From Candidatus Cloacimonadales bacterium (GTDB lineage Bacteria > Cloacimonadota > Cloacimonadia > Cloacimonadales > JAIOQZ01): a stretch of DNA of 64,000 bases. Under the pieces are notes generated by a model. That model ran no database searches, was not told where the DNA came from, and saw only the letters and a list, made by a program, of their open reading frames with translations. Made by a program: the position numbers and the translations under genes. Location: contig CAXXTU010000002.1 of NCBI GenBank assembly GCA_963662655.2, forward strand, positions 128,001-192,000, in the 5' to 3' direction. Of this stretch, positions 1 through 64,000 are shown piece after piece (position 1 is the stretch's first letter; each line of letters starts with the position of its first letter).

Positions 1-1
1 C

Positions 2-940
2 GCTTTTCGAGAGGATGTGGCTAACGTCGCAAAGCTCCATCCCGAATCTCGTGTCTGGCTTGTCGCTGCCGTAACGGCGCATCGCCTCCGCGTAGGGCAT
101 TCTCGGGAACGGCGTCACGAGCTCGATGCCGAGGATCTTCTTGTAGAGCTCCTTCATCAGTCCTTCGAGGATTTCGAATATCTCGTCCTGCGTGACAAAG
201 CTCATTTCCACGTCGAGCTGCGTAAACTCCGGCTGGCGGTCAGCGCGAAGGTCTTCGTCGCGGAAGCAGCGTGCGATCTGGAAATAGCGGTCGAATCCTG
301 CGATCATGAGCAATTGCTTGTATATCTGCGGAGATTGCGGGAGCGCAAAAAATTTACCCCGGTGAATGCGGCTGGGAACAAGGTAGTCCCTTGCGCCTTC
401 CGGTGTCGATTTCATCAGAATCGGCGTCTCGATCTCGAAAAACCGATGTTTGACCATGTACTCGCGGATGGCGTAGACGATCTCGTGGCGCATGATGATC
501 TTGCGTTGCAGCCTCTCGCGGCGCAGATCGAGATAGCGGTACTGGAGGCGAAGGTCTTCTTCGGCCAGAAGCTTCTCGTTCACCTGCACGGGCAACGGCT
601 TGCTCTCGTTCAGAAGAAGTAAGCTTTCCGCGATCACCTCAACCGCTCCGGTTGGCATGTCCTTGTTGACGTTCTGCTCTTCGCGCGCCCTGACGGTTCC
701 CGTCACCGCGAGAACGTATTCGTTACGCAGTCTGTGGGCCTTTTCGATTACAGCTTCGTTCTCGGGCTGGAAAATAATCTGGACGATGCCGGAGACGTCG
801 CGCATGTCGATGAAGATCAGGTTTCCCAAATCCCTTCTTCGGTGCACGTGCCCCATCAATGTAATGGTTTGCCCGATGTTTTCCCAGGTGATTTCTCCGC
901 AGTAATGCGTACGTTTGGTGTTACCGATCAAATCAAGCAT
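2..940 (-). CDS. aspS: Aspartate--tRNA ligase, N-terminal part (runs off the window start)
   Basis: Not in the ORF track. Manual translation from ATG at 940: MLDLIGNTKRTHYCGEITWENIGQTITLMGHVHRRRDLGNLIFIDMRDVSGIVQ... continuing to TPEGARDYLVPSR, LPQSPQIYKQLLM and ARCFRDEDLRADRQPEF motifs. AGGAG RBS at 946-950. Confidence 0.96.
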   Translation of the reverse strand, partial: MLDLIGNTKRTHYCGEITWENIGQTITLMGHVHRRRDLGNLIFIDMRDVSGIVQIIFQPENEAVIEKAHRLRNEYVLAVTGTVRAREEQNVNKDMPTGAVEVIAESLLLLNESKPLPVQVNEKLLAEEDLRLQYRYLDLRRERLQRKIIMRHEIVYAIREYMVKHRFFEIETPILMKSTPEGARDYLVPSRIHRGKFFALPQSPQIYKQLLMIAGFDRYFQIARCFRDEDLRADRQPEFTQLDVEMSFVTQDEIFEILEGLMKELYKKILGIELVTPFPRMPYAEAMRRYGSDKPDTRFGMELCDVSHILSKS

Positions 941-965
941 TTGTACTCCTGTATTTCATTATTTA

Positions 966-3203
966 TTAACACTTTGACCAGCCGCAGGCGGGGCACTTCA
1001 TGCACCCTTCCGCATACTCGATGTTACCGCCGCAGTCCGGGCAGGTACGATACATCTTGGGACGATCCTGTGCCAACGGTTCCTGCTTTTCGCTTCCTTG
1101 CAACTGAACTGCTTCAATCTCCTGAAGAGATGTCTCCAGCGCGGTTGCCACGCCGTCCGCGCAAGAGGAAATCACTTTGCCCTTATACCACATCGGAGAG
1201 GGGCACCGGATTCCCTTGAGCTGGCGAGTTATGGATTCAACCTTCACGTTGGAACGCAGACACAGGGAAACAAGCCGCGCGATTGCCTCCAACTGGGCTG
1301 ACGCGCATCCGCCGACCTTGCCCATCTGCGTGAAAAGCTCGCATGCGCCCTTTTCATCGCTGTTGATGGTCACATACATGTGCCCGCATCCGGTCTCGAT
1401 GCGCTGCGTGAATCCGCGCGTAACTTCCGGGCGGTTGCGCGGTGCGATACGCGCTTTATCGCTGGAAGGCTTCGCTTCCTTCTTGCCAACGTTGAGCACC
1501 TGGTTTTCCCGGCTGCCGTCACGGTAAACCGTAACTCCCTTGCAGCCGAGTTCCCACGCGAGTTCGAAGGCCATCTGCACATCTTCGCGCGTTGCCTCGC
1601 GCTTGAAGTTGATGGTCTTGGAAACGGCGTTGTCCGTGTATTTCTGGAAAGCGGCCTGCATCTTGATGTGCCACTCCGGTGTGATGTCGTGGGATGTTAC
1701 GTAGATCCGCCGAATATCTTCCGGTATCTCCTCGATGTGTGCCACGGAACCGGCATCGGCGATTTTCTCCATCAGCTCCTGGCTGGCGATTCCGGCGTTC
1801 TCGAGCGCTTTCTTCAGATATGGATTCACATAAAGAAGCTTTTCGCCGTCCATCACGTTTTTCACGAAGACGAGTGAGAATTGCGGTTCGATGCCGCTGG
1901 AGGTGTCGCAAATCATACTGATGGTTCCGGTGGGAGCAATGGTGGTGACGGTCGCGTTGCGCATGCCGTCTTTCGCCATCTTATCGATCAACGAATCCCA
2001 ATCCAAATTACCGCTGCGGATCACCTGCTTTTTATCGAAGATACTCTCTTTGTAGTTCGGGAAGGAGCCACGCTCGACCGCCAGCTCCACCGATTTGAGC
2101 TTGCCGTGGTAGTCGATGAATTCCATGATCTCTTTGGCCAGCTCGATCGCCTCGTCACTGTTGTAGGGGATTTCAAGCTGGTAAAGGAGATCGGCCCAGC
2201 CCATGACACCCAACCCGATTTTCCGGTTGGCTTCCACCATCTCCTGAATTTCCGGGAGCGGGAAATTGGAGCGATCGATCACATGGTCGAGGAACTCCAC
2301 ACTGTCGCGAACGATCTTCTTGCAGGCATCGTAGTCGAAAGCGGCGTCTTTCACGAAGGCGGCAAGATTGATGGAGCCGAGGTTGCAGGCTTCGTTGGGG
2401 AGTAGCGGCTGTTCGCCGCACGGGTTGGTGCTCTCGATCCTGCCGATATGCGGTGTTGGATTCTGCTGGTTGATGCGATCCAGGAAGATGACGCCGGGTT
2501 CGCCGTTTTTATGCGCCATTTCCACGATGAGCGAAAAGACGTCGCGCGCCGAGACCTTCTTGATGACTTCGCCGGTGTTGGGCGAGACAAGTTCGTATTC
2601 GGAATCCTGATGCACCGCCTGCATGAAGGCGTCGTTGATGGCGACGCTGATATTGAAATTGGTTAGCTCGGTCGTGTCTTCTTTGCAGGTGATGAAATCG
2701 ATCACCTGCGGATGGGTGATATCAAGCATCGCCATGTTGGCCCCGCGGCGTGTGCCGCCTTGCTTCACAGCGTCCGTAGCGGCGTTGAAGACCTTGAGGA
2801 AGGATATTGGCCCGGAAGATACGCCGTTCGTGGAACGAACCGGCGCGTCGGCTTCCCGAAGACGGGAGAAGCTGAAGCCTGTTCCGCCGCCGCTCTTGTG
2901 GATGAGCGCTGCGTTCTTGATGGTTTCGAAGATGCTTTCCATGCTGTCTTCGATCGGAAGGACGAAACATGCGGAGAGCTGTTGGAGGTCGCTTCCTGCG
3001 TTCATGAGCGTTGGTGAATTGGGGAGGAAGCAGCCCGAATCGAGCAGGGCTTCATATTTATTTCGAGCGTGATCGTCTCCACCGGCAATGTTGCTGGCCA
3101 CGCGCGCGATAAGCGATTGCCAGTCTTCGATGGTATTGCCGTCCTGGTCTTTTTTGAAATAGCGTTTTTCAAGTACTTTGAGTGCGTTTTCGCTGAGTTT
3201 CAT
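966..3203 (-). CDS. nrdJ: Class II (adenosylcobalamin-dependent) ribonucleotide reductase with C-terminal TSCPD/Zn-ribbon region
   Basis: PNSPTL, SACF, NPCGEQPL, TTIAPTGT and SKTIN motifs; C-terminal CPDC...CMKCPACGWSKC. Start placed at MKLSENAL (ATG 3203, GGAG RBS upstream) rather than 3242. Confidence 0.93.
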   Translation of the reverse strand: MKLSENALKVLEKRYFKKDQDGNTIEDWQSLIARVASNIAGGDDHARNKYEALLDSGCFLPNSPTLMNAGSDLQQLSACFVLPIEDSMESIFETIKNAALIHKSGGGTGFSFSRLREADAPVRSTNGVSSGPISFLKVFNAATDAVKQGGTRRGANMAMLDITHPQVIDFITCKEDTTELTNFNISVAINDAFMQAVHQDSEYELVSPNTGEVIKKVSARDVFSLIVEMAHKNGEPGVIFLDRINQQNPTPHIGRIESTNPCGEQPLLPNEACNLGSINLAAFVKDAAFDYDACKKIVRDSVEFLDHVIDRSNFPLPEIQEMVEANRKIGLGVMGWADLLYQLEIPYNSDEAIELAKEIMEFIDYHGKLKSVELAVERGSFPNYKESIFDKKQVIRSGNLDWDSLIDKMAKDGMRNATVTTIAPTGTISMICDTSSGIEPQFSLVFVKNVMDGEKLLYVNPYLKKALENAGIASQELMEKIADAGSVAHIEEIPEDIRRIYVTSHDITPEWHIKMQAAFQKYTDNAVSKTINFKREATREDVQMAFELAWELGCKGVTVYRDGSRENQVLNVGKKEAKPSSDKARIAPRNRPEVTRGFTQRIETGCGHMYVTINSDEKGACELFTQMGKVGGCASAQLEAIARLVSLCLRSNVKVESITRQLKGIRCPSPMWYKGKVISSCADGVATALETSLQEIEAVQLQGSEKQEPLAQDRPKMYRTCPDCGGNIEYAEGCMKCPACGWSKC

Positions 3204-3226
3204 CGAATCTCCATTTATTGTTATAT

Positions 3227-4678
3227 CTATTTGTCTGTCCAATATTTATAAAGCTCGTTGAACGAGCAAATCCAACCGTTGTTCTTCTTCGCCCTCAGGA
3301 TCGATTCCTTGTACAGGTTGCCCCAGCCCGGGTAATCGATGTTATCGAAAGTCCGGTAATGCCACAGGAGCGAGAGGTGCCCTTTCTGCTTGCGGGTGTG
3401 TTTGATGCGGTTCAGGAGCCATCTTCGGCCCGATTCGAAATTCTGGTTCATGGCGATGGGCGAGAAGAGACTTACGTCCATCACGTGCATGGGGATTTCC
3501 AGGATGTTGAACGGGCGGTTCTCACTAAGATTGAAAGGCTTGAACGGGAAGGAAATCCCGGCTCGATACCCCGCGTGCTCCCAATAGCCCAAGGTGCTGT
3601 CGTAGAGTATTCCCGCCTTCTCGAGGATCGCGAAGGTTTCCTGGAAGGAGAACGCCAGCCGGTGGCTTCTGCTTCCGATAGGGTGGAAGCCCATCTCGCG
3701 CAGCAAACCGAGCTCTTTGTCGAGTTGCTCCAGCGAGAACGCGGCCTCGGGACTCGCGTGCAGTTCCGCGCCTGTCTGGTTCAGGAGGGTGTAGAAATTC
3801 TGAATCTCCGTTCGGTACTCCGGGTCCACGACGTAGTTCTTGCGCGGGTCCGGGTTGTCCTCCATCGCCAGCAGGAAGGAGGTCGATTGCACGCTGTGCT
3901 TGTGCTCGAACGCGATGACCCGCGAGTGTCTGCGCGTGGGATTGTAGAACAACCGCTTGTCGAGATTGTGGAAGAGCATCTTGTACATCGATTTCAGCGG
4001 CTGTTTGGTGAACCTGCCGAGGTTGTACCGGTTCATTCGCTTGATCTCTTCGGGCGTCCAGTAGTTCCAGTAATCCACGTCGTGCGAGAGCGTCATACAG
4101 AAATCTTTGTTCTCCGGCCAGCGCGGTTTGCCCGAGAACTCGGGGATCCTCATGCTGAAAGCGCGATCCAGCATGTCCACGTAGTAATCCACCACGGGGA
4201 TATCCGCGAAATCCCAGAATTTCTGGTGCGATTCCTGGAAATCGTAGCGGTTTTCGGGAGAAAGCTTCTGCCCGGAGGCATACTCCTGCCAACATGTCAG
4301 AAAGTAGAACGCCGACGAGATGATGTCCTTGCTGATGCAGATGCACCGTTCTCCGATTTCGAATATCTCACCTGCTGAAGAGAACAGGAATGGCAGCATC
4401 ACTTCATTGTACTTCTGGAAGCGGAACTCGTCGTTCGGGTACATCTCTTTCTTGCTGAAGAATGTATTCGCCTGCGGATTGTGGTAGATATGAACCGGGT
4501 ATCGCTCATCCGCCTTCTCGCCGTAATAGACGTGGATCTGGGCAGAAGAATACCGGTAGTAGAATTTGGGTTGCAAGCCCAGAATCCTGCAGAACTGCCG
4601 GAAAACATACTCGCTCTTCGGGATGTACGGTTTCTCGACATCCACCAGAATATTCAGTGTCGCTTTAAAATATTCCAT
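3227..4678 (-). CDS. Polysaccharide deacetylase-like protein (NodB-type fold, long N-terminal domain)
   Basis: LSHDVD motif, ELH, RSHRL, YDST and GYRAGISFPF...EIPMHVMD...LLWH pattern typical of deacetylase-like proteins from surface-polysaccharide loci. Confidence 0.7.
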   Translation of the reverse strand: MEYFKATLNILVDVEKPYIPKSEYVFRQFCRILGLQPKFYYRYSSAQIHVYYGEKADERYPVHIYHNPQANTFFSKKEMYPNDEFRFQKYNEVMLPFLFSSAGEIFEIGERCICISKDIISSAFYFLTCWQEYASGQKLSPENRYDFQESHQKFWDFADIPVVDYYVDMLDRAFSMRIPEFSGKPRWPENKDFCMTLSHDVDYWNYWTPEEIKRMNRYNLGRFTKQPLKSMYKMLFHNLDKRLFYNPTRRHSRVIAFEHKHSVQSTSFLLAMEDNPDPRKNYVVDPEYRTEIQNFYTLLNQTGAELHASPEAAFSLEQLDKELGLLREMGFHPIGSRSHRLAFSFQETFAILEKAGILYDSTLGYWEHAGYRAGISFPFKPFNLSENRPFNILEIPMHVMDVSLFSPIAMNQNFESGRRWLLNRIKHTRKQKGHLSLLWHYRTFDNIDYPGWGNLYKESILRAKKNNGWICSFNELYKYWTDK

Positions 4679-4685
4679 TCTCTTG

Positions 4686-7004
4686 TCAGATCAACACGAT
4701 ATCGAGAATCTGATCGATGTGATTCACGTAGGTTGCCTTCATTCCTTTGCGGCTAACTTCGTCGATTTCCTCGAACTGGTCCATGTTCTCTTCCGGCAGG
4801 ATCACGTGATTGATCCCGGCGCGCTTGGCTGCGAGAACCTTCTCGCGCACGCCGCCGATCGGCAGGACTTTCCCGAGGAGGGTGATCTCCCCCGTCATGG
4901 CGATATCGTGGCGCACCTTTCGCTCGCTGAGGAGCGATGCCAGCGACGTCGTGAGCGTCACACCGGCCGAGGGACCGTCCTTGGGTATCGCACCGGATGG
5001 AAGGTGGATGTGAATATCGATCTTGTCGAAGTTCTCGACCTTGAATTTATACTCTTCTTGCTTACTCTTCAGATACGTCATGGAAATCTTCGCCGATTCC
5101 TGCATCACTTCGCCGAGAAGCCCCGTGAGGACCAGTTGCCCCTTGCCGGGCGACACCCTCGATTCGCAGAACAATATCTCCCCGCCGAATGAGGTGTAAG
5201 CCATGCCGGTCACCACGCTAATTTCAGGCTTGCGATTCGCCATTTCAAGCGAGAACTTGCGTACGCCCAGGAAGTCGCGAACGTTCTTGGCCGAAACGGT
5301 CACCAGCTTGTCGTTACCCTCCGCTACGCGACGCGCGATCTTGCGCATTACCTCGGCGATACGACGCTGGAGGTTGCGCACACCCGCTTCCCGCACGTAG
5401 TAGCGGTTGATTTCCTTGAGCGCTGTTTCCATAAAACGGACGTTCTTGCCGGTCAGTCCGTTGTTCTCCACCTCCTTCGGGACAAGATAGTGGCGCGCGA
5501 TCTTGATCTTTTCCTCCTCGATGTAGCTGGAGAACTCGATGATCTCCATGCGGTCCAGAAGCGGAGGCGGAATGGTGCTCAGGGAGTTGGCCGTCGTGAT
5601 GAACAGCACTTCCGAGAGGTTGAAGGGAAGATTGAGGTAGTTGTCCACGAACTTGTCGTTCTGCTCGGGATCGAGCACTTCCAGGAGCGCTGAAGACGGA
5701 TCTCCGCGGAAGTCCCTTCCGACCTTGTCGATCTCGTCGAGCATGAAGAGCGGATTCGCGGTGCCGCAGCGCTTGATCTCATTGATGATCTTGCCGGGCA
5801 TCGCGCCGACGTATGTTCTTCGGTGGCCGCGGATCTCCGCTTCGTCGTGAATGCCACCGAGGGAGATGCGGATGAATTCTCGGTTCATGGATCGCGCGAT
5901 CGAACGCCCGAGGGAGGTTTTACCCACGCCCGGAGGCCCCACGAAACACAGGATCGGTCCCTTGAGCGAGTGCCTCAGTTTCTTCACGGCGATGAATTCG
6001 AGAATGCGTTCCTTCGGCTTGTCCAGTCCGTAGTGGTCTTTGGTGAGAATCTGGTCGATGCGCTCGAGATCGAGCCGGTCTTCCGAGTACTTGGTCCACG
6101 GGATACTGATGAGCCAGTCGAGGTAGGTGCGGACAACTGAGTACTCGCTGGAGGCGGGAGACATCGCCGAGAGGCGTTCGAGTTCCTCCAGCGCGACATC
6201 GGCCACGTAATCGGGGAGGTTGGCATCTTCGATCGCCTTTTCCCATTTATCTCGCTCGATGTCCAGTTCGTCGCCTTCACCCAATTCCTTGCGGATGGCG
6301 TCGAGTTGCTCGCGCAGGTAGTACTTGCGCTGGTCTTCATCCATCTCGAGTTGGATGTTGCTTCGGATGCGGTTCTCCAGCTTCATCTGGCGGATCAGTT
6401 CCGAGAGGTAGCGGTTGAGCTTCTCGTAGCGCGATTTGACATTCCATGTGGAGAGGATGTCCTGCTTTTGCTCGATTTCGATGTTGACGTTCCCGGCGAT
6501 GATATCTGCAACCCGGCCATCCGGCTTGACGAGCTTGAGTCCCTGGATGAGCTCGCGGTTGACTTCGCTGCTCTCTTCCACGATCTTCTCGAGGAGCTCG
6601 ATGGAAATCTTCTTGAGCGCCGTGATGCGCGGGGAGGCTTTCTTGTTTTCGGGGATCGCCTCCACTTCCACCTGGAGGAACGGCTGGTCTTTCACCACCT
6701 TTTCCACACGGATGCGCGAGACGCCCTGCATGAGCAGGCTTATCGATCCATCGTTGTTGCGGATCATGCGCAGGATGGAAACCGCTGTACCGTATTCGTA
6801 TATGTCAAGATCGTTCTCCGATTCCGTGTCGTCGCGGGAAAGGAAGAATCCAAGTAGTTTATCTTTGCTCAGTGCGTAATCGATGACCTTCTTCAGGCTT
6901 TCGTTGGAGACAACCAACGGGATCATCAAATAGGGGAACATTACAATATTATTTACGTGAATAACGGGCAATGTCCTCGGTATTTTCTTGTTGATCTCAC
7001 TCAT
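4686..7004 (-). CDS. lon: ATP-dependent Lon protease
   Basis: Lon N domain, Walker [34 protein letters not shown], catalytic PKDGPSAG and IGGVREK. Confidence 0.97.
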
Positions 7005-7457
7005 CTAAAGCTCCAATGTCGTGATATTCATATTCTTAAACAATCTACACCATTTCAGCGATCAACGCAAAAAAAGCAAGTGAAAAAATTGTGCGGAAAC
7101 GAATGATTCGAGCGCGGAGAATAACAGACCGTTCATTTTGAATTCAACATGAAAATTCTGCCATTTTTAAGGGAATAACGATCGCGTGAACCATGGGGCG
7201 TCTCTTTTCTCAAAAAAACGCAGATAGCTCTTTCTCAAATCGGGTAAATCACGGAGGAAAATCACGCATTCCGGGGAACGATAGACGCCGTTTTCGACAT
7301 TTTTTTATTTAATTTTTCAGGAACCTCCGATTGGGGAAGTCGGTGTTAAAATGCGGATAAACATAGTGATAAGGCGATTCTCTCTCGATTGCCAACACAA
7401 AAATACAGGCCGCACATTCCCTATTCAGAAAAAAAACCGCAGAAAAGAAAAAAACGC

Positions 7458-7522
7458 TTGACGTATGCACACAGAAATTCAAAAATCCGCACAAGATATC
7501 AGATATTCTCACTTGTTCTCAC
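7458..7522 (+). promoter_or_regulatory. Putative dcw promoter (-35 TTGACG) with 10-bp-periodic candidate MraZ operator boxes
   Basis: TTGACG at 7458-7463, weak -10 AAAAAT 17 nt downstream. Hexamers CCGCAC/TATCAG/TCTCAC/TCTCAC at 7487, 7497, 7507, 7517 directly upstream of mraZ. Confidence 0.55.
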
Positions 7523-7540
7523 ATTAACGGGGGTCTCAAC

Positions 7541-7984
7541 ATGGCGATTGATTTTACCGGAAGCTTTGAAGGCGCAATCCACAAACAGCGGATTGTCATA
7601 CCTTCGGACTTCCGTAAGCAGTTGGACGAAGAAGCTTTCTGGGTAGCTACTTTGCGCCCGGGGCAGAACCCTACGATCCTGCTTTACCCGCAGGATAACT
7701 GGCAAAAGATTCGTGAGAAGCTCAAAGGCGGTGAGCAGCGAGAACGGAAGATTCTATCCTTCTTCCAGTTCTACGCGATGGCGCCTCAGCAGTACGAAGG
7801 TCCCGGAAGGATCAAGCTGACACCCAAGCTCCTCGAGAAGGCCGGCCTTGACGACAAGGCTATCCTGATGGGAGAGACCGATTTCATATCGATCTGGGAG
7901 CCGGGTCGATTCGATCAGGAAGAGCAGAAACGTATCGCCAGCATCGTTAGCGATGTATTCGAATCCACGGACTTCCAGATATGA
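7541..7984 (+). CDS. mraZ: Transcriptional regulator MraZ
   Basis: FTGSFEGAIHKQRIVIPSDFR...GRIKL...IW two SpoVT/AbrB-like repeats; first gene of the dcw cluster. Confidence 0.9.
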   Translation: MAIDFTGSFEGAIHKQRIVIPSDFRKQLDEEAFWVATLRPGQNPTILLYPQDNWQKIREKLKGGEQRERKILSFFQFYAMAPQQYEGPGRIKLTPKLLEKAGLDDKAILMGETDFISIWEPGRFDQEEQKRIASIVSDVFESTDFQI

Positions 7985-8919
7985 GCCAGTACCACGTGCC
8001 CGTAATGCTTCACGAGACCCTGGACGGATTGAACATCCGTCCTGGTTGCGTCTACGTGGACGCTACCCTTGGCGGGGGGGGGCACACGCGTGTGATGCTG
8101 GAGCAATATCCCGACATCACGGTCTACGGGTTTGACCGCGATCCCGACGCGATTGCGCAGAACGAGGACTTGATGAGCAAATACGGCGATCGCTTCAAAG
8201 CGATTCACGCCAACTACTCGGAGATTCGCACGCAGCTCTCGCTCAACTTCGTCCGCAAAGTCGACGGCATCCTGTTTGATCTGGGTGTGTCATCGCACCA
8301 GTTCGATAGCCCCAAGCGAGGGTTCGGATTCCAGGAGGACGCCCCGCTGGACATGCGCATGGACCCCACAGAGGGAGAGTCGGCAGCCGATATCGTCAAC
8401 AACATGCCGGTGGACGACCTGAAGAAGCTGTTCTGGGAATATGGCGAGGAACGGGAATCGGGCCGCATCGCCCGGGCGATCGAGAAATACCGGCTGGAAA
8501 AAGATATTCTGACAACCGGCGAACTTGCCGGGATCGTTGACCGAGCGACGCTTTCGCATCTGAAGGCCAAGGCTCGGGCGAGGATTTTCCAGGCGCTTCG
8601 TATTCATGTAAACCGCGAGTTGGACCACCTGCAGAAGGGACTGAAAGACGCGGTCGATTTACTGGAAGAGAAAGGGAGGATCGTAACCATCGCGTATCAC
8701 AGCCTCGAAGATCGGGCCGTGAAGCAGTATTTCATATTCGAAGAAAAATCGTGTTTATGCCACCCGTCGTTACCCACATGCATGTGTTCCAAGAAGTCGA
8801 GATTGAATATCATTACTCGTAAACCGCTTCGACCAGGGGAAGAGGAAGTCAGCAGAAACAGCAGGGCCCGGAGCGCCAAATTACGTATTGCCGAGAAGAA
8901 GGGGGAATCGAATGCGTAA
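7981..8919 (+). CDS. rsmH: 16S rRNA m4C1402 methyltransferase
   Basis: HVPVM, DATLGGGGH, DLGVSS, PLDMRMD, FQALRIHVNRE, HSLEDR, RARSAKLR. Confidence 0.97.
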   Translation: MSQYHVPVMLHETLDGLNIRPGCVYVDATLGGGGHTRVMLEQYPDITVYGFDRDPDAIAQNEDLMSKYGDRFKAIHANYSEIRTQLSLNFVRKVDGILFDLGVSSHQFDSPKRGFGFQEDAPLDMRMDPTEGESAADIVNNMPVDDLKKLFWEYGEERESGRIARAIEKYRLEKDILTTGELAGIVDRATLSHLKAKARARIFQALRIHVNRELDHLQKGLKDAVDLLEEKGRIVTIAYHSLEDRAVKQYFIFEEKSCLCHPSLPTCMCSKKSRLNIITRKPLRPGEEEVSRNSRARSAKLRIAEKKGESNA

Positions 8920-9256
8920 GAAATTGGTACTATTGTCCGTATTTGTCGCGTTTTTAGTATTTATGCACTATTTCAACAAACATCACATTCTCAACTGCGA
9001 GAAGGACATCGTTCAGCTTGAGAAGATTTGCGCCGCGGAGAGGCTCGTGAACAGCGACCTCAAGCTCGAGTACATCCGCCTCAGCGCGCGGGAAAGAATT
9101 TTGAAATACGCCGAGCAAAAGCTGGATATGGTTTTGCCGGATCAATCGAACAACAGCGTCCATTACGTTAAAGAAACACGGTTGAGTGACGAAACGAAGC
9201 GTTTCAGCCTGATCGATTTCTTTGTCCCTTCTATGGAAGCGCTTACCCGGAAATAG
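8912..9256 (+). CDS. ftsL: Cell division protein FtsL-like
   Basis: Single N-terminal TM plus coiled coil ending ERILKYAEQKLDM; sits between rsmH and ftsI. Confidence 0.75.
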   Translation: MRKKLVLLSVFVAFLVFMHYFNKHHILNCEKDIVQLEKICAAERLVNSDLKLEYIRLSARERILKYAEQKLDMVLPDQSNNSVHYVKETRLSDETKRFSLIDFFVPSMEALTRK

Positions 9257-9266
9257 TCTCGATCCC

Positions 9267-11420
9267 ATGAAGCTCCGGTATTACACGCTCCTTGGAATAA
9301 ACGCACTGCTCGTGCTTGTGTGGATGGTGCACCTGTTTGCTGTGCAGGTGCTCGACGTGCATAAGCTCAGCGGGACTGCGCGTTTGCGTTACAACCCCAA
9401 GAACGAAATCCTCATTCCGTATCGCGGCAACATTTACGACCGCAACGGCGACCTGCTGGTCGGTTCGGTAAAAAACTTCCAGGTGGAAGTTCACCGTCCC
9501 ACCATCGAGCTCTGGTGCAAGAAGCACGACATGCAGGTCTCGGCTTACTACGACACGCTCGCGACCCTCTTCGCGAAGAACAGCGATCTGACGAAAAGCT
9601 ATGTTCTGAACAAGCTGAATGGAAGTGGCGGGGCATCCTCGGTTGTCCTCTCCAATCGCATCAAGGAATCGCAGTTGGTGCTCATCAACAACACGATCCA
9701 GGAGAAGGGCTACCCCCGGCTGATCAGCAGCTTCCACTCCATGAAGCGTACCTACGCGCAGGGCGATCTCGCCGCGCGCATGCTGGGAATCGTGCAGGAA
9801 GAATCGCTGAACAGCAGCAACAGCATTTACACCCTAAAGGGCGTGTGCGGAATCGAGTATGCGCTGGACAACTACCTCCAGGGCGAGCCGGGCTGGCGCA
9901 AGGTGATGTACGACGGCAATCAGCGCGAGATCCCCGATCGCGAGATGAAGGAGAAGAAGGCGCGCAATGGTTACAACGTCGAACTGACCATCGACTCCGA
10001 GTTCCAGGAAATCCTGGAAGTGAATCTCAGTAAGGCCATGGACGAATACAGCGCCAAGAACGCGCTCGGCGTCATCATGGACCCGAACAATGGGCACATT
10101 CTGGCGATGACCGGCCTCTCGCAGTTCGACAAGCACAAGCAGACGTCCGCGATCCGCGCTCTGGCAAACATGCCAATCTCTTTCCTCTTCGAGCCGGGTT
10201 CGACGATGAAGCCGTTTACCTCCCTTCTGGCCATAGAGAAGAACCTTTACAAAGGTTCGGACATGATCGATTGCAGGAAGTATCGCCTTGAAAGGCGTAC
10301 CATCAGCGATGCGCACGAGTTCAAAATGCTCAGTTTCAAGGATGTTCTGGCGCACTCAAGTAATGTCGGTATCGCTAAAGTTGCTGAGAAGGTAGGAGAG
10401 AAAAGCCTCTATAAACGTTTGACGGAAGTTGGCTTTGGCCTGAAGACGGGTCTCGAAGTAACCGGCGAGAATCCCGGAATATTCCGCAAGCTCAAGGACT
10501 GGAACGGATTCAGTCTGCATTCGATTTCATTCGGGCAGGAGATCGCCGTGACCGCGGTGCAGCTTGCCAGTTCATACATCCCGCTGGCCAACCACGGCAA
10601 GGTGATTCAGCCTACACTCGTAAAACGCGTTTACGATGAGAACAACGAGACGATCTTCGAGCACAAGACCGAAGTGCTTCGCACGATATCCGATCAAGCT
10701 TCGCTGGATACGCTTCGTACATACATGGCGGCCGTCGTCGAATACGGAACGGGTACTGCGGCGCAATTTCCTCGGGTCTCGATTGCCGGTAAAACTGGGA
10801 CCGCCGAGAAGATGAAAGCGGGTGGCGGATATTCCGATGACAAGTATACATCCGTTTTCGCAGGCTACTTCCCGGTTGAGAACCCTCAGCTGTTGATGGT
10901 TGTCGTGATCGACGAACCGGTCTACAAATACCATTATGCCTCGATGTCTGCGGTTCCGACCTTCCGCGACATTACGGAAAACATCCTCGCACTGCCCACT
11001 TGCCGAATCATGCCGGACATCCGTAGCGACAAACATGAAATGATCGAGATGCCGAGCGTTGAGGGACTTTCCGTCACCGAAGCGGTGCGCGTCCTCAATC
11101 AGCAGCATATCGCGTTCGAACACCTTGTCCGCGATCCAGACGGCGTGGTGATCAATCAGTATCCCAAGGCTGGAGTCGCATTCGAGAAAGACAACAAAGT
11201 CGTCATCGTGATCGACCATGAAGCGGAAACCGCCGAGAAAGTGAGTTCCTCTTCGACCATGCCCAACCTGATCGGGCTCACTCTTCGCCGGGCGGCCGAT
11301 CTGGCACGGAGAAGCAATATCAAGCTTACCGTGAAGGGGAACGGCGTGGTCTCCAAACAGTCCATCGAGGCAGGCGAGAAAATCAATTACGGGCAGGTAT
11401 GCAAGGTGGTGGCGCGATGA
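9267..11420 (+). CDS. ftsI: Class B penicillin-binding protein (FtsI/PBP3) with two C-terminal PASTA domains
   Basis: RGNIYDRNG, EPGSTMK (SxxK), SSN, KTGT; MPSVEGLS and MPNLIGLT PASTA starts. Confidence 0.92.
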   Translation: MKLRYYTLLGINALLVLVWMVHLFAVQVLDVHKLSGTARLRYNPKNEILIPYRGNIYDRNGDLLVGSVKNFQVEVHRPTIELWCKKHDMQVSAYYDTLATLFAKNSDLTKSYVLNKLNGSGGASSVVLSNRIKESQLVLINNTIQEKGYPRLISSFHSMKRTYAQGDLAARMLGIVQEESLNSSNSIYTLKGVCGIEYALDNYLQGEPGWRKVMYDGNQREIPDREMKEKKARNGYNVELTIDSEFQEILEVNLSKAMDEYSAKNALGVIMDPNNGHILAMTGLSQFDKHKQTSAIRALANMPISFLFEPGSTMKPFTSLLAIEKNLYKGSDMIDCRKYRLERRTISDAHEFKMLSFKDVLAHSSNVGIAKVAEKVGEKSLYKRLTEVGFGLKTGLEVTGENPGIFRKLKDWNGFSLHSISFGQEIAVTAVQLASSYIPLANHGKVIQPTLVKRVYDENNETIFEHKTEVLRTISDQASLDTLRTYMAAVVEYGTGTAAQFPRVSIAGKTGTAEKMKAGGGYSDDKYTSVFAGYFPVENPQLLMVVVIDEPVYKYHYASMSAVPTFRDITENILALPTCRIMPDIRSDKHEMIEMPSVEGLSVTEAVRVLNQQHIAFEHLVRDPDGVVINQYPKAGVAFEKDNKVVIVIDHEAETAEKVSSSSTMPNLIGLTLRRAADLARRSNIKLTVKGNGVVSKQSIEAGEKINYGQVCKVVAR

Positions 11421-14200
11421 AACGTCAACTTACGATCGATCGACTGATTGCGCTTCTCCAGGTGAAGGATATCCTCGTGGAGCACGACATCCCCGCCGGC
11501 GTGGTTGCAAACAAGCCGGAGACCGATTCGCGCCGGGTTGAAGAGAATGATCTCTTCATCTGCATCCGCGGATTTCAGGTGGACGGCCACCAGTATGCCT
11601 CCAGAGCGGCTTTGCAGGGCGCGAAAGCTCTCATAGTGGAAGAGCGGCTCGATGTCGATCTTCCGCAGATTGTCGTGAAGAACGCCCGTAAGGCGGCCGC
11701 GCTGGCAGCGAAAATCTATTACGACGATCCGACGTCGAAGTTCCATCTGATCGGCGCGACGGGAACGAACGGCAAGACGACGATCACGCACATGATCCGC
11801 AGCTTGCTCGCATACGCCGGATACAAGACGGGGCTGATCGGTACGCTGGGATACTATATCAATCAGGAATACCATCCGTCCGAGCGCACGACGCCGGACA
11901 TCATGGAACTGAATCGCATCTTTGCCGGGATGGTGGAAGAAGGCGTTCAGTGTGTGGTCATGGAGGTGTCCTCGCACGCGGTCGCGCTGGACCGGATCTA
12001 CGGTTTGAATTTCGATCTGGCCGTGTTCTCCAATCTGACGAGGGATCACCTCGACTTCCATGAAACGCTGGAGAACTACAAGAAAGCCAAGTTCACGCTT
12101 TTCGATTATCTTACGGAAAATGATGGTGTGGCAGTGGTGAACATCGACGACCAGTACGGCGAGGAGCTGTTTGGGCTGCTCGATTGCGAGAAGAAGAGTA
12201 TCTCCTTCGAGCGTGGAAACTATCTTATCGACAGGACCAGCAGCTCGATCCTGGGCTGTGAATTCGAGCTCCATTTCGACGGAGCGGTTGAGCCGTACAA
12301 CATTAATTTTATCGGTAAACACAATGTTCTCAACACGGCGCTCGCGATTGCGGCAATCAAGGAAAGCTACGATGTGACGCTGCACACGTTGCAGGATGCG
12401 CTGAAATCCATACAGAACGTCGAAGGCAGGCTGGAACCGGTATTCCCGGGAAGCAGCGTGTACATCGACTACGCTCATACGCCGGACGCATTACAGCATG
12501 TGCTGGAATCCCTGAAAGAGATTCCGCATCGCAGGTTGATCTGCGTTTTCGGCGCGGGTGGGGATCGCGACCGTGGGAAACGCCCCGAGATGGGAGCTAT
12601 CGCTGCCAATCTTGCGGACGTCGTTATCGTGACCAACGATAATCCCCGCAACGAATCCCCCGAATCCATCATCCGGGGCATTGTACGCGGAATCGACGCG
12701 GATGCACCGTTGTGGATTCTTCGCGACCGTAAGCTTGCCATCGAGGCTGCAATACGCCTCGCAGGAAAGAACGATATCGTGTTGATCGCCGGCAAAGGGC
12801 ACGAGAAGTATCAGCAAATCGGAAACCGCAAGCTGGATTTCGACGATCTGCAAATCGCCCGTGACGCCATTGCGAAGCTTCGGCACCGCGAGGAAGCGGG
12901 AGATGTCGCGACCATCGAACTGGATATTCCCATCGACGTCATGATGCTGGAACGCCTTTGGAACGTTAAGGTCGATCCGGCGGAGAAATACTATCGCATC
13001 ATTTCCACCGACACACGCACCATCCAGCCCGGATCGCTGTTCTTCGCGATTAGGGGCGACCGCTTCGACGGGCACAGCTTCGTGTTCGACGTCCTCGATG
13101 TGGAGGATTGTCTGGCTGTGGTGTCGCGTGAATACGATCGTTCAAATTGCCTGAAGGTCGAGGACACGACGGTTGCCTACCAGAAGCTGGCGCAGGCTTA
13201 TTGCAAGGTTTTCCCGGCAAAGCGCATCGGTGTTACCGGAAGCGTGGGGAAGACGACGACCAAGGCGATGCTGAACAACATCCTGAGCCTCGATGGCAAG
13301 GTACTCTGCTCGCACGCCAACGAAAACAACCAGCTTGGCGTCCCGAAGAACCTCTTCAAGCTGCGGGTGCAGCACGACTTCGCGATCATCGAGCTCGGAA
13401 CCAACCACCCGGGCGAGATGAAGCCCATCTCAGACACGCTTTCGCCGGAGATCGGACTGATCACGTCGATCGGTCCATCGCATCTGGAATACTTCAAGGA
13501 CATCGAAGGCGTCGCGAGAGAGAAAGCGGCCCTGCTCGATTGCACGACGGGGACGCGGATCGTTCCCTCGGATTTCCCACTGAAAGAGCATCGCAAGAGC
13601 AGCATCACATTCGGGATGAAAGGAACGTACCGGTTAACGAATATCGAGCCCTCCGAGAAGGATGTCACCTTCACGGTGGGTGAGCAGGCGTTCAGGATTC
13701 CGACCCCTGTTCCGTACCTTGCGGAAAACGCGCTGGCCGCGATTGCCGTGGCCAGGGAGCTTGGAATCGTCGATGAGAAGATTCACGAGGGACTCCTGAA
13801 GCCGCTTGAGATCGGCTTGCGGATGAGCATCTACCAATCGGGAAGCCGGACAATCATCGCGGATTGCTACAATGCCAATCCTACTTCGATGACAGCGGCG
13901 ATTCGCTTTTGGAGAGGCTTTCAGCCGGAGCGCTTTCATGTGGCGTTCCTGGGAGACATGCTGGAACTGGGCGAATACAGCGAGAAATATCATCGCGCGA
14001 TCGGGAAGGAACTCAAGGGCCCCGGAATGCGCATTATAACTGTAGGCGAGCACGCCATACACTATTGTGGAAGCTACCATTACGAGAATGTTAAAAGCTT
14101 GCTGGAGACAAACATCATCGAAGATTTACCTGAAAATGCGGTGATCCTGATCAAGGCGTCGCATGGAATTCATCTGGAAAAACTGACGGGAAGGTTGTAG
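11417..14200 (+). CDS. murE-murF: Fused MurE-MurF Mur ligase
   Basis: N half: TGTNGKTT, MEVSSH, DHLDFH, DYAHTPD, GGDRD, DNPR, AGKGHE. C half: DTR, GDRFDGH, TGSVGKTTTK, ELGTNHPGEM, DCYNANPTSM, LGDMLELG, KASHG. No internal stop. Confidence 0.95.
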   Translation: MKRQLTIDRLIALLQVKDILVEHDIPAGVVANKPETDSRRVEENDLFICIRGFQVDGHQYASRAALQGAKALIVEERLDVDLPQIVVKNARKAAALAAKIYYDDPTSKFHLIGATGTNGKTTITHMIRSLLAYAGYKTGLIGTLGYYINQEYHPSERTTPDIMELNRIFAGMVEEGVQCVVMEVSSHAVALDRIYGLNFDLAVFSNLTRDHLDFHETLENYKKAKFTLFDYLTENDGVAVVNIDDQYGEELFGLLDCEKKSISFERGNYLIDRTSSSILGCEFELHFDGAVEPYNINFIGKHNVLNTALAIAAIKESYDVTLHTLQDALKSIQNVEGRLEPVFPGSSVYIDYAHTPDALQHVLESLKEIPHRRLICVFGAGGDRDRGKRPEMGAIAANLADVVIVTNDNPRNESPESIIRGIVRGIDADAPLWILRDRKLAIEAAIRLAGKNDIVLIAGKGHEKYQQIGNRKLDFDDLQIARDAIAKLRHREEAGDVATIELDIPIDVMMLERLWNVKVDPAEKYYRIISTDTRTIQPGSLFFAIRGDRFDGHSFVFDVLDVEDCLAVVSREYDRSNCLKVEDTTVAYQKLAQAYCKVFPAKRIGVTGSVGKTTTKAMLNNILSLDGKVLCSHANENNQLGVPKNLFKLRVQHDFAIIELGTNHPGEMKPISDTLSPEIGLITSIGPSHLEYFKDIEGVAREKAALLDCTTGTRIVPSDFPLKEHRKSSITFGMKGTYRLTNIEPSEKDVTFTVGEQAFRIPTPVPYLAENALAAIAVARELGIVDEKIHEGLLKPLEIGLRMSIYQSGSRTIIADCYNANPTSMTAAIRFWRGFQPERFHVAFLGDMLELGEYSEKYHRAIGKELKGPGMRIITVGEHAIHYCGSYHYENVKSLLETNIIEDLPENAVILIKASHGIHLEKLTGRL

Positions 14201-14201
14201 T

Positions 14202-15305
14202 ATGTTCTATCATTTGTTTTCACCGCTTGCAGATATGAGTATTGTATTCAACGTCTTTCGCTACGTAACCTTCCGATCCGTCGCGGCGTTCATCACGGCG
14301 CTCGTGTTTTCCTTCCTGCTTGGGCCGCGGTTGATTCGCCTCCTGAAGGAGCGTCAGGCTGTTGAAATGATCAACAGCTACGTCCCCGAAGCGCACAAGA
14401 GCAAACAGGGTACTCCCACGATGGGTGGATTGATCATCCTCAGCGGGTTGATTATCTCCTCGCTGCTGTGGAACAATCTGGTGAACACAAATATCCTGTT
14501 CATGTACCTGACAATGCTCTGGCTGGGCGGCTTGGGATTTCTGGATGATTACCTGAAGAATTTCAAGAAACTGGAAAAGGGACTGGTCGCACGCTACAAG
14601 CTTTACGGTCAGATATCGCTGGGCCTGATTATCGGTCTGGCGCTGTACATGAATCACTCGAACGTACCCAACATTACCGAGATCAGCCTTCCGTTCTTCA
14701 AGGGTGTCACCATCTCGCTGGGGATATTTTTCATTCCCTTCGTGATCCTCATGATCACGGGAACATCCAACGCCGTCAACCTGACCGACGGTCTGGACGG
14801 GCTCGCCGGGGGAACAACGGCGATCGCTTCTTTCGCGATTGGCATCATGGCGTATCTCAAGGGAAACATCAAGCTGGCGGATTATCTTCATCTGGAATTC
14901 ATGCCGGAGGCGGGTGAGCTGACCGTCTTCACGGCCGCGCTGATCGGAACGCTGCTGGGCTTTTTGTGGTACAACATCAAACCGGCGGAAATTTTCATGG
15001 GGGACACCGGTTCGCTCACGCTGGGTGGAATCCTGGCAAACCTGGCGATCCTCCTGAAGGAAGAGATTTTTTTCGTTATCGTAGGCGGAATTTTTGTGAT
15101 GGAGGCGTTGTCGTCCATCATGCAGAGGTATTATTTTAAATATTCACGTTACAGGACAGGGACCGGGAAACGGATATTCCGATGTGCTCCTTTGCATCAT
15201 CACTACGAGTTGAAAGGGATGTCGGAGGAGAAGATCGTCGTTCGGTTCTGGATCGTGGCGACGCTGCTCGCAGCGATTGGCCTGGCCACCATCAAACTGC
15301 GCTGA
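14202..15305 (+). CDS. mraY: Phospho-N-acetylmuramoyl-pentapeptide transferase
   Basis: KQGTPTMGG, GFLDDYLK, NAVNLTDGLDGL, FMGDTGS, APLHHHYE. Confidence 0.97.
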   Translation: MFYHLFSPLADMSIVFNVFRYVTFRSVAAFITALVFSFLLGPRLIRLLKERQAVEMINSYVPEAHKSKQGTPTMGGLIILSGLIISSLLWNNLVNTNILFMYLTMLWLGGLGFLDDYLKNFKKLEKGLVARYKLYGQISLGLIIGLALYMNHSNVPNITEISLPFFKGVTISLGIFFIPFVILMITGTSNAVNLTDGLDGLAGGTTAIASFAIGIMAYLKGNIKLADYLHLEFMPEAGELTVFTAALIGTLLGFLWYNIKPAEIFMGDTGSLTLGGILANLAILLKEEIFFVIVGGIFVMEALSSIMQRYYFKYSRYRTGTGKRIFRCAPLHHHYELKGMSEEKIVVRFWIVATLLAAIGLATIKLR

Positions 15306-15326
15306 TGTGCAAAGCGAGAGGTTGAA

Positions 15327-15539
15327 ATGAGTAACGAGACGATTCAGATTTGCTGCGCTTGCAACAAGATACAGCAAAACGAGAAATGCTGGGACTACGA
15401 TATTCCGGCCAATTTCGTGTCTGCGACCCTGACTTACGGGCTGTGTCCGCAGTGCATGCGCGAAATGTATCCCGTCGAGAAGGACAAGCAAAGAAACAAT
15501 CCTTTCGCAAGGCTCAAAGAAGCATATAGTATAACATAG
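15327..15539 (+). CDS. Small Cys-rich putative metal-binding protein (70 aa)
   Basis: GAGAGG RBS; fills the mraY-murD gap; CxxCxKI...W...TYGLCPxC pattern. Confidence 0.7.
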   Translation: MSNETIQICCACNKIQQNEKCWDYDIPANFVSATLTYGLCPQCMREMYPVEKDKQRNNPFARLKEAYSIT

Positions 15540-15546
15540 TAATGGA

Positions 15547-16932
15547 ATGAACATGAACTGGAAAAATCAAAAAATTACGATCATTGGCGCGGCACGCAGC
15601 GGGATTGCTGCGGCCGACAAACTGACGAAAATGGGAGCTTCGGTTCTGCTTTCTGAATCGAAGGCCGAGAAGGACATTTCGGATGCCGCGAATCTCCGGG
15701 AGCGCTTTGCATGCGAATTCGGTGGACACACAGAAAAAGCGCTCGACGCGGATTTGATGATTGTCAGTCCGGGTGTACCCGGAAGCGCTCCGATCCTGAA
15801 GGAAGCCGCCCTGAAGAACATCGAGATCATCAGCGAAATCGAACTCGGCTTTCGTATCAAGCACGAGTCCAGCCGGATTATCGCGGTTACAGGTTCCAAT
15901 GGAAAGAGCACGACGGCTACGCTGATCGCGCATATCATGAGGGAAAAGGATTTTAACACGATTCTGGCCGGCAACATCGGTCAGGCGTTCACCTCGTTCC
16001 CCATCGAAGAGCCGGGAATCGATTTCATCGTGCTGGAAATCAGTAGTTTCCAGCTCGAAAAAATCAAGGATTTCCGTCCCGATGTGGCGGTTCTGCTCAA
16101 CATCACCCCGGATCACCTGAACCGGTACGATTCCTTCGAGCACTACGCGCTTACAAAGATCGACATCACGCGCAATCAGAAGAAGGACGACTTCGCGGTG
16201 ATCTCGGGCGACGACCCCATCATCGGACAATATGCGCACTTCATCCACTCGAAGAAGCTCCTCTTCTCGATGGAAAAGTGCGAGAAGAAGTCGAGCTGCT
16301 TCCGTGATGGAGAAATCTATTTCGACGAAAGCGTTTTCTGTGAATCGTTCACGCTGAATCCGAAGAAGATGAATCTGATCGGGCCGCACAATATTGCCAA
16401 CGTTATGGCTTCCGTGCTCGCGACGTTACCCTTCAAGAAATCGTGGCTTCGTCCTGCGTTCCATCCGGAGTTGATCCAGGACGCGGTATCGAAGTTCAAG
16501 CCGCTGGAGCACCGGCTGGAGGGCGTTCGTACCATTGGAAACATAGAATTCATCAACGATTCCAAGGCAACGAACAGCGATTCGGTTCGCTATGCTCTGC
16601 AATCGTTCGAGAAGCCGATTCGCATCATCATGGGCGGCTCGGAAAAGGGTGAGAATTACTCCATCCTGAAGATGTATGCCAGACCGAATGTGAAAAAGGC
16701 GTACCTCATTGGGCAAACCGCAGACAAGATCGCAAGCGACCTTGCGCCGGACGTGATTTGTGAGAAATACAATAGCCTGAAGGAAGCCGTCGAAGCAGCG
16801 TATCGCGATGCTTCGGAAGGTGAGGTGGTTCTGCTCTCACCGGCGTGCGCCAGCTACGATATGTTCGACAACTTCGAGGACAGGGGCAGGAAGTTCAAGC
16901 AAATAGTCGCGGAGCTGAGCGAAAAGGAATAA
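15547..16932 (+). CDS. murD: UDP-MurNAc-L-Ala--D-glutamate ligase
   Basis: GAARSG, VSPG, TGSNGKSTT, LEISSFQL, PDHLNRY, NDSKATN, LLSPACASYDMF. Confidence 0.97.
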   Translation: MNMNWKNQKITIIGAARSGIAAADKLTKMGASVLLSESKAEKDISDAANLRERFACEFGGHTEKALDADLMIVSPGVPGSAPILKEAALKNIEIISEIELGFRIKHESSRIIAVTGSNGKSTTATLIAHIMREKDFNTILAGNIGQAFTSFPIEEPGIDFIVLEISSFQLEKIKDFRPDVAVLLNITPDHLNRYDSFEHYALTKIDITRNQKKDDFAVISGDDPIIGQYAHFIHSKKLLFSMEKCEKKSSCFRDGEIYFDESVFCESFTLNPKKMNLIGPHNIANVMASVLATLPFKKSWLRPAFHPELIQDAVSKFKPLEHRLEGVRTIGNIEFINDSKATNSDSVRYALQSFEKPIRIIMGGSEKGENYSILKMYARPNVKKAYLIGQTADKIASDLAPDVICEKYNSLKEAVEAAYRDASEGEVVLLSPACASYDMFDNFEDRGRKFKQIVAELSEKE

Positions 16933-16935
16933 CGA

Positions 16936-18117
16936 ATGGAAAGCGTGATCAACACCGAAATCAAAGCGGACAAGCCATCCAAGACCTACATCGTCTCGTA
17001 CGATCACTTGTTGCTCGCATGCTATGTGGCGCTGTGTCTGATCGGCTTGTTTGTGATGCTGGACATCAATTCGGTGCGTTCGGGATTGCGATTCTTCTAT
17101 CGTCACCTGATTTTCCTCGGGTTCTCGACGGTCGTGATGTTCCTCACGTTTCGATTCCGGAATCTGTCAAAGCTGCGCAAATGGATATTCCCCTCCATCG
17201 TCGGAGTGATGATCCTGCTGGTGCTGGTTCTGATTATCGGTGCGTCGGTAAAAGGCGCTACGAGAAGCATTCGCCTCGGGCCGATCAACCTTCAGCCGAG
17301 TCTATTGGCGAGAGTCTGCCTGGTGTTCTACTTTGCGCACATTCTGGACAAGAAGAAGGATATAATACCCAAATCCGGGCCGAAAGGGTTCATCAAGAAT
17401 TTCAAATCGCTGATCATCATGCCGATCCTGGTTTTTGGACTCATCCTGGCCGAAAGGCATCTGAGTCCGCTGATCATCTCCGGAATGACGCTTCTGGGGA
17501 TGCTCTGGATCGCACGGATACGTCTCACGACCATTTTGCTGATCATGGCAATATTGTTTGCTGGAGGAATTACGGTACTCTCGTTTGGGGCGAAGTATCG
17601 CAGCTCGCGTATGGAGATTTTCGAGAAATACTCCATCTACAACAAGATTTTTGGCGACAAGGATAAAAATTACGACGGCGTGACGGGTGACTATCAGGTT
17701 CGCGAGAGCCTCACGGCGCTCACCAGCGGAAACCTGATAGGCGTAGGTACCGAAAGCGGACTTGCCAAGCACTACTATCTGCCCGAGACGCGCACCGACT
17801 ATATCTACTCCATCATCGGAGAGGAATTCGGCTATTTGGGCGCGCTCGCCGTGCTGCTGATTTTCTCGCTGCTGTTCTATCGAAGCATGAACAGCTCGTG
17901 GAATCAGGAGGACTTCTTCCTGAAGATGGTGGGGATCGGCCTTTCCATCAACATCTTCGCCAACGCGATGGTCAACATCGGCGTGGCGATGTCGGCGCTG
18001 CCCTCGACGGGTGTGACGCTTCCTTTCATAAGCTATGGCGGGACTTCACTCATCGTGAACTCCTTCTCGATAGGAGTCATCCTGAACATCAGCTCGAAAA
18101 GAAGGCAGGTATGGTAA
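16936..18117 (+). CDS. ftsW: SEDS peptidoglycan polymerase FtsW
   Basis: Multi-TM; GATRSI, LQPS, LPETRTDYIYSIIGEEFG, LPSTGVTLPFISYGGTS; position in the dcw cluster. Confidence 0.93.
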   Translation: MESVINTEIKADKPSKTYIVSYDHLLLACYVALCLIGLFVMLDINSVRSGLRFFYRHLIFLGFSTVVMFLTFRFRNLSKLRKWIFPSIVGVMILLVLVLIIGASVKGATRSIRLGPINLQPSLLARVCLVFYFAHILDKKKDIIPKSGPKGFIKNFKSLIIMPILVFGLILAERHLSPLIISGMTLLGMLWIARIRLTTILLIMAILFAGGITVLSFGAKYRSSRMEIFEKYSIYNKIFGDKDKNYDGVTGDYQVRESLTALTSGNLIGVGTESGLAKHYYLPETRTDYIYSIIGEEFGYLGALAVLLIFSLLFYRSMNSSWNQEDFFLKMVGIGLSINIFANAMVNIGVAMSALPSTGVTLPFISYGGTSLIVNSFSIGVILNISSKRRQVW

Positions 18118-19202
18118 AAGTACTTATCGCCGCGGGTGGTACCGGTGGTCACATCATTCCCGCGATCGCTTTGGCGAAAGCCTTCATCGAACGCGACGTG
18201 CAGGTGCTGATGATCGGAAATCGCGATGGAATGGAAGAGAGCCTCTACAAGCGGCATTTGCTCGATTATGCTCTGATCGACGTGCAGAAGATTTACCGCA
18301 GGATGACCTTGGCGCACTTCCGCTTCCCCTGGAAGCTCATGAAGAGCCTGGCGATCTCCATGCGCACCATTTCACGCTTCAAGCCGGATGCGGTTATCGG
18401 CACGGGAAGTTTCGTGACCGGCCCACCTGCACTGGCGGCGATCCTGATGAAGAAGCCGCTGTTCCTGCAAGAGCAGAACAGCTACCCGGGGCTCACCACC
18501 CGCCATTTGGTTCCGTACGCGAGACGCGTTTTCCTGGGGAACCTCGGGGCTATGGCGCATCTTCCGCAGGAGAAATGCTTCTTCAGCGGGAACCCGGTAT
18601 TGCCGTTGGACGAATGTGACGCTGTGCAAATCCCTCGCGACCTCAATCTGCGCGAAGGCACGCTCAAGATGTTCGTGAACGGTGGCAGCCAGGGATCGCA
18701 GCGGATTAACCAGACCGTTGCCAGCGCGGCACAGGATTTGTTGAACAGCGGTATCGATATTATCTGGCAGACCGGCGATCGGGAGTACGACGAGCTGAAG
18801 AAGCGGTTTGACGGCGTCCTCGGGATGCATCTGTTCGGGTTTACAGATGCCATGAGATATTATTACGGGCAAGCCGATTTCGTGCTGGGAAGAGCCGGCG
18901 CCATCACGCTTGCCGAACTCGAAACGATGAAGCTTCCGTCGATACTGGTTCCCCTGCCCACCGCTGCGCATAATCACCAGTACTACAACGCACTGGAGTT
19001 GAAGGATCGCGGTGTGTCCCTGCTGGTGCGCCAGAAGGGGCTCAATGTGGACAGCCTTCTGCAGGCCGTTCGGCAGATCGCGTCGAATCTCGGCGATATG
19101 AGAGCCAGATTCGGCGATTCGCCGCATCCCCGGGCAGCTAACCTGATCGCGGAAGTGATTTTGCAAGTTTTAAAGGATGAAGAAAATGTTCGGATCGACT
19201 AA
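18111..19202 (+). CDS. murG: Lipid II GlcNAc transferase MurG
   Basis: AGGTGGHIIPA, EQNS, GNPV, GGSQG, RAGA, HQYYNA. Start set at ATG 18111. Confidence 0.96.
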   Translation: MVKVLIAAGGTGGHIIPAIALAKAFIERDVQVLMIGNRDGMEESLYKRHLLDYALIDVQKIYRRMTLAHFRFPWKLMKSLAISMRTISRFKPDAVIGTGSFVTGPPALAAILMKKPLFLQEQNSYPGLTTRHLVPYARRVFLGNLGAMAHLPQEKCFFSGNPVLPLDECDAVQIPRDLNLREGTLKMFVNGGSQGSQRINQTVASAAQDLLNSGIDIIWQTGDREYDELKKRFDGVLGMHLFGFTDAMRYYYGQADFVLGRAGAITLAELETMKLPSILVPLPTAAHNHQYYNALELKDRGVSLLVRQKGLNVDSLLQAVRQIASNLGDMRARFGDSPHPRAANLIAEVILQVLKDEENVRID

Positions 19203-20547
19203 GAAAGTACATTTCGTTGGAATCGGAGGCATCGGCATGAGCGGAATCGCCGAGCTTCTGCACAATCAGGGTTTTGAAATAACCGGATCCGACATGCGCG
19301 ATTCCGAGATGACTCGCCACTTGAGCGAGATCGGAATCGGCGTGAGGATCGGGCACGATCCCGACGTCGTTATCGACGCGGACGTGGTGGTTAAGTCCTC
19401 CGCCGTGACGAACGACAATCCCGAAATCCAAAGTGCAATGTCCCGCAAGATTCCGGTGATTCGGCGAGCCGAGATGCTGGCGGAGATTACCCGCATGAGC
19501 TATGGAATCGGCATCGCGGGTACGCATGGTAAAACCACCACCACCTCGATGGTGGGACTGGTTCTCAAGGCTGCCGGACTCGATCCGACGATCATCGTCG
19601 GCGGCAAGGTGAAGAATTTCGGTTCGAACAATCTCCTGGGTGACGGCAGGTACATCGTGGTGGAAGCGGACGAGTTCGATCAATCGTTCCTCTCGCTCAC
19701 GCCGATCATTGCCGGTGTCACCAACATCGACGCGGATCATCTCGACTGCTATCCCGATCTGGACGGCATCAAGAGCGCGTTCGTGCAATACGCCAACAAG
19801 GTCCCGTTCTTCGGCAGCATCGTTGCCTGCCTGGATGATCCGGGTGTGCAAGCGGTTCTGCCCAAGCTGCATAAAAAAGTGATCACGTATGGACTTTCCC
19901 GCCAGGCGGACGTCCGGGCGATGAACATAGAGATGAAGGATTTCAAGTCGTCGTACGACGTGGTTTTCAAGGGATACACGCTCGGGCGTGTGGAGCTTCA
20001 GGTTCCGGGGAATCACAACATTCTCAATTCCCTGATGGCGGTTGCCATTGCGCTGGACCTGAATCTGGCGTTCGACTCGATTCAGAAGGGGCTGGCGGAT
20101 TACAATGGCGTGTTTCGCAGATTCGAGTATAAAGGCGAGAAGGACGGCGTGCTTGTTTACGACGATTACGCGCATCATCCCACCGAAATCGAAGCGACGC
20201 TGAAGGGAATCCGCGCAAACACCGATCGCAGACTGGTGGTCGCGTTCCAGCCACACCTCTTCTCGAGGACGCGGGATTTCCACCGCGAGTTCGGGAGATC
20301 GTTCTTCCAGTCGGATGTCCTGCTGATCGCGCCGATCTATCCGGCACGCGAAAAGCCCATCGAGGGCGTCACCGGAAAATTGATCGCCAATGCCGCGATT
20401 CAATCGGGACACAAGAATGTGCATTATATCGAAAATAATGAAGAGATCGTTGCGGCGATGAAGAACATCGTGAAGAAGGACGACATCCTCATCACGATGG
20501 GCGCCGGCTCGATCTGGCAATATGGCGAAGATTTTTTAAAAGGCTGA
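19186..20547 (+). CDS. murC: UDP-MurNAc--L-alanine ligase
   Basis: GIGGIGMSG, RRAEML, GTHGKTTTT, EADE, DDYAHHPTE, FQPH, MGAG. Start is 19186 or 19177. Confidence 0.97.
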   Translation: MFGSTKKVHFVGIGGIGMSGIAELLHNQGFEITGSDMRDSEMTRHLSEIGIGVRIGHDPDVVIDADVVVKSSAVTNDNPEIQSAMSRKIPVIRRAEMLAEITRMSYGIGIAGTHGKTTTTSMVGLVLKAAGLDPTIIVGGKVKNFGSNNLLGDGRYIVVEADEFDQSFLSLTPIIAGVTNIDADHLDCYPDLDGIKSAFVQYANKVPFFGSIVACLDDPGVQAVLPKLHKKVITYGLSRQADVRAMNIEMKDFKSSYDVVFKGYTLGRVELQVPGNHNILNSLMAVAIALDLNLAFDSIQKGLADYNGVFRRFEYKGEKDGVLVYDDYAHHPTEIEATLKGIRANTDRRLVVAFQPHLFSRTRDFHREFGRSFFQSDVLLIAPIYPAREKPIEGVTGKLIANAAIQSGHKNVHYIENNEEIVAAMKNIVKKDDILITMGAGSIWQYGEDFLKG

Positions 20548-20550
20548 TTC

Positions 20551-21417
20551 ATGGATGTGAAACAGGTTCTGGACAGGGTAACGCTCGATGATGTGCAACT
20601 GCGGGATTATTCCCACATCTGCATCGGGGGAAGCGCGCGAAGAATTCTTGCGCCCCAATCGATCGACGAGCTGCGTGTCATCATGCCCTGGCTGAGCGAG
20701 CGAGGCTATCTGGCTGTCGGCGGCGCTTCGAACCTGTTGTTTCCCGATTACTACGACGGCTACGTTCTCCTGGACGAGAGGCTTCCGCGGAATGTCGCTT
20801 TCGAGAACGGCGTGGTGAACGTTACGGCAAACACGAACGTGAACGTCATGCTGATGAAGCTTTCCCTGGTACATGCGGGTGGTTTCGAGTTTCTTGCGGG
20901 GATTCCCGCTCACATCGGTGGGGTTGTTAAAATGAACGCCGGTGCCTACGGGAGATCGATCCAGTCGCTGATTCACTCCATCGAGGTGATCGACGCCGAT
21001 GGAAAGCGCGGCATCCTTGCTGTCGACGAGGTGCGCTTCGGCTACAGAACGTCTTCGCTGACGGAGTACATCGTATCGGTGAACATGCTCCCCGAGGAGA
21101 AAGATCATAACATGATTCTGGACGATGTTCGAAGAAATATCGCCTCCAGAAGGGCGTCGCAACCGCTCCAGCTTCCCAACCTGGGTTGCATTTTCAAGAA
21201 TCCGCCTTATGAATCGGCGGGAAAGCTGATCGACGAGTGCGGATTGAAGGGCCACCGGATCGGTGACGCGATGGTGAGCGACGTCCATGCGAATTTTATC
21301 GTGAACATGGGAAAGGCCAATTACGCCGACGTGATGAAGCTGATCGACCATATTCGTGAAGTCGTGAGCAGCGAACGGGGAATTGAATTGGAACTTGAGA
21401 TAGAGGTTGTAAGATAA
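20551..21417 (+). CDS. murB: UDP-N-acetylenolpyruvoylglucosamine reductase
   Basis: GGASNLL, GIP, MNAGAYG, FGYRTS, GCIFKNP, HANFIVN, LELE. Confidence 0.95.
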   Translation: MDVKQVLDRVTLDDVQLRDYSHICIGGSARRILAPQSIDELRVIMPWLSERGYLAVGGASNLLFPDYYDGYVLLDERLPRNVAFENGVVNVTANTNVNVMLMKLSLVHAGGFEFLAGIPAHIGGVVKMNAGAYGRSIQSLIHSIEVIDADGKRGILAVDEVRFGYRTSSLTEYIVSVNMLPEEKDHNMILDDVRRNIASRRASQPLQLPNLGCIFKNPPYESAGKLIDECGLKGHRIGDAMVSDVHANFIVNMGKANYADVMKLIDHIREVVSSERGIELELEIEVVR

Positions 21418-22166
21418 TGAGAAGAAAACGCCGAGGCAACAGCCGGTATTTCATCGCTTTTTTAATCGGAATGGTATTCGTGGGCATCTTGTTCTTTGTA
21501 GCGCATTACTTTTTCCGGTCGATGGAGTTTTTCAACATCGACAAGATCGAGATCGCCGGTTACCAGAATCTCGGGAAGGATTTCTACGAGGATCTGGCGA
21601 AGGAATACTACGGGATCAATCTGTTTTCGATCAGCAAGGACGAAATTATCGCCAAGTACGAGAACATCGTGCGGGTGAGAAACGTGAGCGTATCACGGGT
21701 GCTTCCCGGCAAGCTGAAAATCACGATTGAAGAGCGTCTTGCCGTGCTGCACATCAAGACTTCCGACGGCGTTCTGTTTCCTGTCGACCGCGAGATGATC
21801 GTGCTGGACAGCGAGGGATCGTATATAGCTGAAGATACCCCCATCGTGAGCCTTGACATCCCATCCGGCAGTATTCAACTTGGCGATGAACTGAACAACG
21901 ATCTGCTGATGCGGATTTTCACGCTTCACACGAAAATCAGCGGAATGAGTAGCGATATCGCGCTCATGATTTCGGAGTATTATTTGCAGGACGGCGAGAT
22001 TTGCCTCGTGGAGGCGTCCTCAGGCTGTCTTGTCTACTTGGGAGAAGGTCAACTCGAAGAAAAATTGCATCGGCTTGAATTCTTCGGTGATAATAAAGGT
22101 TTTATGGACAATACGGTTCTGGACCTGCGATACAAGGACCAGATCGTTGCGAGAATGGGGGACTGA
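21417..22166 (+). CDS. ftsQ: Cell division protein FtsQ/DivIB
   Basis: Basic N-terminus, one TM, POTRA region (RVLPGKLKITIEER), C-terminal LDLRY. Confidence 0.85.
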   Translation: MRRKRRGNSRYFIAFLIGMVFVGILFFVAHYFFRSMEFFNIDKIEIAGYQNLGKDFYEDLAKEYYGINLFSISKDEIIAKYENIVRVRNVSVSRVLPGKLKITIEERLAVLHIKTSDGVLFPVDREMIVLDSEGSYIAEDTPIVSLDIPSGSIQLGDELNNDLLMRIFTLHTKISGMSSDIALMISEYYLQDGEICLVEASSGCLVYLGEGQLEEKLHRLEFFGDNKGFMDNTVLDLRYKDQIVARMGD

Positions 22167-23446
22167 TGAAAGTACCGACATCGATAACAGCGCTGGACAT
22201 CGGCACAACCAAGATTTGTGCAATTATAGCCGTTCCCAGAGGCAAGGGAGAGCTTGAAGTCAAAGGAATCGGCATCTCCGAATCGAACGGATTGGAGAAG
22301 GGTATTGTAAAGGACATCCAGCGGACGGCGGACTCGATTAAGCAGGCGATCACCGAAGCGGAAGAGGCTGCGGACATGAAGGCCGGAGCAATTTACGCAG
22401 GGATAGCAGGCGAGCACATCAAGAGCCGCAATGCCATCGGACGAATCTCCGTCTCCGATTCCAGTGGGAAAGATCCGACAGAGATCAACGAAGAGCACAT
22501 CCAGGCTGTGATCAACGACGCCAAGAGGACTGTGAAAATCCAGCAGGGACACGAGAATCTGGAGATCATCCACGGGATCCCGCAGTACTACGATATCGAT
22601 AACCAGAACGGCATTATGAATCCCATCAGCATGAGCGGATTTCATCTGACGGCGCACGTTCACGTGGTTCTGGCCGACATAAACGCCATCCGCAACGTGC
22701 TCAAGTGCATCGAACTCGCCGGATACGAAGCCGACGACATCGTTCTCGAACCGCTCGCTTCCGCTATGGCGGTGCTCAACCGCGACGAGAAAGACCTCGG
22801 TTGCATCCTGCTCGATATCGGTGGCGGAACATCAGATATCGCCGTGTTCTACAAGGGGAGCATCCGCTTCAGCACCGTGAAGCCCATTGGTGGGGAGAAT
22901 GTGACCCAGGATCTGGCTATCGGGCTCCGTACGCCGCTCAAATCGGCAGAGGATATAAAGATCAACTTCGGCGACGCGCTTTCCAATACCGTCGACGAGG
23001 AAGCGATGGTGGAAATCCAGGGAATCGGCGGTCGCAACGGAACGACGAAGAAACTGAAGTTTATCTCGGAGATCGTGGAATCGCGGATGCGCGAAATTCT
23101 CGAGCTTTCCTATCGAACCGTATTCAACAGTTACAACGAGAATTTGATGACTGCCGGCGTGGTAATCACGGGTGGCGCTGCGCTGCTCCGGAACATGGAA
23201 CAATTAGCGCTGGAAATCTTCAACGTTCCGGTGAAGATCGGCTATCCCGATCTCTCCCGGCTGAGCGGTCCCACGGCGAGGCTCGAATCTCCGATGTTCT
23301 CGACGAGCGTGGGGCTCTTGTACTATGCCGCCAGCCTGATGCCGCAGGACAAGCCGCTCAATTCGCGGAAGGTAACGAGCTTCAATCAGCAGATTCTCAA
23401 GACGATCAAGAAGTTGTATCAGAAATTTTACGATGACTTTGCTTAA
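22166..23446 (+). CDS. ftsA: Cell division protein FtsA
   Basis: LDIGTTKI, LEPLASA, DIGGGTSD, AEDIK, VITGGAA. Confidence 0.96.
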   Translation: MKVPTSITALDIGTTKICAIIAVPRGKGELEVKGIGISESNGLEKGIVKDIQRTADSIKQAITEAEEAADMKAGAIYAGIAGEHIKSRNAIGRISVSDSSGKDPTEINEEHIQAVINDAKRTVKIQQGHENLEIIHGIPQYYDIDNQNGIMNPISMSGFHLTAHVHVVLADINAIRNVLKCIELAGYEADDIVLEPLASAMAVLNRDEKDLGCILLDIGGGTSDIAVFYKGSIRFSTVKPIGGENVTQDLAIGLRTPLKSAEDIKINFGDALSNTVDEEAMVEIQGIGGRNGTTKKLKFISEIVESRMREILELSYRTVFNSYNENLMTAGVVITGGAALLRNMEQLALEIFNVPVKIGYPDLSRLSGPTARLESPMFSTSVGLLYYAASLMPQDKPLNSRKVTSFNQQILKTIKKLYQKFYDDFA

Positions 23447-23471
23447 CAGTAAATAAATACAGGGGGTTACT

Positions 23472-24650
23472 ATGCTCGAACTTGCTATGGACAAATCGGC
23501 CGACACCATTATCAAGATCGTGGGCGTTGGCGGAGGCGGCGGAAACGCCATTAACACCATGATCAACAACGGACTGACAGGCGTTGAATTCATCGCCGCG
23601 AACACGGACGGAAAGGATCTTCGAAAATCGAAAGCGCCCATCAAAATCCAGCTTGGGCAGAAGAAAACACAGGGCCTCGGAACCGGTGCGAATCCTTCCA
23701 TCGGCGAGGAATCCGCGATAGAATCGACCGACGAGATTCGCAAAGCGCTCCAGGGCTCGGAAATGCTTTTTATCGCTGCCGGAATGGGTGGTGGAACAGG
23801 AACCGGAGGAGCTCCGGTGATTGCTTCAATAGCGCGTGAGATGGGTATTCTCACGATGGGAATCGTTACGCGCCCGTTCAGCTTTGAAGGTACGCACCGC
23901 AAGAAAAACGCGGACGGCGGCATCATGAAGCTCAGAGAAAACGTCGATACACTGATCGTGATCCCCAACGAGAAGCTGCGTGAGATTTACAAGGACATGG
24001 CGATTCTGGAGGCATTCCAGAAAGCGGACAACGTTCTTTCCGACGCAGCCAAGGCCGTATCCGACATCATCAACCTCAGCGGTTACATCAGTGTCGATTT
24101 CTCCGACGTGAAGACCGTTATGGCGAACATGGGTTACGCCCTCATGGGAACCGGTATCGCCGATGGTGAAAACCGCGCTGTGAACGCAGCCAAGGCCGCT
24201 ATCGCCAATCCGCTTCTCAGCGATATCACGCTGGACGGTTGCAAGGCGACCCTCATCAACGTCACCGCCGGCTACGACATGAAGATGTCCGAGTTCGACG
24301 AAGTATCGCAGGTGATCATCAACGAAACCGGCGAGAACGCGAACATCATCATGGGTCTGGTTATCGACGAGAAGATGACCGACAAGCTGAGTGTGACCAT
24401 CATCGCTACCGGTCTCAGCAACGAATCGGAATTCGGAATTGGCGAATCGGCTGCCGTGAAAGAGATGCCGAAGATTCAAGCCAAGACGGAAGAAGAGAAG
24501 AACGAGCAGCTCGACATCATTTTTGACCGCATCCGCCAGGCGGATTCGGTTGGCCCGGAACTCAAGCGCGATACCGAGAACGAGATGCCGCGTATCCTGA
24601 ACCGTGAGAAGATAGACATTCCTGCATTCATGAGGAAGTTCACCGATTAA
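23472..24650 (+). CDS. ftsZ: Cell division protein FtsZ
   Basis: GVGGGGGN, GMGGGTGTG tubulin motif, PFSFEG, C-terminal DIPAFMRK core. Confidence 0.98.
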   Translation: MLELAMDKSADTIIKIVGVGGGGGNAINTMINNGLTGVEFIAANTDGKDLRKSKAPIKIQLGQKKTQGLGTGANPSIGEESAIESTDEIRKALQGSEMLFIAAGMGGGTGTGGAPVIASIAREMGILTMGIVTRPFSFEGTHRKKNADGGIMKLRENVDTLIVIPNEKLREIYKDMAILEAFQKADNVLSDAAKAVSDIINLSGYISVDFSDVKTVMANMGYALMGTGIADGENRAVNAAKAAIANPLLSDITLDGCKATLINVTAGYDMKMSEFDEVSQVIINETGENANIIMGLVIDEKMTDKLSVTIIATGLSNESEFGIGESAAVKEMPKIQAKTEEEKNEQLDIIFDRIRQADSVGPELKRDTENEMPRILNREKIDIPAFMRKFTD

Positions 24651-24666
24651 TATACGGAGGATTGCG

Positions 24667-24777
24667 ATGCTCAGGAAAATCCTTATCTTGTTAGGGATAA
24701 TCGTGGCCTTCAATATGATTATCATACGTAAGAAGAGCGGGATCAATATCTCGTTCGAACATATACCATCCGAATAG
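24667..24777 (+). CDS. Putative 36-aa single-TM small protein
   Basis: GGAGG RBS at 24656-24660, ATG 24667, TAG 24775-24777; MLRKILILLGIIVAFNMIIIRKKSGINISFEHIPSE. Below the ORF-track cutoff. Confidence 0.55.
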   Translation: MLRKILILLGIIVAFNMIIIRKKSGINISFEHIPSE

Positions 24778-24800
24778 GTTTCAAACTCGGGAGACTGGAT

Positions 24801-25151
24801 ATGAGAAAATTCATGATCAAGGTTCTTGTGATGATGGTGGCGATATATCTGGTTGGGAAGTTCACCAATCTGTATTATATCGGCAACTGGATACCTGCGT
24901 TGTTTGCGGCATTTGTACTCGCGATCGCGAACGCAATCGTAAGGCCCATCATCATTTTGTTGACATTACCCGTGACAATCGTTACCTTAGGTATATTCCT
25001 GTTGTTCATCAACGGCCTGATGCTGATGCTCGCTGCGGCGATTGTGCCGTCGTTTCAAACGTACGGCTGGTTTTCTTCAACGCTGGCTGCATTGATCATT
25101 ACCATCATCAGCGCCGTGATAAACTCATTGATTAAGCCCAGGGAGCAATAA
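24801..25151 (+). CDS. 4-TM phage-holin-like membrane protein (YvlD-like family)
   Basis: NAIVRPIIILLTLPVTIVTLGIFLLFING signature; four hydrophobic segments. Confidence 0.88.
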   Translation: MRKFMIKVLVMMVAIYLVGKFTNLYYIGNWIPALFAAFVLAIANAIVRPIIILLTLPVTIVTLGIFLLFINGLMLMLAAAIVPSFQTYGWFSSTLAALIITIISAVINSLIKPREQ

Positions 25152-25155
25152 TTTC

Positions 25156-25632
25156 ATGCAAAGTGGTTTACCGGACAACGGTTACTTGATGAGGCCGGGA
25201 TATGCTGTGGTAACCCCCAAACCGCATATCATCTACGGCGTTCTTGGTTCTGCGATGTTCGTTGCATTGTGGGACGAGAAGAAAAAGTATTCCGGGTGCT
25301 GCATGTTTCAGTACGCGAAATCCGCGACGCGTAAGTCGGGCATGTTCGGAGATGTGGCGATACCCAAGCTGGTTAAAACCATGGAGATGGAAGGTTCCTC
25401 GCTCAATGATCTGAAGGCTCACATGCTCGGAGGAGGAGTAAACAGCGAAAGCGGTTGCGGCACTGAGAATCTCATGATCGCCGAAGATATCCTCAAGCGT
25501 TATCAGATAGAGATCATCACCCACGATACGGGTGGGAAACTGGGCAGGAAATTCGTGTATCACACCGAATCGGGTGAAAGCGTTTGCATGAAGGTGCACA
25601 AGATCAGAAAGAAAGACTGGTTTCCTTACTAA
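25156..25632 (+). CDS. cheD: CheD-family protein, catalytic residues apparently substituted
   Basis: PGY...VLGS, LKAHMLGG, GTEN, DTGGKLGRK...TESG fold motifs; LGSA in place of LGSC. Confidence 0.75.
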   Translation: MQSGLPDNGYLMRPGYAVVTPKPHIIYGVLGSAMFVALWDEKKKYSGCCMFQYAKSATRKSGMFGDVAIPKLVKTMEMEGSSLNDLKAHMLGGGVNSESGCGTENLMIAEDILKRYQIEIITHDTGGKLGRKFVYHTESGESVCMKVHKIRKKDWFPY

Positions 25633-25657
25633 CATACCTTTCAATAACCATTTTCTG

Positions 25658-25690
25658 AAGCCGGGTTGTAGCGACCCGGCTTTCTCTTTT
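25658..25690 (+). terminator. Rho-independent terminator
   Basis: AAGCCGGGTTG-TAG-CGACCCGGCTT followed by TCTCTTTT, just after cheD. Confidence 0.75.
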
Positions 25691-25730
25691 CCACGGTCCC
25701 GCACACAAGAATTGTGTCGTTCGCATTCCC

Positions 25731-25851
25731 GCGCTCGGGGGCGGCGTAGGAAGTCCGGAGGACTTCCTGATTCAGCCGATCCATTTCAAACGTACTGTTA
25801 GAAATGGATCGGCTGAATCGTGCGCGGAGCGCACACGCCGCCCCCGGGCGC
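25731..25851 (+). repeat. Cloverleaf (four-way junction) palindromic element, copy A
   Basis: 17-bp closing stem plus hairpins of 9, 19 and 6 bp with no unpaired bases at the junction. Confidence 0.85.
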
Positions 25852-25920
25852 TGAGACGGATGGCGGACTTGAGCTATCGCTACGATGAGCGTGGTTCCAT
25901 AGGGGAGAAACGGCGGAGAA

Positions 25921-26499
25921 CTAGGGTTTGAGGAGCTTCTGCCAGTCAACCGGGCCTTTCACGAATCGATCGACAAGCATCTGGTAGGCCTGTGTGTTGC
26001 CCTCTTCAAAGAACTTGAGAACGTTGTCCCACTCCTGGCCAGAAAGAAATCCTGTTTCGTAGGCAGTTAGCAGCGTATGGCTTTCGTCGATCAGGTTGAA
26101 CTCGACGATGGTGTACATGTTGGCCGAAGCCTTCTGGACGCTTTCGGGAAACCCTTTTCCAAGCGGTGATTGCAACGTTATCATCTTCCACGGGATGAAG
26201 TTGACGATGAAATTTATGACCGTGCCGGCGTCTCCGATCTCACCATCGAGATCGTACCGGCTTTTCAAGGTTCCTCCGCTCCGGAAATCGATTTCGCATT
26301 TCGGAACCGCCCATGTTTCGAGCCCTTCTTTCGTCGTATAAGCTTCCCAAACATCCTCGAAGGGTGCCGGAACCACCACTTCGTGGATCAAGACACGCTC
26401 TCCGTTCTCGTGCGTTATTACACGCACTTCCACGTCCTGCGCAAAGCCCGGAATGATGGCAAGCAATGCGAATAGGATAGCGATTACGTTTTTCCTCAT
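25921..26499 (-). CDS. Secreted SRPBCC/AHSA1-like (START fold) protein
   Basis: Signal peptide; EVVVPAPFEDVWEAYTTKEGLETW...IDFRSGG pattern; C-terminal helix. Confidence 0.8.
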   Translation of the reverse strand: MRKNVIAILFALLAIIPGFAQDVEVRVITHENGERVLIHEVVVPAPFEDVWEAYTTKEGLETWAVPKCEIDFRSGGTLKSRYDLDGEIGDAGTVINFIVNFIPWKMITLQSPLGKGFPESVQKASANMYTIVEFNLIDESHTLLTAYETGFLSGQEWDNVLKFFEEGNTQAYQMLVDRFVKGPVDWQKLLKP

Positions 26500-28538
26500 G
26501 ATTGATTCCCCGAAGTTGTGTCGTCGAATTTCACCATGTACTCGTTATCGGCGTATTCATCGTATTCAACGGTCTCGAGATGCTTGAACTGTTCCAGGAT
26601 TTTCTGGATACGCTGTATCGACTTGTTAATGTTGCCGAAATATTGTATCTGCTTCTCGTTGAGCTGCTCGGTGGGTGTGGTCATCTCGAGCATTTCAAGC
26701 GAACCGCGTAAAATCATTAACGGCTGATTGAGCTCGTGATTTGCGGTAACGGCCATAGCAAGAGCGGAAGATTTTCTCTCGAGCTCGAGCTGATTCTTCT
26801 CGCTCTTCTTGCGCATCGTTATATCACGGATACTGGCGATGATCGCTTCCTTTCCCTGATACTCGATGCGACTGAAAACAACCTCGGAATCGAAGATATT
26901 CTTTCCCGAAGGATCGCAGGATATCCACTCGCGGATGATCGTGTTTCCCTGCAAGACTCTCTCCCAAATCTCGGGAAGCTGGCTCAATGGATTCCGCTTG
27001 TCGGAGAAATCGAACTGGAAATAGGAGGCCAGTGCGCTTTGCTCCGTCGTCTGGAAAAGACTCAGGGCTTGTTTGTTCACGCTGAGGACTTTCCCGTTGC
27101 GGTTCAGAATCATGATTGCGTCGTGGACGCTGTCGAAGATGGATCGAAGCGTGTTCTCGGAGTGGCGCAGGGAATTTCCCATTCGCTCCACCATCTTGAT
27201 CTCGTCCCGCAGCTCCCTTGTACGATCCTCCACAGCTTTTTGAAGCTCCTGTGATGCGGCAAGCTTGCGCCGATACTGGAGGTAGATGAAGAATGAGGTC
27301 AGGAGTACGATAAACAGGCTGGTGGCAACGAGAAACAGTGCCAGATTGCGTCTCTGGAGCTGCATGTTGTTTATTTCCATGTTCTTCTGTACCAGTTCGC
27401 TCTCTCGTGTGCTGTTCTCGATCTCATAGGCTGTGTTCAATTTGGCTATTTGCTCGTTCGCCAACGTAACGGCAAGGCTGTCGTCAAGATTGTTGAATTT
27501 AATGTAATAATCGAGCGCGAGCTTTGGGTTCTTCTGTTTCTGGTATATCTCATAATACATGAAATAGCAATGGCGTACATAACTTCTCGCGACCTGGGTA
27601 TGGATCGGTCTCAGCGCTTCCAAAGCTCGATCGAGATACTCCCGGGAAAGGTTGAGCTTTCCCCAGTTGAAATACAGAACGGCGATGTTTCGTAATGCGC
27701 TTCCATAGAGCTCTCTTCTTCCCGAGTGCTTTCTGATATCGAGAGCTTTCTCGTTATATTTGAGACTGTTGTTGAAGTCCCCTAGCTTGTAGTAGGCGAA
27801 AGCAAGATCGGTGTAGGTATCCGAAATATCCATTCTTCTGTTGAGATTCTCGAATTTCTTCAGCAGGTCTTTGTAGAAAATGACAGCCTTGTAGTATTCT
27901 CCCATGTCGAGATAGGCCTTCCCAATATAGTTAAGGGCATGGTAAACACCATATTGATCTCCCACAGAACGATATAACTGCTCTGCGATACCGTAATAAG
28001 CGATAGCGTGATTGGTCTCGCCCCGGTTCAGATAGGTCTGGGCAATTTCTTGAAAGATATCCGCCCTCTGCTCCGTTTCGCTCTCATCGAGGTAACCGAG
28101 GGCTTTCCTGTAAAACGTCAGGGCCATGCTGTAGTTTTCGACGTAAAAGTATATCTTACCAATGTATTTAATTGTGCTGGCTATTCCTGATGGATTGTCG
28201 ATCTTCTCGTTCAGGTGATAGGACTCGAGAAAATACGACATCGCCTTGTCGAAGTCGCCCAACAGCCGATAGCATTCTCCAATAATGATGAGAGCTTTAA
28301 TCTGCTGATCGATATCCTGCATACGTCTTGCAATACTGAGCGCTCGCTGGCTATACCCCAGTGCGCGAACAGCGTCGAAATCAAACTCCGAATCGAGCAA
28401 ATCCTCGGATGCCTGAAGCAGTTGCTCCGTCTTCTCGGCTTGAGAAAGGTTTTGCAGATTGATTTCAAGACTATCTGCGGATTCCACCCCATATACAAGA
28501 ACTGGGAGAAAAAGCAGAACGATGAGAATTTTTCGCAT
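26496..28538 (-). CDS. Membrane sensor: periplasmic TPR array, TM, PAS, HisKA-like tail without ATPase domain
   Basis: Signal peptide, many TPRs, TM (LALFLVATSLFIVLLTSFFIY), PAS (IFDSVHDAIMIL...IRDITMRK), ANHELNQPL H-box, then ends ~70 aa later. Confidence 0.8.
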   Translation of the reverse strand: MRKILIVLLFLPVLVYGVESADSLEINLQNLSQAEKTEQLLQASEDLLDSEFDFDAVRALGYSQRALSIARRMQDIDQQIKALIIIGECYRLLGDFDKAMSYFLESYHLNEKIDNPSGIASTIKYIGKIYFYVENYSMALTFYRKALGYLDESETEQRADIFQEIAQTYLNRGETNHAIAYYGIAEQLYRSVGDQYGVYHALNYIGKAYLDMGEYYKAVIFYKDLLKKFENLNRRMDISDTYTDLAFAYYKLGDFNNSLKYNEKALDIRKHSGRRELYGSALRNIAVLYFNWGKLNLSREYLDRALEALRPIHTQVARSYVRHCYFMYYEIYQKQKNPKLALDYYIKFNNLDDSLAVTLANEQIAKLNTAYEIENSTRESELVQKNMEINNMQLQRRNLALFLVATSLFIVLLTSFFIYLQYRRKLAASQELQKAVEDRTRELRDEIKMVERMGNSLRHSENTLRSIFDSVHDAIMILNRNGKVLSVNKQALSLFQTTEQSALASYFQFDFSDKRNPLSQLPEIWERVLQGNTIIREWISCDPSGKNIFDSEVVFSRIEYQGKEAIIASIRDITMRKKSEKNQLELERKSSALAMAVTANHELNQPLMILRGSLEMLEMTTPTEQLNEKQIQYFGNINKSIQRIQKILEQFKHLETVEYDEYADNEYMVKFDDTTSGNQS

Positions 28539-28713
28539 AAACAGCCTATAGCAAGACAATAATTTTTTTATTGAACAATGAGTATTTTACTCGAAGAACT
28601 CCATGTCACTTCAAAGACAAAGCTGAAATTCCGACAAATGCTTACTTTGTCAATCGAATTTGATATCGTTGCATTCGAAAAAATTCCGTCTGGCAACGAG
28701 TCCTATCATATCG

Positions 28714-29469
28714 TTAGCTTGTCTTCTTGCCTACCGGCGCAATGTAAACCGTGAATTCCTCATCCCCGTCAACGCGAAGAAGCTCGTCGACTTTTTGCTG
28801 ATGGTACGCGCCGATAGCGCATGTCCCTGCCTGGATTGCCTCGCATGCGAGATACAGGTTCTGGCAGAGATGCCCGGCATCCACTGCGATGACCTTATGA
28901 GCCACTTCGACGTATCTCCATTCCATCCTGTAGGGAATGGCTGTCCACAAGAAAGTAACGGCGGCGGTACCGGCAAACTGCTGTCCATGAACAGCTTCAA
29001 TGAGCTTCGTTTCGTGCTCTTTTTCGCTGAAGAGAAACATCAGAGCATGCTCGATGGGGAGGTAGCGATAGAATCCCTTTGTCAACCCGTCCACATTCCG
29101 CACAGCGAGATAGGTCTCGAACGCGTGGCGGTTACCCGCGGACGGCACGGTACGGAAGATTCGTTTCGGATTGTCGAAATCCCTGATTCCCTGCGTCGTC
29201 CACAGGAGAAAGGACAGTTCTTGCAAGGTTATCGCTTCATCGGAGAATTTCCGGTGGCTCTTCCGTTGCTGGATCGCCGCGAGAAGCGAAATCTCGGGAA
29301 TCTCGTTCCACTCTTCGGGTGGAGAGAACATAATAAGATGTGTTCCATCGGGATACGGCTTCTGAATGGGAGGCATGGGAAAGCCATTCTGCTGGTCGGC
29401 TTTGCTGAAATCGGCATGAAGCCTGATGGTGTCTTTCAAAAACTCTCGGGCGGTATCGAATCGGCTCAT
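28714..29469 (-). CDS. SagB/ThcOx-family nitroreductase-like flavoprotein
   Basis: RKSHRKF, RTVPSAGNRH, DAGHLCQNLYL, GTCAIGAY. Confidence 0.88.
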   Translation of the reverse strand: MSRFDTAREFLKDTIRLHADFSKADQQNGFPMPPIQKPYPDGTHLIMFSPPEEWNEIPEISLLAAIQQRKSHRKFSDEAITLQELSFLLWTTQGIRDFDNPKRIFRTVPSAGNRHAFETYLAVRNVDGLTKGFYRYLPIEHALMFLFSEKEHETKLIEAVHGQQFAGTAAVTFLWTAIPYRMEWRYVEVAHKVIAVDAGHLCQNLYLACEAIQAGTCAIGAYHQQKVDELLRVDGDEEFTVYIAPVGKKTS

Positions 29470-29480
29470 TACTTGACTCC

Positions 29481-30179
29481 TTAGATGAGTATTTTTTCTC
29501 GTACGAAGGACAGGAAATCGTTGTCTCCTATCACGATGTGGTCCAGAACCTGGATTTCCACCAACTCCAGCGCTTCCCGGATTTGCCGGGTTATCAGGAT
29601 GTCGTCCCTGGATGGCGTTGTGTTTCCTCCCGGGTGGTTGTGAACAAGGATAACTGCGTGGGCGTGATGCATGAGGGCGTTCTCGACGATCTTCCGCTTG
29701 TAGATGGCCGATTGATTGAGGGTGCCGTGAAACAGCGTTTCTTCAGCGATAATCATGTTCTGCGTGTTGAGGAATATCACTTTGAATTCCTCGGTCTTCT
29801 TACCCTTGTAATGCGTTTTCAGATACTTGACGACATCATCGGCGCTGGAGACGTAATCATGGTTCAATATCTTCTCTCTCAGATGGAAGCAATTCACGTC
29901 GCGCAGGAGCTTAAGCAAGACCGCGGAGCGCTCTCCAAGCCCCTCCACTTCGATGAGCTGACTGACGGGAGCATTCAACACGCCGGTAAGATTACCGAAT
30001 CTGCGGATCAGCTCCTTGGCGAGGCTGCGCGTGTCCTTACGGACAATCGAGTAGGACAGGACGAGTTCCAGTACTTCGTAGTCATGGAATCCATCCAGGC
30101 CGTCCCTGACAAAGCGGTCTCGCATTCGCTGTTTGTGAAGCTGCTGGTCGTCACCGGGAAGTTTCGTCCTGGTCGGCAT
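29481..30179 (-). CDS. radC: RadC-family JAB domain protein
   Basis: HKQRMRDRF, YEVLELVL, HhH, HNHPGG...PSRDD, VLDHIVIG. Confidence 0.93.
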   Translation of the reverse strand: MPTRTKLPGDDQQLHKQRMRDRFVRDGLDGFHDYEVLELVLSYSIVRKDTRSLAKELIRRFGNLTGVLNAPVSQLIEVEGLGERSAVLLKLLRDVNCFHLREKILNHDYVSSADDVVKYLKTHYKGKKTEEFKVIFLNTQNMIIAEETLFHGTLNQSAIYKRKIVENALMHHAHAVILVHNHPGGNTTPSRDDILITRQIREALELVEIQVLDHIVIGDNDFLSFVREKILI

Positions 30180-30182
30180 TGG

Positions 30183-30626
30183 TTACGACTTCTCTCCCCG
30201 GACAAGCCAGGGCTCGATGCGATCCTTATGCTTTTCGGAGAAATAGGTGTATTTGCTGCGGCTGAAACCGTTCTCATCGAACAGGCGGTCGAACAAGTCG
30301 ATCACGCGACGGTGAGAAATGAAGCTCTTGACGACGATGGCGAATCGAACCAGCTTCTTGCTGAATAGCAGTTGTTTATACTCGTCGAGGACTTTTGCGA
30401 TTTTATAAAGGTTCGTTTGGCGGGAATTCACGTGCTTCGCATTGAATACCAGCAGGAAACTGCGGAATGATCTGGAATCGTTTACGATAAATTCCAAACA
30501 TTGCTTCAATACCGGTTCCGCGTTGCTGAGCTTCAGCTCGTAGACCTGAACAGTTTCTTTCCCCAATTGCAGCGGGTAACGTGCAACCGATTCTTCCGCT
30601 TTATCGAAAATATCCTGTAAAGGCAT
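30183..30626 (-). CDS. Hypothetical protein
   Basis: 147-aa ORF with AGGAG RBS, co-oriented between asd and radC; no family recognised. Confidence 0.65.
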   Translation of the reverse strand: MPLQDIFDKAEESVARYPLQLGKETVQVYELKLSNAEPVLKQCLEFIVNDSRSFRSFLLVFNAKHVNSRQTNLYKIAKVLDEYKQLLFSKKLVRFAIVVKSFISHRRVIDLFDRLFDENGFSRSKYTYFSEKHKDRIEPWLVRGEKS

Positions 30627-30665
30627 GACAACTCCTTGGATGCTTTCTTCGAAACTAGTATATTA

Positions 30666-31649
30666 TCATTTCACACTGTTTGCAAGATAAATAATATGCT
30701 TCAGGATTCGAACTGCGTTCGTGGCAGCGCCGAGGCGAACGTTGTGGCCGACATTCCAGAACCGTAACGAGTTGTCGTCGAGTCCTTTCCTTACCCGGCA
30801 GATAAAGCTTTTATCCGAGTCTCCGATTTCAGCGGGAGTAAAAAAATCTTCCCGCAGGACGCTCAGGCCCGGGCTGGTTTCGAGAATGTCCAAGGCAACC
30901 ACGGGCGAAACCGGCTTCTCGCACTCGATGTAAACGCTTTCGCTGTGCCCGTAAAGCACGGGCACTCGCACCGTTTCGGCGGAAACCTGGATGCTATCAT
31001 TGCCGAGTATCTTGCATATCTCGCTGTGCATCTTCAATTCTTCCTCGCAGTACCCATCCTCCGAGAATGCGCCAATCTGCGGGATGACATTCATGTCGAT
31101 CCTGCGCGTAAACACACGATGCTCAGGCGAGCCTTCCCTCTGCGCGAGGAGCTCCTGGATACCTTTGTTACCCGCGCCCGAAACGGACTGGAAAGTCGTG
31201 ACGATAACCTTCTTCAGGCCGAATTCCCTGGCGAGAGGATGCAGGGCGAGCACGAGCTGGATGGTCGAGCAATTAGGGTTCGCGATGATACCTCGATAGT
31301 TCTGCAGCAGGTGGCCGTTGATCTCGGGGACAACCAGAGGAATGACGGGATCCTTGCGGAAGGCAGAGGAATTGTCGATGATCGTGTTTCCGGCTTTCTG
31401 TGCGATGGGAGAGAATTTTCTGGAGGTTTCGCCCCCCGGGGAGAACAACAGGAAATCGTATTCCTTCTGCATGGCTTCTGCGGTTAACGGCTGTACTGAT
31501 ATGCTTTTACCGCGATATTCCAATTGAGTGCCGGTTGACCTGGGGGATGCGAAGAGCTCGAGGTTATCGATAGAAACTTGTTGCTCATCGAGCAGGCGAA
31601 TCATCATCCGCCCCACGGTTCCGGTTGCGCCGACGATACCAATGTGCAT
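30666..31649 (-). CDS. asd: Aspartate-semialdehyde dehydrogenase
   Basis: GATGTVG, IDNSSAFR, VVPEIN, ANPNCST, QSVSGAG, RVPVLYGHSE, GAATNAV. Confidence 0.96.
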   Translation of the reverse strand: MHIGIVGATGTVGRMMIRLLDEQQVSIDNLELFASPRSTGTQLEYRGKSISVQPLTAEAMQKEYDFLLFSPGGETSRKFSPIAQKAGNTIIDNSSAFRKDPVIPLVVPEINGHLLQNYRGIIANPNCSTIQLVLALHPLAREFGLKKVIVTTFQSVSGAGNKGIQELLAQREGSPEHRVFTRRIDMNVIPQIGAFSEDGYCEEELKMHSEICKILGNDSIQVSAETVRVPVLYGHSESVYIECEKPVSPVVALDILETSPGLSVLREDFFTPAEIGDSDKSFICRVRKGLDDNSLRFWNVGHNVRLGAATNAVRILKHIIYLANSVK

Positions 31650-31743
31650 AATGTGTCCTTACGATGATATTCTTCAATTGTCGTCATTCTATCGATGCGG
31701 ACAATTTCTCACAAGAAAAATCCAGAGGAAATAGCGAGAGCAC

Positions 31744-31780
31744 AAAAAAAACCGCTGCACTTGGTAAAGTATCAGCGGTT
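31744..31780 (-). terminator. Rho-independent terminator
   Basis: Minus strand AACCGCTG...CAGCGGTT followed by a T run, downstream of the 31798-32349 gene. Confidence 0.7.
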
Positions 31781-31797
31781 AAAAAACTTGTTGAAAG

Positions 31798-32349
31798 TTA
31801 CTCGATTGCGTCAACGACGATACCTACGGTGATAGCGCCGATCGTTTTATCCCCGTCTTTAACAGGCACCGAAACCTGAACGGTCTCTTGTTCGGTACTG
31901 GCGTCGTACTTCTTCTCGTCGATGAAAATCTTGCCAGCTCCACCAGCGAATGACGCAGTAAATTTCTCCTCATCTCCCTGCCAGTAATCAGAGGTGAAAT
32001 CACTCAATCCGACAAGAGCTCCGTTTTCATCCATCACGAATATCTCGCTATAGTAAGCTTTCATGGAAGTGAGTTTCTGCAAGTACTGGCTGCATTCGTT
32101 GCCAATCAAATCGTTCATGAATTTGGTCGGCGTTTTTGCTGATATCCATTCAGCGTCAGTCTTCTTGATGGTGTCCATCGATTCGTTTTGGGCATTCTTT
32201 TCTTTTACAGCATTCACGATTACGGGATCGTTTCCAAGCTTGACCACCACATTCGTAATCAGCTTGAGCAAGCCGGGATGCGGTTCTTCGGCGATGAGTG
32301 TGATTGTTAACAAGGAAAAGATAAGCGTCAGTAAAAAGAGTTTTTGCAT
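31798..32349 (-). CDS. Secreted stand-alone Cache/PDC-like sensor domain protein
   Basis: Signal peptide; EIFVMDENGALV...TSDYWQGDEEKF...VSVPVKDGDKTIGAITVG; GGAGG RBS. Confidence 0.75.
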   Translation of the reverse strand: MQKLFLLTLIFSLLTITLIAEEPHPGLLKLITNVVVKLGNDPVIVNAVKEKNAQNESMDTIKKTDAEWISAKTPTKFMNDLIGNECSQYLQKLTSMKAYYSEIFVMDENGALVGLSDFTSDYWQGDEEKFTASFAGGAGKIFIDEKKYDASTEQETVQVSVPVKDGDKTIGAITVGIVVDAIE

Positions 32350-32446
32350 AGTACCTCCCTGAGAATACGATCCATATACCGGACCATTTATACAAAGGTA
32401 CTACGGCATTCCGCGAAAAACAAACTGAAAATTAACTGAAATCAGA

Positions 32447-33211
32447 TTACAGGTTCGCCTTTATCGTGTCAAACGATCCCTCAAGCACCTCTCTAAGCCG
32501 CTCCTGGACTTTCAGGTGCCTTTCTCCGGTCCATTCGTCCATGAAGATTTTCTTGAACTCGATAGCCACGCAGCATGCTGAATCGGGAAAGCTTCTGTGA
32601 ATCCAGCGTGAGAAATTCCCACCGGAGAACTTTACATTGGTTCGCACATCAAGCTTTCTGCCGAAAAAATCTTCCTGGCTGAGGTTCTCGCGCAGGATTT
32701 CGATCAGGGGAAACCACTCCTCGCTCATGTTGTTCGTTCCCAGGATGATATCTGGATTCATATCGGGATCGTCCGGCGGAGCCAGCGGCCCATTCCGGCG
32801 ATGGTTGTAGGAATGGATGTCGAACACGAAGAACTTGCCGAAGGTGCTTCTCATCTCCTCGAAGAAGAGTTTCGTCCTGCTGTAGAAGAGATTGTATTTG
32901 TGCAGAGCGCTTTCGATTACATCGTCCGGGAGTGGTTTGCTGCGGACGGGAAGCCCCCAGGCGTCTTCCGGATTCTGATAGATTGCCTTTTCCGGCGAGC
33001 GGTTCAGGTCGACCTCGAACCGACTGAAACGACCGATAATGCGGTTGTTCGAAATCAGGGTGAAATAGCCGGTGAAGGGGTCTTCTTCACGGAGTTGATC
33101 GGCTTCCGATATCCCAAGATTCTCCTTGAACACGGTGCTCATCAAGTGGCCGTTATGGATCGCGGTGCAAACAATAGGTTCATCAAACCGAAACGAAAAT
33201 TCGGCAATCAT
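32447..33211 (-). CDS. N-formylglutamate amidohydrolase family protein
   Basis: TAIHNGH, REED, SRFEVDLNR, DIHSYN, DIILGT, NVKFSGG, AIEFKK. Confidence 0.88.
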   Translation of the reverse strand: MIAEFSFRFDEPIVCTAIHNGHLMSTVFKENLGISEADQLREEDPFTGYFTLISNNRIIGRFSRFEVDLNRSPEKAIYQNPEDAWGLPVRSKPLPDDVIESALHKYNLFYSRTKLFFEEMRSTFGKFFVFDIHSYNHRRNGPLAPPDDPDMNPDIILGTNNMSEEWFPLIEILRENLSQEDFFGRKLDVRTNVKFSGGNFSRWIHRSFPDSACCVAIEFKKIFMDEWTGERHLKVQERLREVLEGSFDTIKANL

Positions 33212-33242
33212 AGCATCTCCTCAAATCAACCTCATGAAATCA

Positions 33243-33271
33243 TTTATATAATAAAACGCTGGTCTTGTCAA
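33243..33271 (-). promoter_or_regulatory. Putative sigma70 promoter for the amidohydrolase gene
   Basis: Minus strand TTGACA-17 nt-TATAAA. Confidence 0.55.
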
Positions 33272-33510
33272 TGAAAAGAACGCTCGTAACCTTTTCTGTG
33301 CGAATATTTCCTGAAGAAAATGCCGAAAAGGCGAGGAATCCTTAAAATTGTCAGCGCCGCAGGGAAGATGGATGCTATTCTTGATCTGATTTGTTTCAAA
33401 GAAATTAGCCCGTACAAGGGATTCGGGCGTTCGATCAGGGATTCTGAACCGACTTCAGATGCGCGCTAACCAAATTATTCGTATATTTCCAGTTTCATTG
33501 GCAAGATGTG

Positions 33511-33539
33511 TTGACATCATTTCCACGTCATGGTAAATT
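33511..33539 (+). promoter_or_regulatory. Putative sigma70 promoter for the pilM-like operon
   Basis: TTGACA-17 nt-TAAATT with an extended TG; a second TTGACA at 33602. Confidence 0.55.
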
Positions 33540-33664
33540 ATCATTAAGTAGTTGTCACAACAGAATTAGTGCAAAATCATCGGAGAATTGGTCATATTTA
33601 CTTGACACTCAATGCGTTAATATCTTAATTGGGTAAATCGCATTTATCCGGAGGAGATGTCTAA

Positions 33665-34663
33665 GTGGAACATATCGCAGCAGTTGACATTGGATTGCAC
33701 TCGCTGAAGATGATTCATGGCTGGAAGAAGCGAGACCTTGTCGTTGTTGAAAATGGAATTGTGCATCCATATAGCAATGAGTTGCTCCAGGCCAACAGAG
33801 TATCGGATGAGACGCTGAAGGAGGTTTATAAAAGAAACTTCATCATCATGTCGAAGGATCTCGAAGAGCTTGCATTCAGGCTTCCCAAGAAGACGACATT
33901 CATGTTCACGTTCAACAGCCTTTTTGCGAACATCTATGTGAACCGTTTCCAGTCCTCATCGATCAAGCGCTTGAAGATCGCATCGCAGATATACCTCGAG
34001 AAGCTGGCCCACGACGGCTACGATACCAATTACGAAATCGCATCGTACAACAAAGGCAACGGAGAGGCGGAAGTCATCCTGTACTCGTTCCTGAACGAAC
34101 CCTTCGATTTTCTTCTGGAGGTCATTCGCGCCACCGGATTGAACGCGAAGGTCGTCGATTTTGACGCGCTTTGCATGGCAAATGCACTGGAGAGACGCTC
34201 GAAAGATCACGATCACAATCTCCTGATCGATTTCGGATGCTCGAAGACGACGCTTATTTTGTTTGAGAACATGCAGTTGCAGCGAATACACGTGATTCCC
34301 TATGGAATCATGCACGTGGCGGAGCAGATCACGCAGAAATCGCGGTTGAACCTGATCGAAGCGCTGACGCTCATTATGCTTACAAACGATTATTACCGTA
34401 AGATCGCCGATTTTACTCCGATGAACTTGTACCACGAGCTGTTCGTCCAGATAAAGAACAGCGTCGGTGAGATTATAAAGACAAAGCCCGGACTCAAGAT
34501 TTATACATCGGGAGGCATCGTACGCAATCAGGCCTTCCAGCTTTGCATGGAGAAAATTCTTGGCGCGCCCTCGGAAGTATTCGATCCTTTCCCCGAGGAA
34601 ATCGATTTCAAGCATGACGAGAAGCACATGTTCACCGCCGCGTACGGATTATTTATGAGGTAG
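33665..34663 (+). CDS. pilM: PilM-like actin-fold pilus assembly protein
   Basis: AVDIGLHSLK, VVDFDALCMAN, LLIDFGCSKT, YTSGG, FDPF, AYGL motifs; GGAGGAG RBS with GTG start. Confidence 0.72.
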   Translation: MEHIAAVDIGLHSLKMIHGWKKRDLVVVENGIVHPYSNELLQANRVSDETLKEVYKRNFIIMSKDLEELAFRLPKKTTFMFTFNSLFANIYVNRFQSSSIKRLKIASQIYLEKLAHDGYDTNYEIASYNKGNGEAEVILYSFLNEPFDFLLEVIRATGLNAKVVDFDALCMANALERRSKDHDHNLLIDFGCSKTTLILFENMQLQRIHVIPYGIMHVAEQITQKSRLNLIEALTLIMLTNDYYRKIADFTPMNLYHELFVQIKNSVGEIIKTKPGLKIYTSGGIVRNQAFQLCMEKILGAPSEVFDPFPEEIDFKHDEKHMFTAAYGLFMR

Positions 34664-34668
34664 GATAG

Positions 34669-35184
34669 ATGGGTAGATATTGCACCAATCTGATTGATAC
34701 ATTCGAGAAAATGAACAACACCTTCAAGTGGTTTGTGATTGCCGTGGCTGTTGTTATTGGCATAGGAATCGTGATTTACGGCGTTCGCTCGTCAACATCG
34801 GGGAGCAAACCGAAAAAGGAAATAGTGAGGGTTCAGGGCGATACCACATCCGGAGTCGCTGGCGAAGCGCGTCTTACTTCGGGCGATAAAACGGCCCGGG
34901 ATGAGGACGCCGCCGAATCGGACACAGAAAATGAGAGTAATGTCGCAAAGAAGACAAGTCCTCTGGATAATGTTAAATATCTCAACGTTTACGACGGTTA
35001 CGAGATCACCGGCGTGGTCATCGAGCGGGGCAAGCAGCCGATGGTCTATCTTCGCAAAGAAGGGGAATCCAAGTCATACGGCGTCGGCGATGCCGTGGGC
35101 GACGCGGTGCTGGAAAGCGTTCATCGTAACCATGTAATTTTAAAACAAGGCAAGACGATCATTCATTTGAATAACATCAATTAG
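34669..35184 (+). CDS. Bitopic PilP/GspC-like protein
   Basis: N-terminal TM, low-complexity linker, C-terminal beta domain YEITGVVI...YGVGDAVGDAVLESVHRNHVIL. Confidence 0.55.
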   Translation: MGRYCTNLIDTFEKMNNTFKWFVIAVAVVIGIGIVIYGVRSSTSGSKPKKEIVRVQGDTTSGVAGEARLTSGDKTARDEDAAESDTENESNVAKKTSPLDNVKYLNVYDGYEITGVVIERGKQPMVYLRKEGESKSYGVGDAVGDAVLESVHRNHVILKQGKTIIHLNNIN

Positions 35185-35189
35185 GAAGC

Positions 35190-36722
35190 ATGAAACGGGC
35201 ATTCGCCGCACTATTGTTCGCTTGGTTTTTTATTGGACTCGTCACAGCTATCGACCTTGTCGATGTTCGATACGGCTCGTACCGGCTGGGTGAGTTTATC
35301 GCTTCCGAAACACAGTCTGCCGACGAAATCCGCATCATCTTCGAGCTGAACGATTCCCCGGAATACACCATTCTAGAAAGCGATGGCAAGCTTGCTTTTA
35401 CCATGCTGGATGTCCATTCCGGCCTGCATCGCAACGAATACGCCATCAACAACGGTCTGATTTCCATCATCAGCTTGAAGCAGGTGGAGCAGAGCCTCGT
35501 TGCGACAATTTTCTTCGAAGGGACTTATCAATCACACAGCATCGAACAGGCGAGCGACCCGGTTCGGCTGGTTCTCAAGCTCAAGGGCGAACCGATCCTC
35601 GAGCAGAGGAAGACGCCGGAGCCTCAAGTCACGAAAAAAGCGGATGATGTCGGCGGTAAGCCGGTCATTCGCCGGGTTGGAGCCGCCAGGCAAAGCGCTC
35701 CAGCAGGAGTGCAGGCGAAAGACCATGAATCCGCCGGAAGAATGGACGATTCAACGCTTGCCGGCCTGTTTCCGGAGAATAGCACGCTGAACCTGGATTT
35801 GAATGAGGTTCCGATTCAGCAGGTATTGCGCTTCTTCTCGCAGCGAAGCCGGTACGATATTGTTCAGGAGGGCGCCCTCGATGGATTGGTAACGCTGAGC
35901 ATAGAGAACCAGAGGTTGACGGATGCCTTCCGCATTGTGCTGGAAAGCCAGGGATTGACCGGATCCATGCGTGGCGATGCGCTGGTCGTGTCTGCCCGGA
36001 GAGAACCGGACCCCGCCACTGCGTATACACTATACACGGTTTACTTGCGAGATATCGATGTACTGGACATGAAGGTCGCGCTGGATTACTTCCTGCCGGA
36101 AAACCATTTCATTCTGCCGGACAGGCGCATCAACAAGCTGGACATCTACCTCCCGGACGAACAGATCACCCTGGTCGATTCGCTGGTGGCGCAGTATGAC
36201 ACACCCGTTGCGGAGACGGAGTTCTCGATGCAGACGTTGTTTCTGGATCGGGATGCCTTCGATCAGATTGACTGGAACGGGCAGGGAGCCTGCGTTGTAG
36301 CCTCCGGCGATTTCATCAAAATCCCCGCGAAGAAAGACGGAGACATCCTGAAGGGATCGTTCGAGATCCATCAACAGGAGTATTGCCGCCAGATGAAGCG
36401 CAAGGCGTTCAAGACGGGCATACCGGTGTTCAGCAGTTCACGCGTGGTGCTCACGACGGGCTATGAGATGCTTTTCGAGCTCCACGTGGGCAATGCGAGC
36501 CACTACTCGCTCAAGACGGATATCACCTGGCATATCGTGAGCCCCGATCTCGTGCAGACGGACGACCGCATCCGGATCAACGCGGATATCGATCACGGCG
36601 AGGTGCTGCTGGTTTATAACAACCTCTATTTTCCACATAACAGCAAGTACGACGACTGGCTTCAGGCGGAAGCGGATTTCAAATCGGACCGGATTCCGGT
36701 GCTGGCGATCACTCCCTTATAG
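35190..36722 (+). CDS. PilQ/secretin-like outer-membrane protein, divergent
   Basis: Signal peptide, AMIN-like N region (DPVRLVL), N0-like LNLDLNEVPIQQVLRFF, N3-like DRRINKL...YDTP; short C-terminal region ending ITP. Confidence 0.6.
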   Translation: MKRAFAALLFAWFFIGLVTAIDLVDVRYGSYRLGEFIASETQSADEIRIIFELNDSPEYTILESDGKLAFTMLDVHSGLHRNEYAINNGLISIISLKQVEQSLVATIFFEGTYQSHSIEQASDPVRLVLKLKGEPILEQRKTPEPQVTKKADDVGGKPVIRRVGAARQSAPAGVQAKDHESAGRMDDSTLAGLFPENSTLNLDLNEVPIQQVLRFFSQRSRYDIVQEGALDGLVTLSIENQRLTDAFRIVLESQGLTGSMRGDALVVSARREPDPATAYTLYTVYLRDIDVLDMKVALDYFLPENHFILPDRRINKLDIYLPDEQITLVDSLVAQYDTPVAETEFSMQTLFLDRDAFDQIDWNGQGACVVASGDFIKIPAKKDGDILKGSFEIHQQEYCRQMKRKAFKTGIPVFSSSRVVLTTGYEMLFELHVGNASHYSLKTDITWHIVSPDLVQTDDRIRINADIDHGEVLLVYNNLYFPHNSKYDDWLQAEADFKSDRIPVLAITPL

Positions 36723-36728
36723 CCGAAA

Positions 36729-37376
36729 ATGTCTCAGCGTCTGTTAGCAATTTATCAAACTCTCTTCAATGAATACGGTCCGCAGCATTGGTGGCCGGGC
36801 GAAACCAGAGACGAGATCATCATCGGAGCTGTCCTCACCCAGAACACGAACTGGAAGAACGTCGAAAAGGCCATTGCCAACCTTAAGATTGACGGAATCC
36901 TTACGTTGCAAGACATTAATACCTTGGATCGCGAGCGGCTCTCTTCGCTCATCAAGCCTGCGGGTTATTTCAATATCAAGGCCAGGAGATTGCAGTCGGT
37001 GGCGAAAGCGCTCACGGAGATCGATCTCACGAAGATGAGCTTGGCGGAGGCCAGGGATTACACGCTGGATGTCTATGGGGTCGGGCCGGAAACCGCCGAT
37101 TCGATTCTCCTTTACGCCTACGGTTTCCCGACGTTCGTTGTTGATGCGTACACGAAGCGTATTTTCTCGCGCGTTGGTTTGATCGGGTCCGACGCTGGGT
37201 ACGAGGAAGTTAGGCTGAAGTTTCAGCAAAACTTGCCTCGGGATGTGCAGCTTTTCAACGAGTACCATGCGCTGATCGTCCAGCACGCCAAGGTGTCGTG
37301 TAATGTGAAACCGGCTTGCGAGAGCTGCCCGTTCAATGACCAATGTGAGTTTTATCGAAAGGAGAAAGCGTTATGA
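36729..37376 (+). CDS. Endonuclease III-related HhH-GPD DNA glycosylase with Fe-S motif
   Basis: [33 protein letters not shown]-x6-C-x2-C-x5-C. Confidence 0.9.
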
Positions 37377-37831
37377 GACTTGTGATTCAGCGCGTCGGAA
37401 AAGCGAGTGTGGAAGTTGACGGCGAGATCACCGGCAAGATCGGGAAGGGGCTTCTGGTGCTGTTGGGCGTCACGCACTCCGACGACGAAAGCGTCATCCC
37501 GTGGCTCGTCAGGAAGACCTGCGAGTTGAGAATTTTCGAAGACGAGCAGGGAAAGATGAACCGCAGTCTGTTGGACGTGGGAGGGAAGATGCTGGTCGTC
37601 TCCCAGTTCACGCTTTACGCCAGATGCCTCAAAGGACGCAGGCCCGACTTCAACGACGCGGCCCCACCCCAGAAAGCGGAAGCGCTCTACGAGAAGTTCG
37701 TCGAAGCCGTACGGGAAGCAGGTGTTCACGTGGAAACCGGGGTTTTCGGCGCGTACATGAAGGTCGATCTCACCAACGACGGCCCCGTGACCATCATTCT
37801 GGAAAAGGATACCACCGAACTCAATCAATAA
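37373..37831 (+). CDS. dtd: D-aminoacyl-tRNA deacylase
   Basis: [30 protein letters not shown]. Confidence 0.97.
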
Positions 37832-37843
37832 GCTGGAGTTGTT

Positions 37844-39496
37844 ATGCCTGAAAAGACCAACCTCCTGTGGATGATAACCAGGAAATACGCCGGATTCTAT
37901 CTTTTTTTCTTCTTCATCGTGCTATCGACATCGATTTTATCCTACGCAAGCCCGTACATCACGCGGCGGATCATCGATTTCGCAATTCCCTTCAAGGACT
38001 GGCGTCAAATCGTCCGGTTGATGACGATCCTCGTCTTCTTCGGGTTCGTGCAGAGCGTTCTGGTGCTGATACGCAGCAAGTTCTCCATGTTCTTCAATTG
38101 GAAGATCATATTCACGGTCAAGAGCACGGCGCTGGAGAGGCTGATCCGAACTCCTGCCGGATACCTCAAGAAGAAGGATGTCGGTTACTGGGTTGGAAGA
38201 ATCAACAACGACACGCAGCAACTGGCCGGCTTGCTGGCGGATCAGGCGATTCATGTATTGAAGAGCGTTATCGTGATCATCGTGGGCTGTTTCCTCCTGT
38301 TCCAGATGAATATCGTGATGTCGGGCATCGCGCTCTCGTATCTACTCATCAATTTAATTATCATCTACTATTTCGGCCATCTGGTCAGATTGAGATACTC
38401 TACGCTCCTTGAATATTTCGGCAAGCTCAACGGCTATATGCAGAACGCCATCATCTGGGCTCCGTTCGCCAAGCTGTTCATGAATTACAAGAAGGTTCTC
38501 TCCTACTGGGAGGATGGCATCGTCAAGTTCTTCCGGGCGTTTCGCCCCATCATCAATTTCGGCTCGATCATCAGTTTCTTCTCGGTGTTTTACACGACTT
38601 CCAGTGTGGTTCTCATTCTTACGCTCGGTTCGTGGTACGTTATCCACGACAAGCTCACGATCGGGCAACTGGTAGCGTTCAACGCGTACTTCATGCTGGT
38701 CAGCAATCCCGCGATGGAGATGATCAGCATGATTAACAACATGCAAAAGGGGATTCCAGCGCTACAGCGGATGAACGAACTCATAAACGTTGAGTTGGAG
38801 GAGATCGGCGAACACCCGGGGGAAGTGGATTCCCTGTGCTTCAGCAACCTTTCCTGCTCCTACAATGCGGTGAAGACTGTTGTCGAGCTTGAATCGGCTG
38901 ATTTCCGCAAAGGGCAGATCATCGGGCTGGTTGGCCACTCAGGGTGCGGGAAGTCGTGTTTGCTGATGAACCTGCTCGGGTTGTACGAGCCCATGGGTGG
39001 AAGCGTGGCCATCAACGATTCCAAGACGCTGCAAAGCAACGAAACCTCTGCGCTCCGCCACATCGCTGCCTATGTGGAGCAAGAGCCGATCCTGCTTAAC
39101 GACACCGTCTACGAGAACATCCGCTTCGGCAAGCCGGATGCCTCCAACGAGGAGATCGAAGAGGTCGCCAGGCTTGCCGGTGCGGACCAATTCATCCAGC
39201 AATTGCCAAACCGGTACGAGACGCTTCTCGGGGCAGGCGGAACCGGAGTCTCGATAGGGGAGAAGCAGCGGATCGCCATCGCCAGAGCGCTGATTAAAAA
39301 TCCGCAGTTGCTCATCCTCGACGAGCCTACCTCGAACGTCGATAAGCAAACGGAAGAATGGATACTCGGCTCGATCCGTACCTTCGCGAAGGGGCGGATC
39401 GTCATCATCACATCGCACAATCCCACCTTCCTCGATATCTGCGATGCGGTCTACAAGATCGAAAACGGCAAGGCCGTGAAGACCTCTGCCAGCTAA
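37844..39496 (+). CDS. ABC exporter, fused permease + ATPase
   Basis: Six-TM domain; Walker A GHSGCGKS, signature VSIGEKQR, Walker B ILDEPT, H-loop TSH. Confidence 0.92.
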   Translation: MPEKTNLLWMITRKYAGFYLFFFFIVLSTSILSYASPYITRRIIDFAIPFKDWRQIVRLMTILVFFGFVQSVLVLIRSKFSMFFNWKIIFTVKSTALERLIRTPAGYLKKKDVGYWVGRINNDTQQLAGLLADQAIHVLKSVIVIIVGCFLLFQMNIVMSGIALSYLLINLIIIYYFGHLVRLRYSTLLEYFGKLNGYMQNAIIWAPFAKLFMNYKKVLSYWEDGIVKFFRAFRPIINFGSIISFFSVFYTTSSVVLILTLGSWYVIHDKLTIGQLVAFNAYFMLVSNPAMEMISMINNMQKGIPALQRMNELINVELEEIGEHPGEVDSLCFSNLSCSYNAVKTVVELESADFRKGQIIGLVGHSGCGKSCLLMNLLGLYEPMGGSVAINDSKTLQSNETSALRHIAAYVEQEPILLNDTVYENIRFGKPDASNEEIEEVARLAGADQFIQQLPNRYETLLGAGGTGVSIGEKQRIAIARALIKNPQLLILDEPTSNVDKQTEEWILGSIRTFAKGRIVIITSHNPTFLDICDAVYKIENGKAVKTSAS

Positions 39497-39567
39497 TATT
39501 GTACGATCTCACGCAGCAGGTGCGATCGGGCGAAGATGCGCGTGTAGCCACGAATAGGTCCGATACA

Positions 39568-39616
39568 CAAAAAAAAGCCCCTCTCCTCAATCGAGGAGAG
39601 GGGCTTGGGGTGGGGT
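39568..39616 (-). terminator. Terminator of the tldE-tldD operon, built on a CCCCTCTCC/GGAGAGGGG palindrome
   Basis: Minus strand AAGCCCCTCTCCTC-GATT-GAGGAGAGGGGCTT plus a T run. Confidence 0.75.
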
Positions 39617-39619
39617 TCC

Positions 39620-41059
39620 CTAAGCCTTTATTCCAACCAGTACATTCTTGAACCGTGCCGGAGCAACGCCGTGCGAAAGGTGCATGGCTTGTCCGGGTTC
39701 GCCCTTGCCGCAGTTGAAGGTGCCGTGGTAACGCCATTCCTCTTCACCGCAAACGCGGTCGCAAGAAGCCCAGAATTTCGGTGTGATTCCGTAATAGGTA
39801 GGCTCCTTCACGATCTCTTTGATCTCGCCGTTCTCGATCCGCCAACCGATCTCGGTCGTGAACTGGAAGTTGTAGCGGTTGTCGTCGATGGACCATGTCT
39901 TGGTGTAATCGATGTAATAACCCTTCTCCGTATCTTTGATCAACTCGTCGAGCGATCCCTTCCCGGGCGCCAGGCAGAAGTTGGTCATACGGATGAGCGG
40001 GAAGTCGTTAGCCGACGTAGCCATCATATTCGAGCTCGGTTCGAGTCCAAGCTTCGGCGCAAGCTCGCGGGAAGTCTGCTGATCCATCAGGATACCGTTC
40101 TTCACGATGTCCACCTTGCGCCCCGGAATACCGTCGTCGTCAACCAGATGGTAACCGATACCGCGTGGATCGGTGCTGTCGCTGTAGATATTGACCGCGT
40201 CCGAACCGTAGCGGAAGTTGCCCAGCATTTCCGGCTTGATGAACGTCTTGCCTGCGTAGGATATCTCCATGCCGAAGATACGATCGGCTTCGGTGGCGTG
40301 TCCCACAGATTCATGGAGCTGGAGCGCCAAGTGACCGCCACCGATGATGATGTCGGTAAGTTTCTCTTCCACTGTCGGAGCGGTCAGGAGAGCGATGGCC
40401 TCTTCCATGATCACTTCCGCGTTCTTCTCGAGGTCGCATTCCCTGAGGATTTCGAAACCGCCCCGCCGCGCGGTCATGTGACCCGGGTACGTACGGGAAT
40501 ACACGCCGGCTCCGTCCGATGCCAGAACCATGATCTCCGGCAGGATGTCGTAAACCAGCGAGTCGGAGAAAGTACCTTCCGAGTTTGCATAGATTTTATA
40601 CTGACGGTAGAAGGATACTCGAGCGTGGGAGTAAACGATCTTGGGATTATCCGTCATCTTCATGGCGATGTTTTCCATGTATGCGATTTTATCTTCATCC
40701 GGCATGAGGAACGGGTCTTCCTTCGGTTTGAAGATATAGCTTCCAATAAACGGTTTGATCGCAGGGAAAGCGACCTTTTCCTTGCGGAAACGGCTGCCGT
40801 GCTTCGCATTATGGATCGCGAGGTCGATCATGCGATCGATTGCGCCACGGCTCAGCTCGGTGGTACCGGCAAATCCCCAGCTTCCATCGATGAGGACGCG
40901 AACGCCAAGCGCAACCGAATCCGTCTCGGATGAGAAATGCTTCAGCTCGCCCTTGCGGAAATAGATGGTTTGCCCGTCTGTTACGGTCAGGCGCACATCG
41001 GCAAAGGTTATCGACGGGATATTCAGACGATTGATGATATCATTTACGATCTTTTTCAT
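39620..41059 (-). CDS. tldD: TldD-family metalloprotease subunit
   Basis: LGVRVLIDGSWGFA, HESVGH (HExxxH), DDDG, IRMTN, CGKGEP. Confidence 0.92.
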   Translation of the reverse strand: MKKIVNDIINRLNIPSITFADVRLTVTDGQTIYFRKGELKHFSSETDSVALGVRVLIDGSWGFAGTTELSRGAIDRMIDLAIHNAKHGSRFRKEKVAFPAIKPFIGSYIFKPKEDPFLMPDEDKIAYMENIAMKMTDNPKIVYSHARVSFYRQYKIYANSEGTFSDSLVYDILPEIMVLASDGAGVYSRTYPGHMTARRGGFEILRECDLEKNAEVIMEEAIALLTAPTVEEKLTDIIIGGGHLALQLHESVGHATEADRIFGMEISYAGKTFIKPEMLGNFRYGSDAVNIYSDSTDPRGIGYHLVDDDGIPGRKVDIVKNGILMDQQTSRELAPKLGLEPSSNMMATSANDFPLIRMTNFCLAPGKGSLDELIKDTEKGYYIDYTKTWSIDDNRYNFQFTTEIGWRIENGEIKEIVKEPTYYGITPKFWASCDRVCGEEEWRYHGTFNCGKGEPGQAMHLSHGVAPARFKNVLVGIKA

Positions 41060-41068
41060 GGTAGCTCC

Positions 41069-42406
41069 TTATATCGTTTCCGTCGAAGAACTGATTTTGA
41101 ATCCATTTACGCGCACATGCGGCATGCTGAGCGTTTCGATGCTGAAATCCCCATAGTTGCCGGAGAACGGCACAACGGTGTTTACTTCTTCAATTCCGGT
41201 AATTCGCTGAACGATTTCGGCGATACGCTGCGTATAGCGAAGATTGTTCACCACGCGGGTAATCTTCCCGTCTTCGATGAGGAAGGTTCCGTCGCGGGTC
41301 AGGCCGGTAACGGACGTTTCCTTCGGATTGATGAAGTTCATGTAGTGCAGGCTGGATATATACAGTCCGCGCTTGATGGGTTTGATCAACTCCGCCAGAG
41401 TATTGTCACCGGGTTCCAGCACAATGCAGGATCCGCCGGCGCCGTTCTTCTCCATCTCGAGCTTGCGTCCGTAATAGTTATCGACAAAGAAGTTCTTGAA
41501 CACGCCTTTCTCGATCAACGTGACCGGATTGTAGATGTGCCCGTCGTGATTGTAGCCGTAACGGATGATGCCCGGCCAGGTTGGATCGTCGCGAAGCGTG
41601 ATGGATTCCGGGAATAGCTGTTCGCCGACTTTTCCCTCGAAGAACGAGCGTTTCATGTCGAGCGCTCCTGCGGACATGCCGAAGGACAGGTAGGAGATCA
41701 ATTCGCCGATTACGCGCGGGGCCATGACGACTTCGTATTCGCCCGGATCCACGTCGACAATCTCGTTTCCCGCCGCCTGAACCTTCATCACCATTTCTTT
41801 GATGAACTTGTCCTGATCGAACAGCGAGAAGTCCTCTCCGCCAAACGACTGAAGGACAGTCACTTCGTTCTTGTCGGAAACGGCCTTCAGTTCCAGCATG
41901 ATAGGGCTGAGGATCGAGTGTTTGTCCAGCCCGTTGCTGTTGATGATGAACATCTCTTCGTAGTTGCAGATGAAGGTACCGTATATACGGAATCCGTACG
42001 GCTCTACCGCTTGTGAAATCGCTTCGAGGATATCGATTTTTCTATCCAGCGGAAGCGTTTCGATATTGCTGGGCTTATCCGTTTCTGCGACCTTGTCCAG
42101 GTTGTCTTCGATGTCCTTGAAGTCGTGATCCGGCGGAAGCTTGTCGATGATCTGGATTGCGTCATCGATGTTCTGTCTGATCTTGCGAAGGTCTGGATCG
42201 GCGATGCTGACCGTGTACGATTTTTGACCTTTGTGGATCACGCATGCCAGGTTGCTGATTTGGTTGGAAATGTTGTAGTTGATCTGGCTTCTGAAAAAGC
42301 GCAGAAAATCGGTCTGCCAGATTCGGTATTCGAAATCGAATTTCAAATCCGGGTAGTCTTGAATCGTCTTCAGGAGGTTGTCCCTGATCAGTTCTTTCAT
42401 AGTCAC
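41069..42406 (-). CDS. tldE: TldE/PmbA-family subunit
   Basis: Adjacent to tldD; PGEYEVVMAP, TLRDDP, TGLTRDGTFLIEDG; no HExxxH. Confidence 0.85.
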   Translation of the reverse strand: MTMKELIRDNLLKTIQDYPDLKFDFEYRIWQTDFLRFFRSQINYNISNQISNLACVIHKGQKSYTVSIADPDLRKIRQNIDDAIQIIDKLPPDHDFKDIEDNLDKVAETDKPSNIETLPLDRKIDILEAISQAVEPYGFRIYGTFICNYEEMFIINSNGLDKHSILSPIMLELKAVSDKNEVTVLQSFGGEDFSLFDQDKFIKEMVMKVQAAGNEIVDVDPGEYEVVMAPRVIGELISYLSFGMSAGALDMKRSFFEGKVGEQLFPESITLRDDPTWPGIIRYGYNHDGHIYNPVTLIEKGVFKNFFVDNYYGRKLEMEKNGAGGSCIVLEPGDNTLAELIKPIKRGLYISSLHYMNFINPKETSVTGLTRDGTFLIEDGKITRVVNNLRYTQRIAEIVQRITGIEEVNTVVPFSGNYGDFSIETLSMPHVRVNGFKISSSTETI

Positions 42407-42422
42407 CTCATCCTTTATTTGA

Positions 42423-45400
42423 TTATCTGATTAATAACATTTTCTTGATTACACTTTTGTTTCCCGTGATGACCCGGGCGAAATACACACCAGAGCGAAC
42501 AGTCTTTCCGCTATAGTCCTTGCCGTCCCAAACGATGCTGCGCGACCCCTGGATTTTCTCTGAGGATACCAACTGCCGCACCTTTTGGCCTTTAATGTTG
42601 TACAGCGCGATTTCGACCTCGACCGGCTCCGGCAGGTTCAGGCGGATTCCGCCGTTGCGAAGTCCAGGTGTGAACGGATTTGCCAGAAGGCTCACCGAGT
42701 GGCTCGATACTGGTTCCGGTTGATCTTCGATCGACTGGTAGGTGTAGTACATGGTTACCGGAATGATTACCGAATATCCATACGCCGAATTGCTCTGAAT
42801 CTCGATGAAAGACTCGTACAGACCATCCTGAAAATCCTCCGGCGCGAAGGTCAATTCGACATCCATTTGATCGTGGGCGGGGATTTCCGAAGAAATCGGG
42901 TTGCAGCCCATCCATGAAAGCATGGGCGATCCGGCGATATCGAATGAGACGTCGCCGCTGACAGAACCTGTTTCACCGGTCACGACATCCATTGTGCCGG
43001 TGGTGTTGTCTAGCGGGAAATACGCGATCAGGTTCGGCTGAGCGTCTGGATTGATATGAAAACTCATTTCCATGATTTGAGTGTCCAATAGAGCTTCCGA
43101 GAAGAAAGCCAGGCCGTCCAGAAATCCGTTGAACTCGTATGCGCCTCCAATTGTACTGCCGACGTAGAACGTCTCATCGTTGTACCGAACAGGGGGTTCG
43201 AAGTCGTCTTCGGCAACCATGATGCCGTTGATGAACGATCTCATCCCGTCTTCCGACACGGTAACCGCGAAATGATACCATTGGTCCGGCTCAAGGGAAT
43301 AAGCAAGGTTACGGTTGAAGTTGCTTCCGTCTTGATTCAGAACGGAGTAGTTGATCGCGTTCATATTGGGAATGGCGAGCTGGAAGCATCTCGAAACGAA
43401 GCTGTCGCCCTTGAACAGGAGATAACCCGGTGTGCAACCTTCGGGGATGCGGAACCAGGTCATGAAGGTCATTTCATTCAGGTTGTTGAACGCGTCCGAG
43501 GTTGGAAGTGTCACGTATGAATCCGGGTTCGTAAGGTCCGCAGCCTGATTGCTGTAGTTCACGATATCGAATTCCAGCGCTTCTCCGCCTACGTTTTCAA
43601 GCGTCAGGGGAATCTGCATCTGATCCGGTTCATCGATCTGCGTATATACGGAATCAACTTCCGTGATCATTTTGGGAAGACGTACCACCGGTATCGCGTA
43701 TCCTTCGCTGTATTCGCCTGCTTCATTGACGATCGACACGCCGATCACGACTTCCTGCATGTTCTCGCACTGCGCTGAAAGCGTTCCTGTCAGCTCGTGC
43801 GAACCGGTTTGCCCAGCTTCTATGCCCGAGACGTTGAACGACTCCTCGCTGAGCTCGATAAAGTTATCCGGCGAGAGGCTGACGGTAACCGGGTCGCTTT
43901 GAACGGTTCCGGCATTGCGGAAATGGATCGTGATACCGATTTCCTCACCCGCGTCACACTCACCGTCCTGGTTCCCGTTGGCGTCGGCAACGGAAAGGCT
44001 ATCGACCAGAATGAATCCGGACGAGGGCGGGACGATATCGATTTCGCTTCGATAGACGAGGAAGTCCCGTTTATCGACGGTCAGAACGGCGATGCCGGGG
44101 ATTTCGAGCGGAACATCGAGAACGAGGTTGAATGTGTTTGATTCAACCTCAGTTCTGGCAAGGATTTCTCCGTTGAACGAGAGTGTCGCGATCGCACCTG
44201 TTTCGGATACGGTTATCGGGAACTGTGTGGTAGACAGTTCGAGACTTGCGGGATGCTCAACGGTGATTTCCGTTGGCTGCCGACGCCATATCCTCAGAGT
44301 TGGATCACCGAAGTTATGGAAGATTGCGAAAGTGTATTCGGAATAGAGTCCCTGATCCCAATGATCTTCCATTGCGATCAGCCCGGAGAGCATCGCGATG
44401 CTTGAATGTCCGCCGGATTCCATGTTGGAATAATCCGGCATGAAATTTTCCCACATCGAATCGAAGTAGCCGCGCACGAACATGTCGTTGTAACCGCTCA
44501 GGGATGTCCGGCTCGCGCCGAACGCGCCCACGGCGCCGCCATCCTCGTGGCGGATGAACTCCTCGCAGAACGATTCGAAGCATTTATTCTGATCCTGATC
44601 CGTTTCTCCGTCAAACCAGCCTGTCTGGCAATTGATGCTGAAGACGAAGGGAAGCAGGTCTCCGTTGGAAAGCGATTCGATATCATCGGTGTCGTAGTGT
44701 GGGTCGCCCCAGCCATCGAAGGAGGGATCGCTGCCGTCATCGTAGGTGTAATTTCTGGAAATGCCGTGATCCCTGTGATTGAGGATGAAGGTTCCGGACT
44801 GGATAGCGGCGCTGATATCGCCGTCTTCGCCATCCCAGCCGAAGCCGTTTTCGCGGAGCAGCTCATTGGGGATCGGTTCGCCGTTCGCGTAGCTTCCGCT
44901 GTTGTAGTTGGTGGGATTTCTATCATCGGGCGTGTAATAAATGCGCTCGACATCGTAACCTTCGTCGAGTAGCCAGTCGCGGATTTCTTCCGACGTTTTG
45001 ACAAAGCGGCGGTCTTCGTAACCGTCCATGTAGTTGTAATCGTCGGCATTGTCCTGGAAGTAACCGGCCACGGTCGCGTGCTGGTAGAACGAGGTCTGTT
45101 CAGGCGGATTCGATTCGTAATGGATGATCTTCTGGACAACAAGCATCGCTTGATTGTCGTCATCGACCGAGATTCTTCCGGAGGCTATATCGGGATAGTA
45201 ATCCCAGTATCCGTCCATGCAGAGGTAGGGTAGATCGGTTCCGACCGAGCCGGAGCTGATCGCGCTCGCCAGGTAGTCGCAGGGGACGATATCGGAATCG
45301 CCCAGGAAGATCACGAATGACGGCGGGATATCCCAGTCTTCATAAGCTTGATCGAGGTAGTCCGAGATGTCGTCCGCGTCGTTGCCGATCGTTTCAACGT

Positions 45401-46193
45401 ACGCTATTTCGGTGATGAAACCTGTTTCCTGTTTCCATTCCTGCAAGGCCTCGGCTGCATTCTGCATCTCTTCCGATGTGATGATGACCAGGTCGGCTCC
45501 TATGTCGCGGAGATTCCGTGATGGATTCGCCGGTGTCAGTTGCTCTTTATTGAGTATTCGCTGACGATAGAGGGAATCGAACCAGCGGCTGTGAAGCCTT
45601 TCATCATACAGGCTTCCTGCGGAATATGTTATCGTGATATCGCAAGATTCGATAATCGTAAGTTCATGAGTTGATGCATCCCACGAGACGGGGGCGAAGC
45701 GTACCAAAGCCAGCTCGACGCCGCGGACAATCCCGCGATCCTGTTCCAGGATAGGCTTCTCCGGGTAGCGGCTACCCCGCTGATAATAATCTGCGTTGTA
45801 TGAGAATGGCGGTGTTTTTGCACCGACTTCATCCAGTGCCGGCGGCTGTGCCGGGAACGGGAAAATGTCGCTGATCGTCGTTCGCTTCACGTTTGACATC
45901 GAGATCGATACCGAAGCGTTCCGGGGCACTGCGATCCTCTTCCCGAACTGGGGCAACGCAGGGTAGCCGGTTTGCGTCAGGTTGTTCCAGTCTCCGATGG
46001 AGAGCGTATTGAACTGCGTTCCGTTCACGGATGTTTTCCCGATATTGATTTCATTGATTTCAAGCCGTAAATCCAGTCTCCCCGGGGAGTCGGAGATTAC
46101 GGTGAGTCCCGTTTGCTCTGGCTGTAAATTAATGGTTTGTGCGCACAACATCGTTACGACCATTAATGCGAGTAAGAATCCTGCTCTTTTCAT
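42423..46193 (-). CDS. Secreted C25 (gingipain-like) cysteine peptidase with LamG-like domain and FlgD-Ig/T9SS-like CTD
   Basis: Propeptide (GYPALP), FLGD, SGRIS, NHRDHG...INCQTG dyad, FGDP; LamG-like WYHFAVT...FING; CTD YNIKGQKVR...SGVYF...KKMLLIR. Start set at MKRAG. Confidence 0.88.
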   Translation of the reverse strand: MKRAGFLLALMVVTMLCAQTINLQPEQTGLTVISDSPGRLDLRLEINEINIGKTSVNGTQFNTLSIGDWNNLTQTGYPALPQFGKRIAVPRNASVSISMSNVKRTTISDIFPFPAQPPALDEVGAKTPPFSYNADYYQRGSRYPEKPILEQDRGIVRGVELALVRFAPVSWDASTHELTIIESCDITITYSAGSLYDERLHSRWFDSLYRQRILNKEQLTPANPSRNLRDIGADLVIITSEEMQNAAEALQEWKQETGFITEIAYVETIGNDADDISDYLDQAYEDWDIPPSFVIFLGDSDIVPCDYLASAISSGSVGTDLPYLCMDGYWDYYPDIASGRISVDDDNQAMLVVQKIIHYESNPPEQTSFYQHATVAGYFQDNADDYNYMDGYEDRRFVKTSEEIRDWLLDEGYDVERIYYTPDDRNPTNYNSGSYANGEPIPNELLRENGFGWDGEDGDISAAIQSGTFILNHRDHGISRNYTYDDGSDPSFDGWGDPHYDTDDIESLSNGDLLPFVFSINCQTGWFDGETDQDQNKCFESFCEEFIRHEDGGAVGAFGASRTSLSGYNDMFVRGYFDSMWENFMPDYSNMESGGHSSIAMLSGLIAMEDHWDQGLYSEYTFAIFHNFGDPTLRIWRRQPTEITVEHPASLELSTTQFPITVSETGAIATLSFNGEILARTEVESNTFNLVLDVPLEIPGIAVLTVDKRDFLVYRSEIDIVPPSSGFILVDSLSVADANGNQDGECDAGEEIGITIHFRNAGTVQSDPVTVSLSPDNFIELSEESFNVSGIEAGQTGSHELTGTLSAQCENMQEVVIGVSIVNEAGEYSEGYAIPVVRLPKMITEVDSVYTQIDEPDQMQIPLTLENVGGEALEFDIVNYSNQAADLTNPDSYVTLPTSDAFNNLNEMTFMTWFRIPEGCTPGYLLFKGDSFVSRCFQLAIPNMNAINYSVLNQDGSNFNRNLAYSLEPDQWYHFAVTVSEDGMRSFINGIMVAEDDFEPPVRYNDETFYVGSTIGGAYEFNGFLDGLAFFSEALLDTQIMEMSFHINPDAQPNLIAYFPLDNTTGTMDVVTGETGSVSGDVSFDIAGSPMLSWMGCNPISSEIPAHDQMDVELTFAPEDFQDGLYESFIEIQSNSAYGYSVIIPVTMYYTYQSIEDQPEPVSSHSVSLLANPFTPGLRNGGIRLNLPEPVEVEIALYNIKGQKVRQLVSSEKIQGSRSIVWDGKDYSGKTVRSGVYFARVITGNKSVIKKMLLIR

Positions 46194-46418
46194 TTCTTTC
46201 CTCGTACGTTCAATTGATTTGATTGTCATTATACATACCGATATCTAAATTTGCAAGAAGTATTCCGATTCGGGTTGAATTTTCCTGATTTCGCTGATAA
46301 CAACACGTATCTCGTGAAAGAGAAGTGAAAAGAGATTTCTCTGCGTGATACGCGATGTTCGATAACGGGCAAAATGGCGCGGTGAAGAGACAGAGAAATG
46401 GAGATCGTGCACAGCTCA

Positions 46419-46573
46419 GCGCGGGGGGCGGCGGGTGTGCTTCGCACACAATTCTCTCATGATGTCGGGCATCGTCCGACATCATGAGAGAATCCGGAAG
46501 CCCGTTGTTTTCCCGCACGTATTCCTGATGAATATGTGCGCGATTTTCCGGGCTTCCGCCGCCGCCCCCGCGC
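46419..46573 (-). repeat. Cloverleaf palindromic element, copy B (inverted relative to A and C)
   Basis: Closing stem GCGCGGGGGGCGGCGG/CCGCCGCCCCCGCGC; GTGTGC-TTC-GCACAC; 18-bp central stem; CGGAAGCCCG/CGGGCTTCCG arm with an internal extension. Confidence 0.85.
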
Positions 46574-46710
46574 GTGAGGGCCCCGCCATTCGACGAATGT
46601 ACCACCTCCAGTTAGTCGCTTCGGACAGGGGGAATGAGAAATTCAACTTGACGCGTATCTTGAAGCGTGAATTATCTTTCACGAACAAACACAGAAAAGA
46701 AAGGTCTGAG

Positions 46711-47439
46711 ATGCAGAAGAGATTGAAGTTGTTCCTTATACGTAAGTTCAAGGGTATTATTTACCGCGTAGAGATACACCGGTTTGTCGGACTTCTCGAG
46801 AAACCGCTTCTAACCATGTCATACTTGATAAAGGCATCGCGCTGGATCGCTGCAAACAAGGATGTTCCGCTCAACGATTTCTATACTCCTGTGAGGGATT
46901 ACAATAAACGCTACAGAGCTTACAAGTATCTGTTCGAAATGGAAAAACTCGATCTCCCTGTCGATTACCTTGAGTTTGGCGTGTTTGGCGGAAAGTCATT
47001 TCAGTGGTGGGCGAGCGCCAACAAGCATCCCGAATCGAGATTCGTTGGCTTCGATACCTTCTCCGGGCTTCCGGAAGACTGGGACATGTTCAAGAAGGGG
47101 GATATGTCCGTCGACGGGAATGTCCCGCAGATGGATGATGCGAGATGCAGCTTCGAAGCTGGGCTCTTTCAAGATACCCTGCCCGGATTTCTGTATAAGT
47201 TCGAACGAAGAAGCAGACTTGTGATCCACATGGATGCCGACCTCTATTCATCGACCCTGTACGTGCTTACCTCTCTGGCTCCAATCTTGAGAAAGGGCGA
47301 TATCATCCTGTTTGACGAATTCAACATTCCACTGCACGAGTTCAGGGCCTTTACGGATTTCGTCGAGTCGTACTACATAAAGACGAAGTTATTGACGGCT
47401 GTCAACAACTACTACCAGGTCAGCATGAAGATCATGTAG
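46711..47439 (+). CDS. TylF/MycF/NovP-like class I SAM O-methyltransferase
   Basis: YLEFGV, GFDTFSGLPE, GLFQDTLP, HMDADLYSST, ILFDE. Start set at ATG 46711, downstream of TTGACG at 46648. Confidence 0.85.
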   Translation: MQKRLKLFLIRKFKGIIYRVEIHRFVGLLEKPLLTMSYLIKASRWIAANKDVPLNDFYTPVRDYNKRYRAYKYLFEMEKLDLPVDYLEFGVFGGKSFQWWASANKHPESRFVGFDTFSGLPEDWDMFKKGDMSVDGNVPQMDDARCSFEAGLFQDTLPGFLYKFERRSRLVIHMDADLYSSTLYVLTSLAPILRKGDIILFDEFNIPLHEFRAFTDFVESYYIKTKLLTAVNNYYQVSMKIM

Positions 47440-47585
47440 TGAATCGTTGTGGATAAACTGAGCCTGAAGGAACAACCCGTAAATCATGGATTCCCTGCAA
47501 GTAAAAAAAGAGCGCTTGCTCACAAATCGGAATGCTTTTTGCACTTTGTGATAACAAATAAAAAAATACTTCCCGGAGGATTTGT

Positions 47586-48662
47586 ATGTCATTGAAACAT
47601 TTGATTCTAGTAATCGTCGCAACTTTCATCCTTTTCGGCTGTGCCGAGAAGAAAGACCCTGTATCACCAGATGAACAGAAAGAAATCTTCGAAATAGTGG
47701 ATAACATCACGGTAACGGGCGATCCCAAAACGATCGACGTCACTGAAAGTCGTATTTATGTAGCGGAAGACCAAAACGGTTTTTCGATTTATAACCGCGA
47801 AACCCTCGATCAAATTGTCAATTGTGGAATAATCAACAGCATTTCCTTGCAAGGTGTCGGGTTGATCAAACCTCTGGAATCCTATGGATTGGTATTTGTC
47901 TACAACGCTGGAGCTTCGAAAGAGATCATCATGATCGATATGTCGAATCCCGATTCACTCGGTTATGTCACGACCTTCCTGGGGGGGACATACTCTATTA
48001 AGACTTTATACGCGATGGAAAATCCCTACGAGGTTTCGGACAACAACCCGTTCAACGTTCCCGTCTCGGAATGCGAGTTGTCGGTCTTATGGACGAACGG
48101 AAATGAATTGAAATACGGTTTCATCGATGCAAATTACGGCGGTCAGCCCGACACATATGTCTGGCAGGGAGCGGTCCCTTATATATTCACCGGAGATCTG
48201 AATAACTTCGCGATGGATGACGATTATTTCTACGTTACCGCAGAGCAGGTGGGACTTTACATCGTGAATCGCGCTACGGGTGATCAGATTGGCTGGTGCG
48301 ATACGCCCGGCGAAGCCATGGACGTGGTTCTCCACGGAGATTATGCTTACGCAGCCGACCGGCAGAACGGCGTCCAGGTTATCGATATCTCCGATGTTAC
48401 TCAGCCCGACTTGCTTGAAGGCGCTGGTTTTGATCCTTCTTACGGGTATGCCTATTCGGTGGATGTAATGGGCGATTATCTGCTGGCAGCGATCGGTGGC
48501 GGCGGCCTCTATATCTTTGATATCACCGATCCGGCAGCTCCCGAGTTTGCGCAACGCATCACATCGTCTGAGATCGGATACTGCCGCGAAGTCAAGGTGT
48601 TTGACGACAAAGCCTATGTTGTTTCGAGGGACAACGGTATTGTAATACTTGAAATGAATTAA
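47586..48662 (+). CDS. Lipoprotein with LVIVD-like beta-propeller repeats
   Basis: Lipobox LFGC; repeats YAYAAD..GVQVIDISD..P and GLYIFDITDP..P. Confidence 0.82.
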   Translation: MSLKHLILVIVATFILFGCAEKKDPVSPDEQKEIFEIVDNITVTGDPKTIDVTESRIYVAEDQNGFSIYNRETLDQIVNCGIINSISLQGVGLIKPLESYGLVFVYNAGASKEIIMIDMSNPDSLGYVTTFLGGTYSIKTLYAMENPYEVSDNNPFNVPVSECELSVLWTNGNELKYGFIDANYGGQPDTYVWQGAVPYIFTGDLNNFAMDDDYFYVTAEQVGLYIVNRATGDQIGWCDTPGEAMDVVLHGDYAYAADRQNGVQVIDISDVTQPDLLEGAGFDPSYGYAYSVDVMGDYLLAAIGGGGLYIFDITDPAAPEFAQRITSSEIGYCREVKVFDDKAYVVSRDNGIVILEMN

Positions 48663-48704
48663 GAGAGAAACGAACCCTTATTAATGCAGAAACTGGAGTT
48701 GATT

Positions 48705-51700
48705 ATGAACAAGAAGTATCTCATCTTGCTTTTGATCATGGCAATCGTAGTGACAGCTTTCGCTGCACCGCGAATAATTGACGGACAACAAACAGATAAA
48801 GTGTTCATGTCAAAAAGCGCTGATGACGCTGGAACGATTCTTGAATTCAGTTTACCTGAGATGGTAATGAATGACGTAGAAGTTGAGGGGCAAACTTACC
48901 AACGATTTGATTTCGAAAACGCCGGTTTCACCATTGAAGCCGGATATCCTGAGTTACCAACATTCAATACATTTGTCGCAATCTCCGAGCGGGGAAATGT
49001 GTCGGTTGAGATGACTGTTTTACAAGAAGACGTCTACGAAAACGTCAATATCTATCCCGCACAGGGTGTACGCCTCGACGGCATGGATCCGCCGTTTTCG
49101 ATCAACACGAACTATTACAGCGGTAAGAAACAGTGGTCTCAGAAGGCTGTCGCAATCAGCGAACCGATGATTCTCCGCGATTTTCGAGTTGCGAGCTTAA
49201 CCGTGAATCCCATGGAATACAATCCGGTTACGAAGAGGCTACGCGTTCTCAGAGAAGTTGAAGTGCAGGTTCGAAACGAAGGTGGAACCGGGCAGAACGA
49301 ATTGATCGGGGCCCGGAAACAATCCCGAAGTTTCGAGAACATATACCGCTCGATGATAACCAACTATGAAACCCTTCGCGATGAGGAACCGGAATACCAG
49401 CAGCGAAGCATGATCGTGATCTATCCCTTTAACAGTCAGCTTCAGCAATACATCGATAGCTTCATCGACTGGAAGCGCAACAAGGGCTTCAAGGTCATCG
49501 ACGCTCCGACCAACGAAATCGGAACCTCGACCAGCGCGATCAAGAATTACATTCAGGATCAGTACGAAACGCTCGAGGATCCACCTGAGTTTGTCGTCCT
49601 GATTGGCGATGTGGGTGGTACGATTGGCATTCCAACCTGGATTGAAAGTTTCACCACCTACGATGGAGAAGGGGATTACCCATACACACTGCTCGCAGGA
49701 AACGATTACTTACCGGAAATGTGTATCGGGCGCATCTCGGTATCAAATGTCTCCGAGTTCATGACGTATCTCACGAAAGTGAATATCTACGAACGCAACA
49801 TCAATATGGATGATACTGCATTTTACCGACGGAATCTCCTCGTCGGCGACACAACTCCTTCAGGATTGTCTTGTGTTGTCACGAACAAGTATATCAAAGA
49901 GCTGATGTTGGCATATCAGCCCGATCATACCTTTACAGAACTATACAGTGGCGATCCGTCCCCGAACGACATGAATGCGGCCATGAACAATGGTACCTTG
50001 TTTTTCAATTATCGCGGGTATGGAGGAATGAGCGGATATGATAATTACGAAATCGAGGCGTTGACCAATTACAACAAGCTTGTCAACACCGTAATACTTA
50101 CATGCGATACCGGTTCGTTCGGGAGTTTTTCCCGGACGGAAGATTTTATCCGTGTTGGGTCTCCCTCCACGCCAACGGGAGCGATAAGCTCCATTGGTCT
50201 GGCAACGATCGGAACGCATACGCGATACAACAACACAATCACTTCAGGTATTTTCGCAGGTATCTTCGAGTACGATATGAGAACGATGGGTGAAGCGCTT
50301 GTCGCTGGTGAGATGCAGATGTATCGCACGTACCAGAATGTCGATTGGACATCAACGCAGGCCTTCATTCACTGGTGTAACCAGATGGGTGACCCGACAC
50401 TGGACATCCTGACGGACATCCCGATCATACTGCATGCGGAGTATGCCGATGAAATTCCATTGGGCCAAATGTTCATTGAAGTGGAAGTTACGGATGAAAC
50501 AAACGATCCGGTTGAGGACGCATGGGTCACCGCCCGTATGGACGAGGATGCAGTTTACGCGACCGGTTATACCGATGAAAACGGTCACATCATTCTCCGC
50601 TTTAACGACTCGGTAGCTGGCGATGTAAGCCTCGTCGTAACAAAACCCAACTACAAGCCGGTTCTTGGCGGCTTCGATATCCTCAATTCGGGGTCCATCG
50701 CCTATAACGCGATGAATATCGACGACGACGCCTCCGGTGAATCTCAGGGTGATGGTGACGGTGAAGCCAACCCGGGCGAGACCATCGAACTGGTTATCAG
50801 CCTCCGGAACTTCAGCTCATCCTCGATAGCAAATGTCTCGGGTGAACTGACCACTGACGATCCTTACGTCACGATCTCGGATTCCGAAGAAGATTTCGGG
50901 ACGATAAGCGCCAACGGAACAGCCGAATGTACGGACGATTTCGACATTTACATTCACCCCGATGTGCCGGACAACCGCGAGATCGAGTTCACGCTCGATC
51001 TGGGCGTCAATGGCGTGACGAAGTTCTGGCTCCCGATTCGCGGTAACGATCTCGACATCATGTACTGGGATGTGTCGGATAACGGCAACGATGTACTCGA
51101 TACCGGGGAAACGGCTCCATTCTTCATCACTGTAAAGAACAACGGCGCTGTCAATATGGATGATGTGTGTGCAGTCTTGCGATGTCCTACGGGTCTTATC
51201 GATATTGAAGACTCGCTTGCAACATTCGGCGACATTATGATCAGCGAATCGGTGCAGTGTACTCAGGATGGTTTTATTCTGACTGGCAGGACTCAGCTGG
51301 TTACCGGTATGCAGGTTGAACTCGAACTGATGCTTTACAATGAATCGGGCTATCACGAAACGGAATATCTGACCATACCGATCGGCATTGTTACCGTCGA
51401 TGATCCGCTTGGCCCGGACGCACACGGCTATCTGTGTTACGATAGCGGCGATACCGACTATTACCAGGTTCCCTCGTACGATTGGGTCGAGATCGATCCG
51501 AATCTCGGCGGTTATGGAACGAATACTGGGATGTCGGACACCGCACAGGAAGGCGACGAGATCGTTATCATGGAATTGCCGTTCCCATTCAGCTTTTATG
51601 GCAAGAGCGAAACGATCGTCAGCATATCAACCAACGGTTGGATCACCTTTGGCGAAACGGAGCAGGTCACATTCCGTAATTTCATCATACCCGGACCGAT

Positions 51701-54128
51701 GGGCCCAAGCCCGATGATCGCTGCTTTCTGGGACGACCTGTACACAACGGGCGGCGGTGTTTACACCTATTTCGACAGCGACATGAATTACTTCGTGATC
51801 GAGTGGTCAAACTGCAAGAATTCTGCGGGTAACGCAACGGAGACATTCGAGATCATCCTGTACGATCCTGCTTTCTATCCTACGTCAACCGGTGACGGCG
51901 AGATCAAGATACAATATCACACATTCAACAATGTCGATTCAAACGTTTCTTCCGGAGGCCCTCAGGGTAACTACTGCTCGGTAGGTATCGAGGACGAGAC
52001 CGCATTGGTGGGCCTGAACTATACATACAACAATGAGTATCCGACAGCGGCAAGGCATCTCGCGAGCGGGATGGCGCTGCTGTTCACGGGGATTCCATTG
52101 TCCATGGAACACTCGTACCTCACAATGGGCGATCTCTTTCTGAACGATACCAACGGCAACGGACTGGTCGAATCCGGAGAGATGGTTAACCTCGGGATTT
52201 CTCTGAACAACATCGGGCAGCAGACCGCCCAGGGCGTTCATGCAACCCTTTCCTCCACCGACCAGTATGTGGAAGTGCTTTCGAACCATTCGTACTATCC
52301 GAACATCGAAGACGGCGGGAGCGAGTACGGCACGAGCTATTTCTCATTTATTGTCGATGAGGATGTTCCCGACGGTTACATGATTCCGTTCCTGCTCGAG
52401 GCGTCTTGCACCAACGGTACCTGGAGTTACACGTTCTATCGCAAGGTTTACAAACCGAGCATCGAAGTAGACCTGTACCTGATCAACGATGAAGCAGGAA
52501 ATGGCAACGGAACCGCTGAACCGGGTGAAGACTTCACATACGTCGTATCGCTCCTCAATACGGGCTTGGTCGATGCACATAATGTGGTTGCGACGGTCTC
52601 GACAACCAGCCAGTACCTCGATATCACGACGCCAACGTTTGAATACGGAATGATAACTTTCGAAAACAGCATTCAGGGGGTTTTCGGGATGAGCTTGTCG
52701 AGTTCGGCTCCGTCCGAGACAGGCATTCCCGTCTTGATTACCATCACTGCCGACGGTATGGAGCCCATCGAAGTTGAGTCGATGATTGGTTCAGGCGTAT
52801 CGCCCGGAGTATTCGAAGAGCACTTCACAACCTTCCTGCCGGATGGCTGGACCATTGACGCCAACGCAGAAAACTGGACACAATCCCTTACAGCATCGGC
52901 CGGGGGAGAGATGCCTGAAGTGAAGTTCAATTGGAGTCCCCAGTTTGAAGGTACATCAAGGATGATTACGCACCAGATGAATCTGATCGGCGCTACAAAC
53001 GTGTCTGTCCAGTTCAAGTACTCGTTGGACGATTATGGCCATAGCGGTTACAGTATTGGACTGGCCGCACGCTCGGACAGCTTTGACTGGACGTCCTTGT
53101 GGGAGATTGCTCCTGCCGACGATATTTCCATGGAAATCATGACCGTAAACGTTCCTCAGCAATACGTGAATGCAATGAATCTGCAATTCGCATGGTACTT
53201 CAGTGGGCGCTCGTTTAATATCAACCAGTGGTACATCGATGATGTCGTGCTGAATGCGATTCTTGGGAACGGTGGAACCATATCCGGAATCGTCACCCTG
53301 GACAATCCGGACGACAGTCCTGAGCATGCAGTTGTCAAGGCTGGAGATTATTCCACGCATCCGGATTCGACAGGGTCCTACAAACTCTACGTACCCAAGG
53401 GGGAATTTCCTGAGTTGAGGGCGTCGAACAAGTGGTATGAACCTGCTTCGTATTACGACCTGGAAATCGATTTCGGCGATACATTGGAAGACTACGATTT
53501 CAATCTGTCATACTTCGTTCCGCCTACCGGGCTCACCTTCACAATGGAAGACGAGACGATGATCCTCGACTGGAATTACGGCGATGACAGGGGGAACGAC
53601 TTAAGACGCAACGGTACTCGCGACCGTCTTGATTTCAGTCATTTCAAGGTCTATCGGCAGATCGATACGAGTAATTTTATGGAAATCGCCACGACGGAGG
53701 ATATGACGTTCTCCGAGGTTATCGATACGACCCTCTACCATGAGTATTACGTAACGGCAATTTATACCTCAGGCGAGAGCGACTCGACCAATCATGTAAC
53801 GAGCGCGGACTGGTACCCCCACGATGCGAATCCGGATGGAGTTCCCGCGTTTGTTAATCATCTCGGGAAGAACTATCCGAATCCCTTCAATCCGGAAACG
53901 ACGATCCAGTTCTCGATTGCGAACAAAGAGGAAACGGAGCTCATCGTTTATAACGTGAAAGGCCAGAGGGTCCGTACGCTCATCAAAGACAAGCTTGAGG
54001 CGGGTAAGTACACAATCCGATGGCAAGGTGAAAACGACACCGGAAAACAAGTTTCTTCCGGCGTTTATTTCTATAAACTCAAGGCTGGAGACTTCAGCAG
54101 CGTTCAGAAGATGCTACTCCTGAAGTAG
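48705..54128 (+). CDS. Very large secreted C25-family protein with repeated Ig-like modules and FlgD-Ig/T9SS-like CTD
   Basis: GYPELP propeptide, LIGD, IGRIS, FNYRG, LTCDTG, MGDP; several D-x-x-G-N-G...GE modules; NYPNPFNP...SSGVYFY...KMLLLK. GGAG RBS before ATG 48705. Confidence 0.88.
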   Translation: MNKKYLILLLIMAIVVTAFAAPRIIDGQQTDKVFMSKSADDAGTILEFSLPEMVMNDVEVEGQTYQRFDFENAGFTIEAGYPELPTFNTFVAISERGNVSVEMTVLQEDVYENVNIYPAQGVRLDGMDPPFSINTNYYSGKKQWSQKAVAISEPMILRDFRVASLTVNPMEYNPVTKRLRVLREVEVQVRNEGGTGQNELIGARKQSRSFENIYRSMITNYETLRDEEPEYQQRSMIVIYPFNSQLQQYIDSFIDWKRNKGFKVIDAPTNEIGTSTSAIKNYIQDQYETLEDPPEFVVLIGDVGGTIGIPTWIESFTTYDGEGDYPYTLLAGNDYLPEMCIGRISVSNVSEFMTYLTKVNIYERNINMDDTAFYRRNLLVGDTTPSGLSCVVTNKYIKELMLAYQPDHTFTELYSGDPSPNDMNAAMNNGTLFFNYRGYGGMSGYDNYEIEALTNYNKLVNTVILTCDTGSFGSFSRTEDFIRVGSPSTPTGAISSIGLATIGTHTRYNNTITSGIFAGIFEYDMRTMGEALVAGEMQMYRTYQNVDWTSTQAFIHWCNQMGDPTLDILTDIPIILHAEYADEIPLGQMFIEVEVTDETNDPVEDAWVTARMDEDAVYATGYTDENGHIILRFNDSVAGDVSLVVTKPNYKPVLGGFDILNSGSIAYNAMNIDDDASGESQGDGDGEANPGETIELVISLRNFSSSSIANVSGELTTDDPYVTISDSEEDFGTISANGTAECTDDFDIYIHPDVPDNREIEFTLDLGVNGVTKFWLPIRGNDLDIMYWDVSDNGNDVLDTGETAPFFITVKNNGAVNMDDVCAVLRCPTGLIDIEDSLATFGDIMISESVQCTQDGFILTGRTQLVTGMQVELELMLYNESGYHETEYLTIPIGIVTVDDPLGPDAHGYLCYDSGDTDYYQVPSYDWVEIDPNLGGYGTNTGMSDTAQEGDEIVIMELPFPFSFYGKSETIVSISTNGWITFGETEQVTFRNFIIPGPMGPSPMIAAFWDDLYTTGGGVYTYFDSDMNYFVIEWSNCKNSAGNATETFEIILYDPAFYPTSTGDGEIKIQYHTFNNVDSNVSSGGPQGNYCSVGIEDETALVGLNYTYNNEYPTAARHLASGMALLFTGIPLSMEHSYLTMGDLFLNDTNGNGLVESGEMVNLGISLNNIGQQTAQGVHATLSSTDQYVEVLSNHSYYPNIEDGGSEYGTSYFSFIVDEDVPDGYMIPFLLEASCTNGTWSYTFYRKVYKPSIEVDLYLINDEAGNGNGTAEPGEDFTYVVSLLNTGLVDAHNVVATVSTTSQYLDITTPTFEYGMITFENSIQGVFGMSLSSSAPSETGIPVLITITADGMEPIEVESMIGSGVSPGVFEEHFTTFLPDGWTIDANAENWTQSLTASAGGEMPEVKFNWSPQFEGTSRMITHQMNLIGATNVSVQFKYSLDDYGHSGYSIGLAARSDSFDWTSLWEIAPADDISMEIMTVNVPQQYVNAMNLQFAWYFSGRSFNINQWYIDDVVLNAILGNGGTISGIVTLDNPDDSPEHAVVKAGDYSTHPDSTGSYKLYVPKGEFPELRASNKWYEPASYYDLEIDFGDTLEDYDFNLSYFVPPTGLTFTMEDETMILDWNYGDDRGNDLRRNGTRDRLDFSHFKVYRQIDTSNFMEIATTEDMTFSEVIDTTLYHEYYVTAIYTSGESDSTNHVTSADWYPHDANPDGVPAFVNHLGKNYPNPFNPETTIQFSIANKEETELIVYNVKGQRVRTLIKDKLEAGKYTIRWQGENDTGKQVSSGVYFYKLKAGDFSSVQKMLLLK

Positions 54129-54158
54129 TGCAACGCTGAAGCAAGAAGCCGAAAATAT

Positions 54159-54196
54159 AACACCGCCCGTGATTCATTTCCGGGCGGTGTTTTTTT
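54159..54196 (+). terminator. Rho-independent terminator
   Basis: AACACCGCCCG...CGGGCGGTGTT followed by a T run. Confidence 0.85.
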
Positions 54197-54212
54197 CATC
54201 GTCAGAAAAACC

Positions 54213-54241
54213 TTGACGCGATAATTATCGTTAACTACTCT
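54213..54241 (+). promoter_or_regulatory. Putative sigma70 promoter
   Basis: TTGACG-17 nt-TACTCT upstream of GGAGG RBS and ATG 54280. Confidence 0.5.
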
Positions 54242-54279
54242 TCATACAACACGTTCAGGAAGACTTGGGGAGGCATACG

Positions 54280-56460
54280 ATGATAAAAATCAATTTGCTA
54301 CTCTTGTTCCTGGTAATTCTACTGAAACTCGGCTCGATCGCCCATCACGTCGATTACCGTGAAGCCGATACCGTCGTTCCCAAGGCGATCGTCGGGGATG
54401 TGATGTTTGCGATGAAGAGCCCTGAAGCTGAATACAAACTCTACGATTTGAGCGATCCCTACAACGTCAAAGAAGCTGGAAGTGTCGAGCATTGCGTTCA
54501 TTTTATCGCAATGGAAGATGATTACCTGGCATTTCTCTGTTGCAGTGACTCCATTTTAATCTACAACATTGAAGATATATACAACCCCTATCTCGATATT
54601 GTTCTTAAGACCAGCATACATGCCTATCATTCCTGGATATCCGGCAAGAACTACAGCCTTGAAATCGACGGGAGTTATCTGTATCTCAACTGGATGTTGG
54701 AGTACGAGGAATGGGGCGAAACGGATGCCTGCGAGGAAATCTGGAATATCAGCAGTCATAGCAATCCTGTAAGTGTATATCACAATGTGGAGTACTGGGG
54801 GGACGGGCTGATCGATAGCATCATCGAGGATGGCCTTGCCTACACGATCAACATCTGGGACGAAAGTCTCAAGATATTCGATGTGACCGAGCCCTTGGAC
54901 TGGAAGGAGATCGGCAAGGCCGAGCTGCCCCGCGATCCGGAGTTTTTCTACAAGCAGGGAGATACCGTACTTGTTTATGACAAGTACGACAACCTCTATA
55001 CGATAGACGTGTCCGATGCGGCCTCTCCAACGATTATCAATGCGGTGAACTTCCCCAGCGGATACAACTTGTTTGTGTGTCACAATGGGCATTACTATCT
55101 GTATGGCAGCAGGATGGGATTTGCTATTCTGGATACGTCCGACATGGGTAATATTTCAATCCTCGCCGAGTTCAGCCTGTATGAGAACTCGACGTTCATG
55201 TTCTTCGTCGATGATTATACGGCAATGGTGCCATGCAAAGACTCCAATCAGTTCATCGATTTCTCTGATCCTGGTTGCGATTTTCTGTGGGACAAATGGA
55301 ATGAATACACGATGTGGCAGTCATACCGCTGTGCATTGCAATATCCTTACTTCTGCGTATTCGAAAAGGGAGGGTTCCATGTTCTGAACGTTTCCGATCC
55401 TGAAGAAATGTATGAGAAAGGGCTTGCCGATTTCGCTGCCGGTAACGTATCGCTCAAGATCGAGATGGCGTATGCGTATTGTACTGGAGGATCGGGTATC
55501 ACGGTGTGCGACATCAAGAAGTCGGGGGGAGTCGGTTTTGTGTCGAGATTCGATATGGCAGGGGGAATAACGGACATCTCTGTTTATAACAGGCACCTTT
55601 ACGCTTTTTGCCATAGCAGGATCAATACGTTCGATCTCGCCAACATTCTGGTTCCGGAAAATCTGGGATGCAATTCAGTGCCATACGGCAATTATCGCAG
55701 TGACGTTTATCAGGGGCACCTGTTCTCATGGGCGGGAGATATTGGAATCACCGTTTTCTCGATTGGCGAGGATTATTTACCCGTCGAGAAGAATCGCATA
55801 TCTGTCGATGCAGTTGTGGAGATTTTGTTCTACGGAGACTACATGTATGCCGTGCGGAACACCGACATTCAAGTCTATAACATCTGCAATGTTTCCAATC
55901 CGGTTTTCGTGACCGCCGTCGAATTCGATCCCATTCACAATGTTACAGCTTGCGCGATCGAGGGCAACGAATTGTATATTTGCGATGCCAATTGGAACCG
56001 GGTACAGACATTCGGTTTGAGCGATCCATCATATCCCGAAATGACGAACGAGCTTTACCTGGATCATCCCATCTATGCGCTTTTCTTCGTCGGCAACGCG
56101 GCGATCATGGATAATGGCTACGGGCTTATCCAGTCGCTGGACCGGACGGCGATATCGACTACGTTTGTACCGCAAATTCCCACGGTCGACCACTTCAAGC
56201 AAAATTACCCCAATCCGTTCAATCCAGAAACGCATATCGAATTCAGTATCAACAAACAAGCACACACCAGTCTGAAGATTTACAACGTCAAAGGCCAACT
56301 GGTTAACACGCTCGTTGATTGTGTCCTTCCGGAGGGTGATTACAACGAGATATGGCGTGGAGTCGATAGCCGGAACAAGCCGGTGTCCTCAGGCGTGTAT
56401 TTCTATCGGATCGAGGCCGGCGGATATCAATCGACCAGAAAAATGCTGCTGATGAAATAA
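54280..56460 (+). CDS. Secreted LVIVD-like repeat protein with FlgD-Ig/T9SS-like CTD
   Basis: Many I(Y/F)D(V/I)S(D/N)P repeats; QNYPNPFNP...SSGVYFY...RKMLLMK. Confidence 0.82.
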   Translation: MIKINLLLLFLVILLKLGSIAHHVDYREADTVVPKAIVGDVMFAMKSPEAEYKLYDLSDPYNVKEAGSVEHCVHFIAMEDDYLAFLCCSDSILIYNIEDIYNPYLDIVLKTSIHAYHSWISGKNYSLEIDGSYLYLNWMLEYEEWGETDACEEIWNISSHSNPVSVYHNVEYWGDGLIDSIIEDGLAYTINIWDESLKIFDVTEPLDWKEIGKAELPRDPEFFYKQGDTVLVYDKYDNLYTIDVSDAASPTIINAVNFPSGYNLFVCHNGHYYLYGSRMGFAILDTSDMGNISILAEFSLYENSTFMFFVDDYTAMVPCKDSNQFIDFSDPGCDFLWDKWNEYTMWQSYRCALQYPYFCVFEKGGFHVLNVSDPEEMYEKGLADFAAGNVSLKIEMAYAYCTGGSGITVCDIKKSGGVGFVSRFDMAGGITDISVYNRHLYAFCHSRINTFDLANILVPENLGCNSVPYGNYRSDVYQGHLFSWAGDIGITVFSIGEDYLPVEKNRISVDAVVEILFYGDYMYAVRNTDIQVYNICNVSNPVFVTAVEFDPIHNVTACAIEGNELYICDANWNRVQTFGLSDPSYPEMTNELYLDHPIYALFFVGNAAIMDNGYGLIQSLDRTAISTTFVPQIPTVDHFKQNYPNPFNPETHIEFSINKQAHTSLKIYNVKGQLVNTLVDCVLPEGDYNEIWRGVDSRNKPVSSGVYFYRIEAGGYQSTRKMLLMK

Positions 56461-56461
56461 T

Positions 56462-56628
56462 GATTTTCGGCTTTGGCGAAGCCAAAACGAAACCAAAGCG
56501 TTGTGACTTTGCGAAGTGAAGTCATGTTAGCAGATTTTCGGCTTTGGCGAAGCCAAAACGAAATCTTGCCGGAAGCACGAAGTGCTGGAGTCGGCTTTCA
56601 CGAAGTGAAAACGGAAAAATCTGCTGAC
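56462..56628. repeat. Cluster of GAA-triloop hairpin repeats
   Basis: GATTTTCGGCTTTGGCGAAGCCAAAACGAAA occurs twice (56462, 56533); a covarying third unit TCGGCTTTCACGAAGTGAAAACGGA at 56591. Confidence 0.8.
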
Positions 56629-56659
56629 GTTCGGTATCTCTGAAATCGGTGCGAACCCT

Positions 56660-56773
56660 CGCGGCGGGGCGGCGTGAAGCCCTGTAAGGGCTTCGGCAGT
56701 TTTTGAAATGTTTTCCATCTGAAAACTTTTCAAAAACTGTTAGTGCGCGAAGCGCACACGCCGCCCCGCCGCG
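56660..56773 (+). repeat. Cloverleaf palindromic element, copy C
   Basis: Perfect 16-bp closing stem CGCGGCGGGGCGGCGT/ACGCCGCCCCGCCGCG; GAAGCCCT-GTA-AGGGCTTC; AT-rich central stem; GTGCGC-GAA-GCGCAC. Confidence 0.85.
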
Positions 56774-56791
56774 CGGGTGTCCTCGGAGCGA

Positions 56792-57370
56792 TCAGCTATA
56801 GTACGGTTCCTCTTTGAGCAAATGGCTCGCGAGTATCTTGAGATACAGGACCGGAGCGAACCACTCGATGCCTTCTGCAGGCTGTAAAACATAGAGTCCA
56901 AACACAAAACCGACAACCACCAGGAAGAATGCCACCGGTCGTTGAAGATAGTGCCGCGTAAAAAGCAGAATCAATGCTGCAATGACCAGATAAGCATACG
57001 CGCTGACGATGAAAATCCAATCGAAGCCCATGAAAACCCACGACATGATGACGATTTGCAGCAGATGCAGCAAAACAACTCCGAGATGTTGCTTGAACCC
57101 CTGCCCTTCGCGATGATACCAGCGTTTCGCGGATGAAGTGGCGTTTGTCAGGACTCCTCCTGCCATGTCAATTGCGATGAGAAAACCGATAAGATATTGC
57201 CACCAGGTCCAGCCCAGATTCCTGCAATATGCCTGGGCTAATATCAAGACACCAAACAATGCTGCCAGACTGAACTGCATGGCGATTTCCGCTTTGGTTG
57301 CTCCGGGTCCGATAAATTTATCCAGACCGTTACGAGGCTCGGGGTAGTTCCAGTCGATTCGAGAACTCAT
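56792..57370 (-). CDS. Hypothetical multi-pass membrane protein
   Basis: AAGGAG RBS; several TM segments; conserved-looking DKFIGPGAT and GGVLTNATSSAKRWYH. Confidence 0.75.
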   Translation of the reverse strand: MSSRIDWNYPEPRNGLDKFIGPGATKAEIAMQFSLAALFGVLILAQAYCRNLGWTWWQYLIGFLIAIDMAGGVLTNATSSAKRWYHREGQGFKQHLGVVLLHLLQIVIMSWVFMGFDWIFIVSAYAYLVIAALILLFTRHYLQRPVAFFLVVVGFVFGLYVLQPAEGIEWFAPVLYLKILASHLLKEEPYYS

Positions 57371-57394
57371 GAAACGCTCCTTTTTAATTACTCA

Positions 57395-57433
57395 AGAAAA
57401 GAAATGCAGGTTGATAGAAAATACCAACCTGCA
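57395..57433 (-). terminator. Probable terminator
   Basis: TGCAGGTTG...CAACCTGCA stem followed on the minus strand by TTTCTTTTCT. Confidence 0.55.
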
Positions 57434-57447
57434 AAAGTAGTGTAATG

Positions 57448-58062
57448 TTAGATTCCGTATTCGGGATGAATTTTCGGGCGTGATTCTTCCGTTCTTGCCA
57501 TCCACCTTTCGTAAGCGGCTGTCCGTTTCTGCTGAATACTCTGCATATTGGAACTGGCCCACTCGAACGATTCGTCGTTGGGCTTCACCCACTTGCACGT
57601 TGAAAGGTTTTTATTGAATTTGTCGCTTTCGGCTTCGGCTTTGGGCACAGCCCGGAGCGAGAACCGTGCTTTCCAGGCTCCCATTCGCGGCGTTACTTCC
57701 GCATAGTATGTTTTCCCCGCTTCCAGATCGGCATACATGAAATCAGCGGATTCCCCAATGACCGTAAAGAGGTGTTCCCCGGGCTCCACCATATACGCAA
57801 CACGTTTCTTTGCCGCGACAATGCCCACCAGGTTGCACTCATCGCCAACAACCTCAAACACGCTGGATTGGACTTTATAGCCCAGGGTTTGCGGTCTGAT
57901 AAAGATTACAAGCGCTTTGCCGGGTTCCGGCTTGAGAATTTCCTGCCCGGGTTCGACCACCTGCATGAATTTTACGGGACCTTCCACTGCACAGCCTGCG
58001 ACAAAGAGAGTGAATGTGATAAAAATCAGATACAAGAACTTTGATGAATGATTGCTTTTCAT
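57448..58062 (-). CDS. Lipoprotein of unknown function (DUF2846-like)
   Basis: Lipobox VAGC; GKALVIFIRP...VEPGEHLF...LEAGKTYY. Confidence 0.7.
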   Translation of the reverse strand: MKSNHSSKFLYLIFITFTLFVAGCAVEGPVKFMQVVEPGQEILKPEPGKALVIFIRPQTLGYKVQSSVFEVVGDECNLVGIVAAKKRVAYMVEPGEHLFTVIGESADFMYADLEAGKTYYAEVTPRMGAWKARFSLRAVPKAEAESDKFNKNLSTCKWVKPNDESFEWASSNMQSIQQKRTAAYERWMARTEESRPKIHPEYGI

Positions 58063-58154
58063 TTGAGACTCCTTAGCTTATGTTTCAAACAAAACCATAT
58101 TCATCTCGCGAAAAATGAATGTCAAACAATTCATTCTCGTTAACGTTCAGCTTC

Positions 58155-61100
58155 TTACTTCAGCAGCAACCCCTTATGGACAGCCTTGTTTTTGTCGTCA
58201 ACGCGCAGCCGGTAGAAATAGATACCAGAGGATACGGAATTGCCATTGCTGTCCTGCCCCTGCCATTTCACGCGATGTTCCCCGGCAGCCAGACGTGATT
58301 TCACCAGCGTCGCAACCTTCTGTCCCTTGATGTTGAACACGCACAGCTCCACTTCACCTTCCTCCGGCATTGAGAATAGAACCGTCGTAACCGGATTGAA
58401 AGGATTCGGATAATTGCTGAGTGTGTAACGTAGAGGAACAACGCCATTGGGGTCAACCCCTGAAAGACAACTGTTCCTTTTTCCCGGCGTACCGTATTCT
58501 GTTGAAGCAGCCCAGCTCTCCGCCAGTCCGTTGTCGTAATCCGTGTTGATGAGCTCTAGCGTGGGGCCATCTCCGTCTGGGGGGGACGGCCAATCGCCAC
58601 CGTCGTCGTATTCCACCGAGTCGATCAGGTTGTCGTCCGCGTCATACAGGCGGATCAGTTCGCCGCCTCCGCTGAGCCCGAAATCGAAATCGCCGATATA
58701 GTTGGCCACTTCCGGGAAGCACGCGCAGAATTTCTCGGAATCCGTGCAGAGTACAAGATACGCTCCCGCATCGAGAACGGTTCCATCTGGAATGATAAAC
58801 ACGTGGTCGTCTTCTTCGTCTTTGAACGCCCAACCTGATATATCGTTGGGCAGATCGTCCGAATTGATGAGCTCTACCCAGTCGTCTGGATCGAAGCCGT
58901 CCGCGGAATTGTAGTTGATTTCGTTCAAGCAGATTGCTGTGTTATCGGGCCCCTCACGCTCGAATATGGCAGTATATTCCTGGTTATCCGCAAGGATGAT
59001 AGTAATCTGGGCGCTATCCTCCTGGGTGCCCTGCCACCCGTTGAATCGGTTGCCCGGTTCGGGAATGGCTGTCAGCCCGATAGGGATATCCGGGAAATAC
59101 GCCCCGCCCCAGGGATAATCGTCCGGGAGCGCGGTATTGACGCGAACATTGCCCGATTCTCCCGGTGATACGTCAACGGTCAGGGTACGCATGTCACCGA
59201 GACCGAAATGGTCTCGCAGATGCACTTTCATGTGCAGGTCGCGTTCCTGAGCGAAGGTGATCATGTTGTCCACATTTGCCTGCCAGTTCGCTATCTGGTT
59301 CCAGCGATTGTTGTGAGCCGGTATCTCCGATTGGATGACGGCAGCCTTCGCGTTGATCTGATCTACCATGATCTCGGGCTTCAGGCATGTGTTCATCAGG
59401 TCGCAGAAGCGGTTGATGAAATCGATCCGGAACGATTCATTCTCCATTAGCTTGCGTATGAAGATCGTTACCCAGGGCTGATCGGGCCAGCCTTGGCCAT
59501 CGGCATCTGTGGCATACTCAAGGGTATTGAAAGTATATTCATCGATACCGTAGAGGCCGAAACCGTAGTCGGTGTCGTACAAAATCCAACGCCATTTCCC
59601 ATCCGGTGTACGGGGTCTCCAGTACTTGATGTTGTTGCAAGGCCAATCCTGATTATTACAATAGATTTCGATTGCCTGATAGTTAATGAAGTTATCGATG
59701 TCCATGCGGTCGCAAACGAAGTCGTAATTCTCGGCAACACTCAGGTCATAGCCAGAGATATAGTCCTTAAGATTGTTATAATGCCGGTTGTCGCCCTCGA
59801 TAATGGCCCCGCCCTTTTCGAGAAGATCGATATGATCGGGATCAGCGCCGCAGTTGGAGGCGATAAAGTGTTCGTTGATCTTCTCACGAAGGTTGTGAAT
59901 ACCCCAGTATTCGCCGTTCAAATAAACAACCGTTGGGCGGTATGCCTGACGTTCAATCCCCTCGTCTGCCACGAGACCAGTAATCATGGCGTCCCTGAAC
60001 ATGGTCGATCGCCAGTCGTGACCGGAAGATCTAAGTATAAAGGTTTCAAACGAATCGATCTCTTTTTCCGGGAAAAGGGAGCATTCGACCTCACTACAGC
60101 CGTAACAACCGCGCGCATAAAAAGCCAGCGATTTCTGTGGGTAGGTGCGGGAATAGTTCCCGGTAATTTTCACGCCCATGGGAGCTTTGAAGAGCAACTG
60201 CCGGTTTTCGTCGAACATCTCGATGTAGATCGGTTTTTCCCAGTCATTCCAGTAGTTTGCACCCAGATAGGGGAATTCACTGTCGGCATTCGGTCCCTCT
60301 ACGTAGATTCCCCTTTCGTAATCGAAGAAATTGTCAGGGTCCGTGGAGAGAGAGACCACCGCCAGATCGTGGTCGACATTGATGAAGTACGTGTTGCATT
60401 GTGTGCAGCTCGGAAGCTTGGCCGTCTCGAAAGCTCTGGCCTTGATGACGGTTGTTTCCGAAACGTTGAACGGTTGCGAGTACAGTAAACTCTCCTCGGT
60501 CGGGTCGGATCCATCGAGTGTAAAACGAATAATGGAGGCTTCGGAAGAAGTCGCAAGCGATATGGTGCGTGGGCTGTCGAAAAATCCTCCTGCGCAGGAG
60601 AATACGGGGCTTTCAGCAATCCCCTGATACCCCCCAGTGCCATTTGCCGTTTCGGGAGTAGGGGCATCGTAAAACAACCACTGATCTCCACCATCCGGAT
60701 GCCTTCCGATGGAAACATCCGATGGAATGGCCCCTGTGGTTACGCAGTCGACAGTTACACCTTCGGGATCACTGAGGCAAAGAGTCTCCCCTTCGCCCGA
60801 TATCTTGAAATTGGTGTGCAGTCTTCGATATTGCAGTGGAAGTAGTAGATCGGCAGGACCGTGCGCACCCTCAGGAGGTTCTTCGGAGAACAACGTAACG
60901 AAAGGAATGGCCGTGAGATCCGAATCTTCTTCCGTGTGATTGTGAATTTCAATCGCGATGACATTCGTTCCGTTGCGAAAGTGAGATAGGTCAATATCGT
61001 ACGCCTCGGGAGTACCGCCCTGATAGATTTGAGCTTCAACGATTTCAAGCGATTCCTGATAATTCGCCGGTGTTACCCCGGGAGTCCCAATATTGGAACG

Positions 61101-61688
61101 AGCGAACTCAGCTCCGTTCATGTACGCCACGAAGGCATCGTCGTAATCGATATGCAGCAATGCCTTCTTGATGAAATCGATATCCTGGATATTGAATCTG
61201 CCTCGGATGTACACATTTGTCGTGGTGGGAAGAATCGTTGCGTCGTCTCCATCGCCATATCCGAAACCGCTTGCCCCGGTGCTCCAGGCAGAGTCATCGA
61301 AGCTGTTGTTTCGCCAGCTTCTGGGAGGCTGGAATTCGTAAATCCTGTATTTCCATGAGTCTCCCCAGTCGATAACCGTCTCCCAGTGTCCGCCGTACGC
61401 GGTGATATCCTTGTCGGATGCGAAGACGAGAAGATATCCGTATGGGGGGACTTCGATATCGGGGAACCGCCATTTATGCGGTTCGTCGGGATCGTCGGAA
61501 AGACCGTAGTCGAGGAGATTGACGGAGCTGCCGGTTGGATTGTACAGCTCGATCCAGTCGGGGTAATCCCCGTCGAGATCGTTTATCGTTGTTGAATTCG
61601 ATGCCATGATCTCGTTGATAATGATTGTTTGTGCATTGAGAAATATACAAAACGTGTAGATTAGAAGAGTGAACAGAACCCTTTTCAT
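58155..61688 (-). CDS. Secreted CotH-kinase-family protein with lamin-tail domains and FlgD-Ig/T9SS-like CTD
   Basis: IINEIM...DWIELYN and LNEIN...DWVELIN lamin-tail domains; FTLDGSDPT; GNYSR...QKS, YLNGEYWG...E, DWP.NN, YDTD CotH motifs; NYPNPFNP CTD. Confidence 0.88.
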   Translation of the reverse strand: MKRVLFTLLIYTFCIFLNAQTIIINEIMASNSTTINDLDGDYPDWIELYNPTGSSVNLLDYGLSDDPDEPHKWRFPDIEVPPYGYLLVFASDKDITAYGGHWETVIDWGDSWKYRIYEFQPPRSWRNNSFDDSAWSTGASGFGYGDGDDATILPTTTNVYIRGRFNIQDIDFIKKALLHIDYDDAFVAYMNGAEFARSNIGTPGVTPANYQESLEIVEAQIYQGGTPEAYDIDLSHFRNGTNVIAIEIHNHTEEDSDLTAIPFVTLFSEEPPEGAHGPADLLLPLQYRRLHTNFKISGEGETLCLSDPEGVTVDCVTTGAIPSDVSIGRHPDGGDQWLFYDAPTPETANGTGGYQGIAESPVFSCAGGFFDSPRTISLATSSEASIIRFTLDGSDPTEESLLYSQPFNVSETTVIKARAFETAKLPSCTQCNTYFINVDHDLAVVSLSTDPDNFFDYERGIYVEGPNADSEFPYLGANYWNDWEKPIYIEMFDENRQLLFKAPMGVKITGNYSRTYPQKSLAFYARGCYGCSEVECSLFPEKEIDSFETFILRSSGHDWRSTMFRDAMITGLVADEGIERQAYRPTVVYLNGEYWGIHNLREKINEHFIASNCGADPDHIDLLEKGGAIIEGDNRHYNNLKDYISGYDLSVAENYDFVCDRMDIDNFINYQAIEIYCNNQDWPCNNIKYWRPRTPDGKWRWILYDTDYGFGLYGIDEYTFNTLEYATDADGQGWPDQPWVTIFIRKLMENESFRIDFINRFCDLMNTCLKPEIMVDQINAKAAVIQSEIPAHNNRWNQIANWQANVDNMITFAQERDLHMKVHLRDHFGLGDMRTLTVDVSPGESGNVRVNTALPDDYPWGGAYFPDIPIGLTAIPEPGNRFNGWQGTQEDSAQITIILADNQEYTAIFEREGPDNTAICLNEINYNSADGFDPDDWVELINSDDLPNDISGWAFKDEEDDHVFIIPDGTVLDAGAYLVLCTDSEKFCACFPEVANYIGDFDFGLSGGGELIRLYDADDNLIDSVEYDDGGDWPSPPDGDGPTLELINTDYDNGLAESWAASTEYGTPGKRNSCLSGVDPNGVVPLRYTLSNYPNPFNPVTTVLFSMPEEGEVELCVFNIKGQKVATLVKSRLAAGEHRVKWQGQDSNGNSVSSGIYFYRLRVDDKNKAVHKGLLLK

Positions 61689-61980
61689 GCGCCTACCCTC
61701 CAGCGATTTACACCATGATGGAATGCCTTAATGTGTTGTGAATTTTATACCTTATGGTGCATATCCCTTAATTTCCCTCGAATCAAAAAAGCGATAAAGC
61801 TCGATGGTTTGTCAATATAAATTTACGGAGATTTAACCGGGAGCTTGCAATGCAAAGTCGTTACTGCGCGGTCGATTATTGTCTTGACGTACATCTGCAA
61901 TCCAATATCTTGAACTACCGAGGATTTGGAATGGAAAATGTATCCTGTCGATACGAATGAGGTTAATGGAGGAATGTTTC

Positions 61981-63999
61981 ATGGGAAACGGCATACGAAA
62001 ACTACTTTTTATTATCCTGCTAATGGGTTTATTCTGCTTAGTTATTGCAGAAGAAAGGTTTATCGCGCGAATTAGCAACCCCGATTCAGGGGATGTCGAG
62101 TACTTGCAGAAGAACTCTTACGACATCGCCGGCGGGAACCCCGGGGCATATATCGATCTGGTTGTGACCCGCGATCAATTCGACCGGCTTCGCTCAAGCG
62201 GATTCAGCATCCGCATCGAGAAGACGGAAGCGGAAGTTCTGGAAGATTTGTCCGCGACCGGGGATCGCCCCATCGCCGGTTATCGAGAATATGAAGAAAT
62301 TCTGACAGACTTGCAGCAGTACGTTGCGGATCATCCGGACATCTGCCGGTTGTACGATATCGGAGATACGCAGGGCAAACTCTACTCGGCTGACGGCCAC
62401 ACCTTCTACGACGATTTCGACCATGAAATCTGGGCGCTGAAGGTATCCGACAATCCAGATAACGATGAAGACGAACCCGCGATCTACTACTTCGGCGCGC
62501 ACCACTCGCGCGAGCCGCTCAGCACCGAGGTGTGCATGACGGTCCTCGACCACGTCGTGACAAGCTACGGCACGGACACGCAGATAACGAACGATGTGGA
62601 TACCAAGGAAATCTGGTTTGTGCCCATCGTGAATCCGAACGGCGTCAAGATCGTTCTGGATCAAACGGACGTCTGGTGGAGAAAGAACATCCGGGATAAC
62701 AACAACAATCACGACTTCGACAGCGATTATGAGACGGGAACCGGTGACGACGGCGTGGATCCAAATCGTAACTATGGATTTGTTTGGGGTAACGTTGGTT
62801 CAACGGACAATCCCAATGGCTCGACCTACCACGGTCCCGAAGAATTCTCCGAGCCTGAAACGCAGGCGGTGAGGGACCTTATCAGAGCGCATCACTTCGT
62901 GGCGGGTATCAGTTATCACACGCACGGAGAGCTGGTACTGATCCCTTACGGATACGCCGAAAACATCTATGCACCGGACGACGCAGCGCTTGTCGAACTG
63001 GGTGAGCTTGTTGCCGAGAACATCGACGCACTGGGGAACGGCCACTACACACCGCAGTATTCCTATGCGCTTTACCCGACGATGGGCGGCCTGGACGACT
63101 GGGCTTACGGCGAGCAGGGAGTTTTCGCGTACACGGTTGAGCTGGCAACGGAGTTCATTCCTCCGCAGAACCAGGTGGGGACCATTTGCAATGCCAATAT
63201 CGACGGGGCCATGCAGCTTCTCCGTCGCATCGACAATAGCACGATCACCGGTCACATCACGGACGCTGAAACCGGCCAGCCCATGGTTGCCGAAGTTTTC
63301 ATTGAAGGCATTGACAACACCGGGGAATATCGCGATCCCATCACCAGCGACGAGCAGTTCGGAACCTATTATCGCATGGTGTTGCCGGGAGCGTACAACG
63401 TTACGTATTCTGCTTACGGATTCGAATCTCAAACCGTCATCGTGGTTGTAAGCGATCTCGGAATGACGACGCAGGATATCGCGCTGGAGCCGGCAGCGAG
63501 TATCGATTTCAACGGTATCGTGCGTGACGCTACAACATTTGCGCCTCTCGCAGGGGCGCAAATTACGCTGGGGGGGGCGCCGTTCGAGCCGATTACATCC
63601 GATGAATACGGCATATTCGAATTTGAAGATGTCGCTATGGGCACCTATACAATCACCATTACCGCCGAAGGATACGGCCTCACGCAGAAGGCGATCGATC
63701 TGAATGCGAGTAACCAGCAGTTGTTTTACATGTACGAACCCTTCATGATGGACGATATGGAAAGCGGGAATTCGAACTGGAACATGACGGGAACCTGGGC
63801 TCTGACAACATCCCAGTACCACAGCGCAAACCACTCGATTACCGACTCCCCTTCGGGGAACTACGGTAACAATGTGACCACCTACTGCGAGCTGGCGAAT
63901 GACATCAACCTGTACGACGCTACGATGGCGAGCGTTTCGTTCTACGCCAAATACGCACTCGAAGCGGACTATGACTACGTTTATCTTCAAGTCCACGGT
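61981..63999 (+). CDS. Secreted M14 zinc carboxypeptidase (carboxypeptidase T-like) with CarboxypepD_reg-like Ig domains; runs off the window end
   Basis: Not in the ORF track. GGAGG RBS; manual translation MGNGIRKLLFIILL...ALKVSDNP...GAHHSREP (HxxE), VNPNG, WRKN, GVDPNRNY, FSEPET, SYHTHG, GGLDDWAY, YTVE. Confidence 0.92.
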   Translation, partial: MGNGIRKLLFIILLMGLFCLVIAEERFIARISNPDSGDVEYLQKNSYDIAGGNPGAYIDLVVTRDQFDRLRSSGFSIRIEKTEAEVLEDLSATGDRPIAGYREYEEILTDLQQYVADHPDICRLYDIGDTQGKLYSADGHTFYDDFDHEIWALKVSDNPDNDEDEPAIYYFGAHHSREPLSTEVCMTVLDHVVTSYGTDTQITNDVDTKEIWFVPIVNPNGVKIVLDQTDVWWRKNIRDNNNNHDFDSDYETGTGDDGVDPNRNYGFVWGNVGSTDNPNGSTYHGPEEFSEPETQAVRDLIRAHHFVAGISYHTHGELVLIPYGYAENIYAPDDAALVELGELVAENIDALGNGHYTPQYSYALYPTMGGLDDWAYGEQGVFAYTVELATEFIPPQNQVGTICNANIDGAMQLLRRIDNSTITGHITDAETGQPMVAEVFIEGIDNTGEYRDPITSDEQFGTYYRMVLPGAYNVTYSAYGFESQTVIVVVSDLGMTTQDIALEPAASIDFNGIVRDATTFAPLAGAQITLGGAPFEPITSDEYGIFEFEDVAMGTYTITITAEGYGLTQKAIDLNASNQQLFYMYEPFMMDDMESGNSNWNMTGTWALTTSQYHSANHSITDSPSGNYGNNVTTYCELANDINLYDATMASVSFYAKYALEADYDYVYLQVHG

Positions 64000-64000
64000 G

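Follow-up and report, generated by a model that had tools for sequence, protein, structure and literature searches.

Three structured intergenic elements lie within a 64,000-nucleotide stretch of a Cloacimonadales genome (the window), raising the question of what kind of element keeps its fold while its sequence changes, and how such an element spreads. An initial annotation had described these elements, A, B, and C, as sharing one architecture, and all three were found at the positions given, with the parts described. When folded as single-stranded DNA (ssDNA), each formed a closing stem and three arms (z = -16.0 for A, -14.2 for B, and -12.7 for C; 0 of 200 shuffles were as stable). Two details of copy B were revised. 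The proposed extent of 46419-46573 holds only if mismatches are allowed, and the clean stem spans 46424-46569; its first hairpin, described as short, is an imperfect arm of 64 nt. Copies B and C were matched without differences in assembled contigs from two public runs of one sample, probably the source sample; for B, the match came from one of the two runs. The parts of the three copies are as follows:

25731..25851, + strand: copy A, complete cloverleaf with short arm 1 and long arm 2, between the convergent cheD and AHSA1-like genes
25731-25747 paired with 25835-25851, + strand: closing stem of copy A, 17 bp
25748..25768, + strand: arm 1 of copy A, short class, GGA loop
25769..25819, + strand: arm 2 of copy A, variable central hairpin, 22 bp
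25820..25834, + strand: arm 3 of copy A, fixed 6-bp stem with GGA triloop
25852..25875, + strand: 3′ tail of copy A, unpaired and weakly conserved; the family trend is TGAG...TCGAG
46424..46569, - strand: copy B, complete cloverleaf, between a divergent C25-peptidase gene and one for a TylF-like methyltransferase
46495..46558, - strand: arm 1 of copy B, 64 nt, imperfect; the shortest member of the long class
46451..46493, - strand: arm 2 of copy B, perfect hairpin, 18 bp
46435..46449, - strand: arm 3 of copy B, GAA triloop
46395..46418, - strand: 3′ tail of copy B
56660..56773, + strand: copy C, complete cloverleaf, flanked by a gene whose product has a secretion C-terminal sorting domain and by a convergent hypothetical gene
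56676..56694, + strand: arm 1 of copy C, short class
56697..56739, + strand: arm 2 of copy C
56743..56757, + strand: arm 3 of copy C, GAA triloop
56774..56797, + strand: 3′ tail of copy C, which matches the family trend poorly and overlaps the end of the convergent gene

Many copies per genome had been predicted. Using a motif scan checked against a reversed-genome control, we identified 76 full copies in the 3.8-Mb genome and one in the control; two further copies are truncated and lack the 5′ half. The density, about one copy per 50 kb, is below the rate extrapolated from three per 64 kb. Copies range from 105 to 203 nt, and all 76 are intergenic, 43 at strand switches and 20 between divergent genes. 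Their orientation is unbiased with respect to neighboring genes (23/20/19/14) and replication (36:37), and their spacing is Poisson-like (CV 0.98), with no tandem clusters or arrays and no fixed orientation to a cassette gene. All-against-all BLAST of the 152 genes adjoining copies revealed no recurring enzyme-like family; the largest cluster consists of 25 mostly large proteins, and a secretion-type C-terminal tail is present in 23 of the 152 neighbors versus 189 of 2,783 genes. A sequence-free architecture scan for relatives with another frame recovered 50 of the 76 known copies and no new ones, and gave one match in 2.4 Mb of a congener (G001).

A four-way junction, formed by the closing stem and three arms, is predicted for all 76 copies. 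Arms 1 and 2 are long/long in 34 copies, short/long in 33, long/short in nine, and short/short in none, so arm length looks constrained. The earlier proposal that structure rather than sequence is conserved was upheld: central-arm halves are 45% identical between copies (43% when shuffled), while their pairing is near perfect. Covariation agrees: when 10 copies were aligned by sequence only, both partners had changed in 37 of 63 pairs, a number that none of 500 shuffles reach, with the structure taken from copy A and a shuffle that related sequences can beat. Among long/long copies, arm-1 and arm-2 similarity is uncorrelated (rho 0.02), showing that the arms vary independently; flanks and arms also vary independently of each other. 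The ends of the closing stem vary between copies and co-vary within each copy. Outside the stem lies unpaired, weakly conserved sequence, overlooked in the initial annotation and asymmetric in extent: about 24 nt at the 3′ end compared with about 10 nt at the 5′ end. The outer flanks of a copy do not pair with each other.

Several ideas about these parts were set aside. No support emerged for the 3′ tail forming a fifth hairpin, pairing with the 5′ flank, or existing on its own as an empty target. Arms gave no convincing match elsewhere in the genome that would make them captured spacers (best E 0.007 among 146 short hits). An apparent circularly permuted unit at C2:2159049 / 2239179 is explained by the adjacent ISL3.

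Stems are about 98.5% Watson-Crick, with 52 mismatches among the 3,603 positions walked. There was no G.T excess in a census of clean stems (G.T 9 versus A.C 13); a second census counted 24 A.C and 12 G.T mismatches (p = 0.065). The fixed arm 3 carries a GNA triloop in 55 of 76 copies, with any of the four bases in the middle, and of its 17 non-GNA triloops, five read as GNA in reverse complement, which hairpin flipping would produce. Arm-1 loops are GNA in six copies and its complement in eight. Because the stems are Watson-Crick without a G.T excess and the GNA triloop is so frequent, we favor a DNA rather than an RNA element. The complement of the GNA-loop strand folds slightly better, by a median of 0.85 kcal/mol as DNA and 1.7 kcal/mol as RNA. 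With respect to the active strand, this better fold and the A.C excess in the second census were counted against an HUH ssDNA reading.

In the phylum genomes searched, the family is confined to one genus. The motif occurs in four of 232 genomes of the phylum, all of that genus, with one copy in each of three congeners, and was not found in the other 228 genomes searched. Pattern scans returned two loci in the GTDB collection, both in congeners, and none in viral contigs; plasmids and phages also contained no match. At least 16 metagenome matches were judged to be chance, since the best scored 26.7 bits versus 112-130 for real copies and lies within a coding gene. The copy in G002 does not count as evidence for horizontal transfer, since the contig that carries it seems mis-binned from an organism resembling this genome (G000). 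One orthologous site holds a copy in G001 and G003 and none in G002 and G000; between G001 and G003, the copy keeps its frame while both arms have changed. The suggested comparison with Rfam gave no match at gathering or E-value thresholds, ARAGORN detected no tRNA, and literature listings, together with the passages cited here, contained no description of such a family.

We observed a new association with gene-order breakpoints; the initial annotation had anticipated neither this nor how rare the element is in relatives. In a synteny comparison covering 62% of one congener, 18 of 20 copies lie at breakpoints versus 9.9 expected (0 of 5000 matched draws). This genome looks scrambled, far more rearranged than its congeners. 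A copy occurs at both ends of three of 220 broken adjacencies, versus 2.1 by chance, and at one end of 37. As only one end of a break is marked and breakpoint sites also gather unrelated repeats, we regard the link as an association only. Among the congeners' Y1 transposase sites, four of seven correspond to an orthologous flank in this genome that lies no more than 84 nt from a copy (post hoc, p = 0.024).

The observation that no cognate enzyme is visible in the window extends to the whole assembly. Y1 transposase (PF01797) was not found in G000, protein and tblastn searches being blank or yielding chance matches, in an assembly that has gaps (a pyrE-like gene is missing). In relatives, none of 16 Y1 loci has a cloverleaf within 1.5 kb, and other repeats occur there instead; these searches did not demonstrate the proposed HUH/RAYT link. 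Searches for an IS91-type Y2 transposase gave matches in 0 of 5 and 0 of 8 genomes, with positive controls equally without signal. IS110, TnpB, resolvase, and integron integrase were not found in G000, and the GIY-YIG search yielded a 613-aa frame, a broken fragment, and nothing else. What the genome does contain is six tyrosine-recombinase matches, ISL3 and IS3-like genes, with the ISL3 end seen unrelated to the cloverleaf, and one reverse transcriptase match, to a gene broken by stops, with the nearest copy about 10 kb away.

Traces of movement at the element ends were also sought. No excision joint was detected in contigs, which drop rare forms, from two runs of one sample. No target duplication of 2-8 nt, at any offset, stood convincingly above the shuffled maximum (best 18 versus 16, at 2 nt). 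At the distal end of the tail, about 20 nt from the stem, 23 of 76 copies have CTCG on the opposite strand, versus 2 of 76 control windows. At the other end, IS91 target words are not enriched (copies of 76 versus control: CTTG, 6 versus 5; GTTC, 5 versus 2), nor are their complements (GAAC, 3 versus 7; CAAG, 3 versus 3). A GTAG/GGAG tag 5′ of either foot occurs in 0 of 76 copies, CGTC/GACG is present in 11 of 76 without fixed position, and no larger insertion sequence bounded by the same inverted repeats turned up within the distances that the motif census covered.

The explanation we consider best, with about even confidence, is a REPIN-like non-autonomous element moved as folded ssDNA by an HUH transposase missing from the assembly. 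The earlier suggestion of a non-autonomous mobile element stands in part, as dispersal without orientation bias fits it. A tyrosine transposase of the HUH type would recognize the cloverleaf by its shape in ssDNA and move it in trans, reading the GC closing stem, the small GNA hairpin, and the arm geometry and leaving the arm sequence free to drift. As congeners hold one copy each, the element may have been amplified in this lineage from a rare ancestral one. Mobility is supported by inner parts that are nearly identical although their sites are unrelated and their flanks differ (the arms of the copies at C2:126265 and C2:1122904 are 88% and 95% identical), and by the filled and empty orthologous site, the Poisson-like spacing, and the lack of gene or replication bias. 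The absence of target duplication and the asymmetric ends are HUH-like traits; CTCG at the tail end and the copies near four of the seven orthologous Y1 sites may point the same way. Copies may swap arms at the conserved junction, as suggested by the uncorrelated arms of long/long copies, with fold-back copying and/or selection keeping them paired. Most of the breakpoint link (about 60%) would reflect insertion into plastic intergenic sites that gather other repeats, and the remainder (about 40%) one-ended events that carried neighboring genes. The orthologous G001/G003 copy with changed arms, which could mean a host function, was noted against a transposon reading, as were the HUH gene not found in this gapped assembly, the Y1 loci of relatives without a cloverleaf, and the failure to find a GTAG/GGAG tag, enriched IS91 target words, or an excision joint.

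We regard as unlikely that the family represents a new mobile class defined by shape only, an ssDNA four-way junction with interchangeable arms served by an undiscovered strand-transfer enzyme, whose one-ended moves carried genes and scrambled the gene order here while congeners remained collinear. Decidedly unlikely is a DNA structure that serves the host, either as a cruciform or four-way junction to which a host protein binds or by separating transcription units as a barrier, and that spread from an ancestral single copy by ectopic gene conversion or break repair and not through a dedicated transposase. Retention of that single copy at one G001/G003 site with its frame intact, the exclusively intergenic positions, many at strand switches, the lack of an enzyme, and arm-1 loops of both GNA and its complement, as in a two-strand cruciform, all favor such a role. 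However, the element is dispensable, as it was lost from or never present at the G002 and G000 site and was not found in 228 other genomes of the phylum; copies are also unoriented to genes or replication, lack a U tract, and include those between divergent genes, and a host role gives no route to 76 copies. An attC-like recombination site, at which a tyrosine recombinase recognizes folded ssDNA, would account for the breakpoint enrichment and the independent variation of arms and flanks if pairwise recombination had scrambled the chromosome and swapped arms, and six tyrosine-recombinase matches are at hand. This account, weakened because copies are expected at both ends of a break and mark both about as often as by chance, is improbable, and no integron integrase, arrays, cassette orientation, or outer-flank pairing was found.

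We assign a similarly low probability to a structured RNA, a single-copy noncoding RNA (ncRNA) in congeners, that either spread as a SINE-like or retron-like retroposed sequence or acts as an RNA-stability element. Retron ncRNAs consist of a closing stem around short and long hairpins, a layout that the cloverleaf may resemble, and the very stable, covarying fold, the single copy per congener, and the slightly better RNA fold of the complementary strand fit this idea. Against it, there is no Rfam match, G.U is not tolerated on either strand in the clean-stem census, loops are triloops and not tetraloops, the sole reverse transcriptase match is the distant, stop-interrupted gene, and no target duplication was found. 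Very improbable, and largely excluded, is an ordinary MITE of a DDE insertion sequence, whose terminal inverted repeats would make up the closing stem. The size, inverted ends, stable fold, and intergenic positions are as expected for a MITE, and ISL3 and IS3-like genes are present, but target duplications are missing, the inverted ends vary among copies and co-vary within each, conserved sequence runs on asymmetrically beyond them, and the motif census revealed no longer element with such ends, the ISL3 end being unrelated.

Known miniature mobile DNAs were detected by their common sequence. Here most of the element is almost without shared sequence although its predicted geometry does not change, and a standard repeat search would miss such a family or break it into several. 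Should an HUH enzyme move the cloverleaf, the element would provide a shape-read ssDNA substrate of natural origin that tolerates cargo, and a system for testing how REPIN-like elements preserve pairing during sequence turnover. With a gene order that looks far more rearranged than in its congeners, the genome also lends itself to the question of whether small structured repeats bring about rearrangements or colonize their junctions.

Integron attC sites are shape-read ssDNA with a variable inner structure. The cloverleaf, as putative shape-read ssDNA with a variable interior, would be analogous; unlike attC, it has no integrase, arrays, or cassette polarity, and its flanks form no paired outer boxes. 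From the passages cited, the repeat resembles the REPINs and BIMEs associated with RAYT in being dispersed, intergenic, lineage-specific, and 100-200 nt long (PMC3116915, PMC8266576). As in REPINs, whose spacers are described there as constrained in length (PMC3116915), inverted ends close the fold, the inner part keeps its length and pairing rather than its sequence, with compensatory changes, and the ends are asymmetric. A RAYT-type enzyme gene can be lost, according to part of another account (PMC3733652). Unlike REPINs as these passages portray them, the cloverleaf has ends that pair together and are not self-complementary REPs, no GTAG/GGAG tag, three hairpins on a four-way junction with modular arms in place of a doublet hairpin, no tandem clusters, and no RAYT in the assembly or, flanked by the element, in relatives.

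TIRtrons/TIRYT, in the sections cited, are likewise families of inverted repeats without a tag, moderate in copy number and associated with Y1 transposases; their repeats flank the Y1 gene, whereas the cloverleaf does so at 0 of 16 loci, and these sections describe no four-way junction or exchangeable arms (PMC3733652). Like the IS91 family as excerpted, the repeat has two unlike ends and subterminal palindromes and lacks a target duplication, and CTCG, the terIS cleavage word, which stands at one end in 23 of 76 copies, may be a further parallel; one-ended transposition would fit its one-sided association with moved DNA, but the target words CTTG/GTTC, next to oriIS, are not enriched, and the excerpt describes no cloverleaf derivative of 110-190 nt (PMC13181058). 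Compared by description, in the portion cited, bcr1 of the Bacillus cereus group differs in having 5-bp flanking direct repeats, which the cloverleaf lacks; bcr1, which is transcribed, is similarly about 155 nt long and dispersed, with a cruciform-like fold, compensatory changes, and no encoded enzyme (PMC3184786).

The window lies in the source genome, G000 (3.81 Mb in two contigs), at G000:C2:128001-192000, and the three cloverleaf elements described there in the initial annotation are present:

25731..25851 (+), copy A, intergenic, between convergent cheD and AHSA1-like genes
46424..46569 (-), copy B, intergenic, between divergent C25-peptidase and TylF-like genes
56660..56773 (+), copy C, intergenic, flanked by a secretion-tail gene and a hypothetical one

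When folded as single-stranded DNA, each yields three arms set on a closing stem (z -12.7 to -16.0). A long ORF (46435-47439) extends through copy B; since its Pfam matches and similarity to relatives start well downstream, we treated this copy as intergenic. Another palindromic repeat (56463-56630), common to many sites in the congeners G001, G002, and G003, is clustered directly beside copy C.

As the annotation predicted, G000 carries many copies. A motif-plus-pairing census detected 75 in G000, compared to 1 in the reversed genome; with one copy from an earlier, looser census, the family totals 76 full copies. Two further copies lack the 5′ half. Short GC-rich hairpins at G000:C2:100900-100950 and 754280-754330 resemble the closing stem without arms and are possible collapsed copies. 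With G.T pairs forbidden, 76/76 copies folded with exactly three branches, and 75/76 left 0-6 junction bases unpaired. The 6-bp stem of arm 3 is fixed; its loop is a GNA triloop in 55 copies and the reverse complement of GNA in five, and of the remainder 12 have other triloops and four have tetraloops. GNA triloops with a C-G closing pair are especially stable in DNA. Arm 1 is either 16-32 or 64-96 nt in length; for arms 1 and 2, respectively, 34 copies were long/long, 33 short/long, nine long/short, and none short/short.

Pairing is maintained where sequence is not. Identity between copies in the halves of long arm 2 was 45%, compared to 43% in shuffles, with some small subfamilies present, and both sides varied in 37/63 pairs of a sequence alignment of 10 copies. 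A walk along 3,603 stem positions, which ends at larger defects and is thus biased toward clean stems, revealed 52 mismatches, including nine G.T and 13 A.C. In a census of predicted folds, 24 of 101 were A.C and 12 were G.T (p = 0.065). The complementary strand is predicted to fold slightly better. Beyond the closing stem lie ~10 weakly conserved bases on the 5′ side and ~24 on the 3′ side, which pair neither with themselves nor with one another and which, on their own, were no more frequent than background.

Among long/long copies, arm-1 similarity did not predict arm-2 similarity (rho 0.02), and copy pairs with arms 88-95% identical had flanks that were much less alike. From these sequence comparisons, we infer that arms and inner parts have been exchanged between copies. 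Saturated divergence could also account for the missing arm-1/arm-2 correlation. The flipped arm-3 loops (5/17 non-GNA triloops, ~1 expected) suggest fold-back copying, by which perfect stems could persist without selection.

All 76 copies are intergenic by our own ORF calls, made with a caller that misses AT-rich genes. They showed no bias relative to neighboring genes or replication direction (36:37), and their spacing along G000 is random. One copy, with part of a TPR gene, was taken along in an ISL3-mediated chimeric duplication (G000:C2:2157549-2160730 and 2239155-2240378); G000 contains 13 near-identical ISL3 copies. The motif is present in 4/232 genomes of the phylum, all of one genus, and a covariance model was positive in 4/61 genomes, all of that same genus. 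The Rfam comparison proposed in the annotation returned no matching family, and searches of viral, plasmid, phage, and metagenome sequences yielded no real match. G001 and G003 each carry one copy beside queD, with the frame kept and both arms different; this site lacks the cloverleaf in G002 and G000, although its boundaries are not clean. The G002 copy is on contig G002:C10, whose genes have second copies, 70-75% identical, elsewhere in G002 and whose composition is nearest to G000. This contig is probably mis-binned from a G000-like organism. Its genes, including a pyrE-like gene, are absent from G000, indicating that the G000 assembly has gaps.

Gene order in G000 was set against that of G001 over the initial 2.4 Mb of the latter's 3.89 Mb (1,326 orthologs). 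Where both neighbors had orthologs, 18/20 element sites coincided with gene-order breakpoints, compared to 108/259 other wide gaps (p = 2e-5); allowing intervening genes, the values were 15/16 and 112/191. Matching for spacer length and strand class gave 9.9 expected, and 0/5000 draws reached 18. In all three congeners, the flanks of A, B, and C are widely separated, fall on different contigs, or were not detected. After cheD and after a xer gene, the next conserved gene is common to the three congeners and different in G000. At similar nucleotide distance, G002 and G003 kept the gene order of G001 at 6/6 distinct loci scorable in both, and in G000 that order was broken; most of these loci had been picked for their proximity to mobile genes, and the comparison uses an unrooted tree.

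Several observations limit a putative causal role of the cloverleaf in rearrangement. Copies occur at only 33/284 breakpoints; of 220 broken ancestral adjacencies, 37 had a copy at one end and three at both. As 2.1 were expected at both ends, recombination between copies is disfavored as the cause. A second structured repeat family, unrelated to the cloverleaf, is also enriched at breakpoints (20/28), while a third repeat is not (3/7). G001's own repeats occupy 47/260 gaps broken in G000 and 11/413 others, an eight-fold enrichment, which argues that plastic sites collect repeats in both lineages. In a post hoc comparison, 4/7 Y1 transposase sites of the congeners had a cloverleaf ≤84 nt from the orthologous flank in G000, a pattern compatible with common hot spots or with common HUH targeting. 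PMC11708052 puts forward the idea that insertion sequences move into DNA breaks already present, which would be a further way for one-sided junctions to arise.

The second family consists of long imperfect hairpins with variable, perfectly paired inner stems (111 motif hits in G000, 14 in 2.4 Mb of G001). It lies mostly after gene ends, is oriented 77:30 relative to replication, and has one partial copy in the window (about 39500-39545). Separately, an intergenic stretch of ~120 nt upstream of a small gene (G000:C2 about 2900690-2900820; G001:C1 about 1640560-1640690) is conserved far above its surroundings and is possibly a regulatory RNA.

By analogy, and from the asymmetric ends, the DNA-type hairpins, and the lack of target duplication at the copies, an HUH enzyme may move the cloverleaf. 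We found no Y1 transposase in the gapped G000 assembly. Y1 transposases are present in 5/5 relatives, flanked by repeats other than the cloverleaf; the congeners have several such genes, with a separate repeat family for each, and G000, in which none was found, is the most repeat-rich. Y2/IS91 searches gave no match, but their positive controls were also silent. Integron integrase, IS110, TnpB, and resolvase genes were not found in G000; IS110 transposase has 17 copies in G002 and none in the other three congeners. The sole reverse transcriptase gene found in G000 is broken: AT-rich, with one internal stop codon (G000:C2:981042-982600), it is unrelated to the cloverleaf.

The cloverleaf family is real, undescribed, and lineage-restricted; its predicted geometry is unusually strict, and its arms are apparently interchangeable. 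A literature search, with most subscription papers outside its scope, found no description of it. For comparison, we used papers defining REP and TnpA-REP (PMC8266576) and describing TIRtrons and enzyme-less CGTC repeats (PMC3733652), IS91 words and one-ended transposition (PMC13181058), and MITE and bcr1 features (PMC3184786), together with titles on msDNA-like repeats among the references of PMC6868368. Our best reading, to which we give an even chance, is a REPIN-like non-autonomous single-stranded DNA element. In contrast to REP/REPIN members, the cloverleaf has no tag, REP doublet, or RAYT (REP-associated Y1); its kinship with REPINs appears to be one of way of working rather than of membership.
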